From Candidatus Poribacteria bacterium (GTDB lineage Bacteria > Poribacteria > WGA-4E > PCPOR2b), in contig OZ242351.1 in NCBI GenBank assembly GCA_965208675.1, positions 3,104,001-3,168,000 of the forward strand: a stretch of 64,000 nucleotides of DNA, given 5' to 3'. The position numbers were made by a program, and so were the translations under genes. The notes below the pieces were generated by a model that saw only the letters and a list, made by a program, of their open reading frames with translations, had not been told where the DNA came from and searched no databases. How positions within the stretch are numbered: position 1 is the first letter of the stretch; every line of letters begins with the position of its first letter. This document shows positions 1-64,000 of this stretch, one piece after another.

Positions 1-2
1 GG

Positions 3-407
3 AAACGATTGCCTACTGAAGCTGAATGGGAGAAGGCCGCGAGAGGCACGAAGAAAAAACGTAACTACCCGTGGGGCAATAAAATGGACTTTGAAAAACT
101 CCACTATTTCCCGCATCAACAAAAACTCAAGCCTGTAGGCAGTTACCCAAAAGGGAAAAGTCCCTACGGGTTGTTGGATATGGCGGGCAGCGTCTGGGAA
201 TGGTGCGCGGATTGGTATGCCGAAAATTACTATTCACAAAGCCCACCGAAAAATCCAAAAGGTCCAGATAGTGGGCAACACAGAGTTTTGCGTGGGGGCG
301 GTTGGGCTTCGATTCGGCTTCAGCTCCAATGCACCCACCGATACGCAGAGAAACCTACACACCGGGCCTACACAGTCGGCTTTCGGTGCGCTAAAGATGT
401 CGAGTAG
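3..407 (+). CDS. Formylglycine-generating-enzyme (FGE-sulfatase/SUMF1) domain protein, 3' part; start lies before the window
   Basis: Family motifs RLPTEAEWEKAARG, YPWG, SPYGLLDMAGSVWEWCADWY, RVLRGGGW and GFRCA. Confidence 0.93.
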   Translation, partial: KRLPTEAEWEKAARGTKKKRNYPWGNKMDFEKLHYFPHQQKLKPVGSYPKGKSPYGLLDMAGSVWEWCADWYAENYYSQSPPKNPKGPDSGQHRVLRGGGWASIRLQLQCTHRYAEKPTHRAYTVGFRCAKDVE

Positions 408-429
408 AGAACGTGAAAGGAGATTTTTA

Positions 430-1116
430 ATGCGAAACCTGATTTTGCTGACCACAGCCGTTGTTTTGGTGTTAGTTGGACTTCACATATACCTAGAATT
501 TGACAAAAACCGGTTTAATGAATTTATGGAGAACCTGCCGCCACTACCATCAGAGGTTCCACAAACTCTTGGTTCCACGGCGAGCACTGTAATAACGAGT
601 GTAGATGAAGCGAAACAAATGGAGCAGGCAGCAGCAGCGATAGGCATGAAGCAGGCGTCAGCGGAGGCGGAAGATGCTTCCAAGACATTGCCTTCAACAG
701 AGACGAGTGACGATGAATCAGATATTGCCGGCTGGGATACTATGGCGGGATCCGAGGAAAATCCTCTTTCGCCGCAGATAGAAGTATTATTTTCCAAGTA
801 CCATGCCTTGAGGGAAATAAGGCGATATGTTGCGGCAGAACTTGTCCCAATGCAGCTTGAGGATATCTCCATTATTGATGAAGTAAGCGAGATTATGGCT
901 GACGAAGGAATTATCTCAGCCGATGGAGTGGCGAGAGCAAATGCACGGATTAGAAGAGGGAAAGAGTTGGCGCCATTAATATACGAACTTCAGGACGAAT
1001 CCGAACGACTCGTTGAGGAATCCAGCGCCCTCTTGGAGGAATACGGCTTTTCATCGGAGAAAGAATTTTACCAAACCCATCGTGAAGACTATAAAGCGTG
1101 GCAAGCCGCGCAATAA
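430..1116 (+). CDS. Hypothetical protein with N-terminal membrane anchor, acidic linker and helical C-terminal domain
   Basis: AAGGAG RBS before ATG 430 (within ORF 217..1116); hydrophobic LILLTTAVVLVLVGLHIYL. Confidence 0.75.
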   Translation: MRNLILLTTAVVLVLVGLHIYLEFDKNRFNEFMENLPPLPSEVPQTLGSTASTVITSVDEAKQMEQAAAAIGMKQASAEAEDASKTLPSTETSDDESDIAGWDTMAGSEENPLSPQIEVLFSKYHALREIRRYVAAELVPMQLEDISIIDEVSEIMADEGIISADGVARANARIRRGKELAPLIYELQDESERLVEESSALLEEYGFSSEKEFYQTHREDYKAWQAAQ

Positions 1117-1258
1117 CACCTTGACACGAAAACACCGCAACGCGGTGGATTTGTGATTCTAACTGCTTCACAAAGCAGTTGTAACACTTCCTAATGTCGA
1201 ACCGTGGTAGGTTCGCCGGGGAATACTCTCATTTTCAAAAGAAGAGAGGAGGCTTCAG

Positions 1259-1726
1259 ATGAAATCAGTTGTTGGAGCAGCCGTAACGGTAGTTTTCTGC
1301 CTCAGTTTCGGCTTTTCTGTTTCCCAAAACCTTGTTGCGTCATCAGATCTAGTCGTTTTGAGTGATTCGGAGATGATGCAGCAAACGGATGGGAAGAAGC
1401 GCCACGAACGTGTAAGTGATTGGGTGAATGAGTTCAAAGAATGTTGGCGCTATACTGTTGAAGACTGTCCCTCAGGAGGGGTTAAGGTAACTTACCCACG
1501 CTACACGTGCATCCCCTGCGATTATGATTACCTAGCATTCACGATGGAGGACGCAATTAAATCTGGAACCTCTTGGTGTATAACGACAGATGTGCGTGAA
1601 AACGGAGAATGGGTAAGAAAATGTGTTAATAGATGGAAAACAAAAAAAATGTGGCGGAATTGTAGCCTAAGAGATGGCTGTGTCCATCAAGTAGTTCGTA
1701 ACCTTAACGGAATACTGACTGTTTGA
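1259..1726 (+). CDS. Small secreted cysteine-rich protein
   Basis: GGAGG RBS; signal-peptide-like N-terminus; 8 Cys in the mature region; LSDSEMMQQTDG segment. Confidence 0.75.
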   Translation: MKSVVGAAVTVVFCLSFGFSVSQNLVASSDLVVLSDSEMMQQTDGKKRHERVSDWVNEFKECWRYTVEDCPSGGVKVTYPRYTCIPCDYDYLAFTMEDAIKSGTSWCITTDVRENGEWVRKCVNRWKTKKMWRNCSLRDGCVHQVVRNLNGILTV

Positions 1727-1791
1727 TCATGTCAACCGGCGGAAGGAATATAAATTCTCCTTCCGCCGCATTTTTAGTAAGGAGGCGTATT

Positions 1792-2862
1792 ATGTCTCGA
1801 ATCGCTTTGTACATTTACTTGACGCTCTCTTTTGCGGGGTCGATGTGCTACTCCCATGAACTTACTGTGGATTCGCTTATTCGCGGGGCAAATCAGGCTA
1901 GGCTTGCAATTCAGAGCGGGGAAATTCAATACTCTGTTATCGAAGTTGACCACGCCGCGCTGATGTCGGAGAGCGAGATTGCCGCATGGAGGAAAAAAGA
2001 AAAAGAGGATGAATTGAAAAACTTTAGTCAATCCGGACCTGATCCACTCTACCCCGATGTTGGACTGAAAGAGTTTGAGGAGGTTCATCTCGCAGCACAA
2101 CTCAACTTCTGGGCGGAATGGCATCGCCAACGCACCGACATTGAGAGGTGCTCAATGGCGTTTCAGGTTATGGAAAAGGGTACGCTTTATAAGATGACTA
2201 TTGAAGAACAACCGGAACTTTCCCTGGACAGTCAAGAGGCACTGCACGGTCATGCAGGTGTTTTCTACCTACTCACTTACGACACACAGACGCAGGTGAA
2301 GGAAGATCTCGGAGACATTGTGAAGCGTGCGCCTGCACCTTCGGTTCGGTTTTTTCGTGAAAATTCTTACTACGGGTTCCGGCAGTTTGCGTGGTATGGC
2401 AGGGATACAGTTCCGGCGACCGCAAGGCTGGTTGGAAAAGAGAGCAAGGATGGGGCATTGTGCCATCTACTAGCGTATGAAACGAAAAATGGAAGGCACA
2501 TAAAAAGTTGGGTTGATGTCGAGAAAGATTTCTGCATTCGACGGTTAGAAATGAGGAGAACTCAAGATGGTCCCGTGCTTTATGTCGGGGAGTATAAACA
2601 CTATCGCCGATTCGGAGAGATTTGGTATCCTGCAATCATTCAGATTTCCGTGTCTAAGAGCGACGGGACGCTTGAAAGAGTGATCACCATTGAGGTGGAA
2701 GCCGCGGAATTCAACGTGGATTTCCCAAAGGACTTCTTCAAGATTGACCCGGAATTCTACGGCAGCGCTCATGATATAAGAACACTTGAATTCGGCCGGC
2801 TTCCAACAACGTCTTCAATCGAGACCGGGGCCCCCCTGTTGCTCTCCCGGACCCGTGGTTAA
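1792..2862 (+). CDS. Secreted protein with LolA-like (outer-membrane lipoprotein-sorting type) C-terminal half; possibly truncated
   Basis: AGGAGG RBS before ATG 1792; signal peptide; CHLL..SWVD..RRLE..YKHY..WYP..EFNVDFPKDFF pattern resembles LolA-like folds. Confidence 0.6.
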   Translation: MSRIALYIYLTLSFAGSMCYSHELTVDSLIRGANQARLAIQSGEIQYSVIEVDHAALMSESEIAAWRKKEKEDELKNFSQSGPDPLYPDVGLKEFEEVHLAAQLNFWAEWHRQRTDIERCSMAFQVMEKGTLYKMTIEEQPELSLDSQEALHGHAGVFYLLTYDTQTQVKEDLGDIVKRAPAPSVRFFRENSYYGFRQFAWYGRDTVPATARLVGKESKDGALCHLLAYETKNGRHIKSWVDVEKDFCIRRLEMRRTQDGPVLYVGEYKHYRRFGEIWYPAIIQISVSKSDGTLERVITIEVEAAEFNVDFPKDFFKIDPEFYGSAHDIRTLEFGRLPTTSSIETGAPLLLSRTRG

Positions 2863-2938
2863 GCAAAGTCTAACGTGGACATTGAGTTGGCGCAAGAAAA
2901 GGTATCCTTACGCCACCAGAAACGTGTGGATTCGGTTA

Positions 2939-5092
2939 TTATCCGACCTTACTAATTTTCCCAATATTTTGAATCGACTCGCCTGCCTCCGTGGCAGCTA
3001 AAACGTAAATATAAATCCCTGCGGCAATAGCGTTGCCTCGACTGTTGTTCCCATCCCAGCGGAACTGCTTCGATCCGATTACATGCTGATGCGAGTCTTT
3101 GTAAATCAAATCACCGGCAATGGTATAAATCGTGAGTTCGACCTCATCAGCAAGTTGGAACCCGGGGATCGTATAGGAAAATATTATATCGGCGCCCCCG
3201 ACAGGAATAGGATTAGGAGAAACGCGAATACTGTCATCGAACTGCTTTCGCATCAAGGTTAACCTCCCGGATTCTATCCGAACCGCATCGGCGGTCAGGC
3301 GATAGGAATCCGTACTGCTGTAGCCGGAGCGGGACGCCACAGAAATGTAAAGCGTGGAAAACCGATCCGGTAGATAGACAATCTGTTGTTCGGCGCCTTC
3401 CACCGTTTCCCTCACCGCAACCGTGGCGCCCTTCGCGTCAAGCAGCGATAATCGGTAATCAACCTCTTCAGGGACATTTGTCAGCGTGATAATTACCGCT
3501 TGTCGCTCTGCCGCATCGAACTGGTACAAATCGCGCGGGTCATCTTCATCGAATAGGAAAGATTCATAGGTTTGGCGAAACTCGATAGGGAACGCATCGG
3601 CGAGCGTATCGTTGGGTTCATAGGTATCGCCAAACGAAACCGAAATCGACATCGTCTGTCCCTCAAAGCCGATGTTCGTGATGGAAATCCCTGAAAAGGC
3701 GCCGTCATTTGAATTGCTGCTTGGCTGCGTCGTCGGCGTAAACGTAGTTTGGTTGTCGTTAGCCGAATACGCCGCGCCGTCCGTAATAAACCTGATATCC
3801 GGACGCGCATCCGGATTATTCGGATTGATGCCGATGTGTTCGGGGTCGCTTGGATCTTCCAGCCAAATCTGTCTCGCTGCATTAACGGCCCCGCGAGGCC
3901 GCGTCTGCGTTTCATCAATGTGCCAGATGAGAATTCCCGACTCGGGCAGATGCGTATCGAACCTAGCCCCGGATTCACGGTATCGGTTTTCAATGAGGAA
4001 GAATTCTGCACTATTGCCGGAGTTCTCCGCACCGCTGGAAAAATCTATCCTGAAGAGCTTGTCATGGTGCGGCGGCAACTCAAAGCTAGGTATCTGCAAG
4101 TCGTTCACATTCTCGTTAATCACAATCGGTTCAATCCAACCCGTTCTCCCATTCTCGGGACGGGCGTCGAAGTCCCATTTCAGGTAACCCATGATATGGC
4201 TCGGCCGCAAACCGTCGCCAACGTCGCCAATCATGTCGCCTTGGTAGGGGCCGTAGAGGCCCATCAAACCCCATTTGTGATCGTAAGCGCCTGTTGCCCC
4301 CGGGTTGTATACATCGGGAGCACCGAAATCGTGGAAGAATTCATGAAAGTAAATGCCGAGGTGGGGTTTATCGAAACTCGGCTCTTCGGCAACAATGACA
4401 GCGGTGTCTACAAGCACCCCGTCAAATCGCCGATTTACGCCGCTCGCCAAAATTGACCAGATGTTTGGTCCTACCGTTCCCCTGAATGTTGAAGCCTCGT
4501 CATCGCCGGCGTGAATGACAAAAACATGGTCCACAACGCCATCTTTGTCTCGGTCATACTGCGTAAAGTCAACGATTTCATCGACGCCCGCACACGCCTC
4601 TCGAACAAGTTCCTGCAACCGGCTGTGGTTAATCCGACCCTGTCCATAAAATCCCATTGGCCGCGCGGCACGAACCCATTGATTGCCGCTGGGAACAACG
4701 CCGCCCATCGGCCCGGACTCGATATTCATCTGCCCGTAAGAAACCTCACGGTAGTAAGTTTTTAACGAAACGCCTTCGTCCGCAAATAGAAACTGGTCGA
4801 ATTCTCTTCCCGGCCGCCTCCCGCGCTGATCGTCAAAGTCAATCTTGATAGCAAGGACATACTCAATCCCGTCTGTCTGCAAGATGCTCGTTGCACGCGC
4901 TTGGCAACAGTCTTGTAAGCTGCCTACAAATGCGGAAACCTCCATCCCCGGCTTTACCGTCCACTCGCTAGTCGTAGGCTGGTAGTCGAAAAAAAGATTG
5001 GGATTCGGCGGCGCTGCAACACCACGAAGGCACCATGAGAATAATATTACAAATCCTATACCGTGAAACACGGCGCGATTAAGCGAACGCAT
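2939..5092 (-). CDS. M6 family (immune inhibitor A-like) zinc metalloprotease with PPC-like and C-terminal FlgD-Ig-like domains
   Basis: SLKTYYREVSYG, YDRDKDGVVDHVFVIHAG, HEFFH zincin motif, FLIENR, GILIWHIDE, DTYEPND, SPNP...WDGNN...GIYIY; start at ATG 5092 preceding the signal peptide. Confidence 0.9.
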   Translation of the reverse strand: MRSLNRAVFHGIGFVILFSWCLRGVAAPPNPNLFFDYQPTTSEWTVKPGMEVSAFVGSLQDCCQARATSILQTDGIEYVLAIKIDFDDQRGRRPGREFDQFLFADEGVSLKTYYREVSYGQMNIESGPMGGVVPSGNQWVRAARPMGFYGQGRINHSRLQELVREACAGVDEIVDFTQYDRDKDGVVDHVFVIHAGDDEASTFRGTVGPNIWSILASGVNRRFDGVLVDTAVIVAEEPSFDKPHLGIYFHEFFHDFGAPDVYNPGATGAYDHKWGLMGLYGPYQGDMIGDVGDGLRPSHIMGYLKWDFDARPENGRTGWIEPIVINENVNDLQIPSFELPPHHDKLFRIDFSSGAENSGNSAEFFLIENRYRESGARFDTHLPESGILIWHIDETQTRPRGAVNAARQIWLEDPSDPEHIGINPNNPDARPDIRFITDGAAYSANDNQTTFTPTTQPSSNSNDGAFSGISITNIGFEGQTMSISVSFGDTYEPNDTLADAFPIEFRQTYESFLFDEDDPRDLYQFDAAERQAVIITLTNVPEEVDYRLSLLDAKGATVAVRETVEGAEQQIVYLPDRFSTLYISVASRSGYSSTDSYRLTADAVRIESGRLTLMRKQFDDSIRVSPNPIPVGGADIIFSYTIPGFQLADEVELTIYTIAGDLIYKDSHQHVIGSKQFRWDGNNSRGNAIAAGIYIYVLAATEAGESIQNIGKISKVG

Positions 5093-5257
5093 AGCGAGCG
5101 CGATATCATTTACAGCGTCGAAGACTTTCGCCTGCGCTGATTGCGCCGTTGATCGATCCCTACAGTCGGTCAGAACTATCACCCTCCCTATTGGGTCGGT
5201 TGCACATTTTATACTGAACCTTCGGCGTTCTAAAAATTGATGCAAAATTTTTTTTGC

Positions 5258-5286
5258 TTGCATTCGCATAGTGAATCTGTCATAAT
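5258..5286 (+). promoter_or_regulatory. Putative sigma70 promoter for the PHP gene
   Basis: TTGCAT-17 bp-CATAAT with TG extension. Confidence 0.4.
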
Positions 5287-5421
5287 ACATCGCAAGAAAA
5301 AAGAGAATTACACGATATTTCCCCGCTCGTTTCCGGGTTCGCATTTTCTGGAAATTCAAACGAATCCATCGCACTCATCTATTACTTGTCGAAACCGTTT
5401 TCTTCTCTGAAGGAGATTAAC

Positions 5422-6192
5422 ATGTTGACCCGCGATTATCACATTCATACAAATCTCTCCCCCTGCGCAGATAGAAATTTTGATTTGGAGAAAATCGTTC
5501 AAATTCAGCAGAAGCACGGTATAAAAGCCATTGGGATCACAGATCACGATTACAGTTACAACCATAAAACCAAAAACATCGAAACAGCGCGGAAAGCCAT
5601 CAAACCGCATGAATCATCAATTACCGTTCATTTGGGTGTTGAATCGCACATGCTGGAATACCGCGTCGCCTCAATCGATATTCAACTCGCCGCCCACTTC
5701 GACTATGTTTTGATGGCGCCAAACCACTATCACTTGCGCGGTGTTGCAGCCCCTGACGATTTAAAGCATCCGAGAAAAGTCGCAATCCATGAGATTTACA
5801 TGTTTGAAGCCGCAATCGCATGCCCATTGACAGATGCAATCGCCCACCCGTTTGTGCTTAATCCGAAAGTCTTTCGCTTTTCCTCGGATGATCTGGGATT
5901 GTTCAGTGAAGAGGTCATGCGGAATGTCGATAAAAAGCGGTTAATTTATCAGTTGGACCTCGCATCTCAACGAGGTACCGGCATTGAGATAAGCCCGAAA
6001 TTTATCCGCTATAATCAAAGGCACCTGCTAGAGTTCTATCATTTGTGCCTTGAGCGGGACGTAAAACTCTTCATTGGAAGCGACGCGCACAACGATAAGG
6101 AATTGGAACAATTATCGCTGCTCGAACCTGTCTTGAAAGAGCTCGGCGTCCGTGAAGAAAACCTATGGCATCCAAAGGAATGGCGATGGTGA
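5422..6192 (+). CDS. PHP-domain phosphoesterase (HisJ/YcdX-like)
   Basis: DYHIHT, GITDH, LGVE, IAHP and GSDAH motifs; AAGGAG RBS before ATG 5422. Confidence 0.9.
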   Translation: MLTRDYHIHTNLSPCADRNFDLEKIVQIQQKHGIKAIGITDHDYSYNHKTKNIETARKAIKPHESSITVHLGVESHMLEYRVASIDIQLAAHFDYVLMAPNHYHLRGVAAPDDLKHPRKVAIHEIYMFEAAIACPLTDAIAHPFVLNPKVFRFSSDDLGLFSEEVMRNVDKKRLIYQLDLASQRGTGIEISPKFIRYNQRHLLEFYHLCLERDVKLFIGSDAHNDKELEQLSLLEPVLKELGVREENLWHPKEWRW

Positions 6193-6231
6193 TTACGAGA
6201 GGATTCCATCGGCTTCGTAAACGTTAACAAG

Positions 6232-7158
6232 TCATGACGCCAAAAATTCGCTAACCTGCGTAACCGTCGGCATTGATGGCGCCGCCCCAAGCGCAGTTAC
6301 GGCGAGCGCTCCACCCGCATTGGCAAAGGCAACCGCGTCTTCAAGCGCCTCACCCCTCGCCAGCCCAATCGCCAAGGCGCCGCAAAAAGCGTCACCCGCC
6401 GCTGTTGTATCCACGACATCCACCTTGTACGCCGGCATGCGTGTCGACATGCCGCGCTTGAACAACAACACCCCGCTATCGCCGAGCGTCAAAATCACGG
6501 CAGATACGCCCTTGCCAAGTAGTACCCTAGCGGCGCGTTCAGCGCTCTCCGAATCTGATACTTTTACGCCGGAGAGGAAATCGGATTCAACTTGGTTGGG
6601 TGTGAGTATATCAACCTGAGACAGAAAACTATCGGGTAAGTCCCGCGCCGGCGCTGGATTCAAGATGACCTTCGTTCCGCTTGACTTGGCGATTTCCGCA
6701 GCCCGTTGCGATGCCGCAATCGGCACCTCCAACTGGAGGAGCAGGACATCAGATTCAGATATGGCTGTTGCCGCTCGTTCCACATCCGCAGCGCTTAATC
6801 GCATATTGGCGCGCGGCACGATGATAATGCTGTTATCCCCGTCTACATCAATAACCGGAGACGCAACCCCGGTACCCGCTTCGGCATCTCTAACGATGTA
6901 GCCAACTTCCACCCCTTCCTCGACGAGCGCATCCATCAACGTATCTCCAAACGAATCTCTTCCCATCCGCCCAACCATCGTCACATCCCCGCCTAACCGC
7001 GCCGCAGCAATCGCCTGGTTGTTCCCTTTGCCCCCGCCGAACATGCCGAACTGCTGCCCAATAATCGTCTCCCCCTTCTGCGGCCGCCGCTCCGCCTTTA
7101 TCACCAAATCCATCATAAAACTGCCCACCACAACAACCTTGGGCTTGCGCTCGCTCAT
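6232..7158 (-). CDS. rbsK: Ribokinase (PfkB family); alternative, possibly leaderless start at 7203
   Basis: VVGSFMMD, GGKGNNQAIAAARLG, LNPAP, DTTAAGDAFCG, GAAPSMP. Confidence 0.93.
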   Translation of the reverse strand: MSERKPKVVVVGSFMMDLVIKAERRPQKGETIIGQQFGMFGGGKGNNQAIAAARLGGDVTMVGRMGRDSFGDTLMDALVEEGVEVGYIVRDAEAGTGVASPVIDVDGDNSIIIVPRANMRLSAADVERAATAISESDVLLLQLEVPIAASQRAAEIAKSSGTKVILNPAPARDLPDSFLSQVDILTPNQVESDFLSGVKVSDSESAERAARVLLGKGVSAVILTLGDSGVLLFKRGMSTRMPAYKVDVVDTTAAGDAFCGALAIGLARGEALEDAVAFANAGGALAVTALGAAPSMPTVTQVSEFLAS

Positions 7159-7211
7159 AAGAATTTTCCCATGCCGGTTTTTCTCATCCTGCAGACACGC
7201 CATAAAGCAAA

Positions 7212-7240
7212 ATTATAGTCAAATCCTCTGCCTTTGTCAA
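7212..7240 (-). promoter_or_regulatory. Consensus sigma70 promoter for rbsK
   Basis: Minus strand reads TTGACA-17 bp-TATAAT exactly. Confidence 0.85.
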
Positions 7241-7702
7241 CGGCGTTGCAGCGAAGCAGACTGCGATCCTTGAAACCGAGTTTTTTCCCTCAAAACTCAA
7301 TCTTCAAGCAGATGTTTTACGCATGTTGCTGCCTCAATGGAAGAATCCTCCCCCTTGCCAAGGGGGAGCTAGAGGGGGTTAAACGATTTGCACGCGGACC
7401 AAATTCGACATCCAGTCTGAATCTGGCAATCCTGAACAAGTGAGAAATTGTCGCTAGGGTCTATCATTTCCCCGCTTATTACAAATACTTGCAATTCTCA
7501 AGCAAAATTTAAACCCTTGCAAATCCGCCTTCAAACCGAAGTTTTTTCTTCAAAACTCGGTTTCTGTATCTGGTTTGTCGATTGATTTCCTCGCCCCATA
7601 CCCCTCGGCTTGAATTTCCATGCCCTAATTGACACCAGCACAATATGCAAACCATCTCCGCCAGTAGCACACCGCGCCGAAAAAAAATTCCAAAAAAAAC
7701 GC

Positions 7703-7731
7703 TTGACAATATTTTTTTAATCGTTTATGAT
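7703..7731 (+). promoter_or_regulatory. sigma70 promoter of nrdR-nrdJ
   Basis: TTGACA (7703)-17 bp-TATGAT (7726), with A-rich UP-like element upstream. Confidence 0.85.
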
Positions 7732-7777
7732 ATGTGTATATTGTGCGTTTGACACAGGACAACACAACATATAGGGG
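7731..7777 (+). promoter_or_regulatory. Tandem NrdR boxes
   Basis: tatgtgTATATTGTGc (7731) and ACACAACATATAGggg (7762) match the acaCwAtATaTwGtg consensus, with canonical 31-bp spacing. Confidence 0.8.
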
Positions 7778-7782
7778 CAAAT

Positions 7783-8259
7783 ATGAAGTGTCCATATTGT
7801 GAAAGTCCGATAACAAAAGTCCTTGATAAACGGGAAACCGACGCCGGTCACATAACCCGCAGGCGCCGGGAGTGCCTGAGTTGCGCCAAGCGGTTTACAA
7901 CTTATGAGCGCGCCGAGGTCCTGAATCTATTCATCATCAAGAAGGACAAGCGCCGAGAAGCCTTTAATCGGGAAAAACTGAAGCGGAATCTGATGAAGGC
8001 GTGCGAAAAACGCCCTATCAGCCATGAAACCATCAATCATCTCATAGCAAATATCGAACAGGAACTCATCAATATGCGCAAGTCGGAGATTGAAAGCCGC
8101 GCGCTCGGTGAATTAGTCATGGGTGAACTTAAAGAATTAGATAAAGTGGCGTACATCCGATTCGCTTCAGTCTATCGAGATTTCACAGACGTAGAAGATT
8201 TTGAGAAAGAACTCCAGGAACTGATCCAGAACGAGAAATCCAAGGAAATTGAGGTTTAA
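7783..8259 (+). CDS. nrdR: Transcriptional repressor NrdR
   Basis: MKCPYC zinc ribbon, RRRRECLSC, RFTTYE, ATP cone, DKVAYIRFASVY. Confidence 0.97.
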   Translation: MKCPYCESPITKVLDKRETDAGHITRRRRECLSCAKRFTTYERAEVLNLFIIKKDKRREAFNREKLKRNLMKACEKRPISHETINHLIANIEQELINMRKSEIESRALGELVMGELKELDKVAYIRFASVYRDFTDVEDFEKELQELIQNEKSKEIEV

Positions 8260-8711
8260 ACTTGAGAATTGTGGGGTAGTAATAGCTTGGGTTGAATCAC
8301 AGAGATACCCAACACCTCAATCAAAAATTTTAACAAAAACCCGTAATTATTTATACGCCGCGGTAGGTTCGGTTTCCCAACCGAACCGGTATTTTCCAGT
8401 CCCCTACGAACGGTTTCCAACCGTACCCGCCGAAACATGTGTAAATATGAATGGAATTGACTATAGTGCCATTGCTCTAAACGTATAGCATTACACCGTC
8501 ATAATTGAGGAATTAAGAGCGATTACGCGAGGTAAAAAATATAAGCGATGTAAAATGTAATGCGCAGAATCCGCTCCAGCACTAGCTTTCAGCAATTCAG
8601 GAATTACATCGGTGTAATTCGATGTAAAACTGAAAACCAAGGAATTTTTAATTTCTAAATGATTTCAATCGTTTTAATCTAGCACTATTCGCTATCAAGG
8701 AGATTACATGC

Positions 8712-11700
8712 ATGGCTAAAGCTAAAAAATCCAAATCTCGTGACAATCAGATAGTAGGCGCGCCGACAGCCGAAAATAAACGGCATCAGAAGGCGGGCTT
8801 GAAGATCGATAGATTTTTCACGACGCCCGGTGTCCATCCGTACGAGGAAATCGAGTGGGAACAACGGGATTCCGCAATTTATGATGAGAAGGGCGAGGTC
8901 ATCTTCCAACAAACGGAGGTAGAAGTCCCCACAACTTGGTCCCAATTGGCGACTGACATCGCCGCATCGAAATACTTTCGTAAAGCCGGCGTCCCCGGAA
9001 CCGAGCAAGAGTCAAGCGCCCGCCAGCTCATCCAGCGAGTCGCGCATACCATCCGCCAATCCGGCGCGCAGATGGGAGGATACTTCGCCTCACCCGAAGA
9101 TGCCGAGTCCTTTGAGGCGGAACTCACCTATCTGCTCATTACCCAACGCGGCGCCTTCAACTCACCGGTGTGGTTCAACTGCGGGCTTTGGCACGAATAC
9201 GGCATCAAAGGCAGCGGCGGCAACTACTGCTGGGATTTTGAAACCGAACGCGTCGAGAAAACAAAAAACGCCTATGAGCGGCCGCAGAACTCAGCCTGTT
9301 TCATCCAGAGTGTGGACGACTCCCTAGATTCGATGCTTGAACTGCAAAAATCCGAAGTCCGCCTATTCAAATACGGTTCGGGCACCGGCTCCAATTTCAG
9401 CCAGATTCGCGCTAAAGGCGAACATCTCTCGGGCGGCGGTGCAAGTTCAGGCGTACTCTCCTTCCTCGAAGGTTTCGACCGTTGGGCGGGCAGCATTAAA
9501 AGCGGCGGCACCACGCGCAGAGCCGCGAAAATGGTTATCCTTGATATGGATCACCCCGAAATCGTGGACTATATTGATTGGAAGTTGCGCGAGGAAAAGA
9601 AAGTCCAAGCCTTAATCGCCGGCGGCTATCCCGCAGACTTCAACGGCGAGGCATACCGCACCATCAGCGGCCAAAACAGCAACAACTCCGTGCGAATCCC
9701 CGACGCCTTTATGGAATCATACCTCAAAGACGGCGACTGGAAGACAACCTACCGCGTCAGCCGTGAGGTCGCATCCGAGTATAAGGCAAAGTGGCTGATG
9801 GATAAAATCGCCCACGCAGCTTGGGCCTGCGCCGATCCCGGCGTCCAATTCGACGACACCATCCAACGATGGAATACCTGCAAGAGCAGCGACCGCATTA
9901 ACGCAACCAACCCCTGTTCGGAATTCGTGTTCTTGGACGATACCGCCTGCAACCTCGCAAGTATCAACCTCGCAAAGTTCTTGCAGGACGATGGCAGCTT
10001 TGACGTTGACGCTTTTCGCCAGGCTGTTCGTGTCTTTATCACCGCGATGGAAATAATTGTCGACCTATCCGCCTACCCCATGGAGAAAATTGCGCAGCGG
10101 TCGCACGAATTTCGCCCGCTCGGTCTAGGCTATGCAAATCTGGGCACACTCTTGATGTTGAACGGCATTCCTTATGACAGCGATGAAGCCCGCGCCTGGG
10201 CGGCGTCAATCTCGGCAATCCTGTCTGGACACGGTTACCGAACCAGCGCCGAGATAGCCGGCAGCGTCGGTCCGTTCCCCGAGTTTGAAGTGAACAGCCG
10301 GTCAATGCTGGACGTCATGCAGATGCACCGCGAGGCAGCCTACGAAATTTCTGAAGCGGACTGTCCAGACAACCTGCTCCAAGCCGCGCGGGAAGATTGG
10401 GACATCTGCCTACAACTGGGCGAACGATTCGGCTACCGTAACTCCCAAATCTCGGTCATCGCACCCACCGGCACTATCGCTTTTCTGATGGACTGCGACA
10501 CCACCGGAATCGAACCAGATTTTGCGCTGGTGAAATTCAAAAAACTAGCCGGCGGCGGTTACTTCAAAATTGTCAACCAGAGCGTGCCAAGAGCCATGGA
10601 GCGGCTCGGCTATACCCCCGACCAAATTGATGAAATTGTCGCTTACATCGTCGGCACCGCGTCGCTCAACGGAACGCCTATCAACACAGAAAGACTCAAG
10701 GAGAAGGGCTTCACAGACGAAGATTTGTCGAAAATTGAATCGGTGTTGCCCGCCGCGTTTGACCTAAACATCGCTTTCGCGCCCCATACGCTCGGCGAGG
10801 CAACGCTGCAGCGGCTGGGAATTAGCGCTGAAAGTGCGCAGGCGCCGGGCTTCAGTATCTTGCGCGCGTTGGGCTTCAACCGTGAGGAGATTGACGCTGC
10901 CGAAGAAATTATCTGCGGACGCGGCACTGTCGAGGGCGCGCCGCACCTCAAGCCGGAACACTATCCTATCTTCGACTGCGCCAACAAATGCGGGAGAACA
11001 GGCACGCGCTACATCACTCCCATGGGCCCCGTTAAGATGATGGCGGCTGTCCAGCCCTTCATCAGCGGCGCAATATCAAAGACTGTCAACCTTCCCAACG
11101 AGGTCTCGGAGGACGAAATTAAGCAGGTATATGTCGAGGCGTGGAAGTTGGGCGTGAAGTGCATGGCTGTCTATCGAGACGGCAGCAAGAGCAGCCAACC
11201 GCTCTCCACAACCAGCCAGCAAGAGGCGGAGGAGATAGAATCGGAAATACAGGTAGAGTACCGTCCCGTCCGTAAACATCTGCCCGACGAACGCAGATCC
11301 CTTACCCACAAGTTCAGCGTTGGCGGGCACGAAGGCTACCTCACCGTCGGATTCTATGAGGACGGGCGGCCCGGGGAAGTCTTCCTTAGAATGTCCAAGG
11401 AGGGGTCGGTCATCTCCGGATTGATGGATACCATCGCAACCATGACTTCGGTCGCGCTTCAATACGGCGTACCGCTGGAATCGCTTGTCGAAAAATTCAG
11501 TCACAAACGCTTTGAGCCGTCCGGCTACACCAACAATAAGGACATCCCGATTGCGAAGTCGATTATCGACTACGTCTTCCGCTGGCTAGGATTAAAATTC
11601 CTTGCCCAGAGCCAATCTGAGGAAGATGAAAGCCTCGAAGATCAACTCGTCGATCCCCGCCAACTCCACTCCTTCGCCGATAACGGCGGCAACCAAGAGT

Positions 11701-11879
11701 TAAATGCGCCCGCCGCCATGCTGCCAAGCGGTCAGCGCGCGCAGTTGGAAGCCCAAGAAAAACGCGTCGCTTCAATGCAGTCCGACGCACCCCCTTGCCA
11801 CGCCTGCGGCTCAATCATGGTACGCAACGGAACCTGCTACCGCTGCCTCAATTGCGGCGAAACCAGCGGCTGCTCGTAA
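8712..11879 (+). CDS. nrdJ: Class II (adenosylcobalamin-dependent) ribonucleotide reductase with C-terminal TSCPD domain and Zn ribbon
   Basis: FNSPVWFN, SACFI, GGTTRRAAKM, NPCSE active site, IAPTGTI, SGAISKTVN, YRDGSK, C-terminal CxxC...CxxC. Confidence 0.96.
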   Translation: MAKAKKSKSRDNQIVGAPTAENKRHQKAGLKIDRFFTTPGVHPYEEIEWEQRDSAIYDEKGEVIFQQTEVEVPTTWSQLATDIAASKYFRKAGVPGTEQESSARQLIQRVAHTIRQSGAQMGGYFASPEDAESFEAELTYLLITQRGAFNSPVWFNCGLWHEYGIKGSGGNYCWDFETERVEKTKNAYERPQNSACFIQSVDDSLDSMLELQKSEVRLFKYGSGTGSNFSQIRAKGEHLSGGGASSGVLSFLEGFDRWAGSIKSGGTTRRAAKMVILDMDHPEIVDYIDWKLREEKKVQALIAGGYPADFNGEAYRTISGQNSNNSVRIPDAFMESYLKDGDWKTTYRVSREVASEYKAKWLMDKIAHAAWACADPGVQFDDTIQRWNTCKSSDRINATNPCSEFVFLDDTACNLASINLAKFLQDDGSFDVDAFRQAVRVFITAMEIIVDLSAYPMEKIAQRSHEFRPLGLGYANLGTLLMLNGIPYDSDEARAWAASISAILSGHGYRTSAEIAGSVGPFPEFEVNSRSMLDVMQMHREAAYEISEADCPDNLLQAAREDWDICLQLGERFGYRNSQISVIAPTGTIAFLMDCDTTGIEPDFALVKFKKLAGGGYFKIVNQSVPRAMERLGYTPDQIDEIVAYIVGTASLNGTPINTERLKEKGFTDEDLSKIESVLPAAFDLNIAFAPHTLGEATLQRLGISAESAQAPGFSILRALGFNREEIDAAEEIICGRGTVEGAPHLKPEHYPIFDCANKCGRTGTRYITPMGPVKMMAAVQPFISGAISKTVNLPNEVSEDEIKQVYVEAWKLGVKCMAVYRDGSKSSQPLSTTSQQEAEEIESEIQVEYRPVRKHLPDERRSLTHKFSVGGHEGYLTVGFYEDGRPGEVFLRMSKEGSVISGLMDTIATMTSVALQYGVPLESLVEKFSHKRFEPSGYTNNKDIPIAKSIIDYVFRWLGLKFLAQSQSEEDESLEDQLVDPRQLHSFADNGGNQELNAPAAMLPSGQRAQLEAQEKRVASMQSDAPPCHACGSIMVRNGTCYRCLNCGETSGCS

Positions 11880-11903
11880 AATCGGACCAAGTTGGCATTA
11901 AAA

Positions 11904-11957
11904 AAGGGCATCGTATTGGATTCTCGTTCCGGTTCAACGCGATGTCCTTATTATTTT
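11904..11957 (+). terminator. Putative intrinsic terminator after nrdJ
   Basis: AAGGGCATCGT...GCGATGTCCTT stem followed by a T-rich tail. Confidence 0.5.
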
Positions 11958-12062
11958 AGCATTGATTATTACTCACAATTATCTACAGTTGTTTTCAGCA
12001 AATGGTCATTTGTCATTGGCTTTCAAACCACAACTTCTTCTATGAGGAAAAGGTGTTCTGTC

Positions 12063-12920
12063 GTGAGTCAAGATTCTTCCGTTAAACAGCAGTTTTTTGG
12101 CTGCCTAAAAAACTTTGTATCATCGCTAGACCACTATGTTAGTACGGACGATGGGCAGTGGCGTGTAAAGGGGTTCATTGATGTATGCAAGAACATCTAC
12201 ACAATATCTTCGGATACCAAGATAACATCCAAAATTCTTGAGATACACCTGTTACCTCAGATACTTGAGTTTGCACATGAAATCGGATACAGGGTGGTTC
12301 TAGCCGAACATCAGAATTACTATCCAGATATCTCTTTTGTGCATGCCAATGACGAACGCATCAAATTCGCTGTTGATTTCAAAACTACATATCGTTTGCC
12401 CGAAAATCCGGAATTCTGCAATGGATTCACTTTGGGCTCCCATGGGGCATATTTCGTAAATAGAGGAAGTTCAAAGAATATTCAATTCCCCTATGGCCAA
12501 TACCAAGGACATTTTTGTCTGGGAATTATCTATAGCCGACATTCGAAGTCAAGGACAACAGAAACTCGTACCTACAAAATTGAGGAACTGCACTCAATTG
12601 CGTCCGTAATTAAGGATTTCAGGTTCTTCGTCGCGGAAAAATGGAAGATTGCAAGCGATAAAAGCGGCAGTGGAAATACCGCAAACATTGGTAGTATCGC
12701 CAGAATTGATGATATAGTATCAGAACGAGGGATGTTTTCAATCTTGGGCGAGAGATGGTTCGATGATTACTGGATGAACTATGGCAAGATTACCATCTCC
12801 GAAGATCCAGGCAAAACCAAGCAAATTACTAACTTGCGAGATTTTGTGATATACAGAGGAGGCGACGTTCGCCTTATTGTACCCAAAGCGCGTAAAAAGG
12901 CTGTGAGGCACGAGAGCTAG
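12063..12920 (+). CDS. EcoRV-family type II restriction endonuclease
   Basis: DTKITSKILE, QNYYPD, AVDFKTTY (PD-D/ExK), FTLG, KNIQFPY and GSGNTANIGSI match EcoRV motifs including the R-loop GSGNTTNIGS; probable GTG start at 12063. Confidence 0.9.
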   Translation: MSQDSSVKQQFFGCLKNFVSSLDHYVSTDDGQWRVKGFIDVCKNIYTISSDTKITSKILEIHLLPQILEFAHEIGYRVVLAEHQNYYPDISFVHANDERIKFAVDFKTTYRLPENPEFCNGFTLGSHGAYFVNRGSSKNIQFPYGQYQGHFCLGIIYSRHSKSRTTETRTYKIEELHSIASVIKDFRFFVAEKWKIASDKSGSGNTANIGSIARIDDIVSERGMFSILGERWFDDYWMNYGKITISEDPGKTKQITNLRDFVIYRGGDVRLIVPKARKKAVRHES

Positions 12921-12922
12921 AT

Positions 12923-13879
12923 ATGAAAGTCATGATTCCTCCGATAAAGTGCCAAGGCATCAAAGGCAAGATTCTTCCTTTAATCAGAAGGGCTATGGAT
13001 TGGTCTTTTGAAGGCACTTGGATTGAACCCTTTATGGGGTCAGGTGTCGTTGGTTTCAATGTCATGCCACGCTGTGCAATCTTCGCAGATAGCAACCCCC
13101 ATTTGATTGACTTCTATAGAGCCATTGCTAGTGGAAAGGTAGACGGCTTTAAGGTGAGAAGATTTCTTGAACGCGAAGGGCAGATACTTGCAAAATGTGG
13201 TGAAGATTACTATTACGAAGTACGCGCTCGGTTTAACGGAACACATGAGCCTCTTGACTTTCTGTTTTTGAACCGCTGTTGCTTCAATGGGATGATTCGG
13301 TTCAATCGCAAAGGCGGCTTTAATACGCCTTTCGGGCACAAACCGCAACGATTTTCTAAGGCATATATTACAAAGATTGTTAACCAAGTTGATTACGTGT
13401 CCATTATTACGAAGAATTCTAATTGGACATTTGTTTGCCAAGATTTTAGAGAAACACTAAAAGAGGTTTCTGAGGATGATTTTATCTACTGCGATCCGCC
13501 TTATGTCGGGCGTCACACAGACTATTTTGATAGCTGGGACGAGGAGCATGAGCATCAACTGTTCGCGATTCTAAGCCGATTGCCTTGCAAATTCCTTCTG
13601 TCAACGTGGCATAGCAGTCCGTATAGGAAAAACGTATTCCTTGATACACTGTGGTCAAAATTCAATGTTTTAACCAAGGAACACTTCTATCACATTGGAG
13701 CGCGGATGGAAAATAGAAAACCCATGCTTGAAGCTCTTGTGATGAATTTTACGCCGAGACGCCCACATGAAGAACCTGCCAATACACCTGAACAACTAAG
13801 AATTTTTGAAAAACTGAAGGCGTATCAAAGACGCAAGAGTTCAGACCTAGAAAATCAGCCTCTCTTTCATGAAATGTAA
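12923..13879 (+). CDS. Dam/M.EcoRV-family N6-adenine DNA methyltransferase
   Basis: PPIKCQGIK, EPFMGSG (motif I), FLNRCCFNGMIRFN, YCDPPY (motif IV); begins 2 bp after the endonuclease stop. Confidence 0.93.
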   Translation: MKVMIPPIKCQGIKGKILPLIRRAMDWSFEGTWIEPFMGSGVVGFNVMPRCAIFADSNPHLIDFYRAIASGKVDGFKVRRFLEREGQILAKCGEDYYYEVRARFNGTHEPLDFLFLNRCCFNGMIRFNRKGGFNTPFGHKPQRFSKAYITKIVNQVDYVSIITKNSNWTFVCQDFRETLKEVSEDDFIYCDPPYVGRHTDYFDSWDEEHEHQLFAILSRLPCKFLLSTWHSSPYRKNVFLDTLWSKFNVLTKEHFYHIGARMENRKPMLEALVMNFTPRRPHEEPANTPEQLRIFEKLKAYQRRKSSDLENQPLFHEM

Positions 13880-13956
13880 GGGGTAATGAATTCTATGAAT
13901 CTGGATTCAGATGTAGCGTTTGGTTCAATCGAGTTGAGCGTTTTAGGCAAGTTCTT

Positions 13957-14190
13957 GTAGGTTGGGTAGAGCGATCAACCGACCGAATAGGGAGGGCGAT
14001 AGTCTTTATATAGTCCAGTCCGATGGCAGCGGGGTGAGATGTGTGCATGCCCTTTCAATAGCTGAGTTGGTTGACACAATTCTGACGCGTTGGGTTTCGC
14101 TGCGTCTAGTGTATCTTGCACAAAGCTAGCCTATTGATTAATTAGTTATAATCGGCATGTTTCGGTGTACCCAATCTACCCAACCTACAA
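13957..14190. repeat. Composite GTAG-type REP-like element
   Basis: GTAGGTTGGGTAGAGCG ... GTTGGGTTTCGC ... CTACCCAACCTAC inverted arms. Confidence 0.75.
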
Positions 14191-14393
14191 ACGCTACCCG
14201 AATCTCAACGAAAGAACCGACGCATCCTCTTCCACCGTGGGAGAGGCATCCTTGCCTCGATAATCAGGAGAAGAATCTCACCCCCAACTGCCTCGCAACA
14301 ATTCGGCAATCGTAAGTTGACACCAAGACCCTACAAAATCACCCTGCACATTTACCTTTCCCAATGCCGGCGATGCCTCTTTAGAACGCTTCT

Positions 14394-15647
14394 ATGACCC
14401 CAATCCAAAAAACAGCCCAACCCCATGAAAAACGCAATTTCATTGTATTCGTTGTGAATCAGATTTTCGTGCGTATCGGCTGGATATTTAAGACTGAAAC
14501 GGTGGTCATGCCCGGCTTTCTCGATACGCATACCCCATCCGGCGTCATTCGCGGATTCCTGCCGCTTATCGCCCGAGTCGGACAGAGCTTGCCCCAGTTT
14601 CTCGTCGCACACCAAGTCTCAAAGATGCCCAGAAAACAGGCTGTGTTTATAGGGTCTGCGTTCGGCATCATGATTCCTTGGCTCGTATTGGCGCTGACGC
14701 TGGGGTTGACTGATTTCGCTGGAAACGTCATCGTCGGGTTCTTTCTGGCATCATACACAATGCACTGGCTAATGCTCGGCTGCAATATGCTTGCAAACGG
14801 CACCCTGCAGGGCAAACTAATCCGCGCTGAAAGACGCGGGCGAATCCTGGCTTATGCCAATACCATCGGGTGTATGCTTGCGATTGCCGCGTTCTGGTTG
14901 GCTGCGCCGTACTGGCTGCGCGAAGGAAACACGAATTATGCGTGGATATTCGGAACCACCGGCGGCTTCTTCGGTCTCGCCGCATATGCCGGTTTGTATT
15001 TCCGCGAACCGCCAGACTCAACCGTGCAGGAATCTTCTCACCTACTTAAGTTTCTCGGTTCCGGCTTGATGCTGGTGCGCCGTGACCGGGACTTTCGCAG
15101 GCTGGCGGTGGTAATACTTCTGTTCTACGTCGTTTGGTTGCTATTCCCGCACTACACCGTATTCGGGATGCGCAGGTTGGGATTGGCGCCCGGGAACTTT
15201 TTCACGTTAATCGCCGTACAGAATACAATAAATGCGTTGAGTTCCGGAGTGATGGGCAATCTAGCCGATCGCCGGGGCAACCGGTTTGTGCTGCGAATGC
15301 TCATATTCATCGGCGCCTTAGCCCCATTGGTAGCTATTTTTATCAGCCGGTTGGCCATAGGCGCGGACCTCTACTGGATTGTGTACGCCTTTCTTGGATT
15401 CATTCCCGTATCGAATCGTGTTGTCATAAACTACACCCTTGAAATTTCGCCGCAGCAAAAACACCCGCAATACTTGGGAGTCATGAGTCTCTTCCAAGCG
15501 CTCCCGTTGTGCGCGTCGCCTCTGCTCGGGCTGCTGATTGACCGTTTCTCTTTTGAACCTGTATTTGTCTTCTGCTCGTTAATCACCTTGTGGGCAGTCT
15601 TCCTAACCTTCCGCTTGAGTGAACCTAGATTCGCTCAGAATGTTTAG
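14394..15647 (+). CDS. MFS transporter (paralogue 1)
   Basis: About 12 hydrophobic segments; GNLADRRGNR motif-A-like loop. Confidence 0.9.
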   Translation: MTPIQKTAQPHEKRNFIVFVVNQIFVRIGWIFKTETVVMPGFLDTHTPSGVIRGFLPLIARVGQSLPQFLVAHQVSKMPRKQAVFIGSAFGIMIPWLVLALTLGLTDFAGNVIVGFFLASYTMHWLMLGCNMLANGTLQGKLIRAERRGRILAYANTIGCMLAIAAFWLAAPYWLREGNTNYAWIFGTTGGFFGLAAYAGLYFREPPDSTVQESSHLLKFLGSGLMLVRRDRDFRRLAVVILLFYVVWLLFPHYTVFGMRRLGLAPGNFFTLIAVQNTINALSSGVMGNLADRRGNRFVLRMLIFIGALAPLVAIFISRLAIGADLYWIVYAFLGFIPVSNRVVINYTLEISPQQKHPQYLGVMSLFQALPLCASPLLGLLIDRFSFEPVFVFCSLITLWAVFLTFRLSEPRFAQNV

Positions 15648-15930
15648 CTATTACGGCTCTTGTAGGTTGGGTAAAGCGGCATTCATGAAACACGCAACAT
15701 GAAGCGAATTGGTTCCGAGCACCAACACGGATTGAAACTTGATACCATGTAACGAAACCCAACTTTTTTCGTGTCTCAATGGGTTGATGATGTGAGATGT
15801 ACGTTCGACGCTCGAAATTGCCAAATTGGTCGACAGACTTTAAAAGTGTTGATGCCCGCACACCTACAAATTAAACGAGTACCGCCAATTCCCACAAAAT
15901 TAGACAGCGAGACCGCTTCGGGACACTTTT

Positions 15931-17202
15931 ATGAACAACATTGAAAATTCATCTCAACCTCATGAAAAACACAACTTCATGGTGTTCGTCGTGAATCAGG
16001 TATTGGTGCGCATCGGCTGGATATTCAAGAACGAAACTGCCATTATTCCACGATTCCTTGAATTGCACAGCCCGTCGGGCGTCATACGCGGGTTCCTCCC
16101 GCTTATCTTTGGACTCGGGCAAAGTCTGCCCCTGTTTCTCATCGCGCACCCGGTTTCAAAGATGATTAGAAAAAAGGGCGTGTTCGTAATCTCCGCGTTC
16201 GGCAACGCCCTCCCTTGGTTGGTTCTGGCGTTGATATTGGGATTGTCAGATTTCGCTGGTCCTGTCGTCGTAGGTATCTTTCTGGTATCACACACACTGA
16301 GCTGGTTGATGATGGGGTGTAATCGGCTCGCCATCGGCGTCCTGCAAGGTAAGTTAATCCGCGTCGACCAGCGCGGGCGGCTGTTGGCTTATGACAATTC
16401 CATCGGCTGCCTGCTTGCGGTTGCCGCTTTTTGGCTGGTCATGCCGCATTGGCTGCGAGAAGGAAACACGCATTATGCGTGGATTTTTGGCACCGCCGGG
16501 GGTTTCTTCGGTCTTGCCGCGTGCGCCAGTTTCTATTTTCGGGAGACGCCGGACTGGTATTCTTGGGAATCAGCCGGCTCATCGGCGCCGCCCTCTTTTG
16601 CCAAGTTTCTTAGTTCGGGATTGATGCTGGTACGTTATGACCGAAACTTCCGCATTCTCGCGGTAGTTATTGTGTTGTTCCATCTCGCTTGGCTGCTTTT
16701 CCCGCACTACACGGTATTTGGGATGCGGAGATTGGGACTGGCGCCCGCGAACTTTTTTATCATAATTTCTGTACAGAACGTCGTAACCGCGATCGGTTCT
16801 TGGGCAATGGGAAATTTAGCCGATCGACGCGGCAACCGGCTCGTGCTGCGCATTTTGGTTTTCATCGGAGTTTTCGCCCCTTTGTCAGCAATTGCCATCA
16901 GCCAGCTACCCATGGGAGCTGACCTCTATTGGTTTGTGTTTGCGTTTCTGGGATTTTTTCCGGCATTCAATCGTGTTATCATGAACTACACGCTTGAGAT
17001 CGCGCCGCGCGCCAAGCACTCGCAATACCTGGGCGTGATAAATTTAATCCAAGCCTGCTCGCTTTTCGCGTCCCCGCTGATCGGGCTTATAATCGACCGG
17101 CTCTCCTTTGAACCCGTGTTTATTTCCGGCGCCGTATTGGCGCTTACGGCAGGGTTGCTGACCTTCTGGTTGGCTGAACCCAGGCAATCTCGGATTTTTT
17201 AG
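15931..17202 (+). CDS. MFS transporter (paralogue 2, tandem duplicate)
   Basis: Colinear and highly similar to 14394..15647 (VVNQ..VRIGWIFK, FPHYTVFGMRRLGLAP, NYTLEI). Confidence 0.9.
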   Translation: MNNIENSSQPHEKHNFMVFVVNQVLVRIGWIFKNETAIIPRFLELHSPSGVIRGFLPLIFGLGQSLPLFLIAHPVSKMIRKKGVFVISAFGNALPWLVLALILGLSDFAGPVVVGIFLVSHTLSWLMMGCNRLAIGVLQGKLIRVDQRGRLLAYDNSIGCLLAVAAFWLVMPHWLREGNTHYAWIFGTAGGFFGLAACASFYFRETPDWYSWESAGSSAPPSFAKFLSSGLMLVRYDRNFRILAVVIVLFHLAWLLFPHYTVFGMRRLGLAPANFFIIISVQNVVTAIGSWAMGNLADRRGNRLVLRILVFIGVFAPLSAIAISQLPMGADLYWFVFAFLGFFPAFNRVIMNYTLEIAPRAKHSQYLGVINLIQACSLFASPLIGLIIDRLSFEPVFISGAVLALTAGLLTFWLAEPRQSRIF

Positions 17203-17391
17203 CCGCCGCCATACCTTAATCTCCCGCACCAATTTTTAGTACGATTTTGCCTGCGAGAATCATTTGACCTCCGTTTTGCAATGATTTGGAAAACTATGTA
17301 TGCAAAGTTTGTTTTGCCCAAGCCGCCTTTTTAGTGTTATTATAAGAAGAAGCGAGATACCAGCACATATTCCGATTTTGGAGTTTCACAA

Positions 17392-18270
17392 ATGAAAAAG
17401 GGGAGTCGCCCTGAAACCCATCCCGTCCTGCAATCGAGGCTTAGTTTTGTGGAACGGCGAATGCATCGTGCGCGTCGGCAGCTCAAAAGGCGAACGCGGC
17501 GTGCCTTGGTACCGCTTGACATTCAAGAATCCGTCGGTATTTCCCAAATCAAAGGGGATGTGCTAATCGTCAGCGACAATCCTCACGTACAACAAAAGGT
17601 TGAGACGACGCTGCAGTCCGAAACTTATCAATGCGACATCGCCCAAAATGGAATCGAAGCCATCGGGTATATGAAGCTGGGAAATTACCGAATGGTCGTG
17701 TTGGATCGAACCCGCCGCGGACGGTCTCAGGTTTTCCGCTATATCGAACGCTACCGTCCGCATATCAAGGTAATCTCGATAGTAAATGACGAGAACCGCG
17801 CACGGGAATCCATGGCGTTCGGCGGATATAGTTTTCTGCTGGGCACTGAATTTGATCCGGAGCAGTTGCGGACGTGCTTAACCAGCTCCCTTCAACTCAA
17901 TCACCGGGTATGCCACGTCTTGGCAAGCGGACAGCCGTGCAACCGTTCCTGCATCAACAATTATCAATGGGCAACCGATTTCCAAGAAATGCAATACGAA
18001 AGACAGCTCGCGAGAGAAACACCACCCGAAACCGAAATGGAACACGTAGACCAAGAAATTGATGACGTCGATCCCCTTCAAACCGAACAGTCCGATTTCT
18101 TCGAAGAACTGGAGGAAGTGCATGACGAGGAGTTGATGGAAGTCGAGGAGGAGGAGATAGAAAAAATCCAAGAGGAGCGGATGGAGGAATTCGAACAAGA
18201 GGACGCTCAAGAGGAAGAGTCTTTGGAGCTAACCGGCGATGATTCCTCCTCCCAACATAACGGTAACTAG
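17392..18270 (+). CDS. Atypical receiver-domain protein with basic N-terminus, Cys motif and acidic tail
   Basis: VLIVSD...AQNGIEAI...VVLD resembles CheY-like fold; CHVLASGQPCNRSC; Glu/Asp-rich C-terminus. Confidence 0.65.
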   Translation: MKKGSRPETHPVLQSRLSFVERRMHRARRQLKRRTRRALVPLDIQESVGISQIKGDVLIVSDNPHVQQKVETTLQSETYQCDIAQNGIEAIGYMKLGNYRMVVLDRTRRGRSQVFRYIERYRPHIKVISIVNDENRARESMAFGGYSFLLGTEFDPEQLRTCLTSSLQLNHRVCHVLASGQPCNRSCINNYQWATDFQEMQYERQLARETPPETEMEHVDQEIDDVDPLQTEQSDFFEELEEVHDEELMEVEEEEIEKIQEERMEEFEQEDAQEEESLELTGDDSSSQHNGN

Positions 18271-18407
18271 ACGAGGTTTCCTATTTTACACTTATGACTT
18301 ACGCAAAACATAGTAGTAGGCACACTCCGTGTGCCGTAGTTTGCATTTGTTGCACCGACGCGCATATCTCCTAAACTGAACCAGTCAGACAAGAAGGAAC
18401 GACCAAG

Positions 18408-19745
18408 ATGAGTCAGCCAGCCAAGCCCTTTGTATTCGTTACACTCCAAGGTCCCGACGACGGCGGAGACTTCGGCCCAAATACATCCGGAACGAAAACC
18501 GGCGGCATTCAGGAAGCCCTCGACTACGCCCATAAACACTGCCGAGATGTCTATATTGTGGGCGGACGCGGCGGCACACATGAAGGTGAAGGTATTCCGG
18601 ACAACATCTATACGCTCGACGAGACCTTACGCGTGCCGTGGAGCCAGGATTTCAAGGTCGATAGCGGCAATCCCCTACTTTATTACCGCAAGGACAGCGG
18701 GCACGCAATTGAAATCGACAGCCAGATGAATTGCCGGTACAAGTTCGGTCTCATCGCCTCAAACTCCTGCGATGCGGTCGTTTGCATCAAGCCCAAATCA
18801 CCGGGACCCGACGATATGAAGGTCGTTACCGCCTGCGTATTCGACTTTTCGGCAATCGTCACCGGGCACCCGGATGCAGACGCGCTCCTGATTGATTCGT
18901 CCGAAGGCATGATTGTCAACAGCAAGATTTTTGCCGAGGAGACGAATACAATAAAGTGCGGCGTTCATCTCACCGACAACGGCGGAACTGGGCAATGGAT
19001 TAGCAACAACCAAATTGAAGTAATGTTCGGAAATCAGATGCACTCGAAGGGCGACTGCACCGGTTTGCAACTCGGCGAAGCCGGCTCGGCGAAAATCGTC
19101 CATAACCGGTTTGACATGTCCTTCCACGCACCGAGAGGCGCGCATTTCGATCCTGAGAAGGAACACCTTCCCAGTACAGCAGAGCGGCTAGTTACGCTGG
19201 ATAATTTCACTCCGCCAAACGCAATCGGCGCCGACATCCACGCCCAGCGAAACATGCTCACCCTCTCATTTTTCGGCCTTCGCGCGCCTGGCACCGATAT
19301 TATCTTCCAGCCGGATGCCAGAGATAACACGGTCATGGCGATGACGCTGCCCAACGGCGTCACCAACAATGCAACCTCGCCAACGAATCGCATCATCCCC
19401 AATTGGCCCGTTGGATTCGACGTTACGACGCCGGAATTCCCCGCTTCGGGAGAACCGCTCGTAAACACTACGTCTTATGCCGTACAAATCATCATTCTCA
19501 CTGCGGGCGAGATCGGCCGGTGGACAATCACAGACGCAGGCAGTACACCTCAGACCACGCCTTACAATCTCAGCCTAGTGGACAATCTTATGCGTCCGCC
19601 GCGCCCCATGCAGCCGCCGCGCCAATCGGAATCGGAAACCATCACCGGCGGCCTCTTCCCGGGGCAGACGCTCATTCTAAAACCCGGTGAACAGATTAGC
19701 TTCGATTACTCGAAACCGGCAACCTGGCGTTGGATGGCGCTCTGA
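18408..19745 (+). CDS. Hypothetical protein, probable right-handed beta-helix (pectin-lyase-like)
   Basis: N-terminal TGGIQEALDYA cap motif; Asn/Ile-rich short strands; AAGGA RBS. Confidence 0.6.
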   Translation: MSQPAKPFVFVTLQGPDDGGDFGPNTSGTKTGGIQEALDYAHKHCRDVYIVGGRGGTHEGEGIPDNIYTLDETLRVPWSQDFKVDSGNPLLYYRKDSGHAIEIDSQMNCRYKFGLIASNSCDAVVCIKPKSPGPDDMKVVTACVFDFSAIVTGHPDADALLIDSSEGMIVNSKIFAEETNTIKCGVHLTDNGGTGQWISNNQIEVMFGNQMHSKGDCTGLQLGEAGSAKIVHNRFDMSFHAPRGAHFDPEKEHLPSTAERLVTLDNFTPPNAIGADIHAQRNMLTLSFFGLRAPGTDIIFQPDARDNTVMAMTLPNGVTNNATSPTNRIIPNWPVGFDVTTPEFPASGEPLVNTTSYAVQIIILTAGEIGRWTITDAGSTPQTTPYNLSLVDNLMRPPRPMQPPRQSESETITGGLFPGQTLILKPGEQISFDYSKPATWRWMAL

Positions 19746-19901
19746 TGACACCGATCGGGGATTCGACCGCTCGCACCAGTACCCAACCCTTACTCCCTAA
19801 TCAGTGGCGTTTGATTGTGCTTGCAATCCTTTATTGATGAGGCAATACCCAGGGAAAGAGTTGCTACTTTGCCGGCTACAACGGCTTGAAACCTACGTAT
19901 C

Positions 19902-21404
19902 ATGCTCGACAAGATTCGAAATGCCGCGATTCTACGTCATCCCTCGCCGGGCGCATATTTCGATCTTGCTATCCATATCGGGTTTCTCATCTTCGTTCTT
20001 GCACTTCCGTTCGGCCATTCAACAATCGTACTCTATGCCGGACTAACGCTTGCTCTGCTCGGATGGATAGGGCGAATCTGCCGCGAACGCAAATTCGTTT
20101 GGAAACGGACACCTTTGGACATACCGGTCGCCCTATTTCTCGGGCTCGCGCTAGTTGGTTCGTTCTTTGCGCCAAATCCATCCAGTAGCAGTCTCGGCTA
20201 CTTCTGGAAACTGCTTCGTGCGGTATTGCTGTTCTATGCGGTAATTCACAGCCGTCTCGGCGAACGATGGCGCTATATGGTTTTTGCATTCCTCTTCGCT
20301 GGCGGGCTGTCTGCCGTGCTCGGTCTCTGGTACTATTTCAACGGCACGAATATGGGCGTAGTGCGGCTGTTTAGTGTCGATGCCACACTTCAAAGCGGCA
20401 CCGGCGAGAAGTTGCCCTCAGTGGACTGGCAGCGGGCGTTTGAAAATAACGGCCGCCGATTGTCACAAAATGCCTCCATTTCTCCCTCAAACAAGGACGC
20501 CGAATGGGTAATGAAGGACGAGGAAAACAACCGAAAATACATTGTCAGGAATAGTCGTGAACAACTCGATATCTACTATGTTGAGCCTCGCCTCGCCGGG
20601 ACGTTTAAGATGCCCAACGATTTGGGCGCCTATTTGGTAATAGTCGTCCCTATCGCAATGGGGTATCTCATCTCGGCTTGGCGTACTCGCCGAAACAAGG
20701 ACGGAAGGATATCTATACACTGGGGTTGGATTGTGTCTCTCGGCTTTCTCTTGTGCGTAATGGGAGCGAACTTAGCGCTTACACTTACGCGGGCGGCATG
20801 GGTCGCCGTTTTTTTCGCGGCGGTTTATATGGCAATCTGTTTTAAACGGCGGTTATTGTGGGGACTGCTGATTCTCGCCGTGCTGTCGCCGTTTTTCATG
20901 CCCCAAGATGTCAAAGATCGATTCAAAACAGTATGGCAGCGCCCCTCGGGTTTTATGAGCGAACGTCCGCAATGGTGGAAAACCTCTGCCCAACTGATTG
21001 CGAAGTATCCGATAACCGGAATCGGCTTAGGCAGATTCCGTCATGAATACAAATTGCACGGACCGCCGGACATGTACCATGAACCGTACCATGCGCATAA
21101 CATCTATCTGCACATTGCTGTTGAACAGGGAATTCCATCGCTGCTCCTATTTTTCTGGATGCTTTTCCTAATCTTTCGCCGACTCTTCGCCTTACGCAAA
21201 AACGGCGGTTTTTGGCGTTCCGGCTTATACATCGGAGGCAGCGGGTTCCTGATTTCCGCCTTAATCTACGGCCTTGCAGACCATATTCTGCACCAGCGGC
21301 CGCTACTAATGTTCTGGTTCATTATCGGCATCGTCTTTTACGTGACGTCTCAAAGTATCGAAAGCGAAAGTGAAACGCCGTTTACTAAGGCGCGGATAGC
21401 TTGA
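19902..21404 (+). CDS. O-antigen ligase/Wzy_C family membrane glycosyltransferase with inserted soluble domain
   Basis: RLAGTFKMPNDLG, LTLTRAAW, YPITGIGLG, HAHNIYLHIAVEQG; many TM segments. Confidence 0.88.
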   Translation: MLDKIRNAAILRHPSPGAYFDLAIHIGFLIFVLALPFGHSTIVLYAGLTLALLGWIGRICRERKFVWKRTPLDIPVALFLGLALVGSFFAPNPSSSSLGYFWKLLRAVLLFYAVIHSRLGERWRYMVFAFLFAGGLSAVLGLWYYFNGTNMGVVRLFSVDATLQSGTGEKLPSVDWQRAFENNGRRLSQNASISPSNKDAEWVMKDEENNRKYIVRNSREQLDIYYVEPRLAGTFKMPNDLGAYLVIVVPIAMGYLISAWRTRRNKDGRISIHWGWIVSLGFLLCVMGANLALTLTRAAWVAVFFAAVYMAICFKRRLLWGLLILAVLSPFFMPQDVKDRFKTVWQRPSGFMSERPQWWKTSAQLIAKYPITGIGLGRFRHEYKLHGPPDMYHEPYHAHNIYLHIAVEQGIPSLLLFFWMLFLIFRRLFALRKNGGFWRSGLYIGGSGFLISALIYGLADHILHQRPLLMFWFIIGIVFYVTSQSIESESETPFTKARIA

Positions 21405-21639
21405 GACGCATGGCTGATGAAATTCAACACGGTTAGGATTTACGCAGTTGGACACGTGTACTATTTTTCCGTTCCGCCGGCCGGAGATTGGGCAGGCGCA
21501 AGACCTGCCCCTACACTTGGTTTATTCCCTGTATGGGCAACCCTTGTGGTTGCCCTTGATTCCGAAGTGCGTAATTCCTAACGATGATTTCATTTTATCA
21601 AAAACGGTTTCACCAACTAAAGCAGTTGAAGGAGGTATT

Positions 21640-22770
21640 ATGCGCATCACTGTCCGTTTCAAACATTCGACTGGCATAAGATTTTTCCGCCGTATTTTGA
21701 AAAATATGCCACAATTTCGGTCACTTCTCGAAAAGGCGTCCCACTCGATGTTAGTTGCCGCCGTCAGTATCGCATTCACAAGTGCACCGCCGATATATGC
21801 CCATCAGGGAATGCACAGCGGAGATACGCGTATCCTACCGTTAGGCGCCAAACTGAAAAAACTGTTCGACGGCGCGTTTTTCACGGAAGGCGGCGCTGTT
21901 GCGCCGGATGGGGCGGTCTATTTCAGCGACATTACGTTCACCTATCAAACGGATATGCAGGCGGGGCATATTTGGAAATACGATCCAAGCACCGGCAATA
22001 CCACCATTTTCCGTTCGCCCAGCGGCATGTCCAACGGGATAAAATTTGATGCCGAAGGTCGTATGATTGTAGCCGAAGGTGCTGACTTTGGCGGACGCCG
22101 CGTGACTCGCACGGATATGGTGACGGGAAAAAGTACCATCATCGCCGGGCTATACGATGGCCGCCCATTCAACTCACCGAACGACATCACCATCGATGAA
22201 AAAGGGCGCATTTTCTTCAGCGATCCCCGCTACCTCGGACACGAACCGGTCGATCAGCCCGTCATGGGAGTGTATCGCATAGATACGGACGGATCTATCC
22301 ACCGCATCATCACAGATGCTGGAAAGCCGAATGGCGTCGCAATTTCGCCCGATCAAAAGACGCTGTACGTGGTCAGCCACGATAACGGTTTGATAGGTTT
22401 AGATCGGATTCCCGATGGCGCGCCAGTCCGCAAGGGGCGAATGGCGTTGCTGGCGTATGACCTCGCCCCGGACGGAACCGCTGCGTTTAGAAAAACCCTG
22501 GTTGACTACTATCCGGAATTTGGGCCCGACGGATTGGTTGTTGATGTGGACGGAAATCTCTATGTTGCCGAACGCAGCCATAAACGCCCGGGGATTGCTG
22601 TTCGTTCGCCGGAGGGGAAGGAACTCGAATTTATCCGAACCGCACCCGACCTGCCCACCAACGTCGCCTTCGGGCGCGGCGCAGAGCGCAAAACTTTATA
22701 CATCACGGCGGGAAAGAGCCTCTACAAAATTGACCTCATGAAGGAAGGATATCACCTACCGTCGAATTAG
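21640..22770 (+). CDS. SMP-30/gluconolactonase/LRE family protein
   Basis: FTEG, YFSDI, SNG, NSPND, PNGVAISPD, GPDG, PTNVAFG; AAGGAGG before ATG 21640. Confidence 0.92.
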   Translation: MRITVRFKHSTGIRFFRRILKNMPQFRSLLEKASHSMLVAAVSIAFTSAPPIYAHQGMHSGDTRILPLGAKLKKLFDGAFFTEGGAVAPDGAVYFSDITFTYQTDMQAGHIWKYDPSTGNTTIFRSPSGMSNGIKFDAEGRMIVAEGADFGGRRVTRTDMVTGKSTIIAGLYDGRPFNSPNDITIDEKGRIFFSDPRYLGHEPVDQPVMGVYRIDTDGSIHRIITDAGKPNGVAISPDQKTLYVVSHDNGLIGLDRIPDGAPVRKGRMALLAYDLAPDGTAAFRKTLVDYYPEFGPDGLVVDVDGNLYVAERSHKRPGIAVRSPEGKELEFIRTAPDLPTNVAFGRGAERKTLYITAGKSLYKIDLMKEGYHLPSN

Positions 22771-22779
22771 GAAAAAAAT

Positions 22780-23859
22780 ATGCCGAATGAAAATCAAAGG
22801 ACAGCAACCGTTCTTTCTAAACAGGTAATCTGCAAACAGCGTGGGAAATATATCGGTTGGCCAACGGTCGCCAAGACGCGCCACGGCGAACTGCTTGTAG
22901 CCTTTTCCGGCGATCGGGATGCCCATCTCTGTCCGTGGGGAAAGACATATATGGTTAGAAGCAGGGACGACGGATCAACATGGACCGAGCCAGCACTGAT
23001 TAACAATACGCCGCTTGACGACCGGGATGCAGGCATTCTTCAAACGCAAAAGGGCACGCTGCTGCTGACATGGTTTTCCTCGACGCTATTCCAATCCGCG
23101 CACAAGTTCCCGCCTCGATTCAGGCGCCATGTTACCCCCGAAATGCTTACGTGTTGGAAACGGCATCAGGAAAAGGTTACCGCCGAGATTATTGAGGAGT
23201 GGCGTCATAGCTGGATTCGGCGTTCCGATGACGGCGGTGCAACCTGGGGTAATCTAATCAAATTGCCCGGACACGCACCGCACGGGCCAATCGAGCTATC
23301 AGACGGACGGCTTTTGTATGTCGGAAGCAGAGGGCACTGGGTCGCTGAGTCCACAGACGACGGGCGGACATGGAAAAAAATCGGAAGCATCCCCCGCTCC
23401 GCCAGTCTCTCCGCGGTTCTTGATGAACCGCATGCCGTTGAAGCCGCTGACGGAAAACTCCTCACCCTGTTTCGCTACGAACCGCCGCAAGCCGATCAAC
23501 GGTTCATGCACCAATCGGAAAGCACGGACGGCGGAAAAACTTGGTCAACCGCCCATCCCACCACTATATGGGCGGACAATCCGCCCCATTTAATCCGCTT
23601 GAAAGACAATCGCCTCCTTGTTGTATACGGCAGACGAACACCGCCCTACGGTCAGCGCGCATGCGTTAGCCATGATGATGGCGGCGCCGCTTGGGACTCG
23701 GAGAACGAAATTATCCTCGGCGAGGCTCCCAATAACGACTTAGGCTATCCCGCCTCAGTTCAATTGGACGATGGTTCTATCCTGACAGTCTACTACCAAC
23801 CCGACAGCCCCGACGAAAAACCGTGTCTCATGGGCACCTATTGGCGCTTAGAACCCTAA
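22780..23859 (+). CDS. Sialidase-family (BNR/Asp-box) beta-propeller protein
   Basis: Five Asp-boxes (SRDDGSTW, SDDGGATW, STDDGRTW, STDGGKTW, SHDDGGAAW); DLGYPASVQLDDG. Confidence 0.88.
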   Translation: MPNENQRTATVLSKQVICKQRGKYIGWPTVAKTRHGELLVAFSGDRDAHLCPWGKTYMVRSRDDGSTWTEPALINNTPLDDRDAGILQTQKGTLLLTWFSSTLFQSAHKFPPRFRRHVTPEMLTCWKRHQEKVTAEIIEEWRHSWIRRSDDGGATWGNLIKLPGHAPHGPIELSDGRLLYVGSRGHWVAESTDDGRTWKKIGSIPRSASLSAVLDEPHAVEAADGKLLTLFRYEPPQADQRFMHQSESTDGGKTWSTAHPTTIWADNPPHLIRLKDNRLLVVYGRRTPPYGQRACVSHDDGGAAWDSENEIILGEAPNNDLGYPASVQLDDGSILTVYYQPDSPDEKPCLMGTYWRLEP

Positions 23860-24241
23860 TGCATCGCAGCATTTTGAATCATCTCACTATTCCTTCGGCA
23901 CTGCCCACCTATGTAGATTTATAGTCATTGCGACTAAAAATTATACATTTGCTCGACTGAAAATTGCTAAATTTAACGGATGGCAAAGGTGTCCCCATGA
24001 GCGGGATTGTGTCCCCGTGGACACTCCCCTCCAAACGCCAAATGTCAATTGATTTTCGCATCTGAAGAATGCCTGAAAGCCGGCTCAAACACTCGCTCCG
24101 CGGCACATCCGGCGCCCCGCGGAATGCGTCGGTTTCGATATGCCGAAAAGTGTCCTTTTGTGCCCTTTTGTGTCCTAAAATCGAGGTTTCAATTTTCGGA
24201 CACTTTTCACGGTTCAGGGTGCCTCTCCGATTTACGCTCAT

Positions 24242-24279
24242 AAAAAAAGCGAGGGTGCACGTCATACAGCGCCCCTCGC
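24242..24279 (-). terminator. Intrinsic terminator
   Basis: Minus strand GCGAGGGGCGC-8 nt loop-GTGCACCCTCGC followed by T7. Confidence 0.75.
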
Positions 24280-24331
24280 CTCGCCGTTAAAATTATTTTA
24301 ATGTCCTAAACATCAAGCAGACCGGATTCTT
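24242..24331 (-). ncRNA. Candidate ~90-nt small RNA (promoter-terminator unit)
   Basis: Bounded by the consensus promoter at 24337-24366 and the terminator at 24242-24279; contains only a 6-codon ORF. Confidence 0.4.
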
Positions 24332-24336
24332 GTAAG

Positions 24337-24366
24337 ATTATACGGAACGGTTATTTTGATTGTCAA
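24337..24366 (-). promoter_or_regulatory. Consensus sigma70 promoter
   Basis: Minus strand TTGACA-18 bp-TATAAT. Confidence 0.7.
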
Positions 24367-24389
24367 GGAAAAATATTGGCAGCCGTCTG

Positions 24390-25320
24390 AACCGTGATTT
24401 GTGTGATTGAATGATGGGCTGTGATTAAAGTTTTTGTAGGTTGGGTAGAGCGGGGCTGATGAATCATGTGAATTTTGAGACATGAGGTTGTGGAATTGAT
24501 TGAGTTCAAGATTTGGTAGCGCGCAGCGAAACCCAACGCTTTTGTAACGTCGCAAGGGTTAAAAAGCGTTGGGTTTCGCTACATGTAATTTGCAAAGAGC
24601 ATTGTCTTGGTTACTAAACCGTCATAGCAATCGGAACGGTTTTGGTATTACCCGCTCTACCCAACCTACAAAGACTGTGATTTGTGTGATTAAATGATGG
24701 ACTGTGATTAACGGCGAATGTGTCGCGATTCGGAAATCGCTCCTACAGGCGGTAGATTCCGGTAGGAGGGAATTCCGATTCCCGACAATATGTATATAAC
24801 CCCCTCTAGCTCCCCTTTGGTAAGGGGGAGGATTAAACTGAAAAACAACGTCGCGATTCGGAGATCGCTCCTACCGGGCGTTGAATCCTGGTTAGGAGGG
24901 AATTCCGATTCCCGACGGGCTGTCAACAACCCCCTCTAACTCCCCCTTGGTAAGGGGGAGGATTTTCTGTTTTTATTCCCCTCCTTAACAAGGAGGGGTT
25001 AGGGGAGGTTAATATGCACCTAAATTCTACTGGACGGGATAAAGGAACACACAGTTTTTGCAGGTTGGGTAGAGCGGGTTTGATGAAATATGTGGATTAT
25101 GAGACATGGGTTGGTATCTTGATTGGGTTCAAGAATTATTAGTGCGCAGCGAAACCCAACGATCAACTGAGCGAATAGCGAAGGCGATAGTCTTATCCGA
25201 ACCGCCTCCAACAAACCGAACTCGCCGCAGTTTCCAAAAGCGTTGGGTTTCGGAAAGACTATCGCCTTCGCTATTCGCTCAGTTGATCTCTACCCAACCT
25301 ACAAAAACTCGGTTTCTCAC
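24390..25320. repeat. Mosaic array of REP-like palindromes (BIME-like)
   Basis: GTAGGTTGGGTAGAGC/CTACCCAACCTAC, CGAAACCCAAC/GTTGGGTTTCG, CCCCTCTAGCTCCCCCTTGGTAAGGGGGAG x2-3, GGAGGGAATTCCGATTCCCGAC x2, GTCGCGATTCGGAGATCGCTCCTAC x2. Confidence 0.85.
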
Positions 25321-25335
25321 TCCGATCGTGCAGTG

Positions 25336-27537
25336 CTACTTGACAATAACCATGCGCCGTAGCGCGGTATACTCACCCGCGTCGAGTTGAATATAATAAG
25401 CGCCGCTTGTGACGGGTTCGCCGTTTTGGTTGCGGCCGTCCCAATACGCTGCGTTTGCTTTGTCTCGATAGACGCCCGACCCTTGATGCCCAATGTCGAG
25501 GGTGCGGACGATATGACCGCTCTGGTCGTAGATGCTCAAAGTGACGTAAGTATCGTTTGCCAACTGGTACGGTATCCAAGTCTCTGGGTTGAACGGATTC
25601 GGATAGTTCTGCAGCAACGCCGTGCGTTTGATGTTTCCCAGCGCCGTTGTGAGTCTTTCCAACGGTTCCACCGCTAATTGGATTGAAGACTCAACTTCCC
25701 AAAGCAACACGGTGCCGTCCCAGCTCGCACTGGCAAGCGTGCGCCCATCGGGACTAAACGCAATGCTATTTACAGCATACTTGTGCCCAGCGAGCGTTCG
25801 CAGATGCTCTCCTGTAATAGCGTTCCACAATCGTATAGTGCGGTCTGCACTCCCACTAGCTAATGCGCGTCCATCGGGGCTGAACGCAACGCTCAAGACC
25901 TCTTCCGTATGCCCATTGAGTGTTAACAGATGTTTTCCGGTATCAGCGTTCCATAATCGGATGGTACGGTCTCCGCTCCCACTAGCAATGTTGCGTCCAT
26001 CAGGGCTGAACGCAACGCTATTGACCGCATCCGTGTGCCCATCAAGCGTTCGCAGATGTTTTCCGGTATCAGCGTCCCACAATCGGATGGTACGGTCTCC
26101 GCTCCCACTAGCAATGTTGCGTCCATCAGGGCTGAACGCAACGCTATTGACCGCATTCGTATGCCCATCAAGCGTTCGCAGGTGTTTTCCGGTATCAGCG
26201 TCCCACAATCGGATGGTACGGTCTCCGCTCCCACTAGCAATGTTGCGTCCATCAGGGCTGAACGCAACGCTATTGACCGCATCCGTATGCCCATCAAGCG
26301 TTCGCAGGTGTTTTCCCCTATGGACGTCCCACAAGCGGACACTGTTCCTACTCTGACCTGCAAGTATGTCTGCATCGGGGCTAAACGCTACACTACTGAC
26401 CCTAGACTTATGTCCTGTCAGTGTTCGCGTGAGCCTTCCCATATCAGCGTCCCAAAGTCGGATTATATTATCCCCACTCCCACTTGCAAGCATTCCAGTT
26501 TCGGAAGCGAACGCAACGCTATCAACCCCAGGCATATGCCCGTTCAGTGTTCGCAGGCGATTACCAGTATCGGCGTCCCAAAAACGGACGGTAGCGTCGA
26601 AACTCCCGCTAGCGATGGTGCGTCCATCGGGACTGAACGCAATGCTCAAGATCGATTTCGCATGCCCTTCTAGTGTTTGTAGATGTTTTCCGTTATGTGC
26701 GTCCCACAAGCGGATAGTTCTGTCCCAACTCCCACTCGCGAGTGTCTGTCCATCGGGGCTGAACGCAATGTCATCAATCTCACGCGTATGTCCGTTAAGT
26801 GTTCGCCGGTGTTTTCCTGTGTCTGCGTCCCACAGGCGGAGGGTACGGTCCCAACTCCCGCTTGCTAGAATAGCGTTATTGGGACTGAATGCAAGGCTAT
26901 CGACAATACCTGTATGTCCGTTGAGTGTTTGCAGATGTAATCCGTTATGGGCGTCCCACAGGCGGATAGTTCTGTCCCAACTCCCACTCGCGAGTGTGGC
27001 GCTATCGGGACTGAACGTTACGCTAGCGACCGGATCCATATGCCCGTTGAGTGTTCCTCGGTGTTTTCCTGTATCGATTTCCCACAGGCGGATAGTAAGG
27101 TCCATACTCCCGCTTGCGAGTGTGGCGTTATTGGGACTGAACGCAATGCTGGCGACCGGACCTGTATGCCCTTTGAGCGTTCGTAGGTGTTTTCCCGAAT
27201 CGGTGTCCCACAATCGGATAGTTCGCCCACCTCCACTAGCGATGATGCGTCCGTCGGGACTGAATGCTAAGCTATTGACCGCATTTGTATGCCCGGTAAG
27301 CAAGGCGACGACTTCTCGACGGTTTGCCGTATCGTAAAGCCATACGCCGATACCGCTAGCGACCGCAAGTCGCGTGCCATCGGGCGAATATCGTATCTCA
27401 CTTATCGAACCCTTCCCTAAGCGCGCTTTAGCGCCCTCGGGCAACCCCCATTGCGTAGAGTCTTGGGCAATGCTAAACGGTAGACATAGAACGGATAGGA
27501 ATAATAAGCTAGACTTTAACACTATTACTTTCTTCAT
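25336..27537 (-). CDS. Secreted WD40-repeat protein 1 (14 repeats) with C-terminal FlgD-Ig-like domain
   Basis: Signal peptide; LPEGAKARLGKG; GH...FSPDG...ASGS.D.TIRLWD repeats; LAVEP..LGNIKRTALLQNYPNPFNPETWIPY; alternative start 27552. Confidence 0.93.
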   Translation of the reverse strand: MKKVIVLKSSLLFLSVLCLPFSIAQDSTQWGLPEGAKARLGKGSISEIRYSPDGTRLAVASGIGVWLYDTANRREVVALLTGHTNAVNSLAFSPDGRIIASGGGRTIRLWDTDSGKHLRTLKGHTGPVASIAFSPNNATLASGSMDLTIRLWEIDTGKHRGTLNGHMDPVASVTFSPDSATLASGSWDRTIRLWDAHNGLHLQTLNGHTGIVDSLAFSPNNAILASGSWDRTLRLWDADTGKHRRTLNGHTREIDDIAFSPDGQTLASGSWDRTIRLWDAHNGKHLQTLEGHAKSILSIAFSPDGRTIASGSFDATVRFWDADTGNRLRTLNGHMPGVDSVAFASETGMLASGSGDNIIRLWDADMGRLTRTLTGHKSRVSSVAFSPDADILAGQSRNSVRLWDVHRGKHLRTLDGHTDAVNSVAFSPDGRNIASGSGDRTIRLWDADTGKHLRTLDGHTNAVNSVAFSPDGRNIASGSGDRTIRLWDADTGKHLRTLDGHTDAVNSVAFSPDGRNIASGSGDRTIRLWNADTGKHLLTLNGHTEEVLSVAFSPDGRALASGSADRTIRLWNAITGEHLRTLAGHKYAVNSIAFSPDGRTLASASWDGTVLLWEVESSIQLAVEPLERLTTALGNIKRTALLQNYPNPFNPETWIPYQLANDTYVTLSIYDQSGHIVRTLDIGHQGSGVYRDKANAAYWDGRNQNGEPVTSGAYYIQLDAGEYTALRRMVIVK
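25928..26305. repeat. Three near-identical 126-bp tandem units inside WD40 gene 1
   Basis: Units start at 25928, 26054 and 26180; each encodes GHT(D/N)AVNSVAFSPDGRNIASGSGDRTIRLW. Confidence 0.9.
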
Positions 27538-27596
27538 TTGAATAATGTCCATATTCTAGTTAAGGGGTTAATTCTCTATGACATAGAAGAATAGAA

Positions 27597-27630
27597 TTGG
27601 GTTGAGTGTGAATTTACACACCCAACCCGA
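27597..27630 (-). terminator. Hairpin between B1 and WD40 gene 1, possible terminator
   Basis: GGGTTGAGTGTG...CACACCCAACCC inverted repeat. Confidence 0.45.
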
Positions 27631-27751
27631 GTTTGAGCGCCTGATGATACTACCGAAACAATAACCCGCCGATTTATCAACATGAGAGTTGCCGCGACAA
27701 GACGAGACGTTTCGTCAACAGCGCTGTTTATTGTCTAGGTTAATTCTACGG

Positions 27752-28102
27752 CTAAAATGATGCGCTATCACTCTTATGATGAGGTCTGCCCTGTGCATCG
27801 AAACCAGAGACAGAAGCGTATGCAGAACCGCTTGAGCAAGTGCCATCTTCTCGGTCTACGACTACTGAAGTAGAAACCCGATTATCTGCGAAATCGTCAT
27901 GGTCTTCCTTTTCTTCACTATCAACACGAGCGTACAGATAGTAAGAACCATCATAAAGAGCGTGATTATTAATTGATGCGGTTGCTTTACACGTATCCGC
28001 ATTCGCGGTACAGTAAGCGTTATACGCATAAACACTGACGCAAACAATTCCAATTACCAACACCAAGAAACTACTCAACATAACCAACGTTTTGCATTTC
28101 AT
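27752..28102 (-). CDS. Cassette protein B1: small secreted beta-rich protein
   Basis: AAGGAG RBS; signal peptide ending VSVYA; paralogue of 32701..33048 and 46357..46779 (SSGSAYASVSGFDA). Confidence 0.85.
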   Translation of the reverse strand: MKCKTLVMLSSFLVLVIGIVCVSVYAYNAYCTANADTCKATASINNHALYDGSYYLYARVDSEEKEDHDDFADNRVSTSVVVDREDGTCSSGSAYASVSGFDAQGRPHHKSDSASF

Positions 28103-28121
28103 GATAATCTCCTTTACTTTT

Positions 28122-28895
28122 TTAGTCATTAAAAACAGTTGCAGGATCGTATCCTGCATCGTCGTAATCAACAAAATTTATGCCAGGGAACTTCGTCTTG
28201 TAAGCCCCTGACAAAATTTCTTGTTCCGAAAAAAGCTGCCCATCACTATCGACTAATTGATTCACTGTGTCCGTAGCCCCAAGTCTACGCTTGATAAACG
28301 GCACTTCTACGAATTGTCCATCAGGACTTACACGAACATAACTAGCCCACTTAAGATACACCACGTCTGGATAGATCGGGTACACCTTTCCCGATTTTGA
28401 CTCTGAGAAACCGCTTATAAAATCTCGGTCTCCCCGATTCCATAATTCTATCAAGACACGGTAAAGTCTAACGTGGTTGGAAAAATCGCGCTCGTGAAAA
28501 TAGTCTTTGAGCCACACCGGAGTGACGGGAAACCCTTCAGGAACTTCAGGGAAATCCTTCCCTTCTTCCTGTTCAAGAGCGGAATGCTCTTCAACAAGTT
28601 CGTTCCGTTCTGCATTTTCAATTTCATCCGAGTCGGATGTCGATACAACATCATCGGATAATCCCCCATCTGACACCAAATCTGTTTCTAAGTCCGATGG
28701 AGTGTTTTGAGAAACAGAAGCGCGGACAGGGTGATTCGTGCTTACGGCGTGCGGCCCGTCCGACAGCAGGTGTTCTGGAAGAGGTTCCACATTGGGGCCA
28801 TGGAGCCAGCGGCTTCCGAAATAGCTGCCCACAATCAATAGCGCGGAAATCAAGACTGATCCGCATATTATCAGTTTCTGTCTAATCGTAAACAT
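28122..28895 (-). CDS. Cassette protein A1: membrane-anchored protein with conserved unknown C-terminal domain
   Basis: TM followed by GSYFGSRWLHG; acidic linker; FPEVPEGFP..PVWL, RVLIELWN.GD and VYPIYPDV shared with A2 and A3. Confidence 0.85.
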   Translation of the reverse strand: MFTIRQKLIICGSVLISALLIVGSYFGSRWLHGPNVEPLPEHLLSDGPHAVSTNHPVRASVSQNTPSDLETDLVSDGGLSDDVVSTSDSDEIENAERNELVEEHSALEQEEGKDFPEVPEGFPVTPVWLKDYFHERDFSNHVRLYRVLIELWNRGDRDFISGFSESKSGKVYPIYPDVVYLKWASYVRVSPDGQFVEVPFIKRRLGATDTVNQLVDSDGQLFSEQEILSGAYKTKFPGINFVDYDDAGYDPATVFND

Positions 28896-28998
28896 CGATA
28901 TCACCTTCCTCACTCTGTCAATCCTTGGTTGAGAGAAATTTATGTGACCACTGCGGACCGTTCCGCAGTTCAAAGTGTTGCTTAATGGCTATCTTATA

Positions 28999-29014
28999 AG
29001 CAAAATATGTGCCA
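28999..29014 (-). promoter_or_regulatory. sigma54 -24/-12 promoter (cassette copy 1)
   Basis: TGGCACATATTTTGCT. Confidence 0.85.
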
Positions 29015-29140
29015 AGACGAATATTTCCCCGCAATTCAAGCTCCGTTTTGGACTGGGAAGCCTGATGTGTAAAGGGATCCGGGCAGTTAAATTTTTTTTC
29101 GGTCGAGAGTAACAGCGATTGGATTGGGTAGGCAAAGGGG

Positions 29141-29227
29141 CGCAACTTATGTTGACACAATTCGGGAAAATGGTGAACGAAGCCTTGCCACACAAGGGTT
29201 TTACGGGATGTGCAACAATAGTGGACA
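29141..29227. promoter_or_regulatory. Putative enhancer (bEBP binding) sites, copy 1
   Basis: 17-mers CGCAACTTATGTTGACA (29141) and TGCAACAATAGTGGACA (29211). Confidence 0.6.
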
Positions 29228-29328
29228 ATAGCAACAAATTTTGCATCCCTTTGGAATGAGGGGTTTTCGGTAGGTACGGAGGGTAAATAAAGATTTGGAG
29301 TGCTGAACTGAAGGAATTAAACGATGAT

Positions 29329-30762
29329 TTACGCATCGTCCGATGATGTTTTGGAACGGTTCAGACGCTTGTTCAGCGCCTGCCTCGTCATGCCCAATAG
29401 TTGGGCGGCAGTGGTCTGGTTTCCGTTGGCGCGTTTGAGGGCTTCAGCAACTGCAAACCGCTCGATGTCTTTCAACTTGGGAAATCTGCGCAACTCGGCT
29501 AACTTCTCCACAATTTCAGCTTCGCCGGTATCACCCGCATCAAGGGAAAGGTCAGATTCCCCACCAATCTTCTTCCGGAAAGATTTAATAGAAAGAACGC
29601 CGCCCTTGTACTGACTTGCCGCATCTAGTACGAATCCTTCTAGCTCTCTGACATTTCCCGGAAAATCGAAAGCCTCAAGGTGTGTTAGGAGTTCCGGTGC
29701 AAGGGTACTCATGTCCTCTCCTAGAGTCTCGGACGCATGCGCTAGGAAGTGTTCAACCAATAGCGGGATATCCCCCGCCCGCTCACGAAGCGGCGGCAGG
29801 TGAATATGATGAGTTTGCAAGCGGAAGTAGAGGTCGTTGCGAAAAGTTTCGGACTCTCTCAGGAATTGTATATCTCGATTCGTCGCAACAACTATTCTTG
29901 CGTTATTTGTTCGCGGAAAATCGTCGCCAAGCGGGTAGTAAGTTCTTTCCTGCAGAAGACGCAGCAGTTTGACCTGAGACTCCAGGCGCAGGTCTCCGAT
30001 TTCATCAAGGAAGAGCGTACCGTTTGACGCTTGTTCAATCAATCCCTTGCGAGGCTTATCCGCCCCAGTGTACGCCCCTTTTTTGTGGCCGAAAAGCGTG
30101 TCCGAGAATAGGTGGTCGTCGAGCCCCGCAATATTGACCGAAACGAAGTCACCCACCCGCCCGCTCAACTTGTGGATTGCCGCTGCAATCAGTTCCTTGC
30201 CAACTCCGGTTTCGCCCGTAATCAATACTGGCAGGTCGGTTTGGGCGATTGCCTCGGAATATTGAAAAATGGCGTGCATGCCGCTGTCTTGAGTAATAAT
30301 GTCAGAGAACGCTTCAGGTTGTTTCAGCGCGTCAGAAAACACACGCTCCTTTAGCAGGCGAGTATGGCGACGCAGCTCGCTCATTTCTAGTCCGCGCCGA
30401 ATCGTCGCCGTGAGCTCCGTGACATCCACCGGTTTCACGAGGTAATCGTACGCCCCGGTCTTCAGACATTCCACGGCGGTGCCCACGTCTTTTACGCCCG
30501 TGACAACCGTTACGGGGACGTCTGGAAAGTCGGCAAGAATCAATTGAAGCAGGTCTTTCCCTGATAAATGAGGCATCATCAAATCCAGCACCACAACCGA
30601 GAAGTCATCCTTTGACAGCGTAGACATAACTTCGCGGCTGTCACCGCATTGGACGACACGATTGATGCCCTCTGACCTAAGCGCACGGCTCGTACTGGCA
30701 AGAAAAAGTTCTTCGTCGTCAACGAGTAATATTGGACGGGTAGGAAACTGACTTGTATTCAC
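29329..30762 (-). CDS. NtrC/AtoC-family sigma54-dependent response regulator (REC-AAA+-Fis HTH)
   Basis: LLVDD, VVLDLMMP, GETGVGKE, LFGHKKGAYTGA, LFLDEIG, FPGNVRELE, GNQTTAAQLLG. Confidence 0.95.
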   Translation of the reverse strand: MNTSQFPTRPILLVDDEELFLASTSRALRSEGINRVVQCGDSREVMSTLSKDDFSVVVLDLMMPHLSGKDLLQLILADFPDVPVTVVTGVKDVGTAVECLKTGAYDYLVKPVDVTELTATIRRGLEMSELRRHTRLLKERVFSDALKQPEAFSDIITQDSGMHAIFQYSEAIAQTDLPVLITGETGVGKELIAAAIHKLSGRVGDFVSVNIAGLDDHLFSDTLFGHKKGAYTGADKPRKGLIEQASNGTLFLDEIGDLRLESQVKLLRLLQERTYYPLGDDFPRTNNARIVVATNRDIQFLRESETFRNDLYFRLQTHHIHLPPLRERAGDIPLLVEHFLAHASETLGEDMSTLAPELLTHLEAFDFPGNVRELEGFVLDAASQYKGGVLSIKSFRKKIGGESDLSLDAGDTGEAEIVEKLAELRRFPKLKDIERFAVAEALKRANGNQTTAAQLLGMTRQALNKRLNRSKTSSDDA

Positions 30763-30765
30763 TGA

Positions 30766-32403
30766 TTACGCTCCGACGGCGGCAGGCAGCTTGACTGTCG
30801 CCCTCGTGCCCTTTCCAAGTTCTGAGGCGAAGGTCAAATCTCCGCCATGATTCTTGATAATAGTGTAAGAGATTGACAGCCCTAGGCCGGTACCTCCGGT
30901 GTCACGCTTGGTAGTGAAAAAGGCGTCCATGATGCGACCTAAATTTTCAGGCGGAATTCCTTCTCCCTCGTCGCAAACTTCAATCAATACATCGTTTGAA
31001 CGCTTTCGGGTCGAAACCGCGATTTTTTTGCTCGGGTCGGACAGCGATTGGCAAGCGTTCGTGACTAAGTTAATAAATACCTGCTCAATTTGTTGCGCAT
31101 TACCCTGAATCAACGGCAAGCCGCAATCCAATTCGAGCGAGAAATGGTTTGTAGCGTTTTTTATCAAATTCTCTATAATCAACATTGCAGCGTTAATCAC
31201 CGCATTGCAATCAACCGATTGTTTTAATTCTTCGTCTCCGCTTTGCGAAAAATCGCTGAGCGCGTTCACAATCTCTTGGATTCGCCTCGCCCCGCTAATC
31301 ATTCCCGTAGTCATGTCCTTGATATCAGTATTTAATTTCGTATAGGGCTCTCCAGCGCACATAAAGTCCCCATTCTCGTGGTAATACCTCTCTAGGATGG
31401 GCATTACGGCCAACCAACATTTCTCAAGGACTTGTCCGTTCTGCAATATAAAACTGTTCGGGTTGTTAATCTCGTGCGCCACGCCGGCGGTCATGACGCC
31501 CAATGACGCCATCTTATCCGCTAGAATCAACTGGCGCTGCTGCTGCGCAGATAGTTCCTCGGCACGCTTGCGTTCCGTGATGTCCAGCGCAAAGCCCGCT
31601 ACGCGGTAGGGTACGCCGTTCTCATCGTCCACTGGAAAGGCGCGCGCATGAATCCAACGGATTTCACCATCCGGACGCACCATACGGAACTCATACTCCA
31701 CTGAATCGCCGAGTTTCTGACGCTCAAAATGAGCAATAACCTGCTCTATGTCATCCGGATAGATGCTCTCCACCCACGACATCGGCGCTGCCATTAAGTC
31801 CATGCGGGATCGTCCCCATATCTCATCGTATCCGGGGCTGAGGTAGAAAAACTCGTCCCCTTCGAGCGACATTAGCCAGAACACCTCGCGGATGCTGGTC
31901 GCCAACTGGTGAAAGCGTTCTTCACTCGCTCGAAGGTCACGTTCAGTCTCCTTCTGCCGCGTGATGTCCCGCCAAATGAACCGGCAGTAAAGCGCCTTTC
32001 CTCTTGTATTACGGTAAGTTGCGGCATTTAAGTTTACCTCCAACGTACTTCCATCACTCTTCCGCAATACTAGCTCCGCATCACGTATTGTACCGTCGCT
32101 TACAAGGCTAGCGAAGGCTTTCTTTGCACCTTCGACACTGTCCGGATGATATATCTTCGAAATAGGGTGGCCGACAATCTCCGCTTCTGCATAACCCAAC
32201 GCCGTGCATAACGCCTCATTGCAGTGGAGAACCCTTTCCGAGACGGCATCAGCAGAAGCAAACATGTCCGGGCCGTTGTAATATGGATCTGCCTCCGACA
32301 TCCGCTTGAATTTATCTCTATCGCGCTCTAACCTCGCCACTTGCTGGCGCAACCGCCGTATTTCGCTATTTCGTTGTGATTGTTTCCCATCTTCCGCTTG
32401 CAT
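30766..32403 (-). CDS. Cytoplasmic PAS-PAS sensor histidine kinase
   Basis: Two PAS/PAC domains ending DIT; AGVAHEINNP H-box; N-box NLVTNA; FFTTK and GTGLGL; no TM segment. Confidence 0.95.
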   Translation of the reverse strand: MQAEDGKQSQRNSEIRRLRQQVARLERDRDKFKRMSEADPYYNGPDMFASADAVSERVLHCNEALCTALGYAEAEIVGHPISKIYHPDSVEGAKKAFASLVSDGTIRDAELVLRKSDGSTLEVNLNAATYRNTRGKALYCRFIWRDITRQKETERDLRASEERFHQLATSIREVFWLMSLEGDEFFYLSPGYDEIWGRSRMDLMAAPMSWVESIYPDDIEQVIAHFERQKLGDSVEYEFRMVRPDGEIRWIHARAFPVDDENGVPYRVAGFALDITERKRAEELSAQQQRQLILADKMASLGVMTAGVAHEINNPNSFILQNGQVLEKCWLAVMPILERYYHENGDFMCAGEPYTKLNTDIKDMTTGMISGARRIQEIVNALSDFSQSGDEELKQSVDCNAVINAAMLIIENLIKNATNHFSLELDCGLPLIQGNAQQIEQVFINLVTNACQSLSDPSKKIAVSTRKRSNDVLIEVCDEGEGIPPENLGRIMDAFFTTKRDTGGTGLGLSISYTIIKNHGGDLTFASELGKGTRATVKLPAAVGA

Positions 32404-32486
32404 TTCTCACCTCGGGTTTTACCGGATAAGTTCGCACAAGAATAACACCGTTTTGCGTGCATGTCAACCAATACGAACAGCCATGA

Positions 32487-32690
32487 GGGCATTCCGATTC
32501 CCGATGATATGTCTATGACCCCCTCTAGCTCCCCCTTGGTAAGGGGGAGGATTAAAATGAAAAACTGCGTCGCGATTCGGAGATTGCTGCTACCCAACGC
32601 TTTTGAAACCTTTCGACGACAGAAAAGCGGTGGGTTTCGGAAAGGCTGTCGCCTTCGCTATTCGCTCAGTTGATCTCTACCCAATCTACA
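32487..32690. repeat. REP-like composite repeat
   Basis: Same modules as 24.7-25.3 kb (ATTCCGATTCCCGA, CCCCTTGGTAAGGGGGAG, CTACCCAATCTAC). Confidence 0.8.
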
Positions 32691-32700
32691 AAAGGTAGGG

Positions 32701-33048
32701 CTAAAACGCGGCGTCATCGCTTTTCGCATGAAAATTGCCGTTGGCATCGAAACCGGAGACCGACGCGTACGCGGAACCGCTGCTGCAACTTACGAGATCT
32801 ACAACAGCGGAATCGGAAAGATTATTCCCATTAGCAAACGCGCCGCCATCTTGATCTACCGCGTGGTCAACGCGGGCGCGTACACTATAATAGCCATTTA
32901 CAAGACCCCAACCGTTCACTGATGCCGTTGCCCGACATGTATTTTCATCTGCGGTACAGAAGGCGTTAAACGCATACACGCTAACACAAATGACAAGAAT
33001 TGAAATCACAATGGAGCTGCACAACATTACCGAAAATTTCAATTTCAT
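32701..33048 (-). CDS. Cassette protein B2: small secreted beta-rich protein
   Basis: AAGGAG RBS; signal peptide ending VSVYA; aligns with B1 over its full length, including 3 Cys and C-terminal Phe. Confidence 0.87.
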   Translation of the reverse strand: MKLKFSVMLCSSIVISILVICVSVYAFNAFCTADENTCRATASVNGWGLVNGYYSVRARVDHAVDQDGGAFANGNNLSDSAVVDLVSCSSGSAYASVSGFDANGNFHAKSDDAAF

Positions 33049-33060
33049 GGAATTCTCCTT

Positions 33061-33687
33061 TTAATTTTGGTAGTCAATAAGAATTGCCGCAGGTTCGTAC
33101 CCGGCGGTTTCGGCGTTTACAATGCTTATGCCGGGGAACTTCGTCTTAAACGCCCCTGACGTTATTTCTTGATCTGTAAAAAGCCTGTCGTAGCTATCGA
33201 CCAACTGATTTACCGTGGTTGTGGCGCCAAGCCGACGGCGAATAAAAGGCATTTCAACAGATTTTCCATTAGCCGCTTGAAGTGTATAACTATCCCACCA
33301 GACATATATCACGTCCGGATAGATTGGGTAAACTCTACCGCTACGAGTTTCAAATATAGCGTTCAAAAAGTCATGGTCGCCCTGATTCCATAATTCGATT
33401 AGGACGCGGTACATTGTTACGTGGTCCGAAAAATCACGCTCCTGAAAATAGTCTTCGAGCCACACCGGCGTCATCGGAAATCCGTCAGGCACTTCAGGAA
33501 AATTACTGATATTTCCATCTTCTCGTTCAACTGACGAGTCTTGAGAAACACGTAAGTCAGGTAATGGTTCACTATTCGTGCCATGCACCCATCGGCTTCC
33601 GAAATTGCTGCCAATCACTATCACCACAGCAAACAATAATGCGCCGCCCAACAAGAGTGTCTGTTTTCTCGTAAACGTGGTTTTCAC
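33061..33687 (-). CDS. Cassette protein A2 (short linker)
   Basis: GSNFGSRWVHG, FPEVPDGFP, RVLIELWNQGD, VYPIYPDV. Confidence 0.87.
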   Translation of the reverse strand: MKTTFTRKQTLLLGGALLFAVVIVIGSNFGSRWVHGTNSEPLPDLRVSQDSSVEREDGNISNFPEVPDGFPMTPVWLEDYFQERDFSDHVTMYRVLIELWNQGDHDFLNAIFETRSGRVYPIYPDVIYVWWDSYTLQAANGKSVEMPFIRRRLGATTTVNQLVDSYDRLFTDQEITSGAFKTKFPGISIVNAETAGYEPAAILIDYQN

Positions 33688-33762
33688 CCTTCCACCTCCG
33701 TCATTTCAGAGAAACTTATGTGAGTGCTGCAGACCGTTCTACAGCTTGTAGTATTGTCTATA

Positions 33763-33778
33763 TGCAAAAGACATGCCA
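33763..33778 (-). promoter_or_regulatory. sigma54 -24/-12 promoter (cassette copy 2)
   Basis: TGGCATGTCTTTTGCA. Confidence 0.8.
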
Positions 33779-33903
33779 ATACATATAATCACCTTCATTT
33801 TAGAGGCTCGATTTTGGCTCATAAACCCTTATGTGCAAAGGGATGCGAGAAATTTTATTTTTTTGTTTTGGACGGCATGGCTTTGAATTCCTATGGCAAA
33901 GGA

Positions 33904-34020
33904 TGCGACATTTGTTGACACAATTAAGGGAAATTTGGGGTTCCCGGAGCGTGAAGCCTTACCATACAAGGGTTTTGCGAGCTGTGCGACAAAAGTTGAC
34001 AAAAGCAAAAAATGTCGCAC
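33904..34020. promoter_or_regulatory. Putative enhancer sites, copy 2
   Basis: TGCGACATTTGTTGACA (33904), TGCGACAAAAGTTGACA (33985), TGTCGCAC (34013). Confidence 0.65.
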
Positions 34021-34154
34021 CCTATTTTGAAAACGGAATCCTCGCCGGGTAAGTCGGGATGATACAAATATTGAGCAGGAATTAGGCGCAACCATTGAAC
34101 TAACTCCCACGGATTCCATTCGCAAACTATCATGCATTTCGGGTAGCCGAGTTT

Positions 34155-34640
34155 TTGTAGGTTGGGTAGAAATCAACTAAGCGAATAGCGAAGGCGATAG
34201 TCTTTCCGAAACCCAATGCTTTTGAGGCCTCTCTATGTCATAACAGCGTTGGGTGGGGTGAATTCTGGTAGGAGGAAATTCCAATTCCCGACTGTATGTC
34301 TATAACCCCTTCTACCTCCCCCTTGGTAAGGGAGAGGATTAAACTGACAAAACAGCTTTTGTAGGTTGGGTAGAGCGGGTTTGATGAAATATGGGAATTA
34401 TGAGGCATGAGGTTGGTCAGTTGATTGCGTTCAAGAATTGCTAGTGCGCAGCGAAACCCAACGATCAACTGAGCGAATAGCGAAGGCGATAGTCTTATCC
34501 TAACCGCCTCCAACAAACCGAACTCGCCGCAATATCCAAAAGCGTTGGATTGGTTGAATGCTGGTAGGAGGGAATTCCAATTCTCGATGGTCTGTCAACA
34601 ACCCCCTCTAGCTCCCCCTTGGCAAGGGGGAGGATTTTTC
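34155..34640. repeat. REP-like composite repeat array
   Basis: 34360-34545 nearly duplicates 25060-25245; 34463-34700 nearly duplicates 42330-42570. Confidence 0.85.
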
Positions 34641-34703
34641 TGTATCATTCCCATGTGCGATTGAACTGGACAAATATACGCATTAAAATCCCTGCGTTCG
34701 CGG

Positions 34704-36089
34704 TTACCGCCGTTCGTCAGAAAGCCGAGTACCCGGCATGGCATAGTATTCGCCATTTGTCACTTCGGCGACTCGGCGCTGAAAGACATCCCTTTCGCGT
34801 TGCCGCGGGTGTACGAAACCGCCGATGACGTAAACAATGGCACCGGCTTGGCGGCAAACATCAATTCCCCCGCCGGGGGTGTACCCCTTCTCCCGACGGC
34901 GGCTGGTTGCTTCGTCGGTTACGATAATCAGTACAAGCTGGCGATGCTCTGGCGTGTCGAGCTTGGGGACGCCTTCCATTATGGCGTCGAGCAGGTGTTC
35001 ATCGCCCTCCTTCGGAAGCCGAAATAGCTTCTTGACCTGCTCGGCATCCAACGGCGGTTTCGTCACCACCATTGAGCTTTCTCCTCCGCCTACCCGCGCC
35101 CAAAAGCGGATGACACCGAAACGATAGTCGAGTCCGTTCTCATCAAGCGCATCCGCCAACCTATCCACTCCTGTACATATTTCATCAGTATTAAATCCCA
35201 TGCTGAAGCTGGAGTCGAAGATGAAAACAATATCGGAAGGCGACTTCACCGTTTCGACGAAGTGTTCGCCCATGAGTTCGAAAATCCCGGCGATCCTGAG
35301 AATCCGCTTATCTGTCATAGAGGTTGGCCACCTTCGCTGCTGATATTCATCAATGGGGCGCCACTTGCCTCCGGTTTCCTCAGCCAATTTCATCTGAACC
35401 GCATTATTTACCCCAAAAACGTCAATGTGAATCTCCTCCTGCTTACACTGTTCAACAATTTTACTTGCAAGCTGCTGTATAGCATTCTCCGCGTCCCACG
35501 TGGTTTGCAGGGGCGAATTTGTGACGACAATCAAGTGTTTGCGGGCGTCCAATCTGTAATCCAACTCCCTTAACCCCCACATTATCGCGTCAAGTCCATA
35601 TCCGGTGGAGTGGTCGTGCCGAAAATCGTCGTAAAGGCCTTCATGTACTGCACGCAGGCTGTCAATGAACGGACTGCCTTCGAATTTTGGGCCTCGATGA
35701 TTTTGAAACCAGACGGGCGCTATCTGGTAGTCGACTCCCGACTCCTCGAACATACCCACTAATTCGCCGAGATGTCTTTCAATTTGAACTATCGACGTTT
35801 TCATTTTTTCGCCGCGTTCGATGACAAAGACGATGTCAACCAAGTTATTCTCACTTTGACGGCTGGCGCGGCGAGCGATGCCGACAAGGCTTCTGCCGAC
35901 ATTTACCTTGGTTACTTCCGTTTCTTCCACTTTCGATTCTTTTTTTGGGTTAATCATGATTTTCGATTGCCGGCGCGGCGGTTGGACTTGCGCCCCAGCG
36001 AACGCTGCTAATGCATCAACGACTATCCAGATAGTCAACACCATCAAAGCAATCCCCGATTTCGAGGTGTATCGTTTCAATACAATCAT
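34704..36089 (-). CDS. Secreted or membrane-anchored double vWA-domain protein 1
   Basis: DIVFVIE (degenerate MIDAS) and DIVFIFDSSFSM (DxSxS), IVTDE, VYVIG; AAAGGAG before ATG 36089. Confidence 0.85.
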   Translation of the reverse strand: MIVLKRYTSKSGIALMVLTIWIVVDALAAFAGAQVQPPRRQSKIMINPKKESKVEETEVTKVNVGRSLVGIARRASRQSENNLVDIVFVIERGEKMKTSIVQIERHLGELVGMFEESGVDYQIAPVWFQNHRGPKFEGSPFIDSLRAVHEGLYDDFRHDHSTGYGLDAIMWGLRELDYRLDARKHLIVVTNSPLQTTWDAENAIQQLASKIVEQCKQEEIHIDVFGVNNAVQMKLAEETGGKWRPIDEYQQRRWPTSMTDKRILRIAGIFELMGEHFVETVKSPSDIVFIFDSSFSMGFNTDEICTGVDRLADALDENGLDYRFGVIRFWARVGGGESSMVVTKPPLDAEQVKKLFRLPKEGDEHLLDAIMEGVPKLDTPEHRQLVLIIVTDEATSRRREKGYTPGGGIDVCRQAGAIVYVIGGFVHPRQRERDVFQRRVAEVTNGEYYAMPGTRLSDERR

Positions 36090-36187
36090 TGGATTTTCTC
36101 CTTTCTTGCTGCGCCCAAGTCTAAATTGTGAATGACCGATTGAACTGACTAACCCAACCGACAAGAACGGAAACGTATTGTTCGGTG

Positions 36188-38392
36188 CTACTTAACAACC
36201 GCCATCCACCTTAGCGCGGTGTAATCACCCGCTTCTAGTTGGATGTAATAATTTCCGCTTGTGACGAGTTCGCCGTTTTGGTTTCGGCCGTCCCAATTCG
36301 CAGCACTCGCTTTGTCTCGATAGACTCCCGATACTTGATGTCCAATGTCGAGGGTGCGGACGATATGACCGCTCTGGTCGTAGATGCTTAAGGTTACGAC
36401 TGCATCGTTTGCCAACTGGTACGGTATCCAGGTCTCTGGGTTAAACGGATTCGGATAGTTCTGCAGCAACGCTGTCCGTTTGATGTTTCCCAAGGTGGTG
36501 ACGCGTTTTTCCAGCGGTCTCACCGCTAATTGGATAAAAGAGGAAACGTCCCACAGCAACACGGTGCCGTCCCAGCTCCCACTGGCGAGTGTACGCCCAT
36601 CCGGACTGAACGCAACGCTCCAAACCTCATCAGTATGCCCGTTGAGCGTGCGCAGGTGTTCTCCCGTGTCGGCATCCCATAATCTGACGGTGGCATCATG
36701 ACCGCCGCTAGCTATTGTGCGTCCATCGGGACTGAACGCAACGCTATAAACCCCAAACGCATGCCCGTTGAGTGTGCGGAGGTGTTCTCCGGTATCAACG
36801 TCCCACAATCGAATGGTAGTGTCCCAACTCCCGCTAGCAATCGTATGTCCGTCGGGGCTGAACGCGATGTCGTTTACCTGATTCCTATGTCCGTCAAGCG
36901 TTCGCAGATGTTTACCACCTGCAGTCCACAGGCGGATAGTGTCGTCCCAACTCCCGCTAGCCAGTGTGCGCCCATCGGGACTGTACGCTACGCTATAGAC
37001 GTGGTTCCTATGCCCTTTGAGCGTTCTCCGGTGTTTGCCTTTATTGAGATCCCATAACTGGATAGTGTCGTCCCAACCCCCGCTGGCTAACCTGGTGCCA
37101 TCGGGATTGAACACTACACTATAAACCGTCCCCCAATGCCCAATGAACGTTTGAAGATGTTCTCCCGTTTGCGCATTCCATAATCGGATGGTATCGTCCC
37201 AACTGCCACTGGCGATGGTACGCCCATCGAGACTGAACGCAACGCTCCGGACCCAACTTGAATGTCCGTTGAGAGTTCGGAGGTGTTTTGCTGTACCGGC
37301 GTCCAACAGTCGGATGGTACTGTCCCCGCGACTACCGATTGCTACGGTACGTCCATCCGGGCTAAATGCTAAGCTATTGACCTCGCGTGTATGTCCGCTG
37401 AGTGTTTGGTAGTGCTCCCCCGTGTCAATGTCCCATAATCGGATGGTGCTGTCCCAACTGCCACTGGCTAGCGTACGTCCATCGGTGCTGAAAGCAACGC
37501 TCCAGACCATTCCTTTATGACCATCGAGTGTTTGCAGGTGTTTTCCGGTATCGGCGTCCCACAGCCGGAGGGTACTGTCCCCACTCCCGCTGGCAATGGT
37601 GTGCCCATCAGGACTGAACGCAACGCTCCGGACCGTACCCGTATGCCCGCTGCGCCTTCTCAGAGGTTTTCCCGTATCGGCGTCCCACAACCGGAGGGTT
37701 TTGTCCAAGCTCCCACTTGCGAGGGTACGCCCATCGGGACTGAATGCCACGCTCCAGACCGATTTCGTATGCCCTTTGAGCGTTCGCAGGTGTTCTCCGG
37801 CATCGGCGTCCCACAGCCGGACGGTTTCGTCCGAACTCCCACTTGCGAGGGTTCGTCCATCGGGACTGAATGTGACACTCCAGACATCATCTGTATGCCC
37901 GGTAAACGTACGCAGTTGCTCTCCGGTAGCAGTGTCCCATAGCCGGATCGTAGGTTGCTCACCTCCGCTAGCGATGGTGCGTCCGTCCGGACTGAACGCA
38001 ACGCTATAAACCCAACCCGTGTGTCTAGTAAGCGTTCGCAAGTGTTCACCCGATTCCGCGTCCCACAGCCGGACAGTACGGTCCCAACTCCCGCTTGCGA
38101 TTTTGCGTCCGTCCGGACTGAACGCAACGCTCCAGACTCTACCCGTATGCCCAGTGAACAGTGCGGCCTCTTGATGAGTCACCGTATCGTAAAGCCAAAC
38201 GCCGGTACCGCTAGCGACCGCAAGTCGCGTGCCGTCGGGCGAATGCTGTATTTCATGCATAATGCCTTTACCGAACCTTGCTTTAGCGCCCTCGGGCAGC
38301 CCCCACTGTGGAGAATCTTGGGCGTAACTGTGCGGTAAATATAGAGCGGAAACGAATAAAAAGCTAAGCTTGAAAAACATTACTTTCTTCAT
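36188..38392 (-). CDS. Secreted WD40-repeat protein 2 (14 repeats) with C-terminal FlgD-Ig-like domain
   Basis: Same architecture as 25336..27537; GAGGA before ATG 38392. Confidence 0.93.
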   Translation of the reverse strand: MKKVMFFKLSFLFVSALYLPHSYAQDSPQWGLPEGAKARFGKGIMHEIQHSPDGTRLAVASGTGVWLYDTVTHQEAALFTGHTGRVWSVAFSPDGRKIASGSWDRTVRLWDAESGEHLRTLTRHTGWVYSVAFSPDGRTIASGGEQPTIRLWDTATGEQLRTFTGHTDDVWSVTFSPDGRTLASGSSDETVRLWDADAGEHLRTLKGHTKSVWSVAFSPDGRTLASGSLDKTLRLWDADTGKPLRRRSGHTGTVRSVAFSPDGHTIASGSGDSTLRLWDADTGKHLQTLDGHKGMVWSVAFSTDGRTLASGSWDSTIRLWDIDTGEHYQTLSGHTREVNSLAFSPDGRTVAIGSRGDSTIRLLDAGTAKHLRTLNGHSSWVRSVAFSLDGRTIASGSWDDTIRLWNAQTGEHLQTFIGHWGTVYSVVFNPDGTRLASGGWDDTIQLWDLNKGKHRRTLKGHRNHVYSVAYSPDGRTLASGSWDDTIRLWTAGGKHLRTLDGHRNQVNDIAFSPDGHTIASGSWDTTIRLWDVDTGEHLRTLNGHAFGVYSVAFSPDGRTIASGGHDATVRLWDADTGEHLRTLNGHTDEVWSVAFSPDGRTLASGSWDGTVLLWDVSSFIQLAVRPLEKRVTTLGNIKRTALLQNYPNPFNPETWIPYQLANDAVVTLSIYDQSGHIVRTLDIGHQVSGVYRDKASAANWDGRNQNGELVTSGNYYIQLEAGDYTALRWMAVVK

Positions 38393-38422
38393 TGGAATAA
38401 TCCTCAATATTTCCAGAATAAT

Positions 38423-38572
38423 TAGGACTTACGCAGTTCAGTTTGTAGTAGCGCAATTTATTGCGCGTCCTGCAGGTCGTTTACTTCCTTGACTTGACAT
38501 ATTGTTTTATGTAGAAACGGGCAATAAATTGCCCTACTACGAACCTTTGGACATCCAACTGCGTAACTCCTA
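38423..38572. mobile_element. 150-bp MITE-like element with nested inverted repeats
   Basis: Terminal TAGGACTTACGCAGTT / AACTGCGTAACTCCTA enclosing GTAGTAGCGCAATTTATTGC / GCAATAAATTGCCCTACTAC; a related half-site lies at 21434. Confidence 0.65.
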
Positions 38573-38661
38573 ATAACAAGAAAAACACAGAATTTGCCCA
38601 CAAATCTCAAACGATGGAAATAACGAATAGCGAATCAGTAGACGTATCATGGTAGACCTCG

Positions 38662-39486
38662 TTATTCCTCCACACAATCGTAGGCATCGGGGCTGTGTAT
38701 CTGGTTGTATTCCGCAATTTGCACATCAATTGCACGGGGCGCATCGTCAATATGAACTATCCAATCTTTGTATTTCGATTCGACAGGCAAGCCATCCACT
38801 TCATCTACCCATATGTAGGCAGCACCCAATTCGCTAAGAACATATGGGATTTTTACCTTGCCCTTATCGCGAAACTTCTTTTCTATCTGATCTGCTATGG
38901 CTCGGCGCTTCGCATCGATCCACGGTTCGGCAGGGCTATTGGACAAAGCCTCAGTTGCCGTGACTCTCGTGATCACCTCTCCACGCTGTCCATGCTTCCG
39001 CTCGTATAGCTTCAGCAGTCTTAAGAATTTCGCTCTATTGTAGATAACAGTGTACCCGGTTGCTGGGACATAGCGGAATAGCACTTCTACGTCGGGATCA
39101 ATAAACCAAGACCTCACTTTGATTCTGCTCTTTCGGTCATACGTAGCCGCAGGATGAGGCAGTCCCTTGGCGAGATTATAAACCCTTTCCGACACAGTAT
39201 TCTTCAGCTCCAAATCAACCTCATTATGAGCAATCTGTGTACCAAGACGTACATTTGCGTCTCCTTGAGCATGACAGAAATCGTACATGTATTGAAGAAC
39301 GGCATCATACTCAGGCTCAGTCATATCCGCTCGAATATGGGCATAACTTTCAATAAGCGCATGTGGAAATTCTGTCGGAACTTTATCCTTTACCACCGGC
39401 TCCGGTTCCCTCGGAATTGGTGTTTCGGTTTCGCTGCAAGCCAAGCACATCACTAAGATGGCAGTGAGAATCAATACCCGTGTCAT
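38662..39486 (-). CDS. Hypothetical lipoprotein
   Basis: GGAGG RBS; MTRVLILTAILVMCLAC lipobox-like; Pro/Glu-rich linker. Confidence 0.72.
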   Translation of the reverse strand: MTRVLILTAILVMCLACSETETPIPREPEPVVKDKVPTEFPHALIESYAHIRADMTEPEYDAVLQYMYDFCHAQGDANVRLGTQIAHNEVDLELKNTVSERVYNLAKGLPHPAATYDRKSRIKVRSWFIDPDVEVLFRYVPATGYTVIYNRAKFLRLLKLYERKHGQRGEVITRVTATEALSNSPAEPWIDAKRRAIADQIEKKFRDKGKVKIPYVLSELGAAYIWVDEVDGLPVESKYKDWIVHIDDAPRAIDVQIAEYNQIHSPDAYDCVEE

Positions 39487-39614
39487 GTGAAACCTCCATT
39501 CATTTGTGTGATTTTTTTCAGTCTTAGGAAGTAACGTTCTAACTAGGAATGAAAAGAGTAACACTTTCATTGATTAATCCTCTTTAATTGTTGATAGACT
39601 TTTTATTGCAAATC

Positions 39615-40457
39615 TCAATGCAATATGTTCGCCTTAATGGAGCCCCAAGCAACCGCAGATTGCTCATTGGGATGAACTGCCAACCCTAATCCCCGTTTAA
39701 TGCCGCCTTGAAAGTGCGCAGTAATCTCGTCTTCGGTGAAGGCCCGTTTCGCAATTAGGACTTCATCAATAAGGCCATCCAGCCAAATGTCTTCTTCCGC
39801 AAAACCGATGGTTACCGGTGCGTTAATGGATCTGGGAGTGAAATCATCCGTTATATTCGATGGTATCCTAAACCGCGCAACTTGTTTGCCATCCAAGTAA
39901 ATTGTGTGCTCTTCGCCCCAACTGCGTGGGAATCGGTCACGCACTATAGCAACCTGATGCCACGTCTGAGGCTGCACTTCCCAAAGGAAGCTTCTGCCGA
40001 AAGACGCACCGCCGGCTCCATCTCCGACAACTTTGAGGATGTTTAACGTTGGATTCCCGTGTAAACTGTATCCAAGAATCCACTTGTCTAAAAACCCGGG
40101 GCCTTCATCTTGAGCGATGAACGCGTGTCGATGGCCGAATAGGGTTTCATTCATGTTGATCCACATGGCAATTGTGAAGTCTGATTCGTACAGCTTCAGA
40201 CTTCTATCTTTGCCGACATCGACATAACCATCCGGCTCCACTTGAATTGCATTTCCAAATTTACCCGCCTCCCATTTTGCGTTCTGCTTCAGTATGCCGT
40301 GGTTTCCGTGCCGAGAGAGGTCTTTGGTAATTTCCCCTCTGCCTTCATCAAACGGCAAGGCAAGTACAATGTCTCTGTCGACGACTGATTCGGCTTCTCC
40401 AGAGTAGAAAGCGGCGACGAACGCGGTTATCAGTAGAGCTGAAACTAAAGTTTTCAT
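39615..40457 (-). CDS. Secreted LamG/concanavalin-A-like jellyroll protein
   Basis: LPFDEG, DLSRHGNHG, GKFGNA, FTIAMW, WHQVAIV, YLDG, GLIDEV; terminal LAVHP..AVAWGSIK motif. Confidence 0.9.
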   Translation of the reverse strand: MKTLVSALLITAFVAAFYSGEAESVVDRDIVLALPFDEGRGEITKDLSRHGNHGILKQNAKWEAGKFGNAIQVEPDGYVDVGKDRSLKLYESDFTIAMWINMNETLFGHRHAFIAQDEGPGFLDKWILGYSLHGNPTLNILKVVGDGAGGASFGRSFLWEVQPQTWHQVAIVRDRFPRSWGEEHTIYLDGKQVARFRIPSNITDDFTPRSINAPVTIGFAEEDIWLDGLIDEVLIAKRAFTEDEITAHFQGGIKRGLGLAVHPNEQSAVAWGSIKANILH

Positions 40458-40538
40458 TGGTAATTCCTCCTTCATAACATTACTAGCAGACATGTTTCCA
40501 ATCAGGTTCTAAATTGTGTATTGACTTTTTAATATCTT

Positions 40539-41342
40539 TCACACTTTATCATTTAAAAGGTACGATTTCATCACTGCTTTGAGGTTGTTCGATCTCGAAA
40601 GCCAACCGGGGAGAGCACTCGCATAAAAAGAATTTTGCTTTGCTAGAGTTTTTAAGAATTCGCGCTTATGAAAATCAAACTCCAAGAAAACCTTCCACGC
40701 ATATTCCGGTTCCTCTTTCAGTGCTGCGTCAATGTTATTGTTGAATTTCTTGACTGCTAAGGCGGTACGCGTTTTCCAAATTCCATCCGGTTCCACATTC
40801 ACCAGTTTCTGAATAACCCGTGTCGCATTCGCACCCGCAAGCGTAGCAAAATCTGCATATCCAGCTTGCAAGCTCGGATGAACGTCCCAGCAATTATAAC
40901 GTTCAAAATAATCTCGGTAAAACCTCTTTATTACCTCCAGATTTGCATCGGTCAAAGCCAGTGCATCTTGACTCGTGTTTGTGCGCCCTAAGCGGATTAC
41001 ATTTGCGGGCAGGTGCGCTTTATCACCTTGTTTATTCCGCCATTCCATCCACGCGACAGCCGTTATGCCCGCGTAAGAAACCCCGCCAACATGTGCGGGT
41101 TCATGGATATTCAGCCCGGTTTCATGCCTCAGGATGAACCTTAAAGCAACATCTCGTGAAAGAGACGCGTGGACAAGGCTATTCATTTTGGCAAATTGCA
41201 GATCGTTCGACAATAATCGTTCTGGTACAGCTTTCATATCGCGGCCATTGAGCCAGCGGATTCCGAAATAACCGCCTGCAATCAATAGCGCTGAAATCAA
41301 AACCGATCCGCATACCAACAGTTTTTGTCTAATCGAGAACAT
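40539..41342 (-). CDS. Cassette-A N-terminal anchor fused to a GH108 (ZliS/TtsA-like) muramidase plus peptidoglycan-binding domain
   Basis: N-terminus MFSIRQKL..GGYFGIRWLNG equals the A-family anchor; FILRHETG...GGVSYAGIT, DFATLAG, IQKLVNVEPDGI and GWLSR match the GH108/PG_binding_3 pattern. Confidence 0.75.
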   Translation of the reverse strand: MFSIRQKLLVCGSVLISALLIAGGYFGIRWLNGRDMKAVPERLLSNDLQFAKMNSLVHASLSRDVALRFILRHETGLNIHEPAHVGGVSYAGITAVAWMEWRNKQGDKAHLPANVIRLGRTNTSQDALALTDANLEVIKRFYRDYFERYNCWDVHPSLQAGYADFATLAGANATRVIQKLVNVEPDGIWKTRTALAVKKFNNNIDAALKEEPEYAWKVFLEFDFHKREFLKTLAKQNSFYASALPGWLSRSNNLKAVMKSYLLNDKV

Positions 41343-41444
41343 TAACATCACCTTCCTCACTCTATCAATCCTCGCTTGAGGGAAATTTATGTGAGCACCG
41401 CGGACCATTCCGCAGTTCAAAGTGTTACCAATGGCTATCTTATA

Positions 41445-41460
41445 AGTAAATTGTGTGCCA
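41445..41460 (-). promoter_or_regulatory. sigma54 promoter (copy 3, -12 variant)
   Basis: TGGCACACAATTTACT; same position relative to the UTR hairpin as copy 1. Confidence 0.55.
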
Positions 41461-41734
41461 ATCTGAATACGCTCACGCTATTAGCATACGCCATTGTCTA
41501 TCTTTACTTGGAACCTCTCAAGGCAATTAGTAGTTTGCAGTCGTCTTACGATATATAACCTGCAACCTAGGATTTTGCCTTTTTAGGTACCGCTTAATTA
41601 TCTTGCGAAAATATCTATGGGTCTTGCGTTTAGCGTTCAAGTCGTCACCCCCGTTTAGTTAACCTTTTTTAGTGAAGCCCATGTAGTATCGAACGTTAAT
41701 TTTTTCACCAGGATAATGCTGCTAGTAGGTCTTA

Positions 41735-41831
41735 CGTACTGCTACCGGCTCCACATAGTGGAACCGGCGACTTCCGAAATAGCTGCCGCAATCAATCCGC
41801 ATAGCAACTATTTCTGTCTAATCGTAAACAT
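41735..41831 (-). pseudogene. Remnant of a cassette-A gene
   Basis: ATG TTT ACG ATT AGA CAG AAA TAG (MFTIRQK*), then frameshifted GSYFGSRRFH..VEP. Confidence 0.8.
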
Positions 41832-41936
41832 GGACATCACCTTCCTCACCCTGTCAATCCTCGCTCTTGCGAGAAATTTATGTCACCACTGCGGACCGTT
41901 CCGCAGTTCAAAGAGCTACTTAATGGGTATTTCATA

Positions 41937-41952
41937 AGCAAATTGCGTGCCA
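41937..41952 (-). promoter_or_regulatory. sigma54 -24/-12 promoter (copy 4)
   Basis: TGGCACGCAATTTGCT, near-perfect consensus. Confidence 0.88.
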
Positions 41953-42077
41953 AGACGAATAACCCCGTACAATTTAAGCTCCGATTTGACTCGGAAACCC
42001 TTGTGTGTCAAGGGATACGGGCAGTTAATTTTTTTCAGACTGAAACGGCAGCGTCCTGACGGGGCAGGCAAAGGGGG

Positions 42078-42195
42078 TGCAACATTTGTTTACAAAAATC
42101 GGGAAAATTGGGGGAAAAATAGCGCGTGAAACCTTGCTAGGTAAGGGTTTTGGGGGATGTGCGACAAAAGTTGACAAAAGCAAAAAATGTCGCAC
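42078..42195. promoter_or_regulatory. Putative enhancer sites, copy 4
   Basis: TGCAACATTTGTTTACA (42078), TGCGACAAAAGTTGACA (42160). Confidence 0.65.
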
Positions 42196-42315
42196 CCTAT
42201 TTTGAAGACGGAAGCGTCAGCGGACACGGCGGAATGATACAAAATGGAGCAGGAATTGGGTGCTATGGTACGCAAACTCACCTGTATTTCGGATAACTGA
42301 AAGGTGAAAGCTCTT

Positions 42316-42510
42316 GTAGGTTGGGTAGAGATCAACTGAGCGAATAGCGAAGGCGATAGTCTTATCCGTACCGCCTCCAACAAACCGAACTCGCCGCAAT
42401 ATCCAAAAGCGTTGGATTGGTTGAATTCTGGTAGGCGGGAACTCCAATTCCCGACTGTATGTCTATAACCCCCTCTAGCTCCCCCTTGGTAAGGGGGAGG
42501 ATTTTTCTGT
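42316..42510. repeat. REP-like composite repeat
   Basis: Near-identical to 34463-34640. Confidence 0.8.
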
Positions 42511-42570
42511 ATCATTCCCATGTGCAATTGATCTTGACAAATTAACGCATTAAAATCCCTGCGTTCGCGG

Positions 42571-43947
42571 TTACCATCGTTCGTCAGAAAATTGAGCATT
42601 TGGCAGGGCATAGTGTTCACCTTTTGTTACCTCAGGGGCGCGTCGCTGAAAGACATCCCTTTCGCTATGCCGCGGATGTTCATAACCGCCAATGACATAA
42701 ACAATGGCACCGGATTGGCGGCAAACGCTAATCGCCATATCCGGTGTGTATCCCCTCTCGCGGCGGCGGCTGGTCGGTTCATCCGTTACGATCATGAGGA
42801 CAAGTTGGCGATCCGCAGGCGTTTGAAGCTTGGGGACGCCTTCGATAATTGCATCGAGCAGGTGTTCATCGCCTTCCTTCGGCAGCTGGAATAACTTCTT
42901 GACCTGCACAGCATCTAACGGCGGTTTCGTCACCACGATTGAGCTTTCTCCCCCGCCTACTCGCGCCCAAAACCGGATAACCCCGAAACGATAGTCGAGT
43001 CCTCCTTCATCTAGGGTTTCCGCCAAAACATCAAATCCACCGCAAATATCTTCGACATCGGCTTTCATGCTAAAGCTGGAATCGAAGACGAAGACGATAT
43101 CGGCAGATTGCTTCGCCGCCGGAATCATGTGTTCGCCAATGAGTTCGAAAATCCCGCCAATTCTTTGAATCCGCTTATCCAAATATGAGGGTGTTCTTCG
43201 TACCTGCTGGTATTCGTCAACTGCGTACCACTTCCCGCCGGTCTCCTCCGCCAACTGTAGTTGCACGGCTTCATTTACCCCAATAACATTGATGTGAACA
43301 TCATCCTGCACACACCGCTCAATTATCTGATTGGTACGTTGCTGTGTTGCATTTGGTGCTTTCCATGCCGTCTGCAACGGGGAATTTGTGACGACAATCA
43401 TGTGCTTGGCGGCATCCGATCTGTAGTTCAACTCCCTTACCCCCCACATCATCGCCTCAAGTCCATATCCGGTCAAATGACTGCCTCGAAATTGTGTGTA
43501 GAAACTATCCTGGATAGCACGAAAGTCGTTCCTGAATTCGCTGCCCTCAAATTTTCCACCGCCCTGATTTTGAAACCAGACTGGCGCTATCCGGTAGTCG
43601 ACCCCCGACTCCTCGAACACACTCACCATATTGTCAAGCTGTTCTTCAATCTCCGCAATCGCCGCTTTCATCGTCTCGCCGTGTTCAATGACATAGACGA
43701 AATCAACCATCTTTTCCTTACCCTGACGGCTGGCGCGGCGTGTAATGCCGAGGAGGCTTTTACCAATATTAATCTCTGTTTTCTGCGCTTTTGCCTCATT
43801 TTTTGGACTGACCATAACTCGCCGCTTACGGCGCGGCGGCTGCACTCGTGCTTCGGCAATCGCTGAAAACCCATCAACACCAATCCAGATTGTCAGCATC
43901 ATTAAAGCCATTCCAGATTTCAATTTGACTGGTTTCAACATGTTCAT
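42571..43947 (-). CDS. Double vWA-domain protein 2
   Basis: Paralogue of 34704..36089 (DIVFVFDSSFSM, FGVIRFWARVGGGESS, SDERW); AAGGAG before ATG 43947. Confidence 0.85.
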   Translation of the reverse strand: MNMLKPVKLKSGMALMMLTIWIGVDGFSAIAEARVQPPRRKRRVMVSPKNEAKAQKTEINIGKSLLGITRRASRQGKEKMVDFVYVIEHGETMKAAIAEIEEQLDNMVSVFEESGVDYRIAPVWFQNQGGGKFEGSEFRNDFRAIQDSFYTQFRGSHLTGYGLEAMMWGVRELNYRSDAAKHMIVVTNSPLQTAWKAPNATQQRTNQIIERCVQDDVHINVIGVNEAVQLQLAEETGGKWYAVDEYQQVRRTPSYLDKRIQRIGGIFELIGEHMIPAAKQSADIVFVFDSSFSMKADVEDICGGFDVLAETLDEGGLDYRFGVIRFWARVGGGESSIVVTKPPLDAVQVKKLFQLPKEGDEHLLDAIIEGVPKLQTPADRQLVLMIVTDEPTSRRRERGYTPDMAISVCRQSGAIVYVIGGYEHPRHSERDVFQRRAPEVTKGEHYALPNAQFSDERW

Positions 43948-44065
43948 TGATGCACTCTCCTTCCGTTCCGCTCTAGTCACGGCGGGTTACACTGCAATTC
44001 TCCCTGGCCGTAGCGACGAAATTCTGATTTTCGAATTACTGGTTTATCACTCCTACGGTACGGGC

Positions 44066-46267
44066 CTACTTGACAACCACCATCCGCCGTGTCGAGCTGT
44101 GATCGCCCGCCGCGAGTTGAATGTAATACGTTCCGCTTGTGACGGGTTCTCCGTTTTGGTTGCGGCCGTCCCAATGCGCTGCGCTGGCTTTGTCTCGGTA
44201 GACGCCCGATGGTTGATGCCCAATGTCGAGGGTGCGGACGATATGACCGCGCTGGTCGTAGATGCTAAAGGTTACGACCGAATCGTCCGCCAACTGATAA
44301 GGTATCCAAGTCTCCGGGTTGAACGGATTCGGATAATTTTGCAGCAACGCTGTCCGTTTGATGTTTCCCAAGGTTGTTATGCGTCGTTCCGACGGTTCCA
44401 CCGCTAATTGGATTGAAGACTCAACTTCCCACAATAACACCGTGCCGTCCTGACTCCCGCTCGCCAGTGTGCGTCCATCAGGACTGAACGCCACGCTCTC
44501 GACCGGAGCTGTATGCCCTTTGAGTGTCCGCCGGTGTTTTCCGGTTTCAATGTCCCACAGTCGGATAGTATTGTCCTCGCTTCCACTAGCGATGGTCTCT
44601 CCATCGGGACTGAACGCCACGCTCTCGACCGGAGCTGTATGCCCTTTGAGTGTCCGCCGGTGTTTTCCGGTTTCAATGTCCCACAGTTGGACCGTACCGT
44701 TGATACTTCCGCTAACGATGGTGTTTCCATCGGGACTGAACGCAACACTTTCGACTTGAAGTGCATGCTCCATGAGTGTTTTCAGGTGTTTTCCGGTATC
44801 AGCGTTCCACAGCCGGATGGTATCGTCCTTGCTTCCACTAGCGATGGTTTTTCCATCGGGACTAAACACAACACTTAGGACGAACCATTCATGCCCCTTG
44901 AGCGTTTGCTGATGTTCTCCGGTATCGGCGTTCCACAGCCGGATATCTTCCCAATTCCCGCTAGCGATGGTCTTTCCATCGGGACTAAACACAACGCTGG
45001 AGACCCAACCTGAGAGCGTTTTCAGGTGTTTTCCGGTATCAGCGTTCCACAGCCGGATGGTATCGTCCAAGCTACCACTGGCGAGTATGTGTCCATCGGG
45101 ACTAAACGCTACACTGTCGACCCAATCTGTATGCCCCATGAGTGTTCTCAAATGTTTTCCGGTATCAGCGTTCCACAGCCGGATATCTTCCCAATTCCCG
45201 CTAGCGATGGTCTTTCCATCGGGACTAAACGCAACGCTTTCGACTGGAGTTGTATGTCCCATGAGTGTTTTCAGTTGTTTTCCGGTATCAACGTTCCAAA
45301 GGCGGATGGTACCGTCCAAACTCCCGCTGGTGATGGCGGTTCCATTGGGACTAAACGCCATACTTTCGACGCAAGTTGAATGCCCGGTGAGCGTTTGCTG
45401 GTGCTCTCCGGTATGAGCGTTCCACAGTTGGATTTCATCCCAATTCCCGCTAGCGATGGTCTTTCCATCGGGACTGAACGCAACGCTGGAGACCCAATGC
45501 CTATGCCCCTTGAGCGTTTTAAGAGTTTTCAAGTGTTCTCCGGCATGGGCGTTCCACAGGCGTATGGTATGGTCCCCGCTCCCGCTAGCGATGGTTTTTC
45601 CGTCGGGACTAAACGCAACGCTTGAGACCCAATCTGTATGCCCGATGAGCGTTTGCTGGTGTTTGCCGGTATGAGCGCTCCACAAGCGGATGGTGCTGTC
45701 CCGACTCCCACTCACGATTGTGTTTCCGTCGGGACTGAATGCAACGGTTTCGACCCCATCTGAATGCCCGTCCAACGTTCGCTGGTGTTTTCTGCCAAAT
45801 GTGTTCCACAGGCGGATGGTACCGTCCTTGCTCCCGCTAGCGACGGTTTTTCCATCGGGACTAAACGCAACGCTTGAGACCCAATCTGTATGCCCCTTGA
45901 ATTTTTGCTGGTGTCTTCCGCTATCAGCGCTCCACAGGCGGACGGTATTGTCCACGCTTCCACTAGCGATGGTTTTTCCATCGGGACTAAACGCAACGCT
46001 ACTGACCGAATGCATATTTCTAGTGAGCAGAGCAACCTCTTGATGAGTCGCCGTATCGTAGAGCCATATTCCGATACTGCTGGCAACCGCAAGGCGGGTG
46101 CCGTCGGGCGAATACTGTATTTCATTTATCACACCTTTACCGAGGCGCGCTTGGGCGCCCTTGGGCAGCCCCCATAGCGGAAAATCTTGGGCGCCGCCGG
46201 GCGGTACGCACAGCACGGAAATAAAAAAGGATAATAGGCTAAGCTTGAAAATCATTGCTTTCTCCAA
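44066..46267 (-). CDS. Secreted WD40-repeat protein 3 (14 repeats) with C-terminal FlgD-Ig-like domain
   Basis: Same architecture as the other two; alternative ATG at 46255. Confidence 0.93.
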   Translation of the reverse strand: MEKAMIFKLSLLSFFISVLCVPPGGAQDFPLWGLPKGAQARLGKGVINEIQYSPDGTRLAVASSIGIWLYDTATHQEVALLTRNMHSVSSVAFSPDGKTIASGSVDNTVRLWSADSGRHQQKFKGHTDWVSSVAFSPDGKTVASGSKDGTIRLWNTFGRKHQRTLDGHSDGVETVAFSPDGNTIVSGSRDSTIRLWSAHTGKHQQTLIGHTDWVSSVAFSPDGKTIASGSGDHTIRLWNAHAGEHLKTLKTLKGHRHWVSSVAFSPDGKTIASGNWDEIQLWNAHTGEHQQTLTGHSTCVESMAFSPNGTAITSGSLDGTIRLWNVDTGKQLKTLMGHTTPVESVAFSPDGKTIASGNWEDIRLWNADTGKHLRTLMGHTDWVDSVAFSPDGHILASGSLDDTIRLWNADTGKHLKTLSGWVSSVVFSPDGKTIASGNWEDIRLWNADTGEHQQTLKGHEWFVLSVVFSPDGKTIASGSKDDTIRLWNADTGKHLKTLMEHALQVESVAFSPDGNTIVSGSINGTVQLWDIETGKHRRTLKGHTAPVESVAFSPDGETIASGSEDNTIRLWDIETGKHRRTLKGHTAPVESVAFSPDGRTLASGSQDGTVLLWEVESSIQLAVEPSERRITTLGNIKRTALLQNYPNPFNPETWIPYQLADDSVVTFSIYDQRGHIVRTLDIGHQPSGVYRDKASAAHWDGRNQNGEPVTSGTYYIQLAAGDHSSTRRMVVVK

Positions 46268-46356
46268 TCGTTAAATGCGGTGGTCAGTGTCCAGTTGCCA
46301 GCAAATGCTATTCACTGGCAACTGGACACGCGTTTTCGCGTAGTGATGCGTTGTTT

Positions 46357-46779
46357 CTAATCCTCGCCTTCTGGCGGAGTGATTACGTGCGATGTCTTTT
46401 CACTAAACGACTTTCTAGTTGCATTGTACCGCACGTCATGTGTTCGTTTATGATGCCAGTTATGCACATCTCTACCACTCACATAACCACTTGCACTGCC
46501 GCTCTTATTATCCGCTCCTCCCATGGAAACGGATACACTCGCTACCGTCCCGGGGTGGATAGTGTCACTATCACTATCGGATTTATTTCCAATACTAACT
46601 GACGCTTTGACTGTTCCGGACACAAGCCCAGTGCTGTTCGCTCCGCCAGTTAGCGAAATGGTTCCAGCAGTCGCATTGCGGCTCCCGCTAGCCCAAGCGT
46701 TATACGCACTTACGCTAATACAAACAATTAGGGAGGTAAACACAAAAATACTCAACGTGACCAACACTTTCACTTTCAT
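46357..46779 (-). CDS. Cassette protein B3 (divergent, no Cys in mature region)
   Basis: AAGGAG RBS; signal peptide CISVSA then YNA; SGSASGYVSG matches SGSAYASVSG of B1/B2. Confidence 0.82.
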   Translation of the reverse strand: MKVKVLVTLSIFVFTSLIVCISVSAYNAWASGSRNATAGTISLTGGANSTGLVSGTVKASVSIGNKSDSDSDTIHPGTVASVSVSMGGADNKSGSASGYVSGRDVHNWHHKRTHDVRYNATRKSFSEKTSHVITPPEGED

Positions 46780-46797
46780 GGTATTCTCCTTTTTGTT

Positions 46798-47580
46798 TTA
46801 GTAGTCGTTAAGAACAGTTGCCGGGTCATAACCGGCATCACTGTAATCAACAAAGGTTACATCGGGATGCATCGTCACATAAGCGCCCGACATTAATTCT
46901 TCCACTGTAAAAAGATTCCCATCTTCATTGAGTAATGGCTCAACCGTGCTTGAAATACCAAGTCTGTAGCTAATATACGGCACCTCAAGCGACTCTCCAT
47001 TGAGGTTTTCACCAACGTAACTATCCCACTCAACATAAACCACATCGTGATAGATTGGGTACACCTTACCGGTATCTTCATCAAGAACACCGTATACAAT
47101 TTCGTGGTCTCCCTGATTCCACAATTCTATCAAGACACGGTCAATTATCACATGGTCGGCGTGAAGAATCTCGTCAAAAAAGTCTTCGAGCCAAACTGGT
47201 CTAATGTTTGATGGAAACCCTTCAGGCACATCAGGGAAATTCTTCCCTTCATCCTTTTCAAGTGAGGACAGGGTGTCAGCAAGAGTCGTTGACTCGTCAT
47301 TGCCAAGAAAATCTTGCAGAGTTTCCGACTCTTCATGAGTGATGTTGTTTTGCCCCGGTTCGAGTTGTGATTCAGACATTGATGGGGCATCTTGAGTAAC
47401 AGAAGCGCAGGCAGGACAATTCATCTGTCCGGCATACCGTTTGGCAGTCAACAGGTGTTCCGGCACGGGATTCACATCCGGACCATGTAACCAGCGGCTT
47501 CCGAAATAGCTGCCTGCAACCAGTAACACCGCGAACAAAACTGTGGCGCCCACTACAAGTCTCTGTTTACTCGTTAACAT
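46798..47580 (-). CDS. Cassette protein A3
   Basis: GSYFGSRWLHG, FPDVPEGFP, RVLIELWNQGD, VYPIY, AGYDPATVLNDY. Confidence 0.87.
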   Translation of the reverse strand: MLTSKQRLVVGATVLFAVLLVAGSYFGSRWLHGPDVNPVPEHLLTAKRYAGQMNCPACASVTQDAPSMSESQLEPGQNNITHEESETLQDFLGNDESTTLADTLSSLEKDEGKNFPDVPEGFPSNIRPVWLEDFFDEILHADHVIIDRVLIELWNQGDHEIVYGVLDEDTGKVYPIYHDVVYVEWDSYVGENLNGESLEVPYISYRLGISSTVEPLLNEDGNLFTVEELMSGAYVTMHPDVTFVDYSDAGYDPATVLNDY

Positions 47581-47671
47581 TGTTATCACCTTTCTACCGC
47601 TGTCTCTTCTTGGTTGAGAGGAATTTATGTGACCGCTGCAGACCGTTCTGCAGCTTGTGATATTGTCTATA

Positions 47672-47687
47672 AGCAAAATACATGCCA
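47672..47687 (-). promoter_or_regulatory. sigma54 -24/-12 promoter (copy 5)
   Basis: TGGCATGTATTTTGCT. Confidence 0.82.
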
Positions 47688-47812
47688 ATACATATAGTCA
47701 CCGTCATTTTAGGTGCGGTTTTGGCGAATAAACCCTGATGTATCAAGGGATACGGGCAATTTTATTTTTTTTGGTTAGGGACGGCATAGCTTTGAATGCC
47801 TATGGCAATGGA

Positions 47813-47929
47813 TGCGACATTTGTTGACACAATTGAAGGAAATTTGGGGTTGCCGGCGCGTGAAGCCTTGCCACACAAGGGTTTTGGGGGATGTGCGACA
47901 AAAGTTGACAAAAGCAAAAAATGTCGCAC
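47813..47929. promoter_or_regulatory. Putative enhancer sites, copy 5
   Basis: TGCGACATTTGTTGACA (47813), TGCGACAAAAGTTGACA (47894). Confidence 0.65.
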
Positions 47930-48008
47930 CTCTTCTTAAGATGGCGGTACCAAACCGGTATGTATACGGTGCTGAAAGCAAATGTTTAAAAAGACAATCG
48001 CCGCTCCA

Positions 48009-48308
48009 CTTTTCGGCCGGTGATTTACGGCAACGGCATGAACGCCGACTCAGCGCACATCTTGACCTCCCCAAGAGTTTGGCGGCAATCGTCTGCTTAC
48101 TATTGACACGCTTGAGGGATTCGGATATCAAAACGCGCACTGTTTCTTTCAAACCGGGAAGTGCGGCTATGCCCGCCGATTTATTCGCCAACGCACCTGC
48201 GTTAAGCGTTGTGTTCTTCCGGCAATCGAAAGATTGCATGTCAATCTCTCGCCGGGCTTTTTTTTGTACTAGTTTCCAACAACCCCTCCCAATGTTGCCG
48301 CCAAACCC
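48009..48308 (-). pseudogene. Decayed 3' end of an NtrC-family activator (Fis-type HTH)
   Basis: LPGLKETVRVLISESLKRVNSKQTIAAKLLGRSRCALSRR aligns with FPKLKDIERFAVAEALKRANGNQTTAAQLLGMTRQALNKR of 29329..30762; trace of a GNI motif upstream. Confidence 0.7.
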
Positions 48309-48738
48309 GATGCTCCGGCACCTGCATTCGCCGTAAATCGCAGCACACTTCACGCTAGTCTGCCTCGGAATCTTGAAACCATTTTGAAATTAAAGTGATA
48401 TACTGAACATCAACTCCAGAATTTTCGCACGAGATGGGCGGCATTGAGTATCATAAGGCGAATACGCTTGCGGCGGTATACATAACGCGAAACGAAAAAA
48501 TATGATGATTGAACCGTTTTAGAGTAGATTTCCGGGCTATCGCCTATAGCTTTTTCGCGTTAATCGCCAAAATTCAAAGCGTTGAATTGAAAAAAAGAGC
48601 GTATACTATTGGGAAGATAGAAAAATCCTAGGCATGAACTGTCGGTTGATTTACAGAAAGATTTGTCATTACAGCGCAACCGGCGCACAAAGACGCTCTA
48701 GCCAAAAAAATTACTCACCCGTATGAGATGAAAGAACG

Positions 48739-50469
48739 TTGAATCGACCGAGGAAAATTTCCAGGCGCGCATTCCTGCAGCAGTCCTCCGGCGCGATTGC
48801 GATGGGATTCGTAGGATTACATAAACTCTTTGCCGATTCCGCATCAGGCCAGGGTTCAGGCGGATTCATTGTAGAGCGGTACGGTAATCTGATCGCTGAT
48901 CCCGATGGAATTCTTGACCTGCCGCCAGGATTTGCTTATCGGGTCTTCTCCAGGACAGGCGATCTCATGGATGATGGCTTGTTAGTACCGGGCGACCACG
49001 ACGGCATGGCTGCCTATCCGAGGCAAGACGGAAAGACGGTTCTTGTCCGCAACCACGAGTTAAGCGCTGACGAGATTGAAAAAAGCCCATTCGGCACAGC
49101 GAATGAACTCGTCGGCCAGGTGCCGCTCGAAAAAATGTTCGATCCGGGCCTCCCGGATATCGGCGGTACGACAACCATGGTTTATGACACTCAAACCGGA
49201 ACGCTGGAAAGCCATTTCCTGAGCCTTGCCGGTACGCTTCGGAATTGCGCCGGGGGACCGACGCCTTGGAATAGTTGGGTTACTTGCGAAGAATCCGTCC
49301 AGAGAGCGGTAGACGGCCATGAGCGAGACCACGGTTATAATTTTGACGTTCCCGCCGATGCCGCCGAATTAGTAGATCCGGTTCCCCTGACAGACATGGG
49401 ACGGTTCTATCATGAGGCGATTGCTGTAGATCCAAATAGCTGGATTGTCTACCAAACCGAAGACCGAAGTGATGGACTCATCTATCGCTTCATTCCGAAT
49501 CAACCCGGAAACCTCGCCGCGGGCGGTCGCCTTCAGGCGCTGGCAATTAGAGATATGCCAAGCGTGGACACCAGGAATTGGGAGCGCCGCGCCGTCCACG
49601 TTGGACAGGCTTTAGATGTCTCGTGGATTGATATCGTTAATGTCGAATCGCCGGAGGACGACCTGCGCCACCAAGGCTTCTCAAACGGTGCCGCGATGTT
49701 CGCGCGGGGTGAGGGTATGTGGTACGGAAACGGCGCAATTTACTTCGCGTGCACCAACGGCGGCGCCGCAAGGACCGGACAGATTTGGCGTTACATTCCC
49801 AGCCGGTTTGAAGGCACAACTGCAGAGGATATTTACCCAGGGCAGCTTGACCTATTCATCGAGCCGAACAATAGCAATCTTTTGGAAAATGCCGACAATG
49901 TCACCGTCGCACCGTGGGGCGATTTGATTCTGTGTGAAGATGGTGTCGGAGTACAGTTCCTAGTGGGTGTAACACCAGAAGGCAACCTCTACAAATTTGG
50001 AAAGAACTCGCTAAACGATTCGGAACTTGCGGGAGCCACATTCTCGCCGGACGGCACAACCCTGTTCGTCAACATTCAATTTCCGGGTCTGACACTCGCC
50101 ATCACGGGGCCTTTTCATTCAGCACGGGTTTTAGGTGAATCTGCGCGGAAACCCGCCGCAACCTTCGGTCAAATTAAGCGCGCCGAGCTTTTCCAAAACT
50201 ACCCCAACCCCTTCAACCCTGATACATGGATTCCCTTTAAACTCGCCGAGGCTGCCGACGTAAGAATGGATATCTTTAGTTCGACCGGCAGCCTAGTGAG
50301 GCGGCTAAATCTGGGATACCTACCCGCCGGCGACTATCGCCATCGTTCTAAAGCAGCGTATTGGGACGGCCGAAACAGCTACGGAGAAAGAGTATCAAGC
50401 GGACTCTATTTCCTGCAGATGCACGCCGGTGATTATACATCCAGGCAGAAACTAGAGGTTCGGCAATAA
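48739..50469 (+). CDS. phoX: PhoX-family alkaline phosphatase, Tat-exported, with C-terminal FlgD-Ig-like domain
   Basis: SRRAFL twin-arginine signal; HDGM, LVRNHE, RNCAGG.TPW..W.TCEE, MGRFYHEA, TED, RGEG, ADNV, LCED, NIQFPG. Confidence 0.88.
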   Translation: MNRPRKISRRAFLQQSSGAIAMGFVGLHKLFADSASGQGSGGFIVERYGNLIADPDGILDLPPGFAYRVFSRTGDLMDDGLLVPGDHDGMAAYPRQDGKTVLVRNHELSADEIEKSPFGTANELVGQVPLEKMFDPGLPDIGGTTTMVYDTQTGTLESHFLSLAGTLRNCAGGPTPWNSWVTCEESVQRAVDGHERDHGYNFDVPADAAELVDPVPLTDMGRFYHEAIAVDPNSWIVYQTEDRSDGLIYRFIPNQPGNLAAGGRLQALAIRDMPSVDTRNWERRAVHVGQALDVSWIDIVNVESPEDDLRHQGFSNGAAMFARGEGMWYGNGAIYFACTNGGAARTGQIWRYIPSRFEGTTAEDIYPGQLDLFIEPNNSNLLENADNVTVAPWGDLILCEDGVGVQFLVGVTPEGNLYKFGKNSLNDSELAGATFSPDGTTLFVNIQFPGLTLAITGPFHSARVLGESARKPAATFGQIKRAELFQNYPNPFNPDTWIPFKLAEAADVRMDIFSSTGSLVRRLNLGYLPAGDYRHRSKAAYWDGRNSYGERVSSGLYFLQMHAGDYTSRQKLEVRQ

Positions 50470-50687
50470 CCTCCCAAAACTTGTCCAATAATCGTCTCAA
50501 AATCTCCATCGCTTTGTTGCAATTCCTCCTAATTATTGTCACATTCCAGCCGTAAATTAAAAGCACCAAAATATGGCTCTGTTTTAATCGTCGATCCAAC
50601 CTTGGCAGATATCTATAATGCCATAACTATTCCCGTCCCATCCGCCGGAAACTTCGCAGTTCGCCGCCTCGCATCGAAATTCCTTTT

Positions 50688-51800
50688 TTGTTGCACCAGC
50701 GCCCAAAGTGTGCTAAAGTAAAATACCTGACACGCAAACGTACCCAAATTACGGCTAACTTAAAATCGAATTTCTGGCGAGGCGCAAGCCTGCTGGTAAT
50801 ACTTCTGATCGGCTGCCATTCAGCCGTGTGGGCTGAAGGCATAAGCGGTTACTTCTTCGGCGATTACTACTACTCCGCTAAATCTCACGATTCAGCCCTC
50901 GAGAATCGAAGCGGATTCCAGTACCGCCGCATCTATTTTACGTACGATAAAGGCATGTCGGATGAGCTCTCAACACGGTTGCGGCTTGAGATGAATAGCC
51001 CCTCCTTTCCCGCCGCCAATGAAAAAAAACGTCTAGAACCGTTTGTCAAACACGCCTATCTCAAATGGAAAAGCCCTGCATGGCGAACTGCAACCTACTT
51101 CGGTCTTTCCGGAACGCCAACCTGGGCAAATGTCGAAAAGGTATGGGGTTATCGCCACGTTACGAAGACATTGCTCGATTTACAAAAACTCGCAGCTAGC
51201 ACAGACTTCGGCGTGGCAGTCAAAGGGAACATTGATGCAGAAAAGAAATTTAGCTACAATCTCATGATTGCAAACGGAATGGGTACTAGCGGCGAGATTG
51301 ACCAGAACAAGAAAGTCTATCTTTCCGTGGCTGCCAGACCCATCAGCGGCATAGTAGTGGAGGTTTATGCGGATGTTGGAGATACCGAAGGCGGCCTCAA
51401 TCAGCGCACCGTTCAAGGCTTTTTGGGTTATCAGCACGATATTTTCCGGCTTGGTGTCCAGGCCGCAAATCAAATCCGTGAACAGGACGATATTGCAGAA
51501 GATTTGAATCTTTCGGGAATTTCGGTTTTCGGCGTAGCGGAAATTACGGAGAATAGGGTATGGGGATTTGCGCGATTTGATAGGATGTTCTCGGCGAACC
51601 CTGACGCTGGAAGAATATCCTATACTCCCTATAGCAACACAGCGAAATCGAATTCGATTATCATCGGGCTTGATTGGAAAGTTATCAAAGACCTTAATAT
51701 TATCCCGAATCTGTTCCTTGTTTTCTACGATCAACCCGACATAGGCGATAAACCAAATACAGATATTATGCCGCGTTTAACGGCATATTTTAGGTTTTAA
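50688..51800 (+). CDS. Outer-membrane porin (possibly phosphate/anion-selective); start uncertain
   Basis: Signal-like LLVILLIGCHSAVWA; GFQYRRIYFTY, FVKHAYL, alternating beta strands; C-terminal YFRF. Confidence 0.75.
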   Translation: MLHQRPKCAKVKYLTRKRTQITANLKSNFWRGASLLVILLIGCHSAVWAEGISGYFFGDYYYSAKSHDSALENRSGFQYRRIYFTYDKGMSDELSTRLRLEMNSPSFPAANEKKRLEPFVKHAYLKWKSPAWRTATYFGLSGTPTWANVEKVWGYRHVTKTLLDLQKLAASTDFGVAVKGNIDAEKKFSYNLMIANGMGTSGEIDQNKKVYLSVAARPISGIVVEVYADVGDTEGGLNQRTVQGFLGYQHDIFRLGVQAANQIREQDDIAEDLNLSGISVFGVAEITENRVWGFARFDRMFSANPDAGRISYTPYSNTAKSNSIIIGLDWKVIKDLNIIPNLFLVFYDQPDIGDKPNTDIMPRLTAYFRF

Positions 51801-52039
51801 TCCCTAGAGAATGAGAACGCACACGCTACCATTGGGAGCAAGGAGATATAACTAGACATCGGCCTGATGCGCAGTCAGAGCATGAAGTTGAGCGAGTTGA
51901 TAGAGCTTGAGTTAAGAATTTGGGTGGATGCGGCGCAAAACGAAAGCCGCTGCTTATCGTTCGCGGTTGTCCCAAAAAAATCATCAATTGAGCGGATAGC
52001 GAAAGCGATAGTTGCTCCTAGTTGGGCGATAGTCTTCTA

Positions 52040-53389
52040 ATGGCAAACCACCTTTACGACCTCATCGTCATCGGCGCCGGGCCGGGCGGTTATATCGCGG
52101 CCGATCGCGCCGGCGCCAAAGGCAAAAAAGTACTGCTAATTGAAAAAAGCAATCTCGGCGGCGTTTGCTTGAATGAAGGGTGTATTCCGAGTAAAACGCT
52201 GCTGCACTCCGCAAAGCTGTTCGTCCAAGCCTGCAACTCCCAAGCCTACGGTGTCACGGTCGAAAACCCGCAATTCAACCTCGCGGACGCAATGTCGCAT
52301 AAAGGTGAAGTTATTCAGAAACTGCGGGCAGGGGTCGCGTATCAGATAAAGCAAAATCGGGTCGAATTACTTCACGGGCAAGCCCGCTTCGCCAATCGCA
52401 ACACAATTCAAGTCAACGGGAAGCAATTTCAAGGCGAGAATATAATCATTGCTGCGGGTTCCTCACCCGTCCGTTTGCCCATTCCCGGCGCGGATGCGGC
52501 GCATGTACTCACCAGCACGAAAATCCTCGAAATTGAAAATTTACCGAAAAACCTAACCATTATCGGCGGTGGTGTCGTCGGCTGCGAGTTCGCATCCTTT
52601 TTTTCCAACGTGGGCGTGAATGTATCAGTCGTCGAAATTTTGCCGGAAATAATCCCAACCCTAGACCCCGAATTTGCCCGGATGCTGCGGAAGTCGATGG
52701 TGGATGTAGATTTCCATCTTGGCAGCACTGTGGAGTCTATCGGAAAAGATACGGTGACGTTTTGTCAAAATGGAGAGTCCACTTCGATTCCTTGTGACCA
52801 CGTCCTGATGTCCGTTGGCAGAAAGCCGAACTTAGAAGGATTAGGGTTGGATGAAATTGGGGTTGACCACAATAGCCGCGGTGTTACAGTCAATGAGTTC
52901 ATGCAGACCAACATTCCGGGCATCTACGCTATTGGGGATATCACGGGCAAATCTATGTTAGCCCATGCCGCCGCGCGGATGGGCGAAGTCGCGGTTAAAC
53001 ACATCCTCGGCGAATGGGATGTTATGCGGTACCACGCGGTACCTTGGGTGGTGTATACATATCCGGAAGTCGCTTGGGTCGGGCTGACGGAAGCGGAGGC
53101 TGCGGATAAAGGCGTCACCGTGAAATGTGCGAAGTTGCCCATGAGCGCCAACGGCCGCTTTCTAGCTGAAAATCCGGGAAAGCGCGGCTTATGCAAGGTA
53201 GTAATTGATTCCGAAAGCAATGCGTTGTTAGGCGTACAGATGATTGGCGCTGCATGTTCCGAGATTATTTACGGCGCCGCAGCCATGATTGAAGATGAAT
53301 TCAGGGTTCAAGACATTCAAGAGGTTATTTTTCCACATCCGACCGTATCGGAAATTTTCAAAGATGCCCTTACGGCAATGCACGCCTAA
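52040..53389 (+). CDS. lpdA: Dihydrolipoamide dehydrogenase (E3)
   Basis: GAGPGGY, GGVCLNEGCIPSK, GGGVVGCE, AIGD, HPTVSE. Confidence 0.95.
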   Translation: MANHLYDLIVIGAGPGGYIAADRAGAKGKKVLLIEKSNLGGVCLNEGCIPSKTLLHSAKLFVQACNSQAYGVTVENPQFNLADAMSHKGEVIQKLRAGVAYQIKQNRVELLHGQARFANRNTIQVNGKQFQGENIIIAAGSSPVRLPIPGADAAHVLTSTKILEIENLPKNLTIIGGGVVGCEFASFFSNVGVNVSVVEILPEIIPTLDPEFARMLRKSMVDVDFHLGSTVESIGKDTVTFCQNGESTSIPCDHVLMSVGRKPNLEGLGLDEIGVDHNSRGVTVNEFMQTNIPGIYAIGDITGKSMLAHAAARMGEVAVKHILGEWDVMRYHAVPWVVYTYPEVAWVGLTEAEAADKGVTVKCAKLPMSANGRFLAENPGKRGLCKVVIDSESNALLGVQMIGAACSEIIYGAAAMIEDEFRVQDIQEVIFPHPTVSEIFKDALTAMHA

Positions 53390-53530
53390 AAGCCGCGGAT
53401 TGCCCGACCTGTATAATCTCGCAGACGAATAGCGAGCCATCAACCGAGCGAATAGCGACGGGATCAACCGAGTGAATAGCGAGGGCGATAGTCTTAGCAG
53501 TACCGATAAGGAGAAGGAGTCGATAGGGGA

Positions 53531-55987
53531 ATGCCCAAGTCCCTCACAATAGACCCATCTGACGTTCGCAAAAAGTCAGTCATAAAAAGCCAAGAAATAC
53601 CCGTAAACGCCTACGCAGCAGATCCAAAACAGGAGACTGCACAGTACGGTTCGGAAAACCTAGTACGCATCTATAGAGATATGCTCTATATCCGGGAATT
53701 TGAGGCGATGTTGGATGCAATCAAGAAAGAAGGCGTTTACCAAGGTGTCCAATACAATCATAAGGGGCCGGCGCACCTTTCCATCGGCCAGGAATCCGCT
53801 GCTGTAGGCCAGTCTTACCACCTTTCCCCGGAGGACTTTATCTTTGGCTCTCACCGCAGCCATGGCGAGATTCTCGCCAAGAGTTTCGCCGCCATTGAAA
53901 AGTTGAGCGAACCAGCGTTGATGGATACCATGGAATCTTATATGGATGGCGCTCCGCTTCGCGTCGTAGAGACGTTGACTAAGGGAAATGTCAAAGATCT
54001 CGCCGTCAACTACACCCTCTACGGTACGCTCGCCGAGATTTTTGGGAGAGAATACGGATTCAATAAAGGCATGGGCGGATCCATGCACGCCTTTTTCCTT
54101 CCGTTCGGTGTTATGCCCAACAACGCCATCGTAGGCGGTTCCGCCGATATCGCCGCCGGTGCCGCACTCTTCAAGCGCGTGAACCGAAAGCCGGGTATCG
54201 TCATCGCCAATATCGGCGACGCCTCATTGGGATGCGGCCCAGTTTGGGAAGCCATGATGTTCGCCGCTATGGATCAGTACCGTACCTTATGGGACACGGA
54301 TGTAGGAGGAAACCCGCCAATATTATTCAACTTCATGAACAATTTTTACGGGATGGGCGGCCAACCAAAAGGCGAAACCATGGGCTTTGATGTGCTAGCG
54401 CGCGTGGGGTTAGGTGTCAATCCGGAAGCCATGCACACGGAGCGGGTAGACGGCTACAACCCGCTCGCCGTGGCGGACGCGGTTGCTCGAAAACGGAAGG
54501 TGTTGGAAGCGGGCAATGGTCCCGTCTTGTTGGACACGGTGACCTACCGATTCTCCGGACATTCACCTTCGGACGCCTCCTCTTATCGAGACAAATCGGA
54601 AATTGACCTCTGGAGCCAACAGGACTCACTGGCAAATTACGGGAAATATCTCAAGGAAAACGGCCACGCGGATGATAGCCAACTGGACGAATTTCGGGTT
54701 GATATCGGCGCGCGTCTAAGCAAAGTGTTGGAAGCCGCTGCCTCCTTGGAAATTTCTCCCCGCATAGATGTTCAAGTCGACTCAATTGGCGATGTGATGT
54801 TCTCCAATGAATTCAAAGACCGCATGGACGAACGCGAGCCGGAGGTGTTAATTCCCAAGGAGAATAGCCGCCTCAAAACGACGTTGAGTAAGAACCGGTT
54901 TGGATTGAAAGATGGGAAACCGCTGCCTAAACTTCGGACCTTAACCTACGCCGAGGCGCTTTTCGAAGCCATGATTCACCGATTCTATGAAGACGCTACA
55001 ATGATCGCCTACGGCGAGGAAAACCGGGATTGGGGCGGCGCTTTTAGCGTCTATCGCGGATTAACCGAGTGCCTGGCATATCATCGGCTATTCAACTCTC
55101 CTATTTCCGAGGCGGCGATTGTGGGGACAGCCGTTGGATACGCCCTCTCCGGCGGACGCGTTGTGGCGGAGCTAATGTATTGTGACTTCATGGGGCGCGC
55201 GGGAGATGAAATTTTCAATCAGATGGCGAAATGGCAATCTATGTCCGCCAATGTCTTGCAGATGCCGTTGGTGTTGCGGGTATCTGTCGGCTCGAAGTAC
55301 GGGGCGCAGCATTCCCAAGACTGGTCTTCAATCGTGGCGCATATTCCCGGCTTAAAGGTCATGTTTCCGGCGACCGCATACGATGCGAAGGGTATGTTGA
55401 ACCTGGCGCTGCGCGGCACCGATCCGGTTGTTTTCTTTGAGAGCCAGCGGCTGTATTCCGAACCGGAAACCCTCGTAGAAGACGGCGTACCAACCGAATA
55501 CTATGAAGTAGAGGTGGGCGAACCGGCGCTCCGCCGCCGCGGCGCAGATTTAACTATTGTCACCATTGGCGCCGCCCTCTACAGAGCCATTGAAGCGGCT
55601 GAAGAACTCGAGGAAAAGCACAGCATCTCTACGGAGGTGATTGACGCCCGTTTTCTCAACCCGCTGAATTACGAAATTATCGTTGAATCCGTGAAAAAGA
55701 CCGGGCGGGTCGTCCTAGTCTCAGATGCCTGCGAACGCGGCACTTTTCTCCACACCATGGCGTCGAATATTGCCCAGTTGGCATTTGACCATCTGGACGG
55801 CCCCATCGCCGTGGTTGGCGCACGCAACTGGATTACACCGCCCGCAGAGATGGAAGAAGCCTTCTTCCCACAGAAGGACTGGATCATTGATACAATTCAC
55901 GAGCGGATTTTGCCGATTGCCGGCCATAAGGTAACCACTATACAAACCACCGGAGAGATACTGAGGCGCAATCGGCTCGGGGTATAG
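53531..55987 (+). CDS. Fused E1 alpha/beta TPP-dependent 2-oxoacid/acetoin dehydrogenase component
   Basis: HLSIGQE, HRSHG, GMGGSMH, GDA...[10 protein letters not shown]; beta part NSPISE, AQHSQ, DPVVFFE. Confidence 0.92.
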
Positions 55988-56080
55988 GGCGGGACAATCA
56001 ACCGACCCAATAGGGCGGGCGATAGTCTTCGCTCTCCGGTGAGGTAAAGGCTATCGCACTCATTATTCTTTCGCTTAATC

Positions 56081-57289
56081 GTGGTGCAAATGGTTACGTA
56101 TCTTATAGGAACCGCATATTTTTTCCTCATCGTAGAAATCTTAGTCATCATCAAATCATTCGTCTATGCACGTCAAGAAAGGAAAGCGAAGAGACCCGAG
56201 TTTACGCCAAAGGCAGCCATAATTGCGCCGCATTACGGATGGGATACACAGACCGCAGAAAATGCCAAGCGGTTATTGGACCAAGATTACGGCGGCGATT
56301 ATGAAATTTTGTTCGTCACACATCAGACGGGAACATCAGGATACGATATATCCTACCCACACCTCCTTGAGATCGCCGAGGATAGAACTAACGCGCGTGT
56401 GCTCTTGGCGCCGAACATCATCGATAATTCACTGCCGCGGTCCCAGAAGGTGGAGAATCTGATGACGGCGATCGCCGAATTGCCGGACGACGTCGATGTA
56501 ATCGCCTTCGTCGATGCAGATTCAACGGTTCAAAAAGATTGGCTCAAGTTGCTCGTCCAGCCTCTACAGGACAAAGATATCGGCGCAACAGTCGGCGCAC
56601 GGTTTTATGTGCCGCAGCGATTAAATTTTGCTTCGCTCGTCGAGACCATCTGGATTAATTTTCAGATCGCATTCCAAGGCGATCACTCGCTCACAATGGT
56701 ATGGGGCGGATCAAACGCCATTCGGCGCCGTCTCCTTGATGCCGGATCAGTATTGAAACGTTGGGAAAATGCGACTATCGAAGATCACAACCTGACCCAC
56801 ACCGTGAAGGACCTCAAACTTAAAGTGCATTTCGTTCCAGACTGTATCGCGGTTACGCATACCGGTAACCGCACATGGAAACAGATTCTTGAATTTACCA
56901 ATCGGCAGATGGTCATGACCTTCAGGATGGGCCTCAAAGCACAGTGGATTCTCACCCTGTTGGTATTTTTGCCGAAAGCGCTAATTGTATTCGCGTCTAT
57001 CCCGCTCGTGTTTCATTATAATCGGCTCATTCTTGTGTTTTTGGTGCCATTTATCGAAATTCAAAGTTATCGGCTCTTCTCCAAAAATCTACCGCAATGG
57101 CTAAAGGATGACCCGCAGGTGCATGAAAAAATCAGAATATCCTCGTTCGCGGCGCCAACATCGATGTTCCTTGCAGGGCTGAATGCCGTGTACGCCCTAT
57201 TTCAGAACAAAATCGTCTGGGGCGGTGTACGCTACGAAATCCTTTCAGCCACAAAATGCCGTATTTTGGGAAGAATACACACGAAGTGA
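56081..57289 (+). CDS. Membrane GT2 / ceramide-glucosyltransferase-like glycosyltransferase
   Basis: N-terminal TM; SQKVENL, FVDAD (DxD), WGGS, IED; C-terminal TMs and IVWGGVRY. Confidence 0.8.
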   Translation: MVQMVTYLIGTAYFFLIVEILVIIKSFVYARQERKAKRPEFTPKAAIIAPHYGWDTQTAENAKRLLDQDYGGDYEILFVTHQTGTSGYDISYPHLLEIAEDRTNARVLLAPNIIDNSLPRSQKVENLMTAIAELPDDVDVIAFVDADSTVQKDWLKLLVQPLQDKDIGATVGARFYVPQRLNFASLVETIWINFQIAFQGDHSLTMVWGGSNAIRRRLLDAGSVLKRWENATIEDHNLTHTVKDLKLKVHFVPDCIAVTHTGNRTWKQILEFTNRQMVMTFRMGLKAQWILTLLVFLPKALIVFASIPLVFHYNRLILVFLVPFIEIQSYRLFSKNLPQWLKDDPQVHEKIRISSFAAPTSMFLAGLNAVYALFQNKIVWGGVRYEILSATKCRILGRIHTK

Positions 57290-57419
57290 AACTATACCTA
57301 ATATAAACAATCTGTAATGGTCATGTAGAAATTAATTCTTGAAACCGAGGTTTTTTCTTCAAAACTCGGTTTCTGTAACTAGTTACCGCAAGGCGGATAA
57401 ACTTGGAAAGGAATTTTCA

Positions 57420-58640
57420 ATGCCTGAACGTAGTCGAATATCGCCGCGTTTTTTTGTTAATCAGCTCGCCTCCACGCTGTTAGAAGACTGGTGGACCTCC
57501 TATACGTTCGTCAAATATCAAATCGCAAAAGAGAGTTTTAACTGGCGGCACCCGTTCGGGGCAAAACACGGCCGAGGCGACGCGGTACAACTGGTCAGCC
57601 TGCGTATCACAGATATGTGCAATCTGCGCTGTCACTCCTGCGGTCAATGGGGCGATAACGGTTACCTGCTCGGGAGTTCACTCAAGGAATTGAAACAGCG
57701 CGAGGTACCCGTCGAAACATACAAACGGCTCGTCGATCAGATTGTTGATGCCGGTTGGTCGCCGCTATGGTATATTTGGGGCGGCGAACCCATGCTCTAT
57801 CCCGGCTTAATAGAGTTGCTGTATTACATCAAGGAGCGGGGGATGCCAATCTCGCTCGTGACCAACGCCACAAACGTCGCGAGACGCGCAGACGACATTC
57901 TCGACACCTGCAAAATTCTCTACGTGAGCGTTGACGGTCCCAACGCGGACATCCACAACACGCAGCGCCCGGGCGTTACCGAGAACTACGACAACTTCAA
58001 GGATGTCAAAGCGGCGCTCGAAACTATCAGCGAAGAGAAAAAACGCCGCAATCAGAAATTCCCGTACGTTGTTCCGTTGAGCTGCATCACACAATACAAC
58101 ATCGACGAGGTGGTAGACCTCTACGGATTCACCAGCCAATACGCAGACACGCAAATCTTCTATCTCACGTGGTGGATCGATTCGCAGTCCGCGCAAGAAC
58201 ATTCGATGGATTTCGAGCGGCGGTTCGGTTTTAAGCCGCAAACCCATTTTGGCTGGATTGGCACCTGGAAAGATTTCGATCACGGCGTTATCCTTGATAA
58301 ATTTGAGGAGATGGAAAACATCTCCCGAACCCAAGGACGGTGCCCACCCATGATGATGCCAAAGCTTAACACGCGCGACGATATCAACCGCTACTATACC
58401 AATCACAGCGATTCCTTCGGATATAACCAGTGCGTCAGCATCTTCATGACGCTGGAAATCGACAGCAACGGCGATGTAAGCCTCTGCCGCGATTATCACG
58501 ATTACATCATCGGCAACATCAAAACCGACGCCGTCACAGACATCTGGAACAACGAAGCCGCCGTAAAATTCAGACACTCCATCAGCACCGAGGGAATCAT
58601 GCCGGTATGCCGCCGCTGCTGCGGGTTGATGGGATATTAA
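57420..58640 (+). CDS. Radical SAM protein with SPASM/twitch domain
   Basis: CNLRCHSC, GGEP, SVDG, C-terminal CVSIF..GDVSLC..IGNI..CRRC; GGAAAGGA before ATG 57420. Confidence 0.92.
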   Translation: MPERSRISPRFFVNQLASTLLEDWWTSYTFVKYQIAKESFNWRHPFGAKHGRGDAVQLVSLRITDMCNLRCHSCGQWGDNGYLLGSSLKELKQREVPVETYKRLVDQIVDAGWSPLWYIWGGEPMLYPGLIELLYYIKERGMPISLVTNATNVARRADDILDTCKILYVSVDGPNADIHNTQRPGVTENYDNFKDVKAALETISEEKKRRNQKFPYVVPLSCITQYNIDEVVDLYGFTSQYADTQIFYLTWWIDSQSAQEHSMDFERRFGFKPQTHFGWIGTWKDFDHGVILDKFEEMENISRTQGRCPPMMMPKLNTRDDINRYYTNHSDSFGYNQCVSIFMTLEIDSNGDVSLCRDYHDYIIGNIKTDAVTDIWNNEAAVKFRHSISTEGIMPVCRRCCGLMGY

Positions 58641-58721
58641 CCAGTTTAAAGAAAATGGGAGGATGGACACCCCTGTCCCAATAATCGGGGCTAGTTTTTG
58701 TCGGTTGGGTAGAAAACTAGA

Positions 58722-58753
58722 GAAACCGAGTTTTTTGGAAAAACTCGGTTTCT
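58722..58753. repeat. AAACCGAG/CTCGGTTTCT palindromic repeat family
   Basis: Related copies near 7272, 7533 and 57341. Confidence 0.7.
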
Positions 58754-58819
58754 TAAAGTAAGACTTTCCCCTCGTATTCCGCTAAGCCGATCGTTTAAAA
58801 GGAAAGGAAAATCCAACAA

Positions 58820-59683
58820 ATGAAAATAGGTTTACGCATACCGGGCGCAGGCGCGCAAATGCCCTTTGATTCCTTCTGCCGTTGGTGTGTTGACAACGGC
58901 TTTGAAGCAGTTGACGTGGGCACCGTCACACCCCAAATCGCAAAAACCGCAAACGACGCCGGTTTGGTCATCGGCAGCGCTGATATTCAGGGCGTCGGCG
59001 ACTTGCTAAGCGTCAATAAATCCAAGCAGAAAAAAGGCGCCGAAGCCGCGAAAGCCTCAATTCAGGCTGCCGCCGACAACGGCGTCTGTATCATGTTCTG
59101 CGTCCTTGTGCCCGAAGATGGAAGCCTCGGGCGAGTCCCAAACTTTGAAATCTGGAAGGCTGTGTTTCCGCCGATTGTCGAATTTGCGGAGTCTAAGGGT
59201 GTCACCATCGCGCTCGAAGGCTGGCCCGGCCCCCCGCCGCACTATCCTACACTGGGCTGTACCCCTGAAATGCTGCGTCTGATGTACGCTGAATGTCCAT
59301 CCCCATCGCTCGCCCTAAACTACGACCCATCCCACATGATTCGAATGGGTGTGGACTATTTGCGCCTGCTCAATGAATTTGCCTCGTACGTCCGGCACGC
59401 GCACGGAAAAGACACGGTTTTCGATGCAGAAGCCTACTACCTGCACGGCAATCTCGGCCCCACCTTCTACGAACCCCAGACCTTCGGCGAAGATTGGTGG
59501 CGCTACTGCATCCCCGGCGAGGGTTTGACCGATTGGCCCAAGGTAATCAAACGCCTTGAGGACGAAGGCTTTGATGGCATCATCAGCGTCGAACTGGAAG
59601 ACATCCGCTATTACGACGATTGGGAAGCACAAGCCGACGGGCTCCGCCGTTCACGCGACCACCTCGCACAATACATTCGCTAG
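58820..59683 (+). CDS. Xylose-isomerase-like TIM-barrel sugar phosphate isomerase/epimerase
   Basis: IALEGW, LNYDPSH, HAHGKD, PGEG, ISVELED metal-binding pattern. Confidence 0.9.
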   Translation: MKIGLRIPGAGAQMPFDSFCRWCVDNGFEAVDVGTVTPQIAKTANDAGLVIGSADIQGVGDLLSVNKSKQKKGAEAAKASIQAAADNGVCIMFCVLVPEDGSLGRVPNFEIWKAVFPPIVEFAESKGVTIALEGWPGPPPHYPTLGCTPEMLRLMYAECPSPSLALNYDPSHMIRMGVDYLRLLNEFASYVRHAHGKDTVFDAEAYYLHGNLGPTFYEPQTFGEDWWRYCIPGEGLTDWPKVIKRLEDEGFDGIISVELEDIRYYDDWEAQADGLRRSRDHLAQYIR

Positions 59684-59940
59684 CATTACCGAACCCCGCA
59701 TCCAAATCATGTCAACTCTCATTCCCCTCCTTACCAAGGATGAAGGAGGCTGTAGAGGTGCAAACTGCCGGCAGGTGGCAGGTTCCGAAGATGCCGACGC
59801 ATTATGCACGTGCAGAGATGGCGGAACTGGGGGCGGTTGCAAGGTTCAAGTACGGGAAGTGAGAAAAGCAGTGTCCAGTGGCTAGTGGTCAGTAAGATAC
59901 TGCTTTTACCGGCTACTGGCCGCTGGTCACTGGCACTGTA

Positions 59941-60780
59941 CTATTCTTCCGCCTTCCAGATGACAATAAGCGTGGCGCCGCCTATATCGTCGGGATCTAA
60001 GTGCGTAAGAGATTTGTGGTTGGCATCGCGATTGACGATGAAATCGAAGGAAATATATCCAATACCCATATCCCAATGTTCGCTTACAGTACGACGAGTA
60101 ACCGTCCCGCCGCCCCCCTGATAGGGAGTGGGCCCAAATTCGTCCCTTACCTTGTCCTGGGAGCTGCCGATACCGTTGCAACCTACGGTTTTTGCGGTGT
60201 TCGGCGCGCTTATATCTATTCTGCGAATACGATCGGAACTATCAAGATAAACGATTATTCCGTCGTTTTTCCATTCGTAGTGGTCGACGTCAAAATGTTC
60301 GAGTCCATCGGGGTGAGGTTCGAAGTGATGTTTGGGTATCCCGTACAGTTTAGCAGCGTCACTAAGCAGAGTGCCCAACCTAATGCCCGCAGCTTCCTGA
60401 GCTGGTACGATTAAGGAATGAATAACGCTGACCTCCGCGGTTTTGGAGACGACTTTGTTTGTAGGGTCTTTGACAGATAGTGTGACGGTTGTGACGCCCA
60501 TTTCGATGGGGGCAGTCCAAATCACTTTGGGCTTCGAGTTGGAACTGAGCAATCCGCCCGCCGCTTGCCAGTTGTAAGTCAGTGCATCCCCATCTACGTC
60601 TTGAGTTATCGCTTCAAGCGTTATGCGTGCGCTCGCATGAACTCGTTCCGGAACAAAGATTGTGTTGATGACAGGTGGTGAATTTCGAGGGTTGACGGGC
60701 TCGGGAGCAACGAGGCTCTCATCGTCGCCGCAAGCCGATATGACGATTGAGATAAGGGATAGGGTGAGAATAATTTTCAT
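59941..60780 (-). CDS. Lipoprotein with PKD/Ig-like domain
   Basis: Lipobox ISAC; NSPPVI...DVDGDALTYNW...WTAP...VTLSVKD. Confidence 0.8.
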   Translation of the reverse strand: MKIILTLSLISIVISACGDDESLVAPEPVNPRNSPPVINTIFVPERVHASARITLEAITQDVDGDALTYNWQAAGGLLSSNSKPKVIWTAPIEMGVTTVTLSVKDPTNKVVSKTAEVSVIHSLIVPAQEAAGIRLGTLLSDAAKLYGIPKHHFEPHPDGLEHFDVDHYEWKNDGIIVYLDSSDRIRRIDISAPNTAKTVGCNGIGSSQDKVRDEFGPTPYQGGGGTVTRRTVSEHWDMGIGYISFDFIVNRDANHKSLTHLDPDDIGGATLIVIWKAEE

Positions 60781-60848
60781 AGCTGTTTCCTATGCTGGTA
60801 CGCCAAAGCGTCGAGACTTTCGCCGTTGAGTACAAAGACGAAGGTTTT

Positions 60849-60984
60849 TAGGTTGGGTAGAGCGATCAACCGACCGAATAGGGAGGGCGATAGTTCTTAC
60901 CTCCAGAAACACGCAACACAGTGCGTATGATTTCCGCGGGTGGAAGCAGTTCAAAAATTGATACGACGTAGCGAAACCCAACGC
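60849..60984. repeat. REP-like element
   Basis: TAGGTTGGGTAGAGCGATCAACCGACCGAATAGGGAGGGCGATAGT, identical to the 13958 copy; CGAAACCCAAC. Confidence 0.8.
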
Positions 60985-61129
60985 TTTTTCTGGTCTGTCC
61001 ATATGAAAACGTCTTGACTTCACCGCACATTGGCTGACGCCTTAAATGTAACAAACTGCAACTGCTATAGAAATCATTTCGACATCTTAACACAGCTATG
61101 AGCAACAAAATTCTGCGTGCCTGACCATC

Positions 61130-62569
61130 TCACAGTTTTATCAATACAACAATCAAGATAATAGCAAACACGATTCCTACGAACACCATCCAACCTGTAA
61201 CTGACACCAACTTTGATAAAATTAGTTGATTTGACTGGTCAAGTTCGGCTTTCATTTTTGCGATAAGGGATGCTTTATCTTCGTCATACCGAGAAGAACG
61301 ATTATCTTCAGATTTAGTGCCAACTAATTCTTTTAATATTGCTTTTATCTGCTTCTGAAGAAACACGAGGCGTTCCTCGGCGCGAAGACTCAAATCGCCA
61401 ATCTCATCGATGGGAATCTCGCCGTCAAAGTCGGGAAACCATTGGGGATGTTGCTGTCTAAGTCGATCCACCTCACCGTCAAATAGGTCGAGTTGAATCC
61501 GCGATTCCAATTGTTGGCCACGGTATTCGTCCTTGAATTCGTAATCGTGGCAACATTGCCGAAGTTCGGCTCTAACGCTTTCATTTTTATAGAAGGAAAC
61601 GTTCTCTATTGCCACATCAAGGAATTTTACTCTATCTTGCTCAAAGGCTTTCCTGACTTCTTCAGGTTTGCGGCAGTGCCACTCCGAACCGGCATAAAAT
61701 GCTTGCCTCAAAGCAATATCATCGCTGTCCTTTATTTTTTCATCCTCTAGTAGCCTGCCCAGAGCCGCGCGACATTTGCGATATAAGCCATGTTTATCCT
61801 CGTTACCTTCGACTCTCCATCGTTTTATTGTATTCAGCACATCCATGTCGCTAGGTGCATGTGGAACTGAATAACCAAGTGGAGCTAGTGTTTCTCCAAG
61901 GTAAGCAAGTACGTTTACTGCCAATTTTTCATTGACTGGCACAGTGTTAAACAGCCTCCAAGCAGCATGGTACGGATGTTCTGTGGACGAGAGCACGAAC
62001 CACCCGATGGGGTCAGAAGACATGGCTTTCCGATAAGATTTAGGTTTAAGCATAGGATTTGAAATAGTAAATCCTATTGCCTTAAGCCATTGTTCATCAG
62101 TTAACACTTTGAAAGCATCTGTTCTTTCGTACAGGTAGACTAGCCATTTATCATAAATATATTCGTTTGAAAAGAACAACTGTAATAGTTCTACATTGTC
62201 ATCAAAAGACTGAAGCAACTCCTTTAAGACTCCAAATTCTCTATCAACAATCCAGTTGTCACTGCGCCCTAATTCAGTTGAGACTGAAGGGCCGGCCAAT
62301 AATGCCTTCTTTATTGCGGTGTCACCGTTTCTAAATAAGCGTAGCGCTATATCACTTGTCAAACGTGCATACAATGCTAATCCTAGGTCTATTAAAGGTT
62401 CGTTGCGTTCAATCAGAACTGTTTGAAGTTCTTCGCTTATTTGTCCACCAGTGAGTTGACCACGTGGTTTGCGTTCTTTTAACCACTCCAATACCGCCTC
62501 CGCATTTGCATGCGAAAGCCAGTACGATTCAAACTCTGGATTTTCCAGTATGTCTTTTTGTTCATTCAT
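61130..62569 (-). CDS. Hypothetical helical protein with coiled coil and C-terminal TM anchor
   Basis: 479-aa ORF with AT-rich codons; ends GWMVFVGIVFAIILIVVLIKL. Confidence 0.75.
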   Translation of the reverse strand: MNEQKDILENPEFESYWLSHANAEAVLEWLKERKPRGQLTGGQISEELQTVLIERNEPLIDLGLALYARLTSDIALRLFRNGDTAIKKALLAGPSVSTELGRSDNWIVDREFGVLKELLQSFDDNVELLQLFFSNEYIYDKWLVYLYERTDAFKVLTDEQWLKAIGFTISNPMLKPKSYRKAMSSDPIGWFVLSSTEHPYHAAWRLFNTVPVNEKLAVNVLAYLGETLAPLGYSVPHAPSDMDVLNTIKRWRVEGNEDKHGLYRKCRAALGRLLEDEKIKDSDDIALRQAFYAGSEWHCRKPEEVRKAFEQDRVKFLDVAIENVSFYKNESVRAELRQCCHDYEFKDEYRGQQLESRIQLDLFDGEVDRLRQQHPQWFPDFDGEIPIDEIGDLSLRAEERLVFLQKQIKAILKELVGTKSEDNRSSRYDEDKASLIAKMKAELDQSNQLILSKLVSVTGWMVFVGIVFAIILIVVLIKL

Positions 62570-62747
62570 TTTCTATTTTTGTGAAACGGAAGTCCCCGTT
62601 TCCTATGTGTTATAGTCGTTATTGAAACGGGTTTTGGTTTGGGTCAGGGGTGTATAGCGTGCCATTACGCTCGATATCATACACATTGATTCTATTTTAC
62701 CGCCGTGGCAAATGAAAAGAGGCGAGATTGCAGAGATGCGGGATGGT

Positions 62748-63803
62748 TTACTTGGCGAGAGAATAACTGAGATCGCTACAATTATATCCAAACTCACAAA
62801 TGAGTTGGTACAAAGCATCACGACGATTGTTAGCATTCATGCCTTTGAATCGGATTCTGCCGTTATTCTCATTTCGAACAAATTTCCTGCCACCTTGCGG
62901 GCCCTCAATATTCAACACTCTCTCATCTAAATTCCGTGGATTTCTGCTGTCGCGAATAATTTCGCATAGCTTTGTCAATATGTCCGACCACCTGTTTACC
63001 GGGTATGTGACTTGGTTAAACGTAAAATTTTGAAGTCTTCTGCTATTTACATCATCGTTAGGCTTGCCATCACACGCTTCATTTGGCAATTCAGCATCGC
63101 TTGGCGTTGCGTCGTCAACGTCGGCGTGGACGGGCGGATTAGGCGGGGCTGGCGTTTGATTTTGAAGATAAGGTATAAGGATGTCCTCATCGCCATCATT
63201 GAAGTTTCTGACGAATTGCATTAACTGAGGTAATATTGTTTTGCCTCGTAGGAGAGTTTCCGCGTTTTGGACACTTTTTTCAGATACGACGTTGCATCGG
63301 CTTAAGACAGATATCATCAAATGGGGCAACAGTGGTTCATGTATGGCTACTGATTCAAGGCTAAATTCATCGAACTTATCAATCTCAGATGGGAAGTAAA
63401 ACTGCCACTCTTTGCCGTTAGTAAGTACAGCCAGGTTTACCACAGGCTCGCTTTTTCCTCTCTCAAAGACGTAATTCTTTAACTGTTCTCTTTCTCCTTC
63501 TCCTAGCTTAATGTCTTCTCCTTTAGCTTCGATAATAGCCTTTAACTTTTTCTCGATTAGCAAAACATAGTCTGGCACCTCCCCTTTTCTAATACTATAG
63601 TTTGGCTTTATTTCCGAATTGTTCCAACCTAAATGAGATAGTATTGGGAAAATTAAAGCCTCGCGCACTGTTTGTTCATTTTGAGGGTTATCTTCCAGGT
63701 TCCAATTTTTTATCACCTTGTGAATATCGCTTAACACGAAAGTTCTCCTCTCCATTGCACGGTGCAAGCTTGGGCTTACCAAAAGCATTGAGTTGCGTTT
63801 CAT
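62748..63803 (-). CDS. HsdR_N-like PD-(D/E)xK nuclease domain protein with C-terminal putative DNA-binding domain; start uncertain
   Basis: NEQTVREALIFPILSHLGW, PDYVL, IIEAK, QLKNY, LTNGKEWQFY; Pro-rich linker; FTFNQVTYPVNRWSDIL. Confidence 0.8.
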   Translation of the reverse strand: MKRNSMLLVSPSLHRAMERRTFVLSDIHKVIKNWNLEDNPQNEQTVREALIFPILSHLGWNNSEIKPNYSIRKGEVPDYVLLIEKKLKAIIEAKGEDIKLGEGEREQLKNYVFERGKSEPVVNLAVLTNGKEWQFYFPSEIDKFDEFSLESVAIHEPLLPHLMISVLSRCNVVSEKSVQNAETLLRGKTILPQLMQFVRNFNDGDEDILIPYLQNQTPAPPNPPVHADVDDATPSDAELPNEACDGKPNDDVNSRRLQNFTFNQVTYPVNRWSDILTKLCEIIRDSRNPRNLDERVLNIEGPQGGRKFVRNENNGRIRFKGMNANNRRDALYQLICEFGYNCSDLSYSLAK

Positions 63804-64000
63804 GGAATTTGTCACGAGCGACGTTTTTTAGTATGTACCCGGTAAAATCCGGTTAACCCAACCCAAAAAAACTAACGACAACCAACTCAACCGCGATAGT
63901 TTCACGTGCTTCTTACACGCAGCACCCGCATTGTAGGTTCTTTCAATTCCCATCCTCTTCATTAAAGGACACGCATCACCGCCTCAACATTGGGGATAAG

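Follow-up and report, generated by a model that had tools for sequence, protein, structure and literature searches.

The island described here is a predicted regulon of extracytoplasmic proteins under sigma-54 control, arranged around repeated copies of one promoter-and-leader module on the minus strand of a 64,000-nt stretch of a Poribacteria contig (the whole of the DNA analyzed, hereafter "the window"; Table 1). Every intact copy is the start of an operon, and three of the five copies in the window lead into a gene pair (A1-B1, A2-B2, and A3-B3) encoding an anchored protein, A, and a Sec-exported protein, B. A is a large family, new here and so far seen only in Poribacteria, and complex modeling supports the prediction that it binds B. 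Our preferred interpretation, held tentatively and at a little less than an even chance, is a regulated periplasmic tether-and-partner module within a sigma-54-driven extracytoplasmic regulon.

Table 1. Features of the island, numbered from the first letter of the window.
Feature	Position	Strand	Basis or remark
WD40-1, T9SS type A sorting-domain match (TIGR04183, 24.8 bits, cut-off 23)	25336..27552	-	domain scan
B1, 116 aa	28102..27752	-	ORF + alignment
A1, 257 aa	28895..28122	-	ORF + alignment
5' UTR hairpin, A1	28951..28968	-	pairing comparison
Sigma-54 type -24/-12 promoter, A1	29014..29000	-	pattern + alignment
Enhancer block, A1, diverged copy	about 29100-29290	-	sequence comparison
NtrC-type response regulator/sigma-54 activator (REC, AAA+, HTH_8)	30762..29329	-	domain scan
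Cytoplasmic PAS-PAS histidine kinase	32403..30766	-	domain scan; no membrane span
B2, 115 aa	33048..32701	-	ORF + alignment; structure model
A2, 208 aa, short linker	33687..33061	-	ORF; structure model
UTR hairpin, A2	33727..33744	-	pairing comparison
Sigma-54 type promoter, A2	33778..33764	-	pattern + alignment
Enhancer block, A2: two 17-mer sites + palindrome	33904..34019	-	genome-wide exact matches
VWA-2	34704..36164	-	Pfam + repeats
WD40-2, C-terminal sorting-type domain	36188..38407	-	ORF + domain search
Protein with no family found in Pfam or NCBIfam	38662..39570	-	internal Met then lipobox-like LAC, read by eye
Secreted LamG-type (Laminin_G_3) protein	39615..40493	-	Pfam 1.7e-16
A': GH108 muramidase behind an A1-like TM anchor + linker (residues 1 to about 60), PG_binding_3-like tail	41342..40539	-	Pfam
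UTR hairpin, swapped gene (A')	41398..41415	-	pairing comparison
Promoter copy upstream of swapped gene, TGGCACACAATTTAC	41460..41446	-	alignment; no long enhancer block
A 5' remnant with UTR hairpin (dead copy)	41720..41906	-	sequence comparison
UTR hairpin, dead copy	41906..41889	-	motif search
Sigma-54 type promoter, dead copy	41952..41938	-	pattern + alignment
Enhancer palindrome, dead copy	42160..42194	-	genome-wide palindrome search
VWA-3, membrane-anchored	42571..43980	-	PF00092, 5.9e-7
WD40-3: signal peptide, WD40 propellers, C-terminal sorting-type domain	44066..46267	-	domain match at host genome (G000) 3148075-3148335; WD40-1 paralogue
B3, 140 aa, Sec signal	46779..46357	-	ORF + alignment; most divergent B, C-terminal extension
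A3, 260 aa: TM anchor, acidic linker, A domain	47580..46798	-	ORF + alignment
5' UTR hairpin, A3	47636..47653	-	pairing comparison
Sigma-54 type -24/-12 promoter, A3, TGGCATGTATTTTGC	47687..47673	-	pattern + alignment
Enhancer block, A3 cassette	47813..47928	-	90% identical to A2 block (D15)

The module comprises an enhancer block, a -24/-12 promoter, an 8-bp UTR hairpin and a ribosome site. The first-pass annotation had proposed five copies of it on this strand, and all five were recovered by alignment and by a repeat search of the window, which returned the same families (D4, D7, D13-D18, and D20; 60-90% identity). Mean column identity across the five aligned upstream regions is 70%, with TTGGCA, the hairpin and GGTGA invariant. 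A sixth copy, consisting of a promoter and hairpin with no open reading frame behind them, lies on the minus strand at position 3,099,198 of the host genome, 4.8 kb outside the window. The copied unit, present six times within 52 kb, runs from the enhancer sites through the promoter, hairpin and ribosome site to the first ~60 codons of the membrane anchor.

The promoter case depends on long conserved flanks, as the bare TGGCA-N7-TGC pattern is insufficient: it has no significance alone in the window (6 matches vs. 2.35 expected; 6 or more in 3 of 100 shuffles). This pattern, claimed earlier for the module, does occur at A1, A2, A3 and the dead copy, but it misses the copy upstream of the swapped gene because the -12 element there is defective (TTAC instead of TTGC). 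The A3 enhancer block carries TGTCAAC-N3-TGTCGCA twice (47910..47894 and 47829..47813) and the palindrome TGCGACA-N21-TGTCGCA (47928..47894). Genome-wide, the 17-mer has five exact matches and the palindrome three sites, all inside the island; they are unique to it because they are copies of one another, and their uniqueness is therefore no independent functional evidence. In the UTR hairpin, compensatory changes affect two of the 8 pairs and none is broken among the eight sequences compared (five from the window and three from one same-genus genome).

Protein A is predicted to consist of one N-terminal helix at the inner membrane, a flexible acidic linker and a 145-aa alpha/beta domain. Protein identity to A1 is 59 and 50% for the other two A copies, and in A2 the ancestral ATG has become ACG, the frame being opened by a GTG three codons upstream. 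A hydrophobic N-terminal anchor is found in 154 of 177 family members, only 6-13 residues are predicted to be cytoplasmic (none in lipoprotein forms), and the linker has a median length of about 94 aa (21% acidic, 7% basic). The existence of lipoprotein forms of the same domain places it in the periplasm. The anchor and adjoining segment are well conserved among close members, though not across the wide family. In relatives they also turn up in more distant proteins, joined to other C-terminal domains, two of which are unmatched. The domain itself is modeled with confidence (pLDDT >90 over residues 61-208) as an alpha/beta fold with long hairpins, for which Foldseek found no match at E <= 0.001 in PDB or BFVD. 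Conservation across the 177 members falls on P, W, R, L, G, and Y positions, and no acidic residue, His, Cys, or Ser is invariant. The lack of a fold match and of conserved catalytic-type residues suggests a binding module, with the missing residues as the sole basis for preferring this to an enzyme.

Mature B is 89-115 aa long with 40-49% Ser, Ala, Gly and Val, much as first described, and the other two B copies share 57 and 34% protein identity with B1. It is modeled as a generic seven-strand Ig-like beta-sandwich (pLDDT 86.6), carries a Sec signal for export, and has weak generic FN3/ApaG-type structural matches only (best Foldseek E 5e-3). The initial impression that neither protein belongs to a recognized family was borne out, as A and B had no match in Pfam, NCBIfam, PHROGs, PADLOC or PDB, a profile search of PDB sequences included in the case of A.

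An association between A and B, at the core of both the foldase/anchor and the immunity ideas in the first-pass annotation, is backed by the complex model. Gaps between the A and B genes are 19 nt (A1-B1), 12 nt (A2-B2), and 18 nt (A3-B3), and the modeled A-B complex scored 0.71 (median of three runs) vs. 0.00 for the best control. This score is a model confidence rather than a measurement; among solved complexes 58 of 80 reach this mark, and among mismatched pairs 2 of 110, counts that hold only roughly here as alignments made for this analysis were used. At least 88% of contacts are shared between runs, and the partner pLDDT is at least 82. A is predicted to contact B at its most variable loop (residues 64-86), from which we infer that the pairs are cognate.

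Two known arrangements resemble this predicted pair. Lif is an all-helical, lipase-specific foldase with a membrane anchor and a variable linker, and it shares with A the N-terminal anchor, the variable linker and a periplasmic domain (predicted for A) that binds a co-encoded Sec-exported protein. However, A has no Pfam match to the Lif family, its domain is alpha/beta with long hairpins rather than all-helical, B is an Ig-like sandwich instead of a lipase, and A forms a large multi-copy family often lacking B. TonB and TolA likewise have an N-terminal anchor that leaves few residues in the cytoplasm, and a long flexible linker joins it to a small alpha/beta domain at the C terminus on which partners dock; propeller proteins are also encoded near A. 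Yet A has no TonB_C or TolA match in Pfam, its linker is acidic where theirs are proline-rich, and ExbBD/TolQR genes were not noted in the island.

The copies at 41.4 and 41.9 kb had been described as a domain-swapped A and an A pseudogene. The former description held: an anchor 79% identical in DNA to that of A1 (family D4) is fused to a GH108 domain (PF05838, 33.2 bits, cut-off 21.2, 7.6e-8), followed by a tail under its own cut-off (PF09374, 0.0059). The latter copy is indeed dead but is only a 5' remnant, in which the ATG at 41831 is followed by a TAG at codon 8, the anchor has lost 22 nt, and homology ceases after about 100 nt. Short-read contigs from three runs of one sample, the same as that behind the assembly and hence a test of the assembly only, show 0 differences over 39500-41611 (fusion junction included) and 41670-42343. 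The swapped gene resembles GH108 endolysins in its PF05838 domain, its PHROG endolysin match (phrog_315, 2.9e-12) and its N-terminal membrane helix. It differs from them in the linker of about 30 residues between helix and predicted enzyme and in its place in a chromosomal sigma-54 cassette, where no holin or phage genes were seen.

Genes for bulky secreted proteins follow B1 and B3. WD40-1 starts 199 nt past B1, with a 12-bp hairpin (27628..27599) in between, and WD40-3 starts 89 nt past B3; VWA-2 with WD40-2 duplicates the VWA-3/WD40-3 segment at a spacing of 7867-7878 nt (identity 72-90%, D8-D10). More widely, A genes often have a gene for a secreted WD40, lectin, or LamG protein downstream: in two of the phylum's families A or A-B is followed by WD40 genes, and in one genome by C-type lectin genes. 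A general role for A in exporting sorting-domain proteins was considered and is unlikely, as the host genome encodes 54 such proteins vs. three A genes only and a WD40 gene lies within about 5 kb at only 12 of 60 further A loci.

The A family comprises 453 clusters at 50% identity and is present in 132 of 176 Poribacteria genomes, in 3 of the 11 families of the phylum; all 76 A loci among 185,579 species genomes fall under Poribacteria titles. The host is a sponge-symbiont-type bacterium. The claimed linkage of A to B holds in part: at 29 loci of other genomes, a B-like ORF lies directly downstream of the best A in 16 and directly upstream in one more, but a profile detected B at only 2 of the 60 further, divergent loci. 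The unit is broader than "A plus B," with most divergent A members having no detectable B, and either B is no general partner of the family or it has diverged past detection.

The 4.89-Mb host genome encodes rpoN and about 19 full activator genes, and the enhancer-binding protein noted earlier in the island is a REC-AAA+-HTH_8 activator. Of the 60 further loci, 30 have an activator gene no more than about 5 kb away (the three scanned all start directly with AAA+ and have no sensor domain). Of the 68 first-of-run A genes at these loci, 20 have a strict -24/-12 motif between -300 and +150, where the chance per interval is 0.003. The remaining 48 have no such motif, and some follow ECF sigma genes. 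The positioning of A genes behind sigma-54 promoters or beside enhancer-binding proteins is far above chance expectation. The motifs recur in other families of the phylum: one keeps the promoter architecture with a different hairpin, and another has the same -24/-12 motif with a different repeated upstream site.

Several alternatives bear on these observations. B could be a small Sec-exported antibacterial acting in the periplasm, with A as a tethered or lipoprotein immunity protein that sequesters it and extra A copies as orphan immunity, an idea we regard as unlikely. Contact through B's most variable loop would suit it, as would the excess of A over B (tandem runs such as A-B-A-A and A-A-A, up to 15 A matches per genome) and the occurrence of both gene orders, A-B and B-A. 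As in polymorphic toxin/immunity loci, the C-terminal domains behind one conserved N-terminal part are interchangeable (the A domain, the cell-wall hydrolase GH108 and the two unmatched in relatives), and a small cognate partner gene adjoins A, with tandem extra copies. However, A has no secretion or delivery domain, no catalytic-type residue is conserved in the commonest of these C-terminal domains, B matches no toxin family or fold, and no outer-membrane export route or delivery machinery is encoded nearby. The rarity of B at divergent loci, an A domain conserved far above the immunity-protein norm (long invariant motifs across 177 members), and one sigma-54 activator per cassette, which is atypical for immunity islands, also argue against it. 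Improbable too is an envelope-stress or host-defense response, in which activators or ECF factors would fire on damage (e.g., from host lysozyme or peptides) and A, B and the tethered muramidase would protect or repair the wall, B acting as inhibitor or shield. PspF is a sensor-less sigma-54 activator beside an envelope operon, and cassettes in relatives resemble its phage-shock regulon in having an AAA+/HTH-only activator beside a sigma-54 promoter for small envelope proteins. ECF sigma factors are classic envelope-stress regulators, and their genes head A cassettes in two genomes. Every product is extracytoplasmic, one cassette has a muramidase where A would stand, and elsewhere in the host genome GH108-like genes stand behind ECF genes, one followed by a B-like remnant; these ECF genes are homologous to one preceding A in a same-genus genome. 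Yet the cassette proteins scanned have no homology to PspA/B/C, known lysozyme inhibitors, or anti-sigma factors, and PliI-/PliG-type inhibitors are absent from B's top 50 Foldseek matches. With up to 15 parallel, paralogous cassettes in a genome and a separate regulator for each, the arrangement is unlike a single stress regulon, and the island's activator, unlike PspF, has a receiver domain and a kinase, the latter cytoplasmic with PAS domains and no membrane span.

More doubtful still is a sensory role, with A as an extracytoplasmic sensor and B as its ligand or co-sensor, feeding back on the adjacent ECF sigma factor or activator as an unconventional anti-sigma or anti-activator pair. A, like RseA, is single-pass, with a periplasmic part predicted to bind a secreted partner as RseA does RseB, and in some genomes it comes directly after an ECF sigma gene (gap 7 nt in one), the usual position of an anti-sigma gene; sensor-less activators would also require a controlling partner, and the anchor with its adjoining segment is retained in close members and beside other C-terminal domains. 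Against this, A has no cytoplasmic anti-sigma domain, its 6-13 cytoplasmic residues (none in lipoproteins) leaving nothing to meet a sigma factor or ATPase, B has no MucB/RseB match in Pfam, the anchor is not conserved in the wide family, and the island already has a kinase and a receiver domain. A last alternative, and a very improbable one, is that a single ancestral operon was segmentally duplicated and then decayed, so that the repeats are mostly incidental and the cassettes have no function as a set. In its favor, the six promoter copies include two that are dead or orphaned and one whose -12 element is damaged, VWA and WD40 genes were duplicated en bloc, and IS elements adjoin related cassettes; even so, the reading frames of the three A-B pairs are intact at 34-59% protein identity, the family is retained across most Poribacteria genomes, the same-genus genome has a similar gene order including kinase and activator, and compensatory changes preserve the hairpin pairing.

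The tether-and-partner reading is the one preferred here. The A domain would capture B in the periplasm, forming a tethered pair that is cognate via the variable loop, and the lipoprotein copies often encoded in relatives (two beside one TM-anchored copy) would fit a tether or bridge, putatively switched on by a dedicated activator. The pair would be co-produced with bulky secreted binding proteins (WD40 with sorting domain, lectin, LamG, and VWA), and in one copy a tethered predicted muramidase would replace the A domain. The most likely role of the module would be local envelope remodeling, or the holding and presenting of partners during export of those proteins.

The genome is a single contig of 4.89 Mb (G000:C1), of which the window represents G000:C1:3104001-3168000, and an island on its minus strand carries cassettes built around one recurring module (see table). 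As the first-pass annotation had claimed, the module is present in five copies; their upstream regions align at 70% mean column identity, with invariant blocks at the -24 element, an 18-nt hairpin and the ribosome site, and a repeat search of the window recovered the same module families at 60-90% identity. The copies of A2 and A3, whose upstream regions are mutually 88-90% identical (repeat families D15 and D20), belong to one lineage; a second lineage unites those of A1 and A' with the remnant and a sixth copy. The supposed A pseudogene is indeed a decayed A copy, in which codon 8 is a stop and 22 nt have been lost, but it retains just the promoter, the UTR and ~100 nt of the anchor. No ORF follows the promoter and hairpin of the sixth copy, which lies 4.8 kb to the left of the window; its enhancer, promoter and hairpin are directed into the 3' end of a convergently oriented gene, and it could be a source of antisense transcript or a relic.

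Features of the island, of the rest of the genome and of relatives' A loci (window positions unless a contig or locus is named)
Feature	Position	Strand	Content or remark
Unit 1		minus (high to low)	enhancer, promoter, A3, B3, WD40-3, VWA-3
Unit 2		minus	enhancer, promoter, dead A remnant
Unit 3		minus	promoter, A' (anchor + GH108), LamG, 302-aa protein, WD40-2, VWA-2
Unit 4		minus	enhancer, promoter, A2, B2
Unit 5		minus	PAS kinase, sigma-54 activator
Unit 6		minus	promoter, A1, B1, WD40-1
Sigma-54 activator gene	30762..29329	minus	
A' gene	41342..40539	minus	
A' promoter copy	41460..41446		
302-aa protein gene	39570..38662	minus	
A2 start	33679-33690		
Hairpin between B1 and WD40-1	27599-27628	minus	
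VWA-WD40 duplication	34463-38400; 42330-46270		
21-nt palindromes	32529; 34316; 34612; 42479; 7348; 24810; 24940		intergenic
High-depth stretch	42308-42424		
PhoX-type gene	48739-50469	plus	
Sixth module copy	G000 3,099,198	minus	enhancer/promoter/hairpin about 3,098,900-3,099,500
ECF + GH108-like loci	G000:C1 3,884,198-3,885,750; 3,894,666-3,895,925		one ECF truncated
SprA-/PorV-like matches	G000:C1 3,220,015-3,223,692; 179,382-180,008; 4,419,852-4,420,790		
Other C-terminal domains behind anchor	L053 1572-2276; L053 3812-4483; L043 7971-8804		relatives
PhoX-type neighbours of A	L046 4960-6690; L042 15926-17383; L074; L079; L093; L103; L111		relatives

A sigma-54 promoter had been assigned to every copy, and this stood for four of the five in the window (TGGCAC-N5-TTGC, with GG at -24, GC at -12 and fixed spacing), but not for the copy ahead of A', which reads TTAC at -12 and is without the long enhancer block. 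The bare motif was not significantly frequent in the window (6 matches vs. 2.35 expected), so the promoter case rests on the long shared context. Within that context, the 17-mer TGTCAAC-N3-TGTCGCA has five genome-wide matches, all upstream of A2, the remnant and A3, and a palindrome of its half-sites has three, all in the island; both elements sit 130-240 nt upstream as candidate activator sites. As copies of one block, however, they serve as markers of the module and are no proof of binding. The UTR hairpin keeps all 8 pairs in 8/8 sequences, with two pairs changed on both sides, which amounts to one or two events since the eight sequences represent only two lineages; an Rfam scan of the window at gathering scores gave 0 matches, so the hairpin is not a described RNA family. 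At the start of A2, the ancestral ATG is now ACG; the frame opens instead at a GTG within what was the ribosome site, giving three extra N-terminal residues and use of an upstream GGAGG. Between B1 and WD40-1 lies another hairpin (12 bp, GC-rich, with a weak T tail), which could attenuate read-through from A1-B1 into the WD40 gene.

The regulatory machinery is present: rpoN is found with a score that exceeds its cut-off, the genome has about 19 full activator genes, and the activator said to be encoded in the island matches PF00158 at 1.9e-56. A second Poribacteria family repeats this layout between an activator gene and A, with its upstream repeats, short palindrome, A-tract, TTGGCAT-N5-CTTGCT element and a UTR hairpin whose sequence differs; a third family retains the -24/-12 motif with different upstream repeats. 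The expectation that sigma-54 motifs would precede A in relatives was borne out in 60 further A loci, a sample hand-chosen from the phylum match list rather than random and favouring long contigs: the strict motif was found at 20/68 A genes standing first in their run, where chance gives 0.003 per window, and 30/60 loci have an activator gene at a distance of up to about 5 kb. All three activators scanned from these loci begin directly with the AAA+ domain. The link of A to sigma-54 promoters and activators is a statistical one, and this comparative evidence is stronger than the island's own enhancer-site copies. In two genomes, an ECF sigma gene directly precedes A in place of the activator. 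One genus has a cassette of its own, with a sensor-less activator, a sigma-54 motif, an anchored A (~230-260 aa) and two A lipoproteins (~175 aa), in which no B-like gene was detected; this layout was seen at loci L053 and L077 and, by ORF sizes, at L057, L062, L069, L072, L076 and L081.

Neither A nor B had been recognised from sequence, and in profile searches A1-3 and B1-3 indeed matched no family in Pfam, NCBIfam, PADLOC or PHROGs. The A family comprises 47 close proteins and 453 clusters at 50% identity (289 scoring E <= 1e-10), and the few members that bear a source name are all "hypothetical protein" of Poribacteria; none of the libraries searched gives the family any other name. It occurs in 132/176 genomes of that phylum, distributed over three families (26/28, 10/11 and 95/112 genomes), with 0/24 genomes in the other eight; each of the 76 A-related loci found in the species-genome collection has a title naming Candidatus or uncultured Poribacteria. 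In its own genome, A is confined to the island. Across 177 members, conserved positions include Y-P-x-V-P, W, R-V-L-I-K-L-W-N-Q-G, G-x-V-Y-P-x-Y, Y-V-x-W and D-G, and no acidic, His, Cys or Ser residue is invariant. At the N-terminus, 154 of these members have a hydrophobic anchor, 3 a lipobox and 20 neither, the last probably being truncated calls. Because lipoprotein forms adjoin anchored forms in relatives, the A domain lies outside the cytoplasm. A weak search among proteins of 483-2000 aa found no fused or longer A forms.

In the A model, residues 7-30 form a helix, which a disordered acidic linker joins to a domain with pLDDT above 90; this domain is predicted to comprise four strands, two of them 12 residues long, along with one long helix and further short ones. 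Neither a profile search of PDB sequences nor a fold search of PDB and BFVD found a relative of A (0 fold matches at E <= 0.001, best 0.34 and 0.088, respectively; the query was the whole model including helix and linker, which lowers TM and should not hide local matches). ESM Atlas look-alikes of the A domain reached 0.86 at best, below the 0.9 lead level, with no usefully named hit.

B is modelled as a signal helix followed by seven strands (pLDDT 86.6), and Foldseek returned only generic sandwich matches (best E 5e-3, TM ~0.35; 0 at E <= 0.001), which leaves an Ig-like or FN3-like beta-sandwich as a candidate fold class; its ESM Atlas look-alikes peaked at 0.78 (again below 0.9) with no usefully named hit. 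We found 14 close homologues of B; in its own genome, the search finds the island copies only, and a scripted scan adds one B-like remnant elsewhere. The A and B genes are separated by 12-19 nt, and their linkage, which had been proposed from the island, recurs in other genomes: a B-like ORF follows the best A in 16/29 loci, with one further B preceding A and one following B-like ORF below threshold. Complex modelling of A with B gave a score of 0.71 (runs 0.71, 0.74 and 0.45) vs. 0.00 for three controls; the mark for this score is reached by 58/80 solved complexes and 2/110 mismatched pairs, a calibration that is only rough as we supplied our own alignments. With contact agreement of at least 88% and partner pLDDT of at least 82, the model sets two parts of B, its variable segment 64-86 and the conserved G-L-V-N-G turn, against the N-terminal motif, helix and two strand edges of A. 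Binding of A to B is thus supported by prediction.

The gene described in the first-pass annotation as a domain-swapped A proved to be an A1-like anchor fused to a GH108-type domain: A' matches PF05838 at 33.2 bits (cut-off 21.2), its PF09374 match (17.2 bits) lies below the cut-off of 24.6, and a Glu was read by eye in an N-terminal H-E-T-G stretch of this putative muramidase. The junction is reproduced in short-read contigs, from three runs of one sample, which match 39500-41611 and 41670-42343 with 0 differences; reads from a second study cover only 8/30 bins of 39500-43000, mostly repeat elements, and are uninformative on the cassette. At two places outside the island, the genome has an ECF sigma gene with a soluble GH108-like gene behind it. 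These sigmas are 52-53% identical to the ECF preceding A in a same-genus genome, the GH108-like proteins are 28-29% identical to the swapped domain of A' (E 2e-28), and one of their genes is followed by the B-like remnant (profile E 7e-9, without a signal peptide). The A domain and GH108 thus share one slot behind regulators of either kind, sigma-54 or ECF. Next to these ECF loci are transposase-like ORFs as well as arrays in which two families of secreted proteins alternate. In relatives, the anchor together with a juxtamembrane motif G-x-Y-F-G-x-H-W-Y-Y-G is joined to other C-terminal domains without a Pfam match. With GH108 borne by the anchor here and two unmatched domains in relatives, the anchor behaves like an exchangeable module at the N-terminus.

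Genes that follow A often encode secreted proteins. WD40-1 matches the T9SS type A sorting domain TIGR04183 (24.8 bits, cut-off 23), and this sorting-type domain has 54 matches in the genome, including all three island WD40 genes. Both here and in two Poribacteria families, WD40 proteins with the domain come after A or A-B; in one genome two lectin proteins come next, and another Poribacteria family has arrays of unmatched lipoproteins there. A 2014 single-cell genomics study noted a Por-type sorting domain in poribacterial WD40 proteins and regarded their route of secretion as still to be revealed (PMC3909097). Of the T9SS core components, PorV-like and SprA-like matches are present in the genome, all below curated cut-offs (four of the SprA-like in one 2186-aa open frame, the PorV-like in several ORFs), and bear on the exit route of sorting-domain proteins from poribacterial cells.

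Further features of the neighbourhood were recorded. A PhoX-type alkaline phosphatase gene with a FlgD_ig-like tail adjoins the island, and such a gene stands next to A cassettes in 2/12 and 5/60 relatives' loci, including another family. The VWA-WD40 pair occurs twice through a segmental duplication that also took in the intergenic DNA downstream of it (72-90% identity, spacing 7867-7878 nt), and a periodicity of 126 nt runs through the WD40 genes. With both strands counted and up to two mismatches allowed, the genome has 49 matches to a 21-nt perfect-stem palindrome (stem CTCCCCC, loop TTGGTAA). The stretch 42308-42424, which neighbours these palindromes, reaches a summed contig depth of 1839-4757 vs. 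about 15-60 around it (three runs, one sample), which points to a very abundant small repeat element there. The 302-aa protein was rejected as a spanin, the sole support being E = 0.0088 over its signal region.

How might such a cassette work? We propose that it would be a regulated tether-and-partner module in the periplasm, produced alongside bulky secreted binding proteins, and we tentatively favour a holding or presenting role for it; the GH108 swap suggests that the module acts at or near the wall. That A is itself a cell-wall enzyme, by analogy with this swap, was rejected for want of any conserved catalytic-type residue, and a role for A as a general exporter of sorting-domain proteins is at odds with 3 A genes vs. 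54 such proteins in the genome. Type IV pilins lack agreement with A and B (no G/F-x-x-x-E leader, and a disordered linker after the helix), PEP-CTERM proteins under a PrsR-type activator would call for an activator scoring 502.6 bits against TIGR02915 (310 observed) and for a C-terminal sorting signal in B, which has none, and for A no lipase chaperone (Lif) family appeared in Pfam or NCBIfam at E <= 0.1 or 0.01.

Other functional readings of the pair are given less probability. That A and B are an immunity pair we consider unlikely; the defence and phage collections (PADLOC and PHROGs) gave 0 families for either protein. A protective role under stress is similarly improbable, and B as a PliI/PliG-type lysozyme inhibitor was rejected, the S-G-x-x-Y stretch that prompted the idea not being kept in B3 or other-family B-like proteins and such inhibitors not being among the top 50 fold matches. 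Signalling is very doubtful: A has no cytoplasmic sigma-binding domain ahead of its membrane helix, the helix beginning at residue 7-8, and lipoprotein forms exist. A bolder elaboration of the tether-and-partner module, to which we give little probability, is that each cassette would be a self-contained and separately addressable switch installing one alternative tether and one secreted eukaryote-like binding protein. Each cassette would then respond to its own activator or ECF sigma through its own upstream sites, and anchored A, lipoprotein A and B would serve as alternative periplasm-spanning tethers.

Poribacteria are abundant, uncultivated sponge symbionts, presumed to rely on proteins of their envelope and surface for life in the host. 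The A family is found in Poribacteria only, is expanded there and comes under sigma-54 activators or ECF sigmas dedicated to it; its domain is modelled with confidence, yet no solved fold matched it. Since A often directly precedes genes for secreted WD40, lectin or LamG proteins, it provides a link to the eukaryote-like proteins of these symbionts. Literature on Poribacteria with WD40 or sigma-54, at the level of titles and abstract openings, contained no description of A, B or the cassettes. The putative promoters, predicted heterodimer and candidate tethered muramidase should be testable in E. coli without symbiont culture. If the switch reading were true, the A family would lie at the heart of a programmable system for varying an animal symbiont's envelope and surface, built on a fold and a heterodimer not described before.
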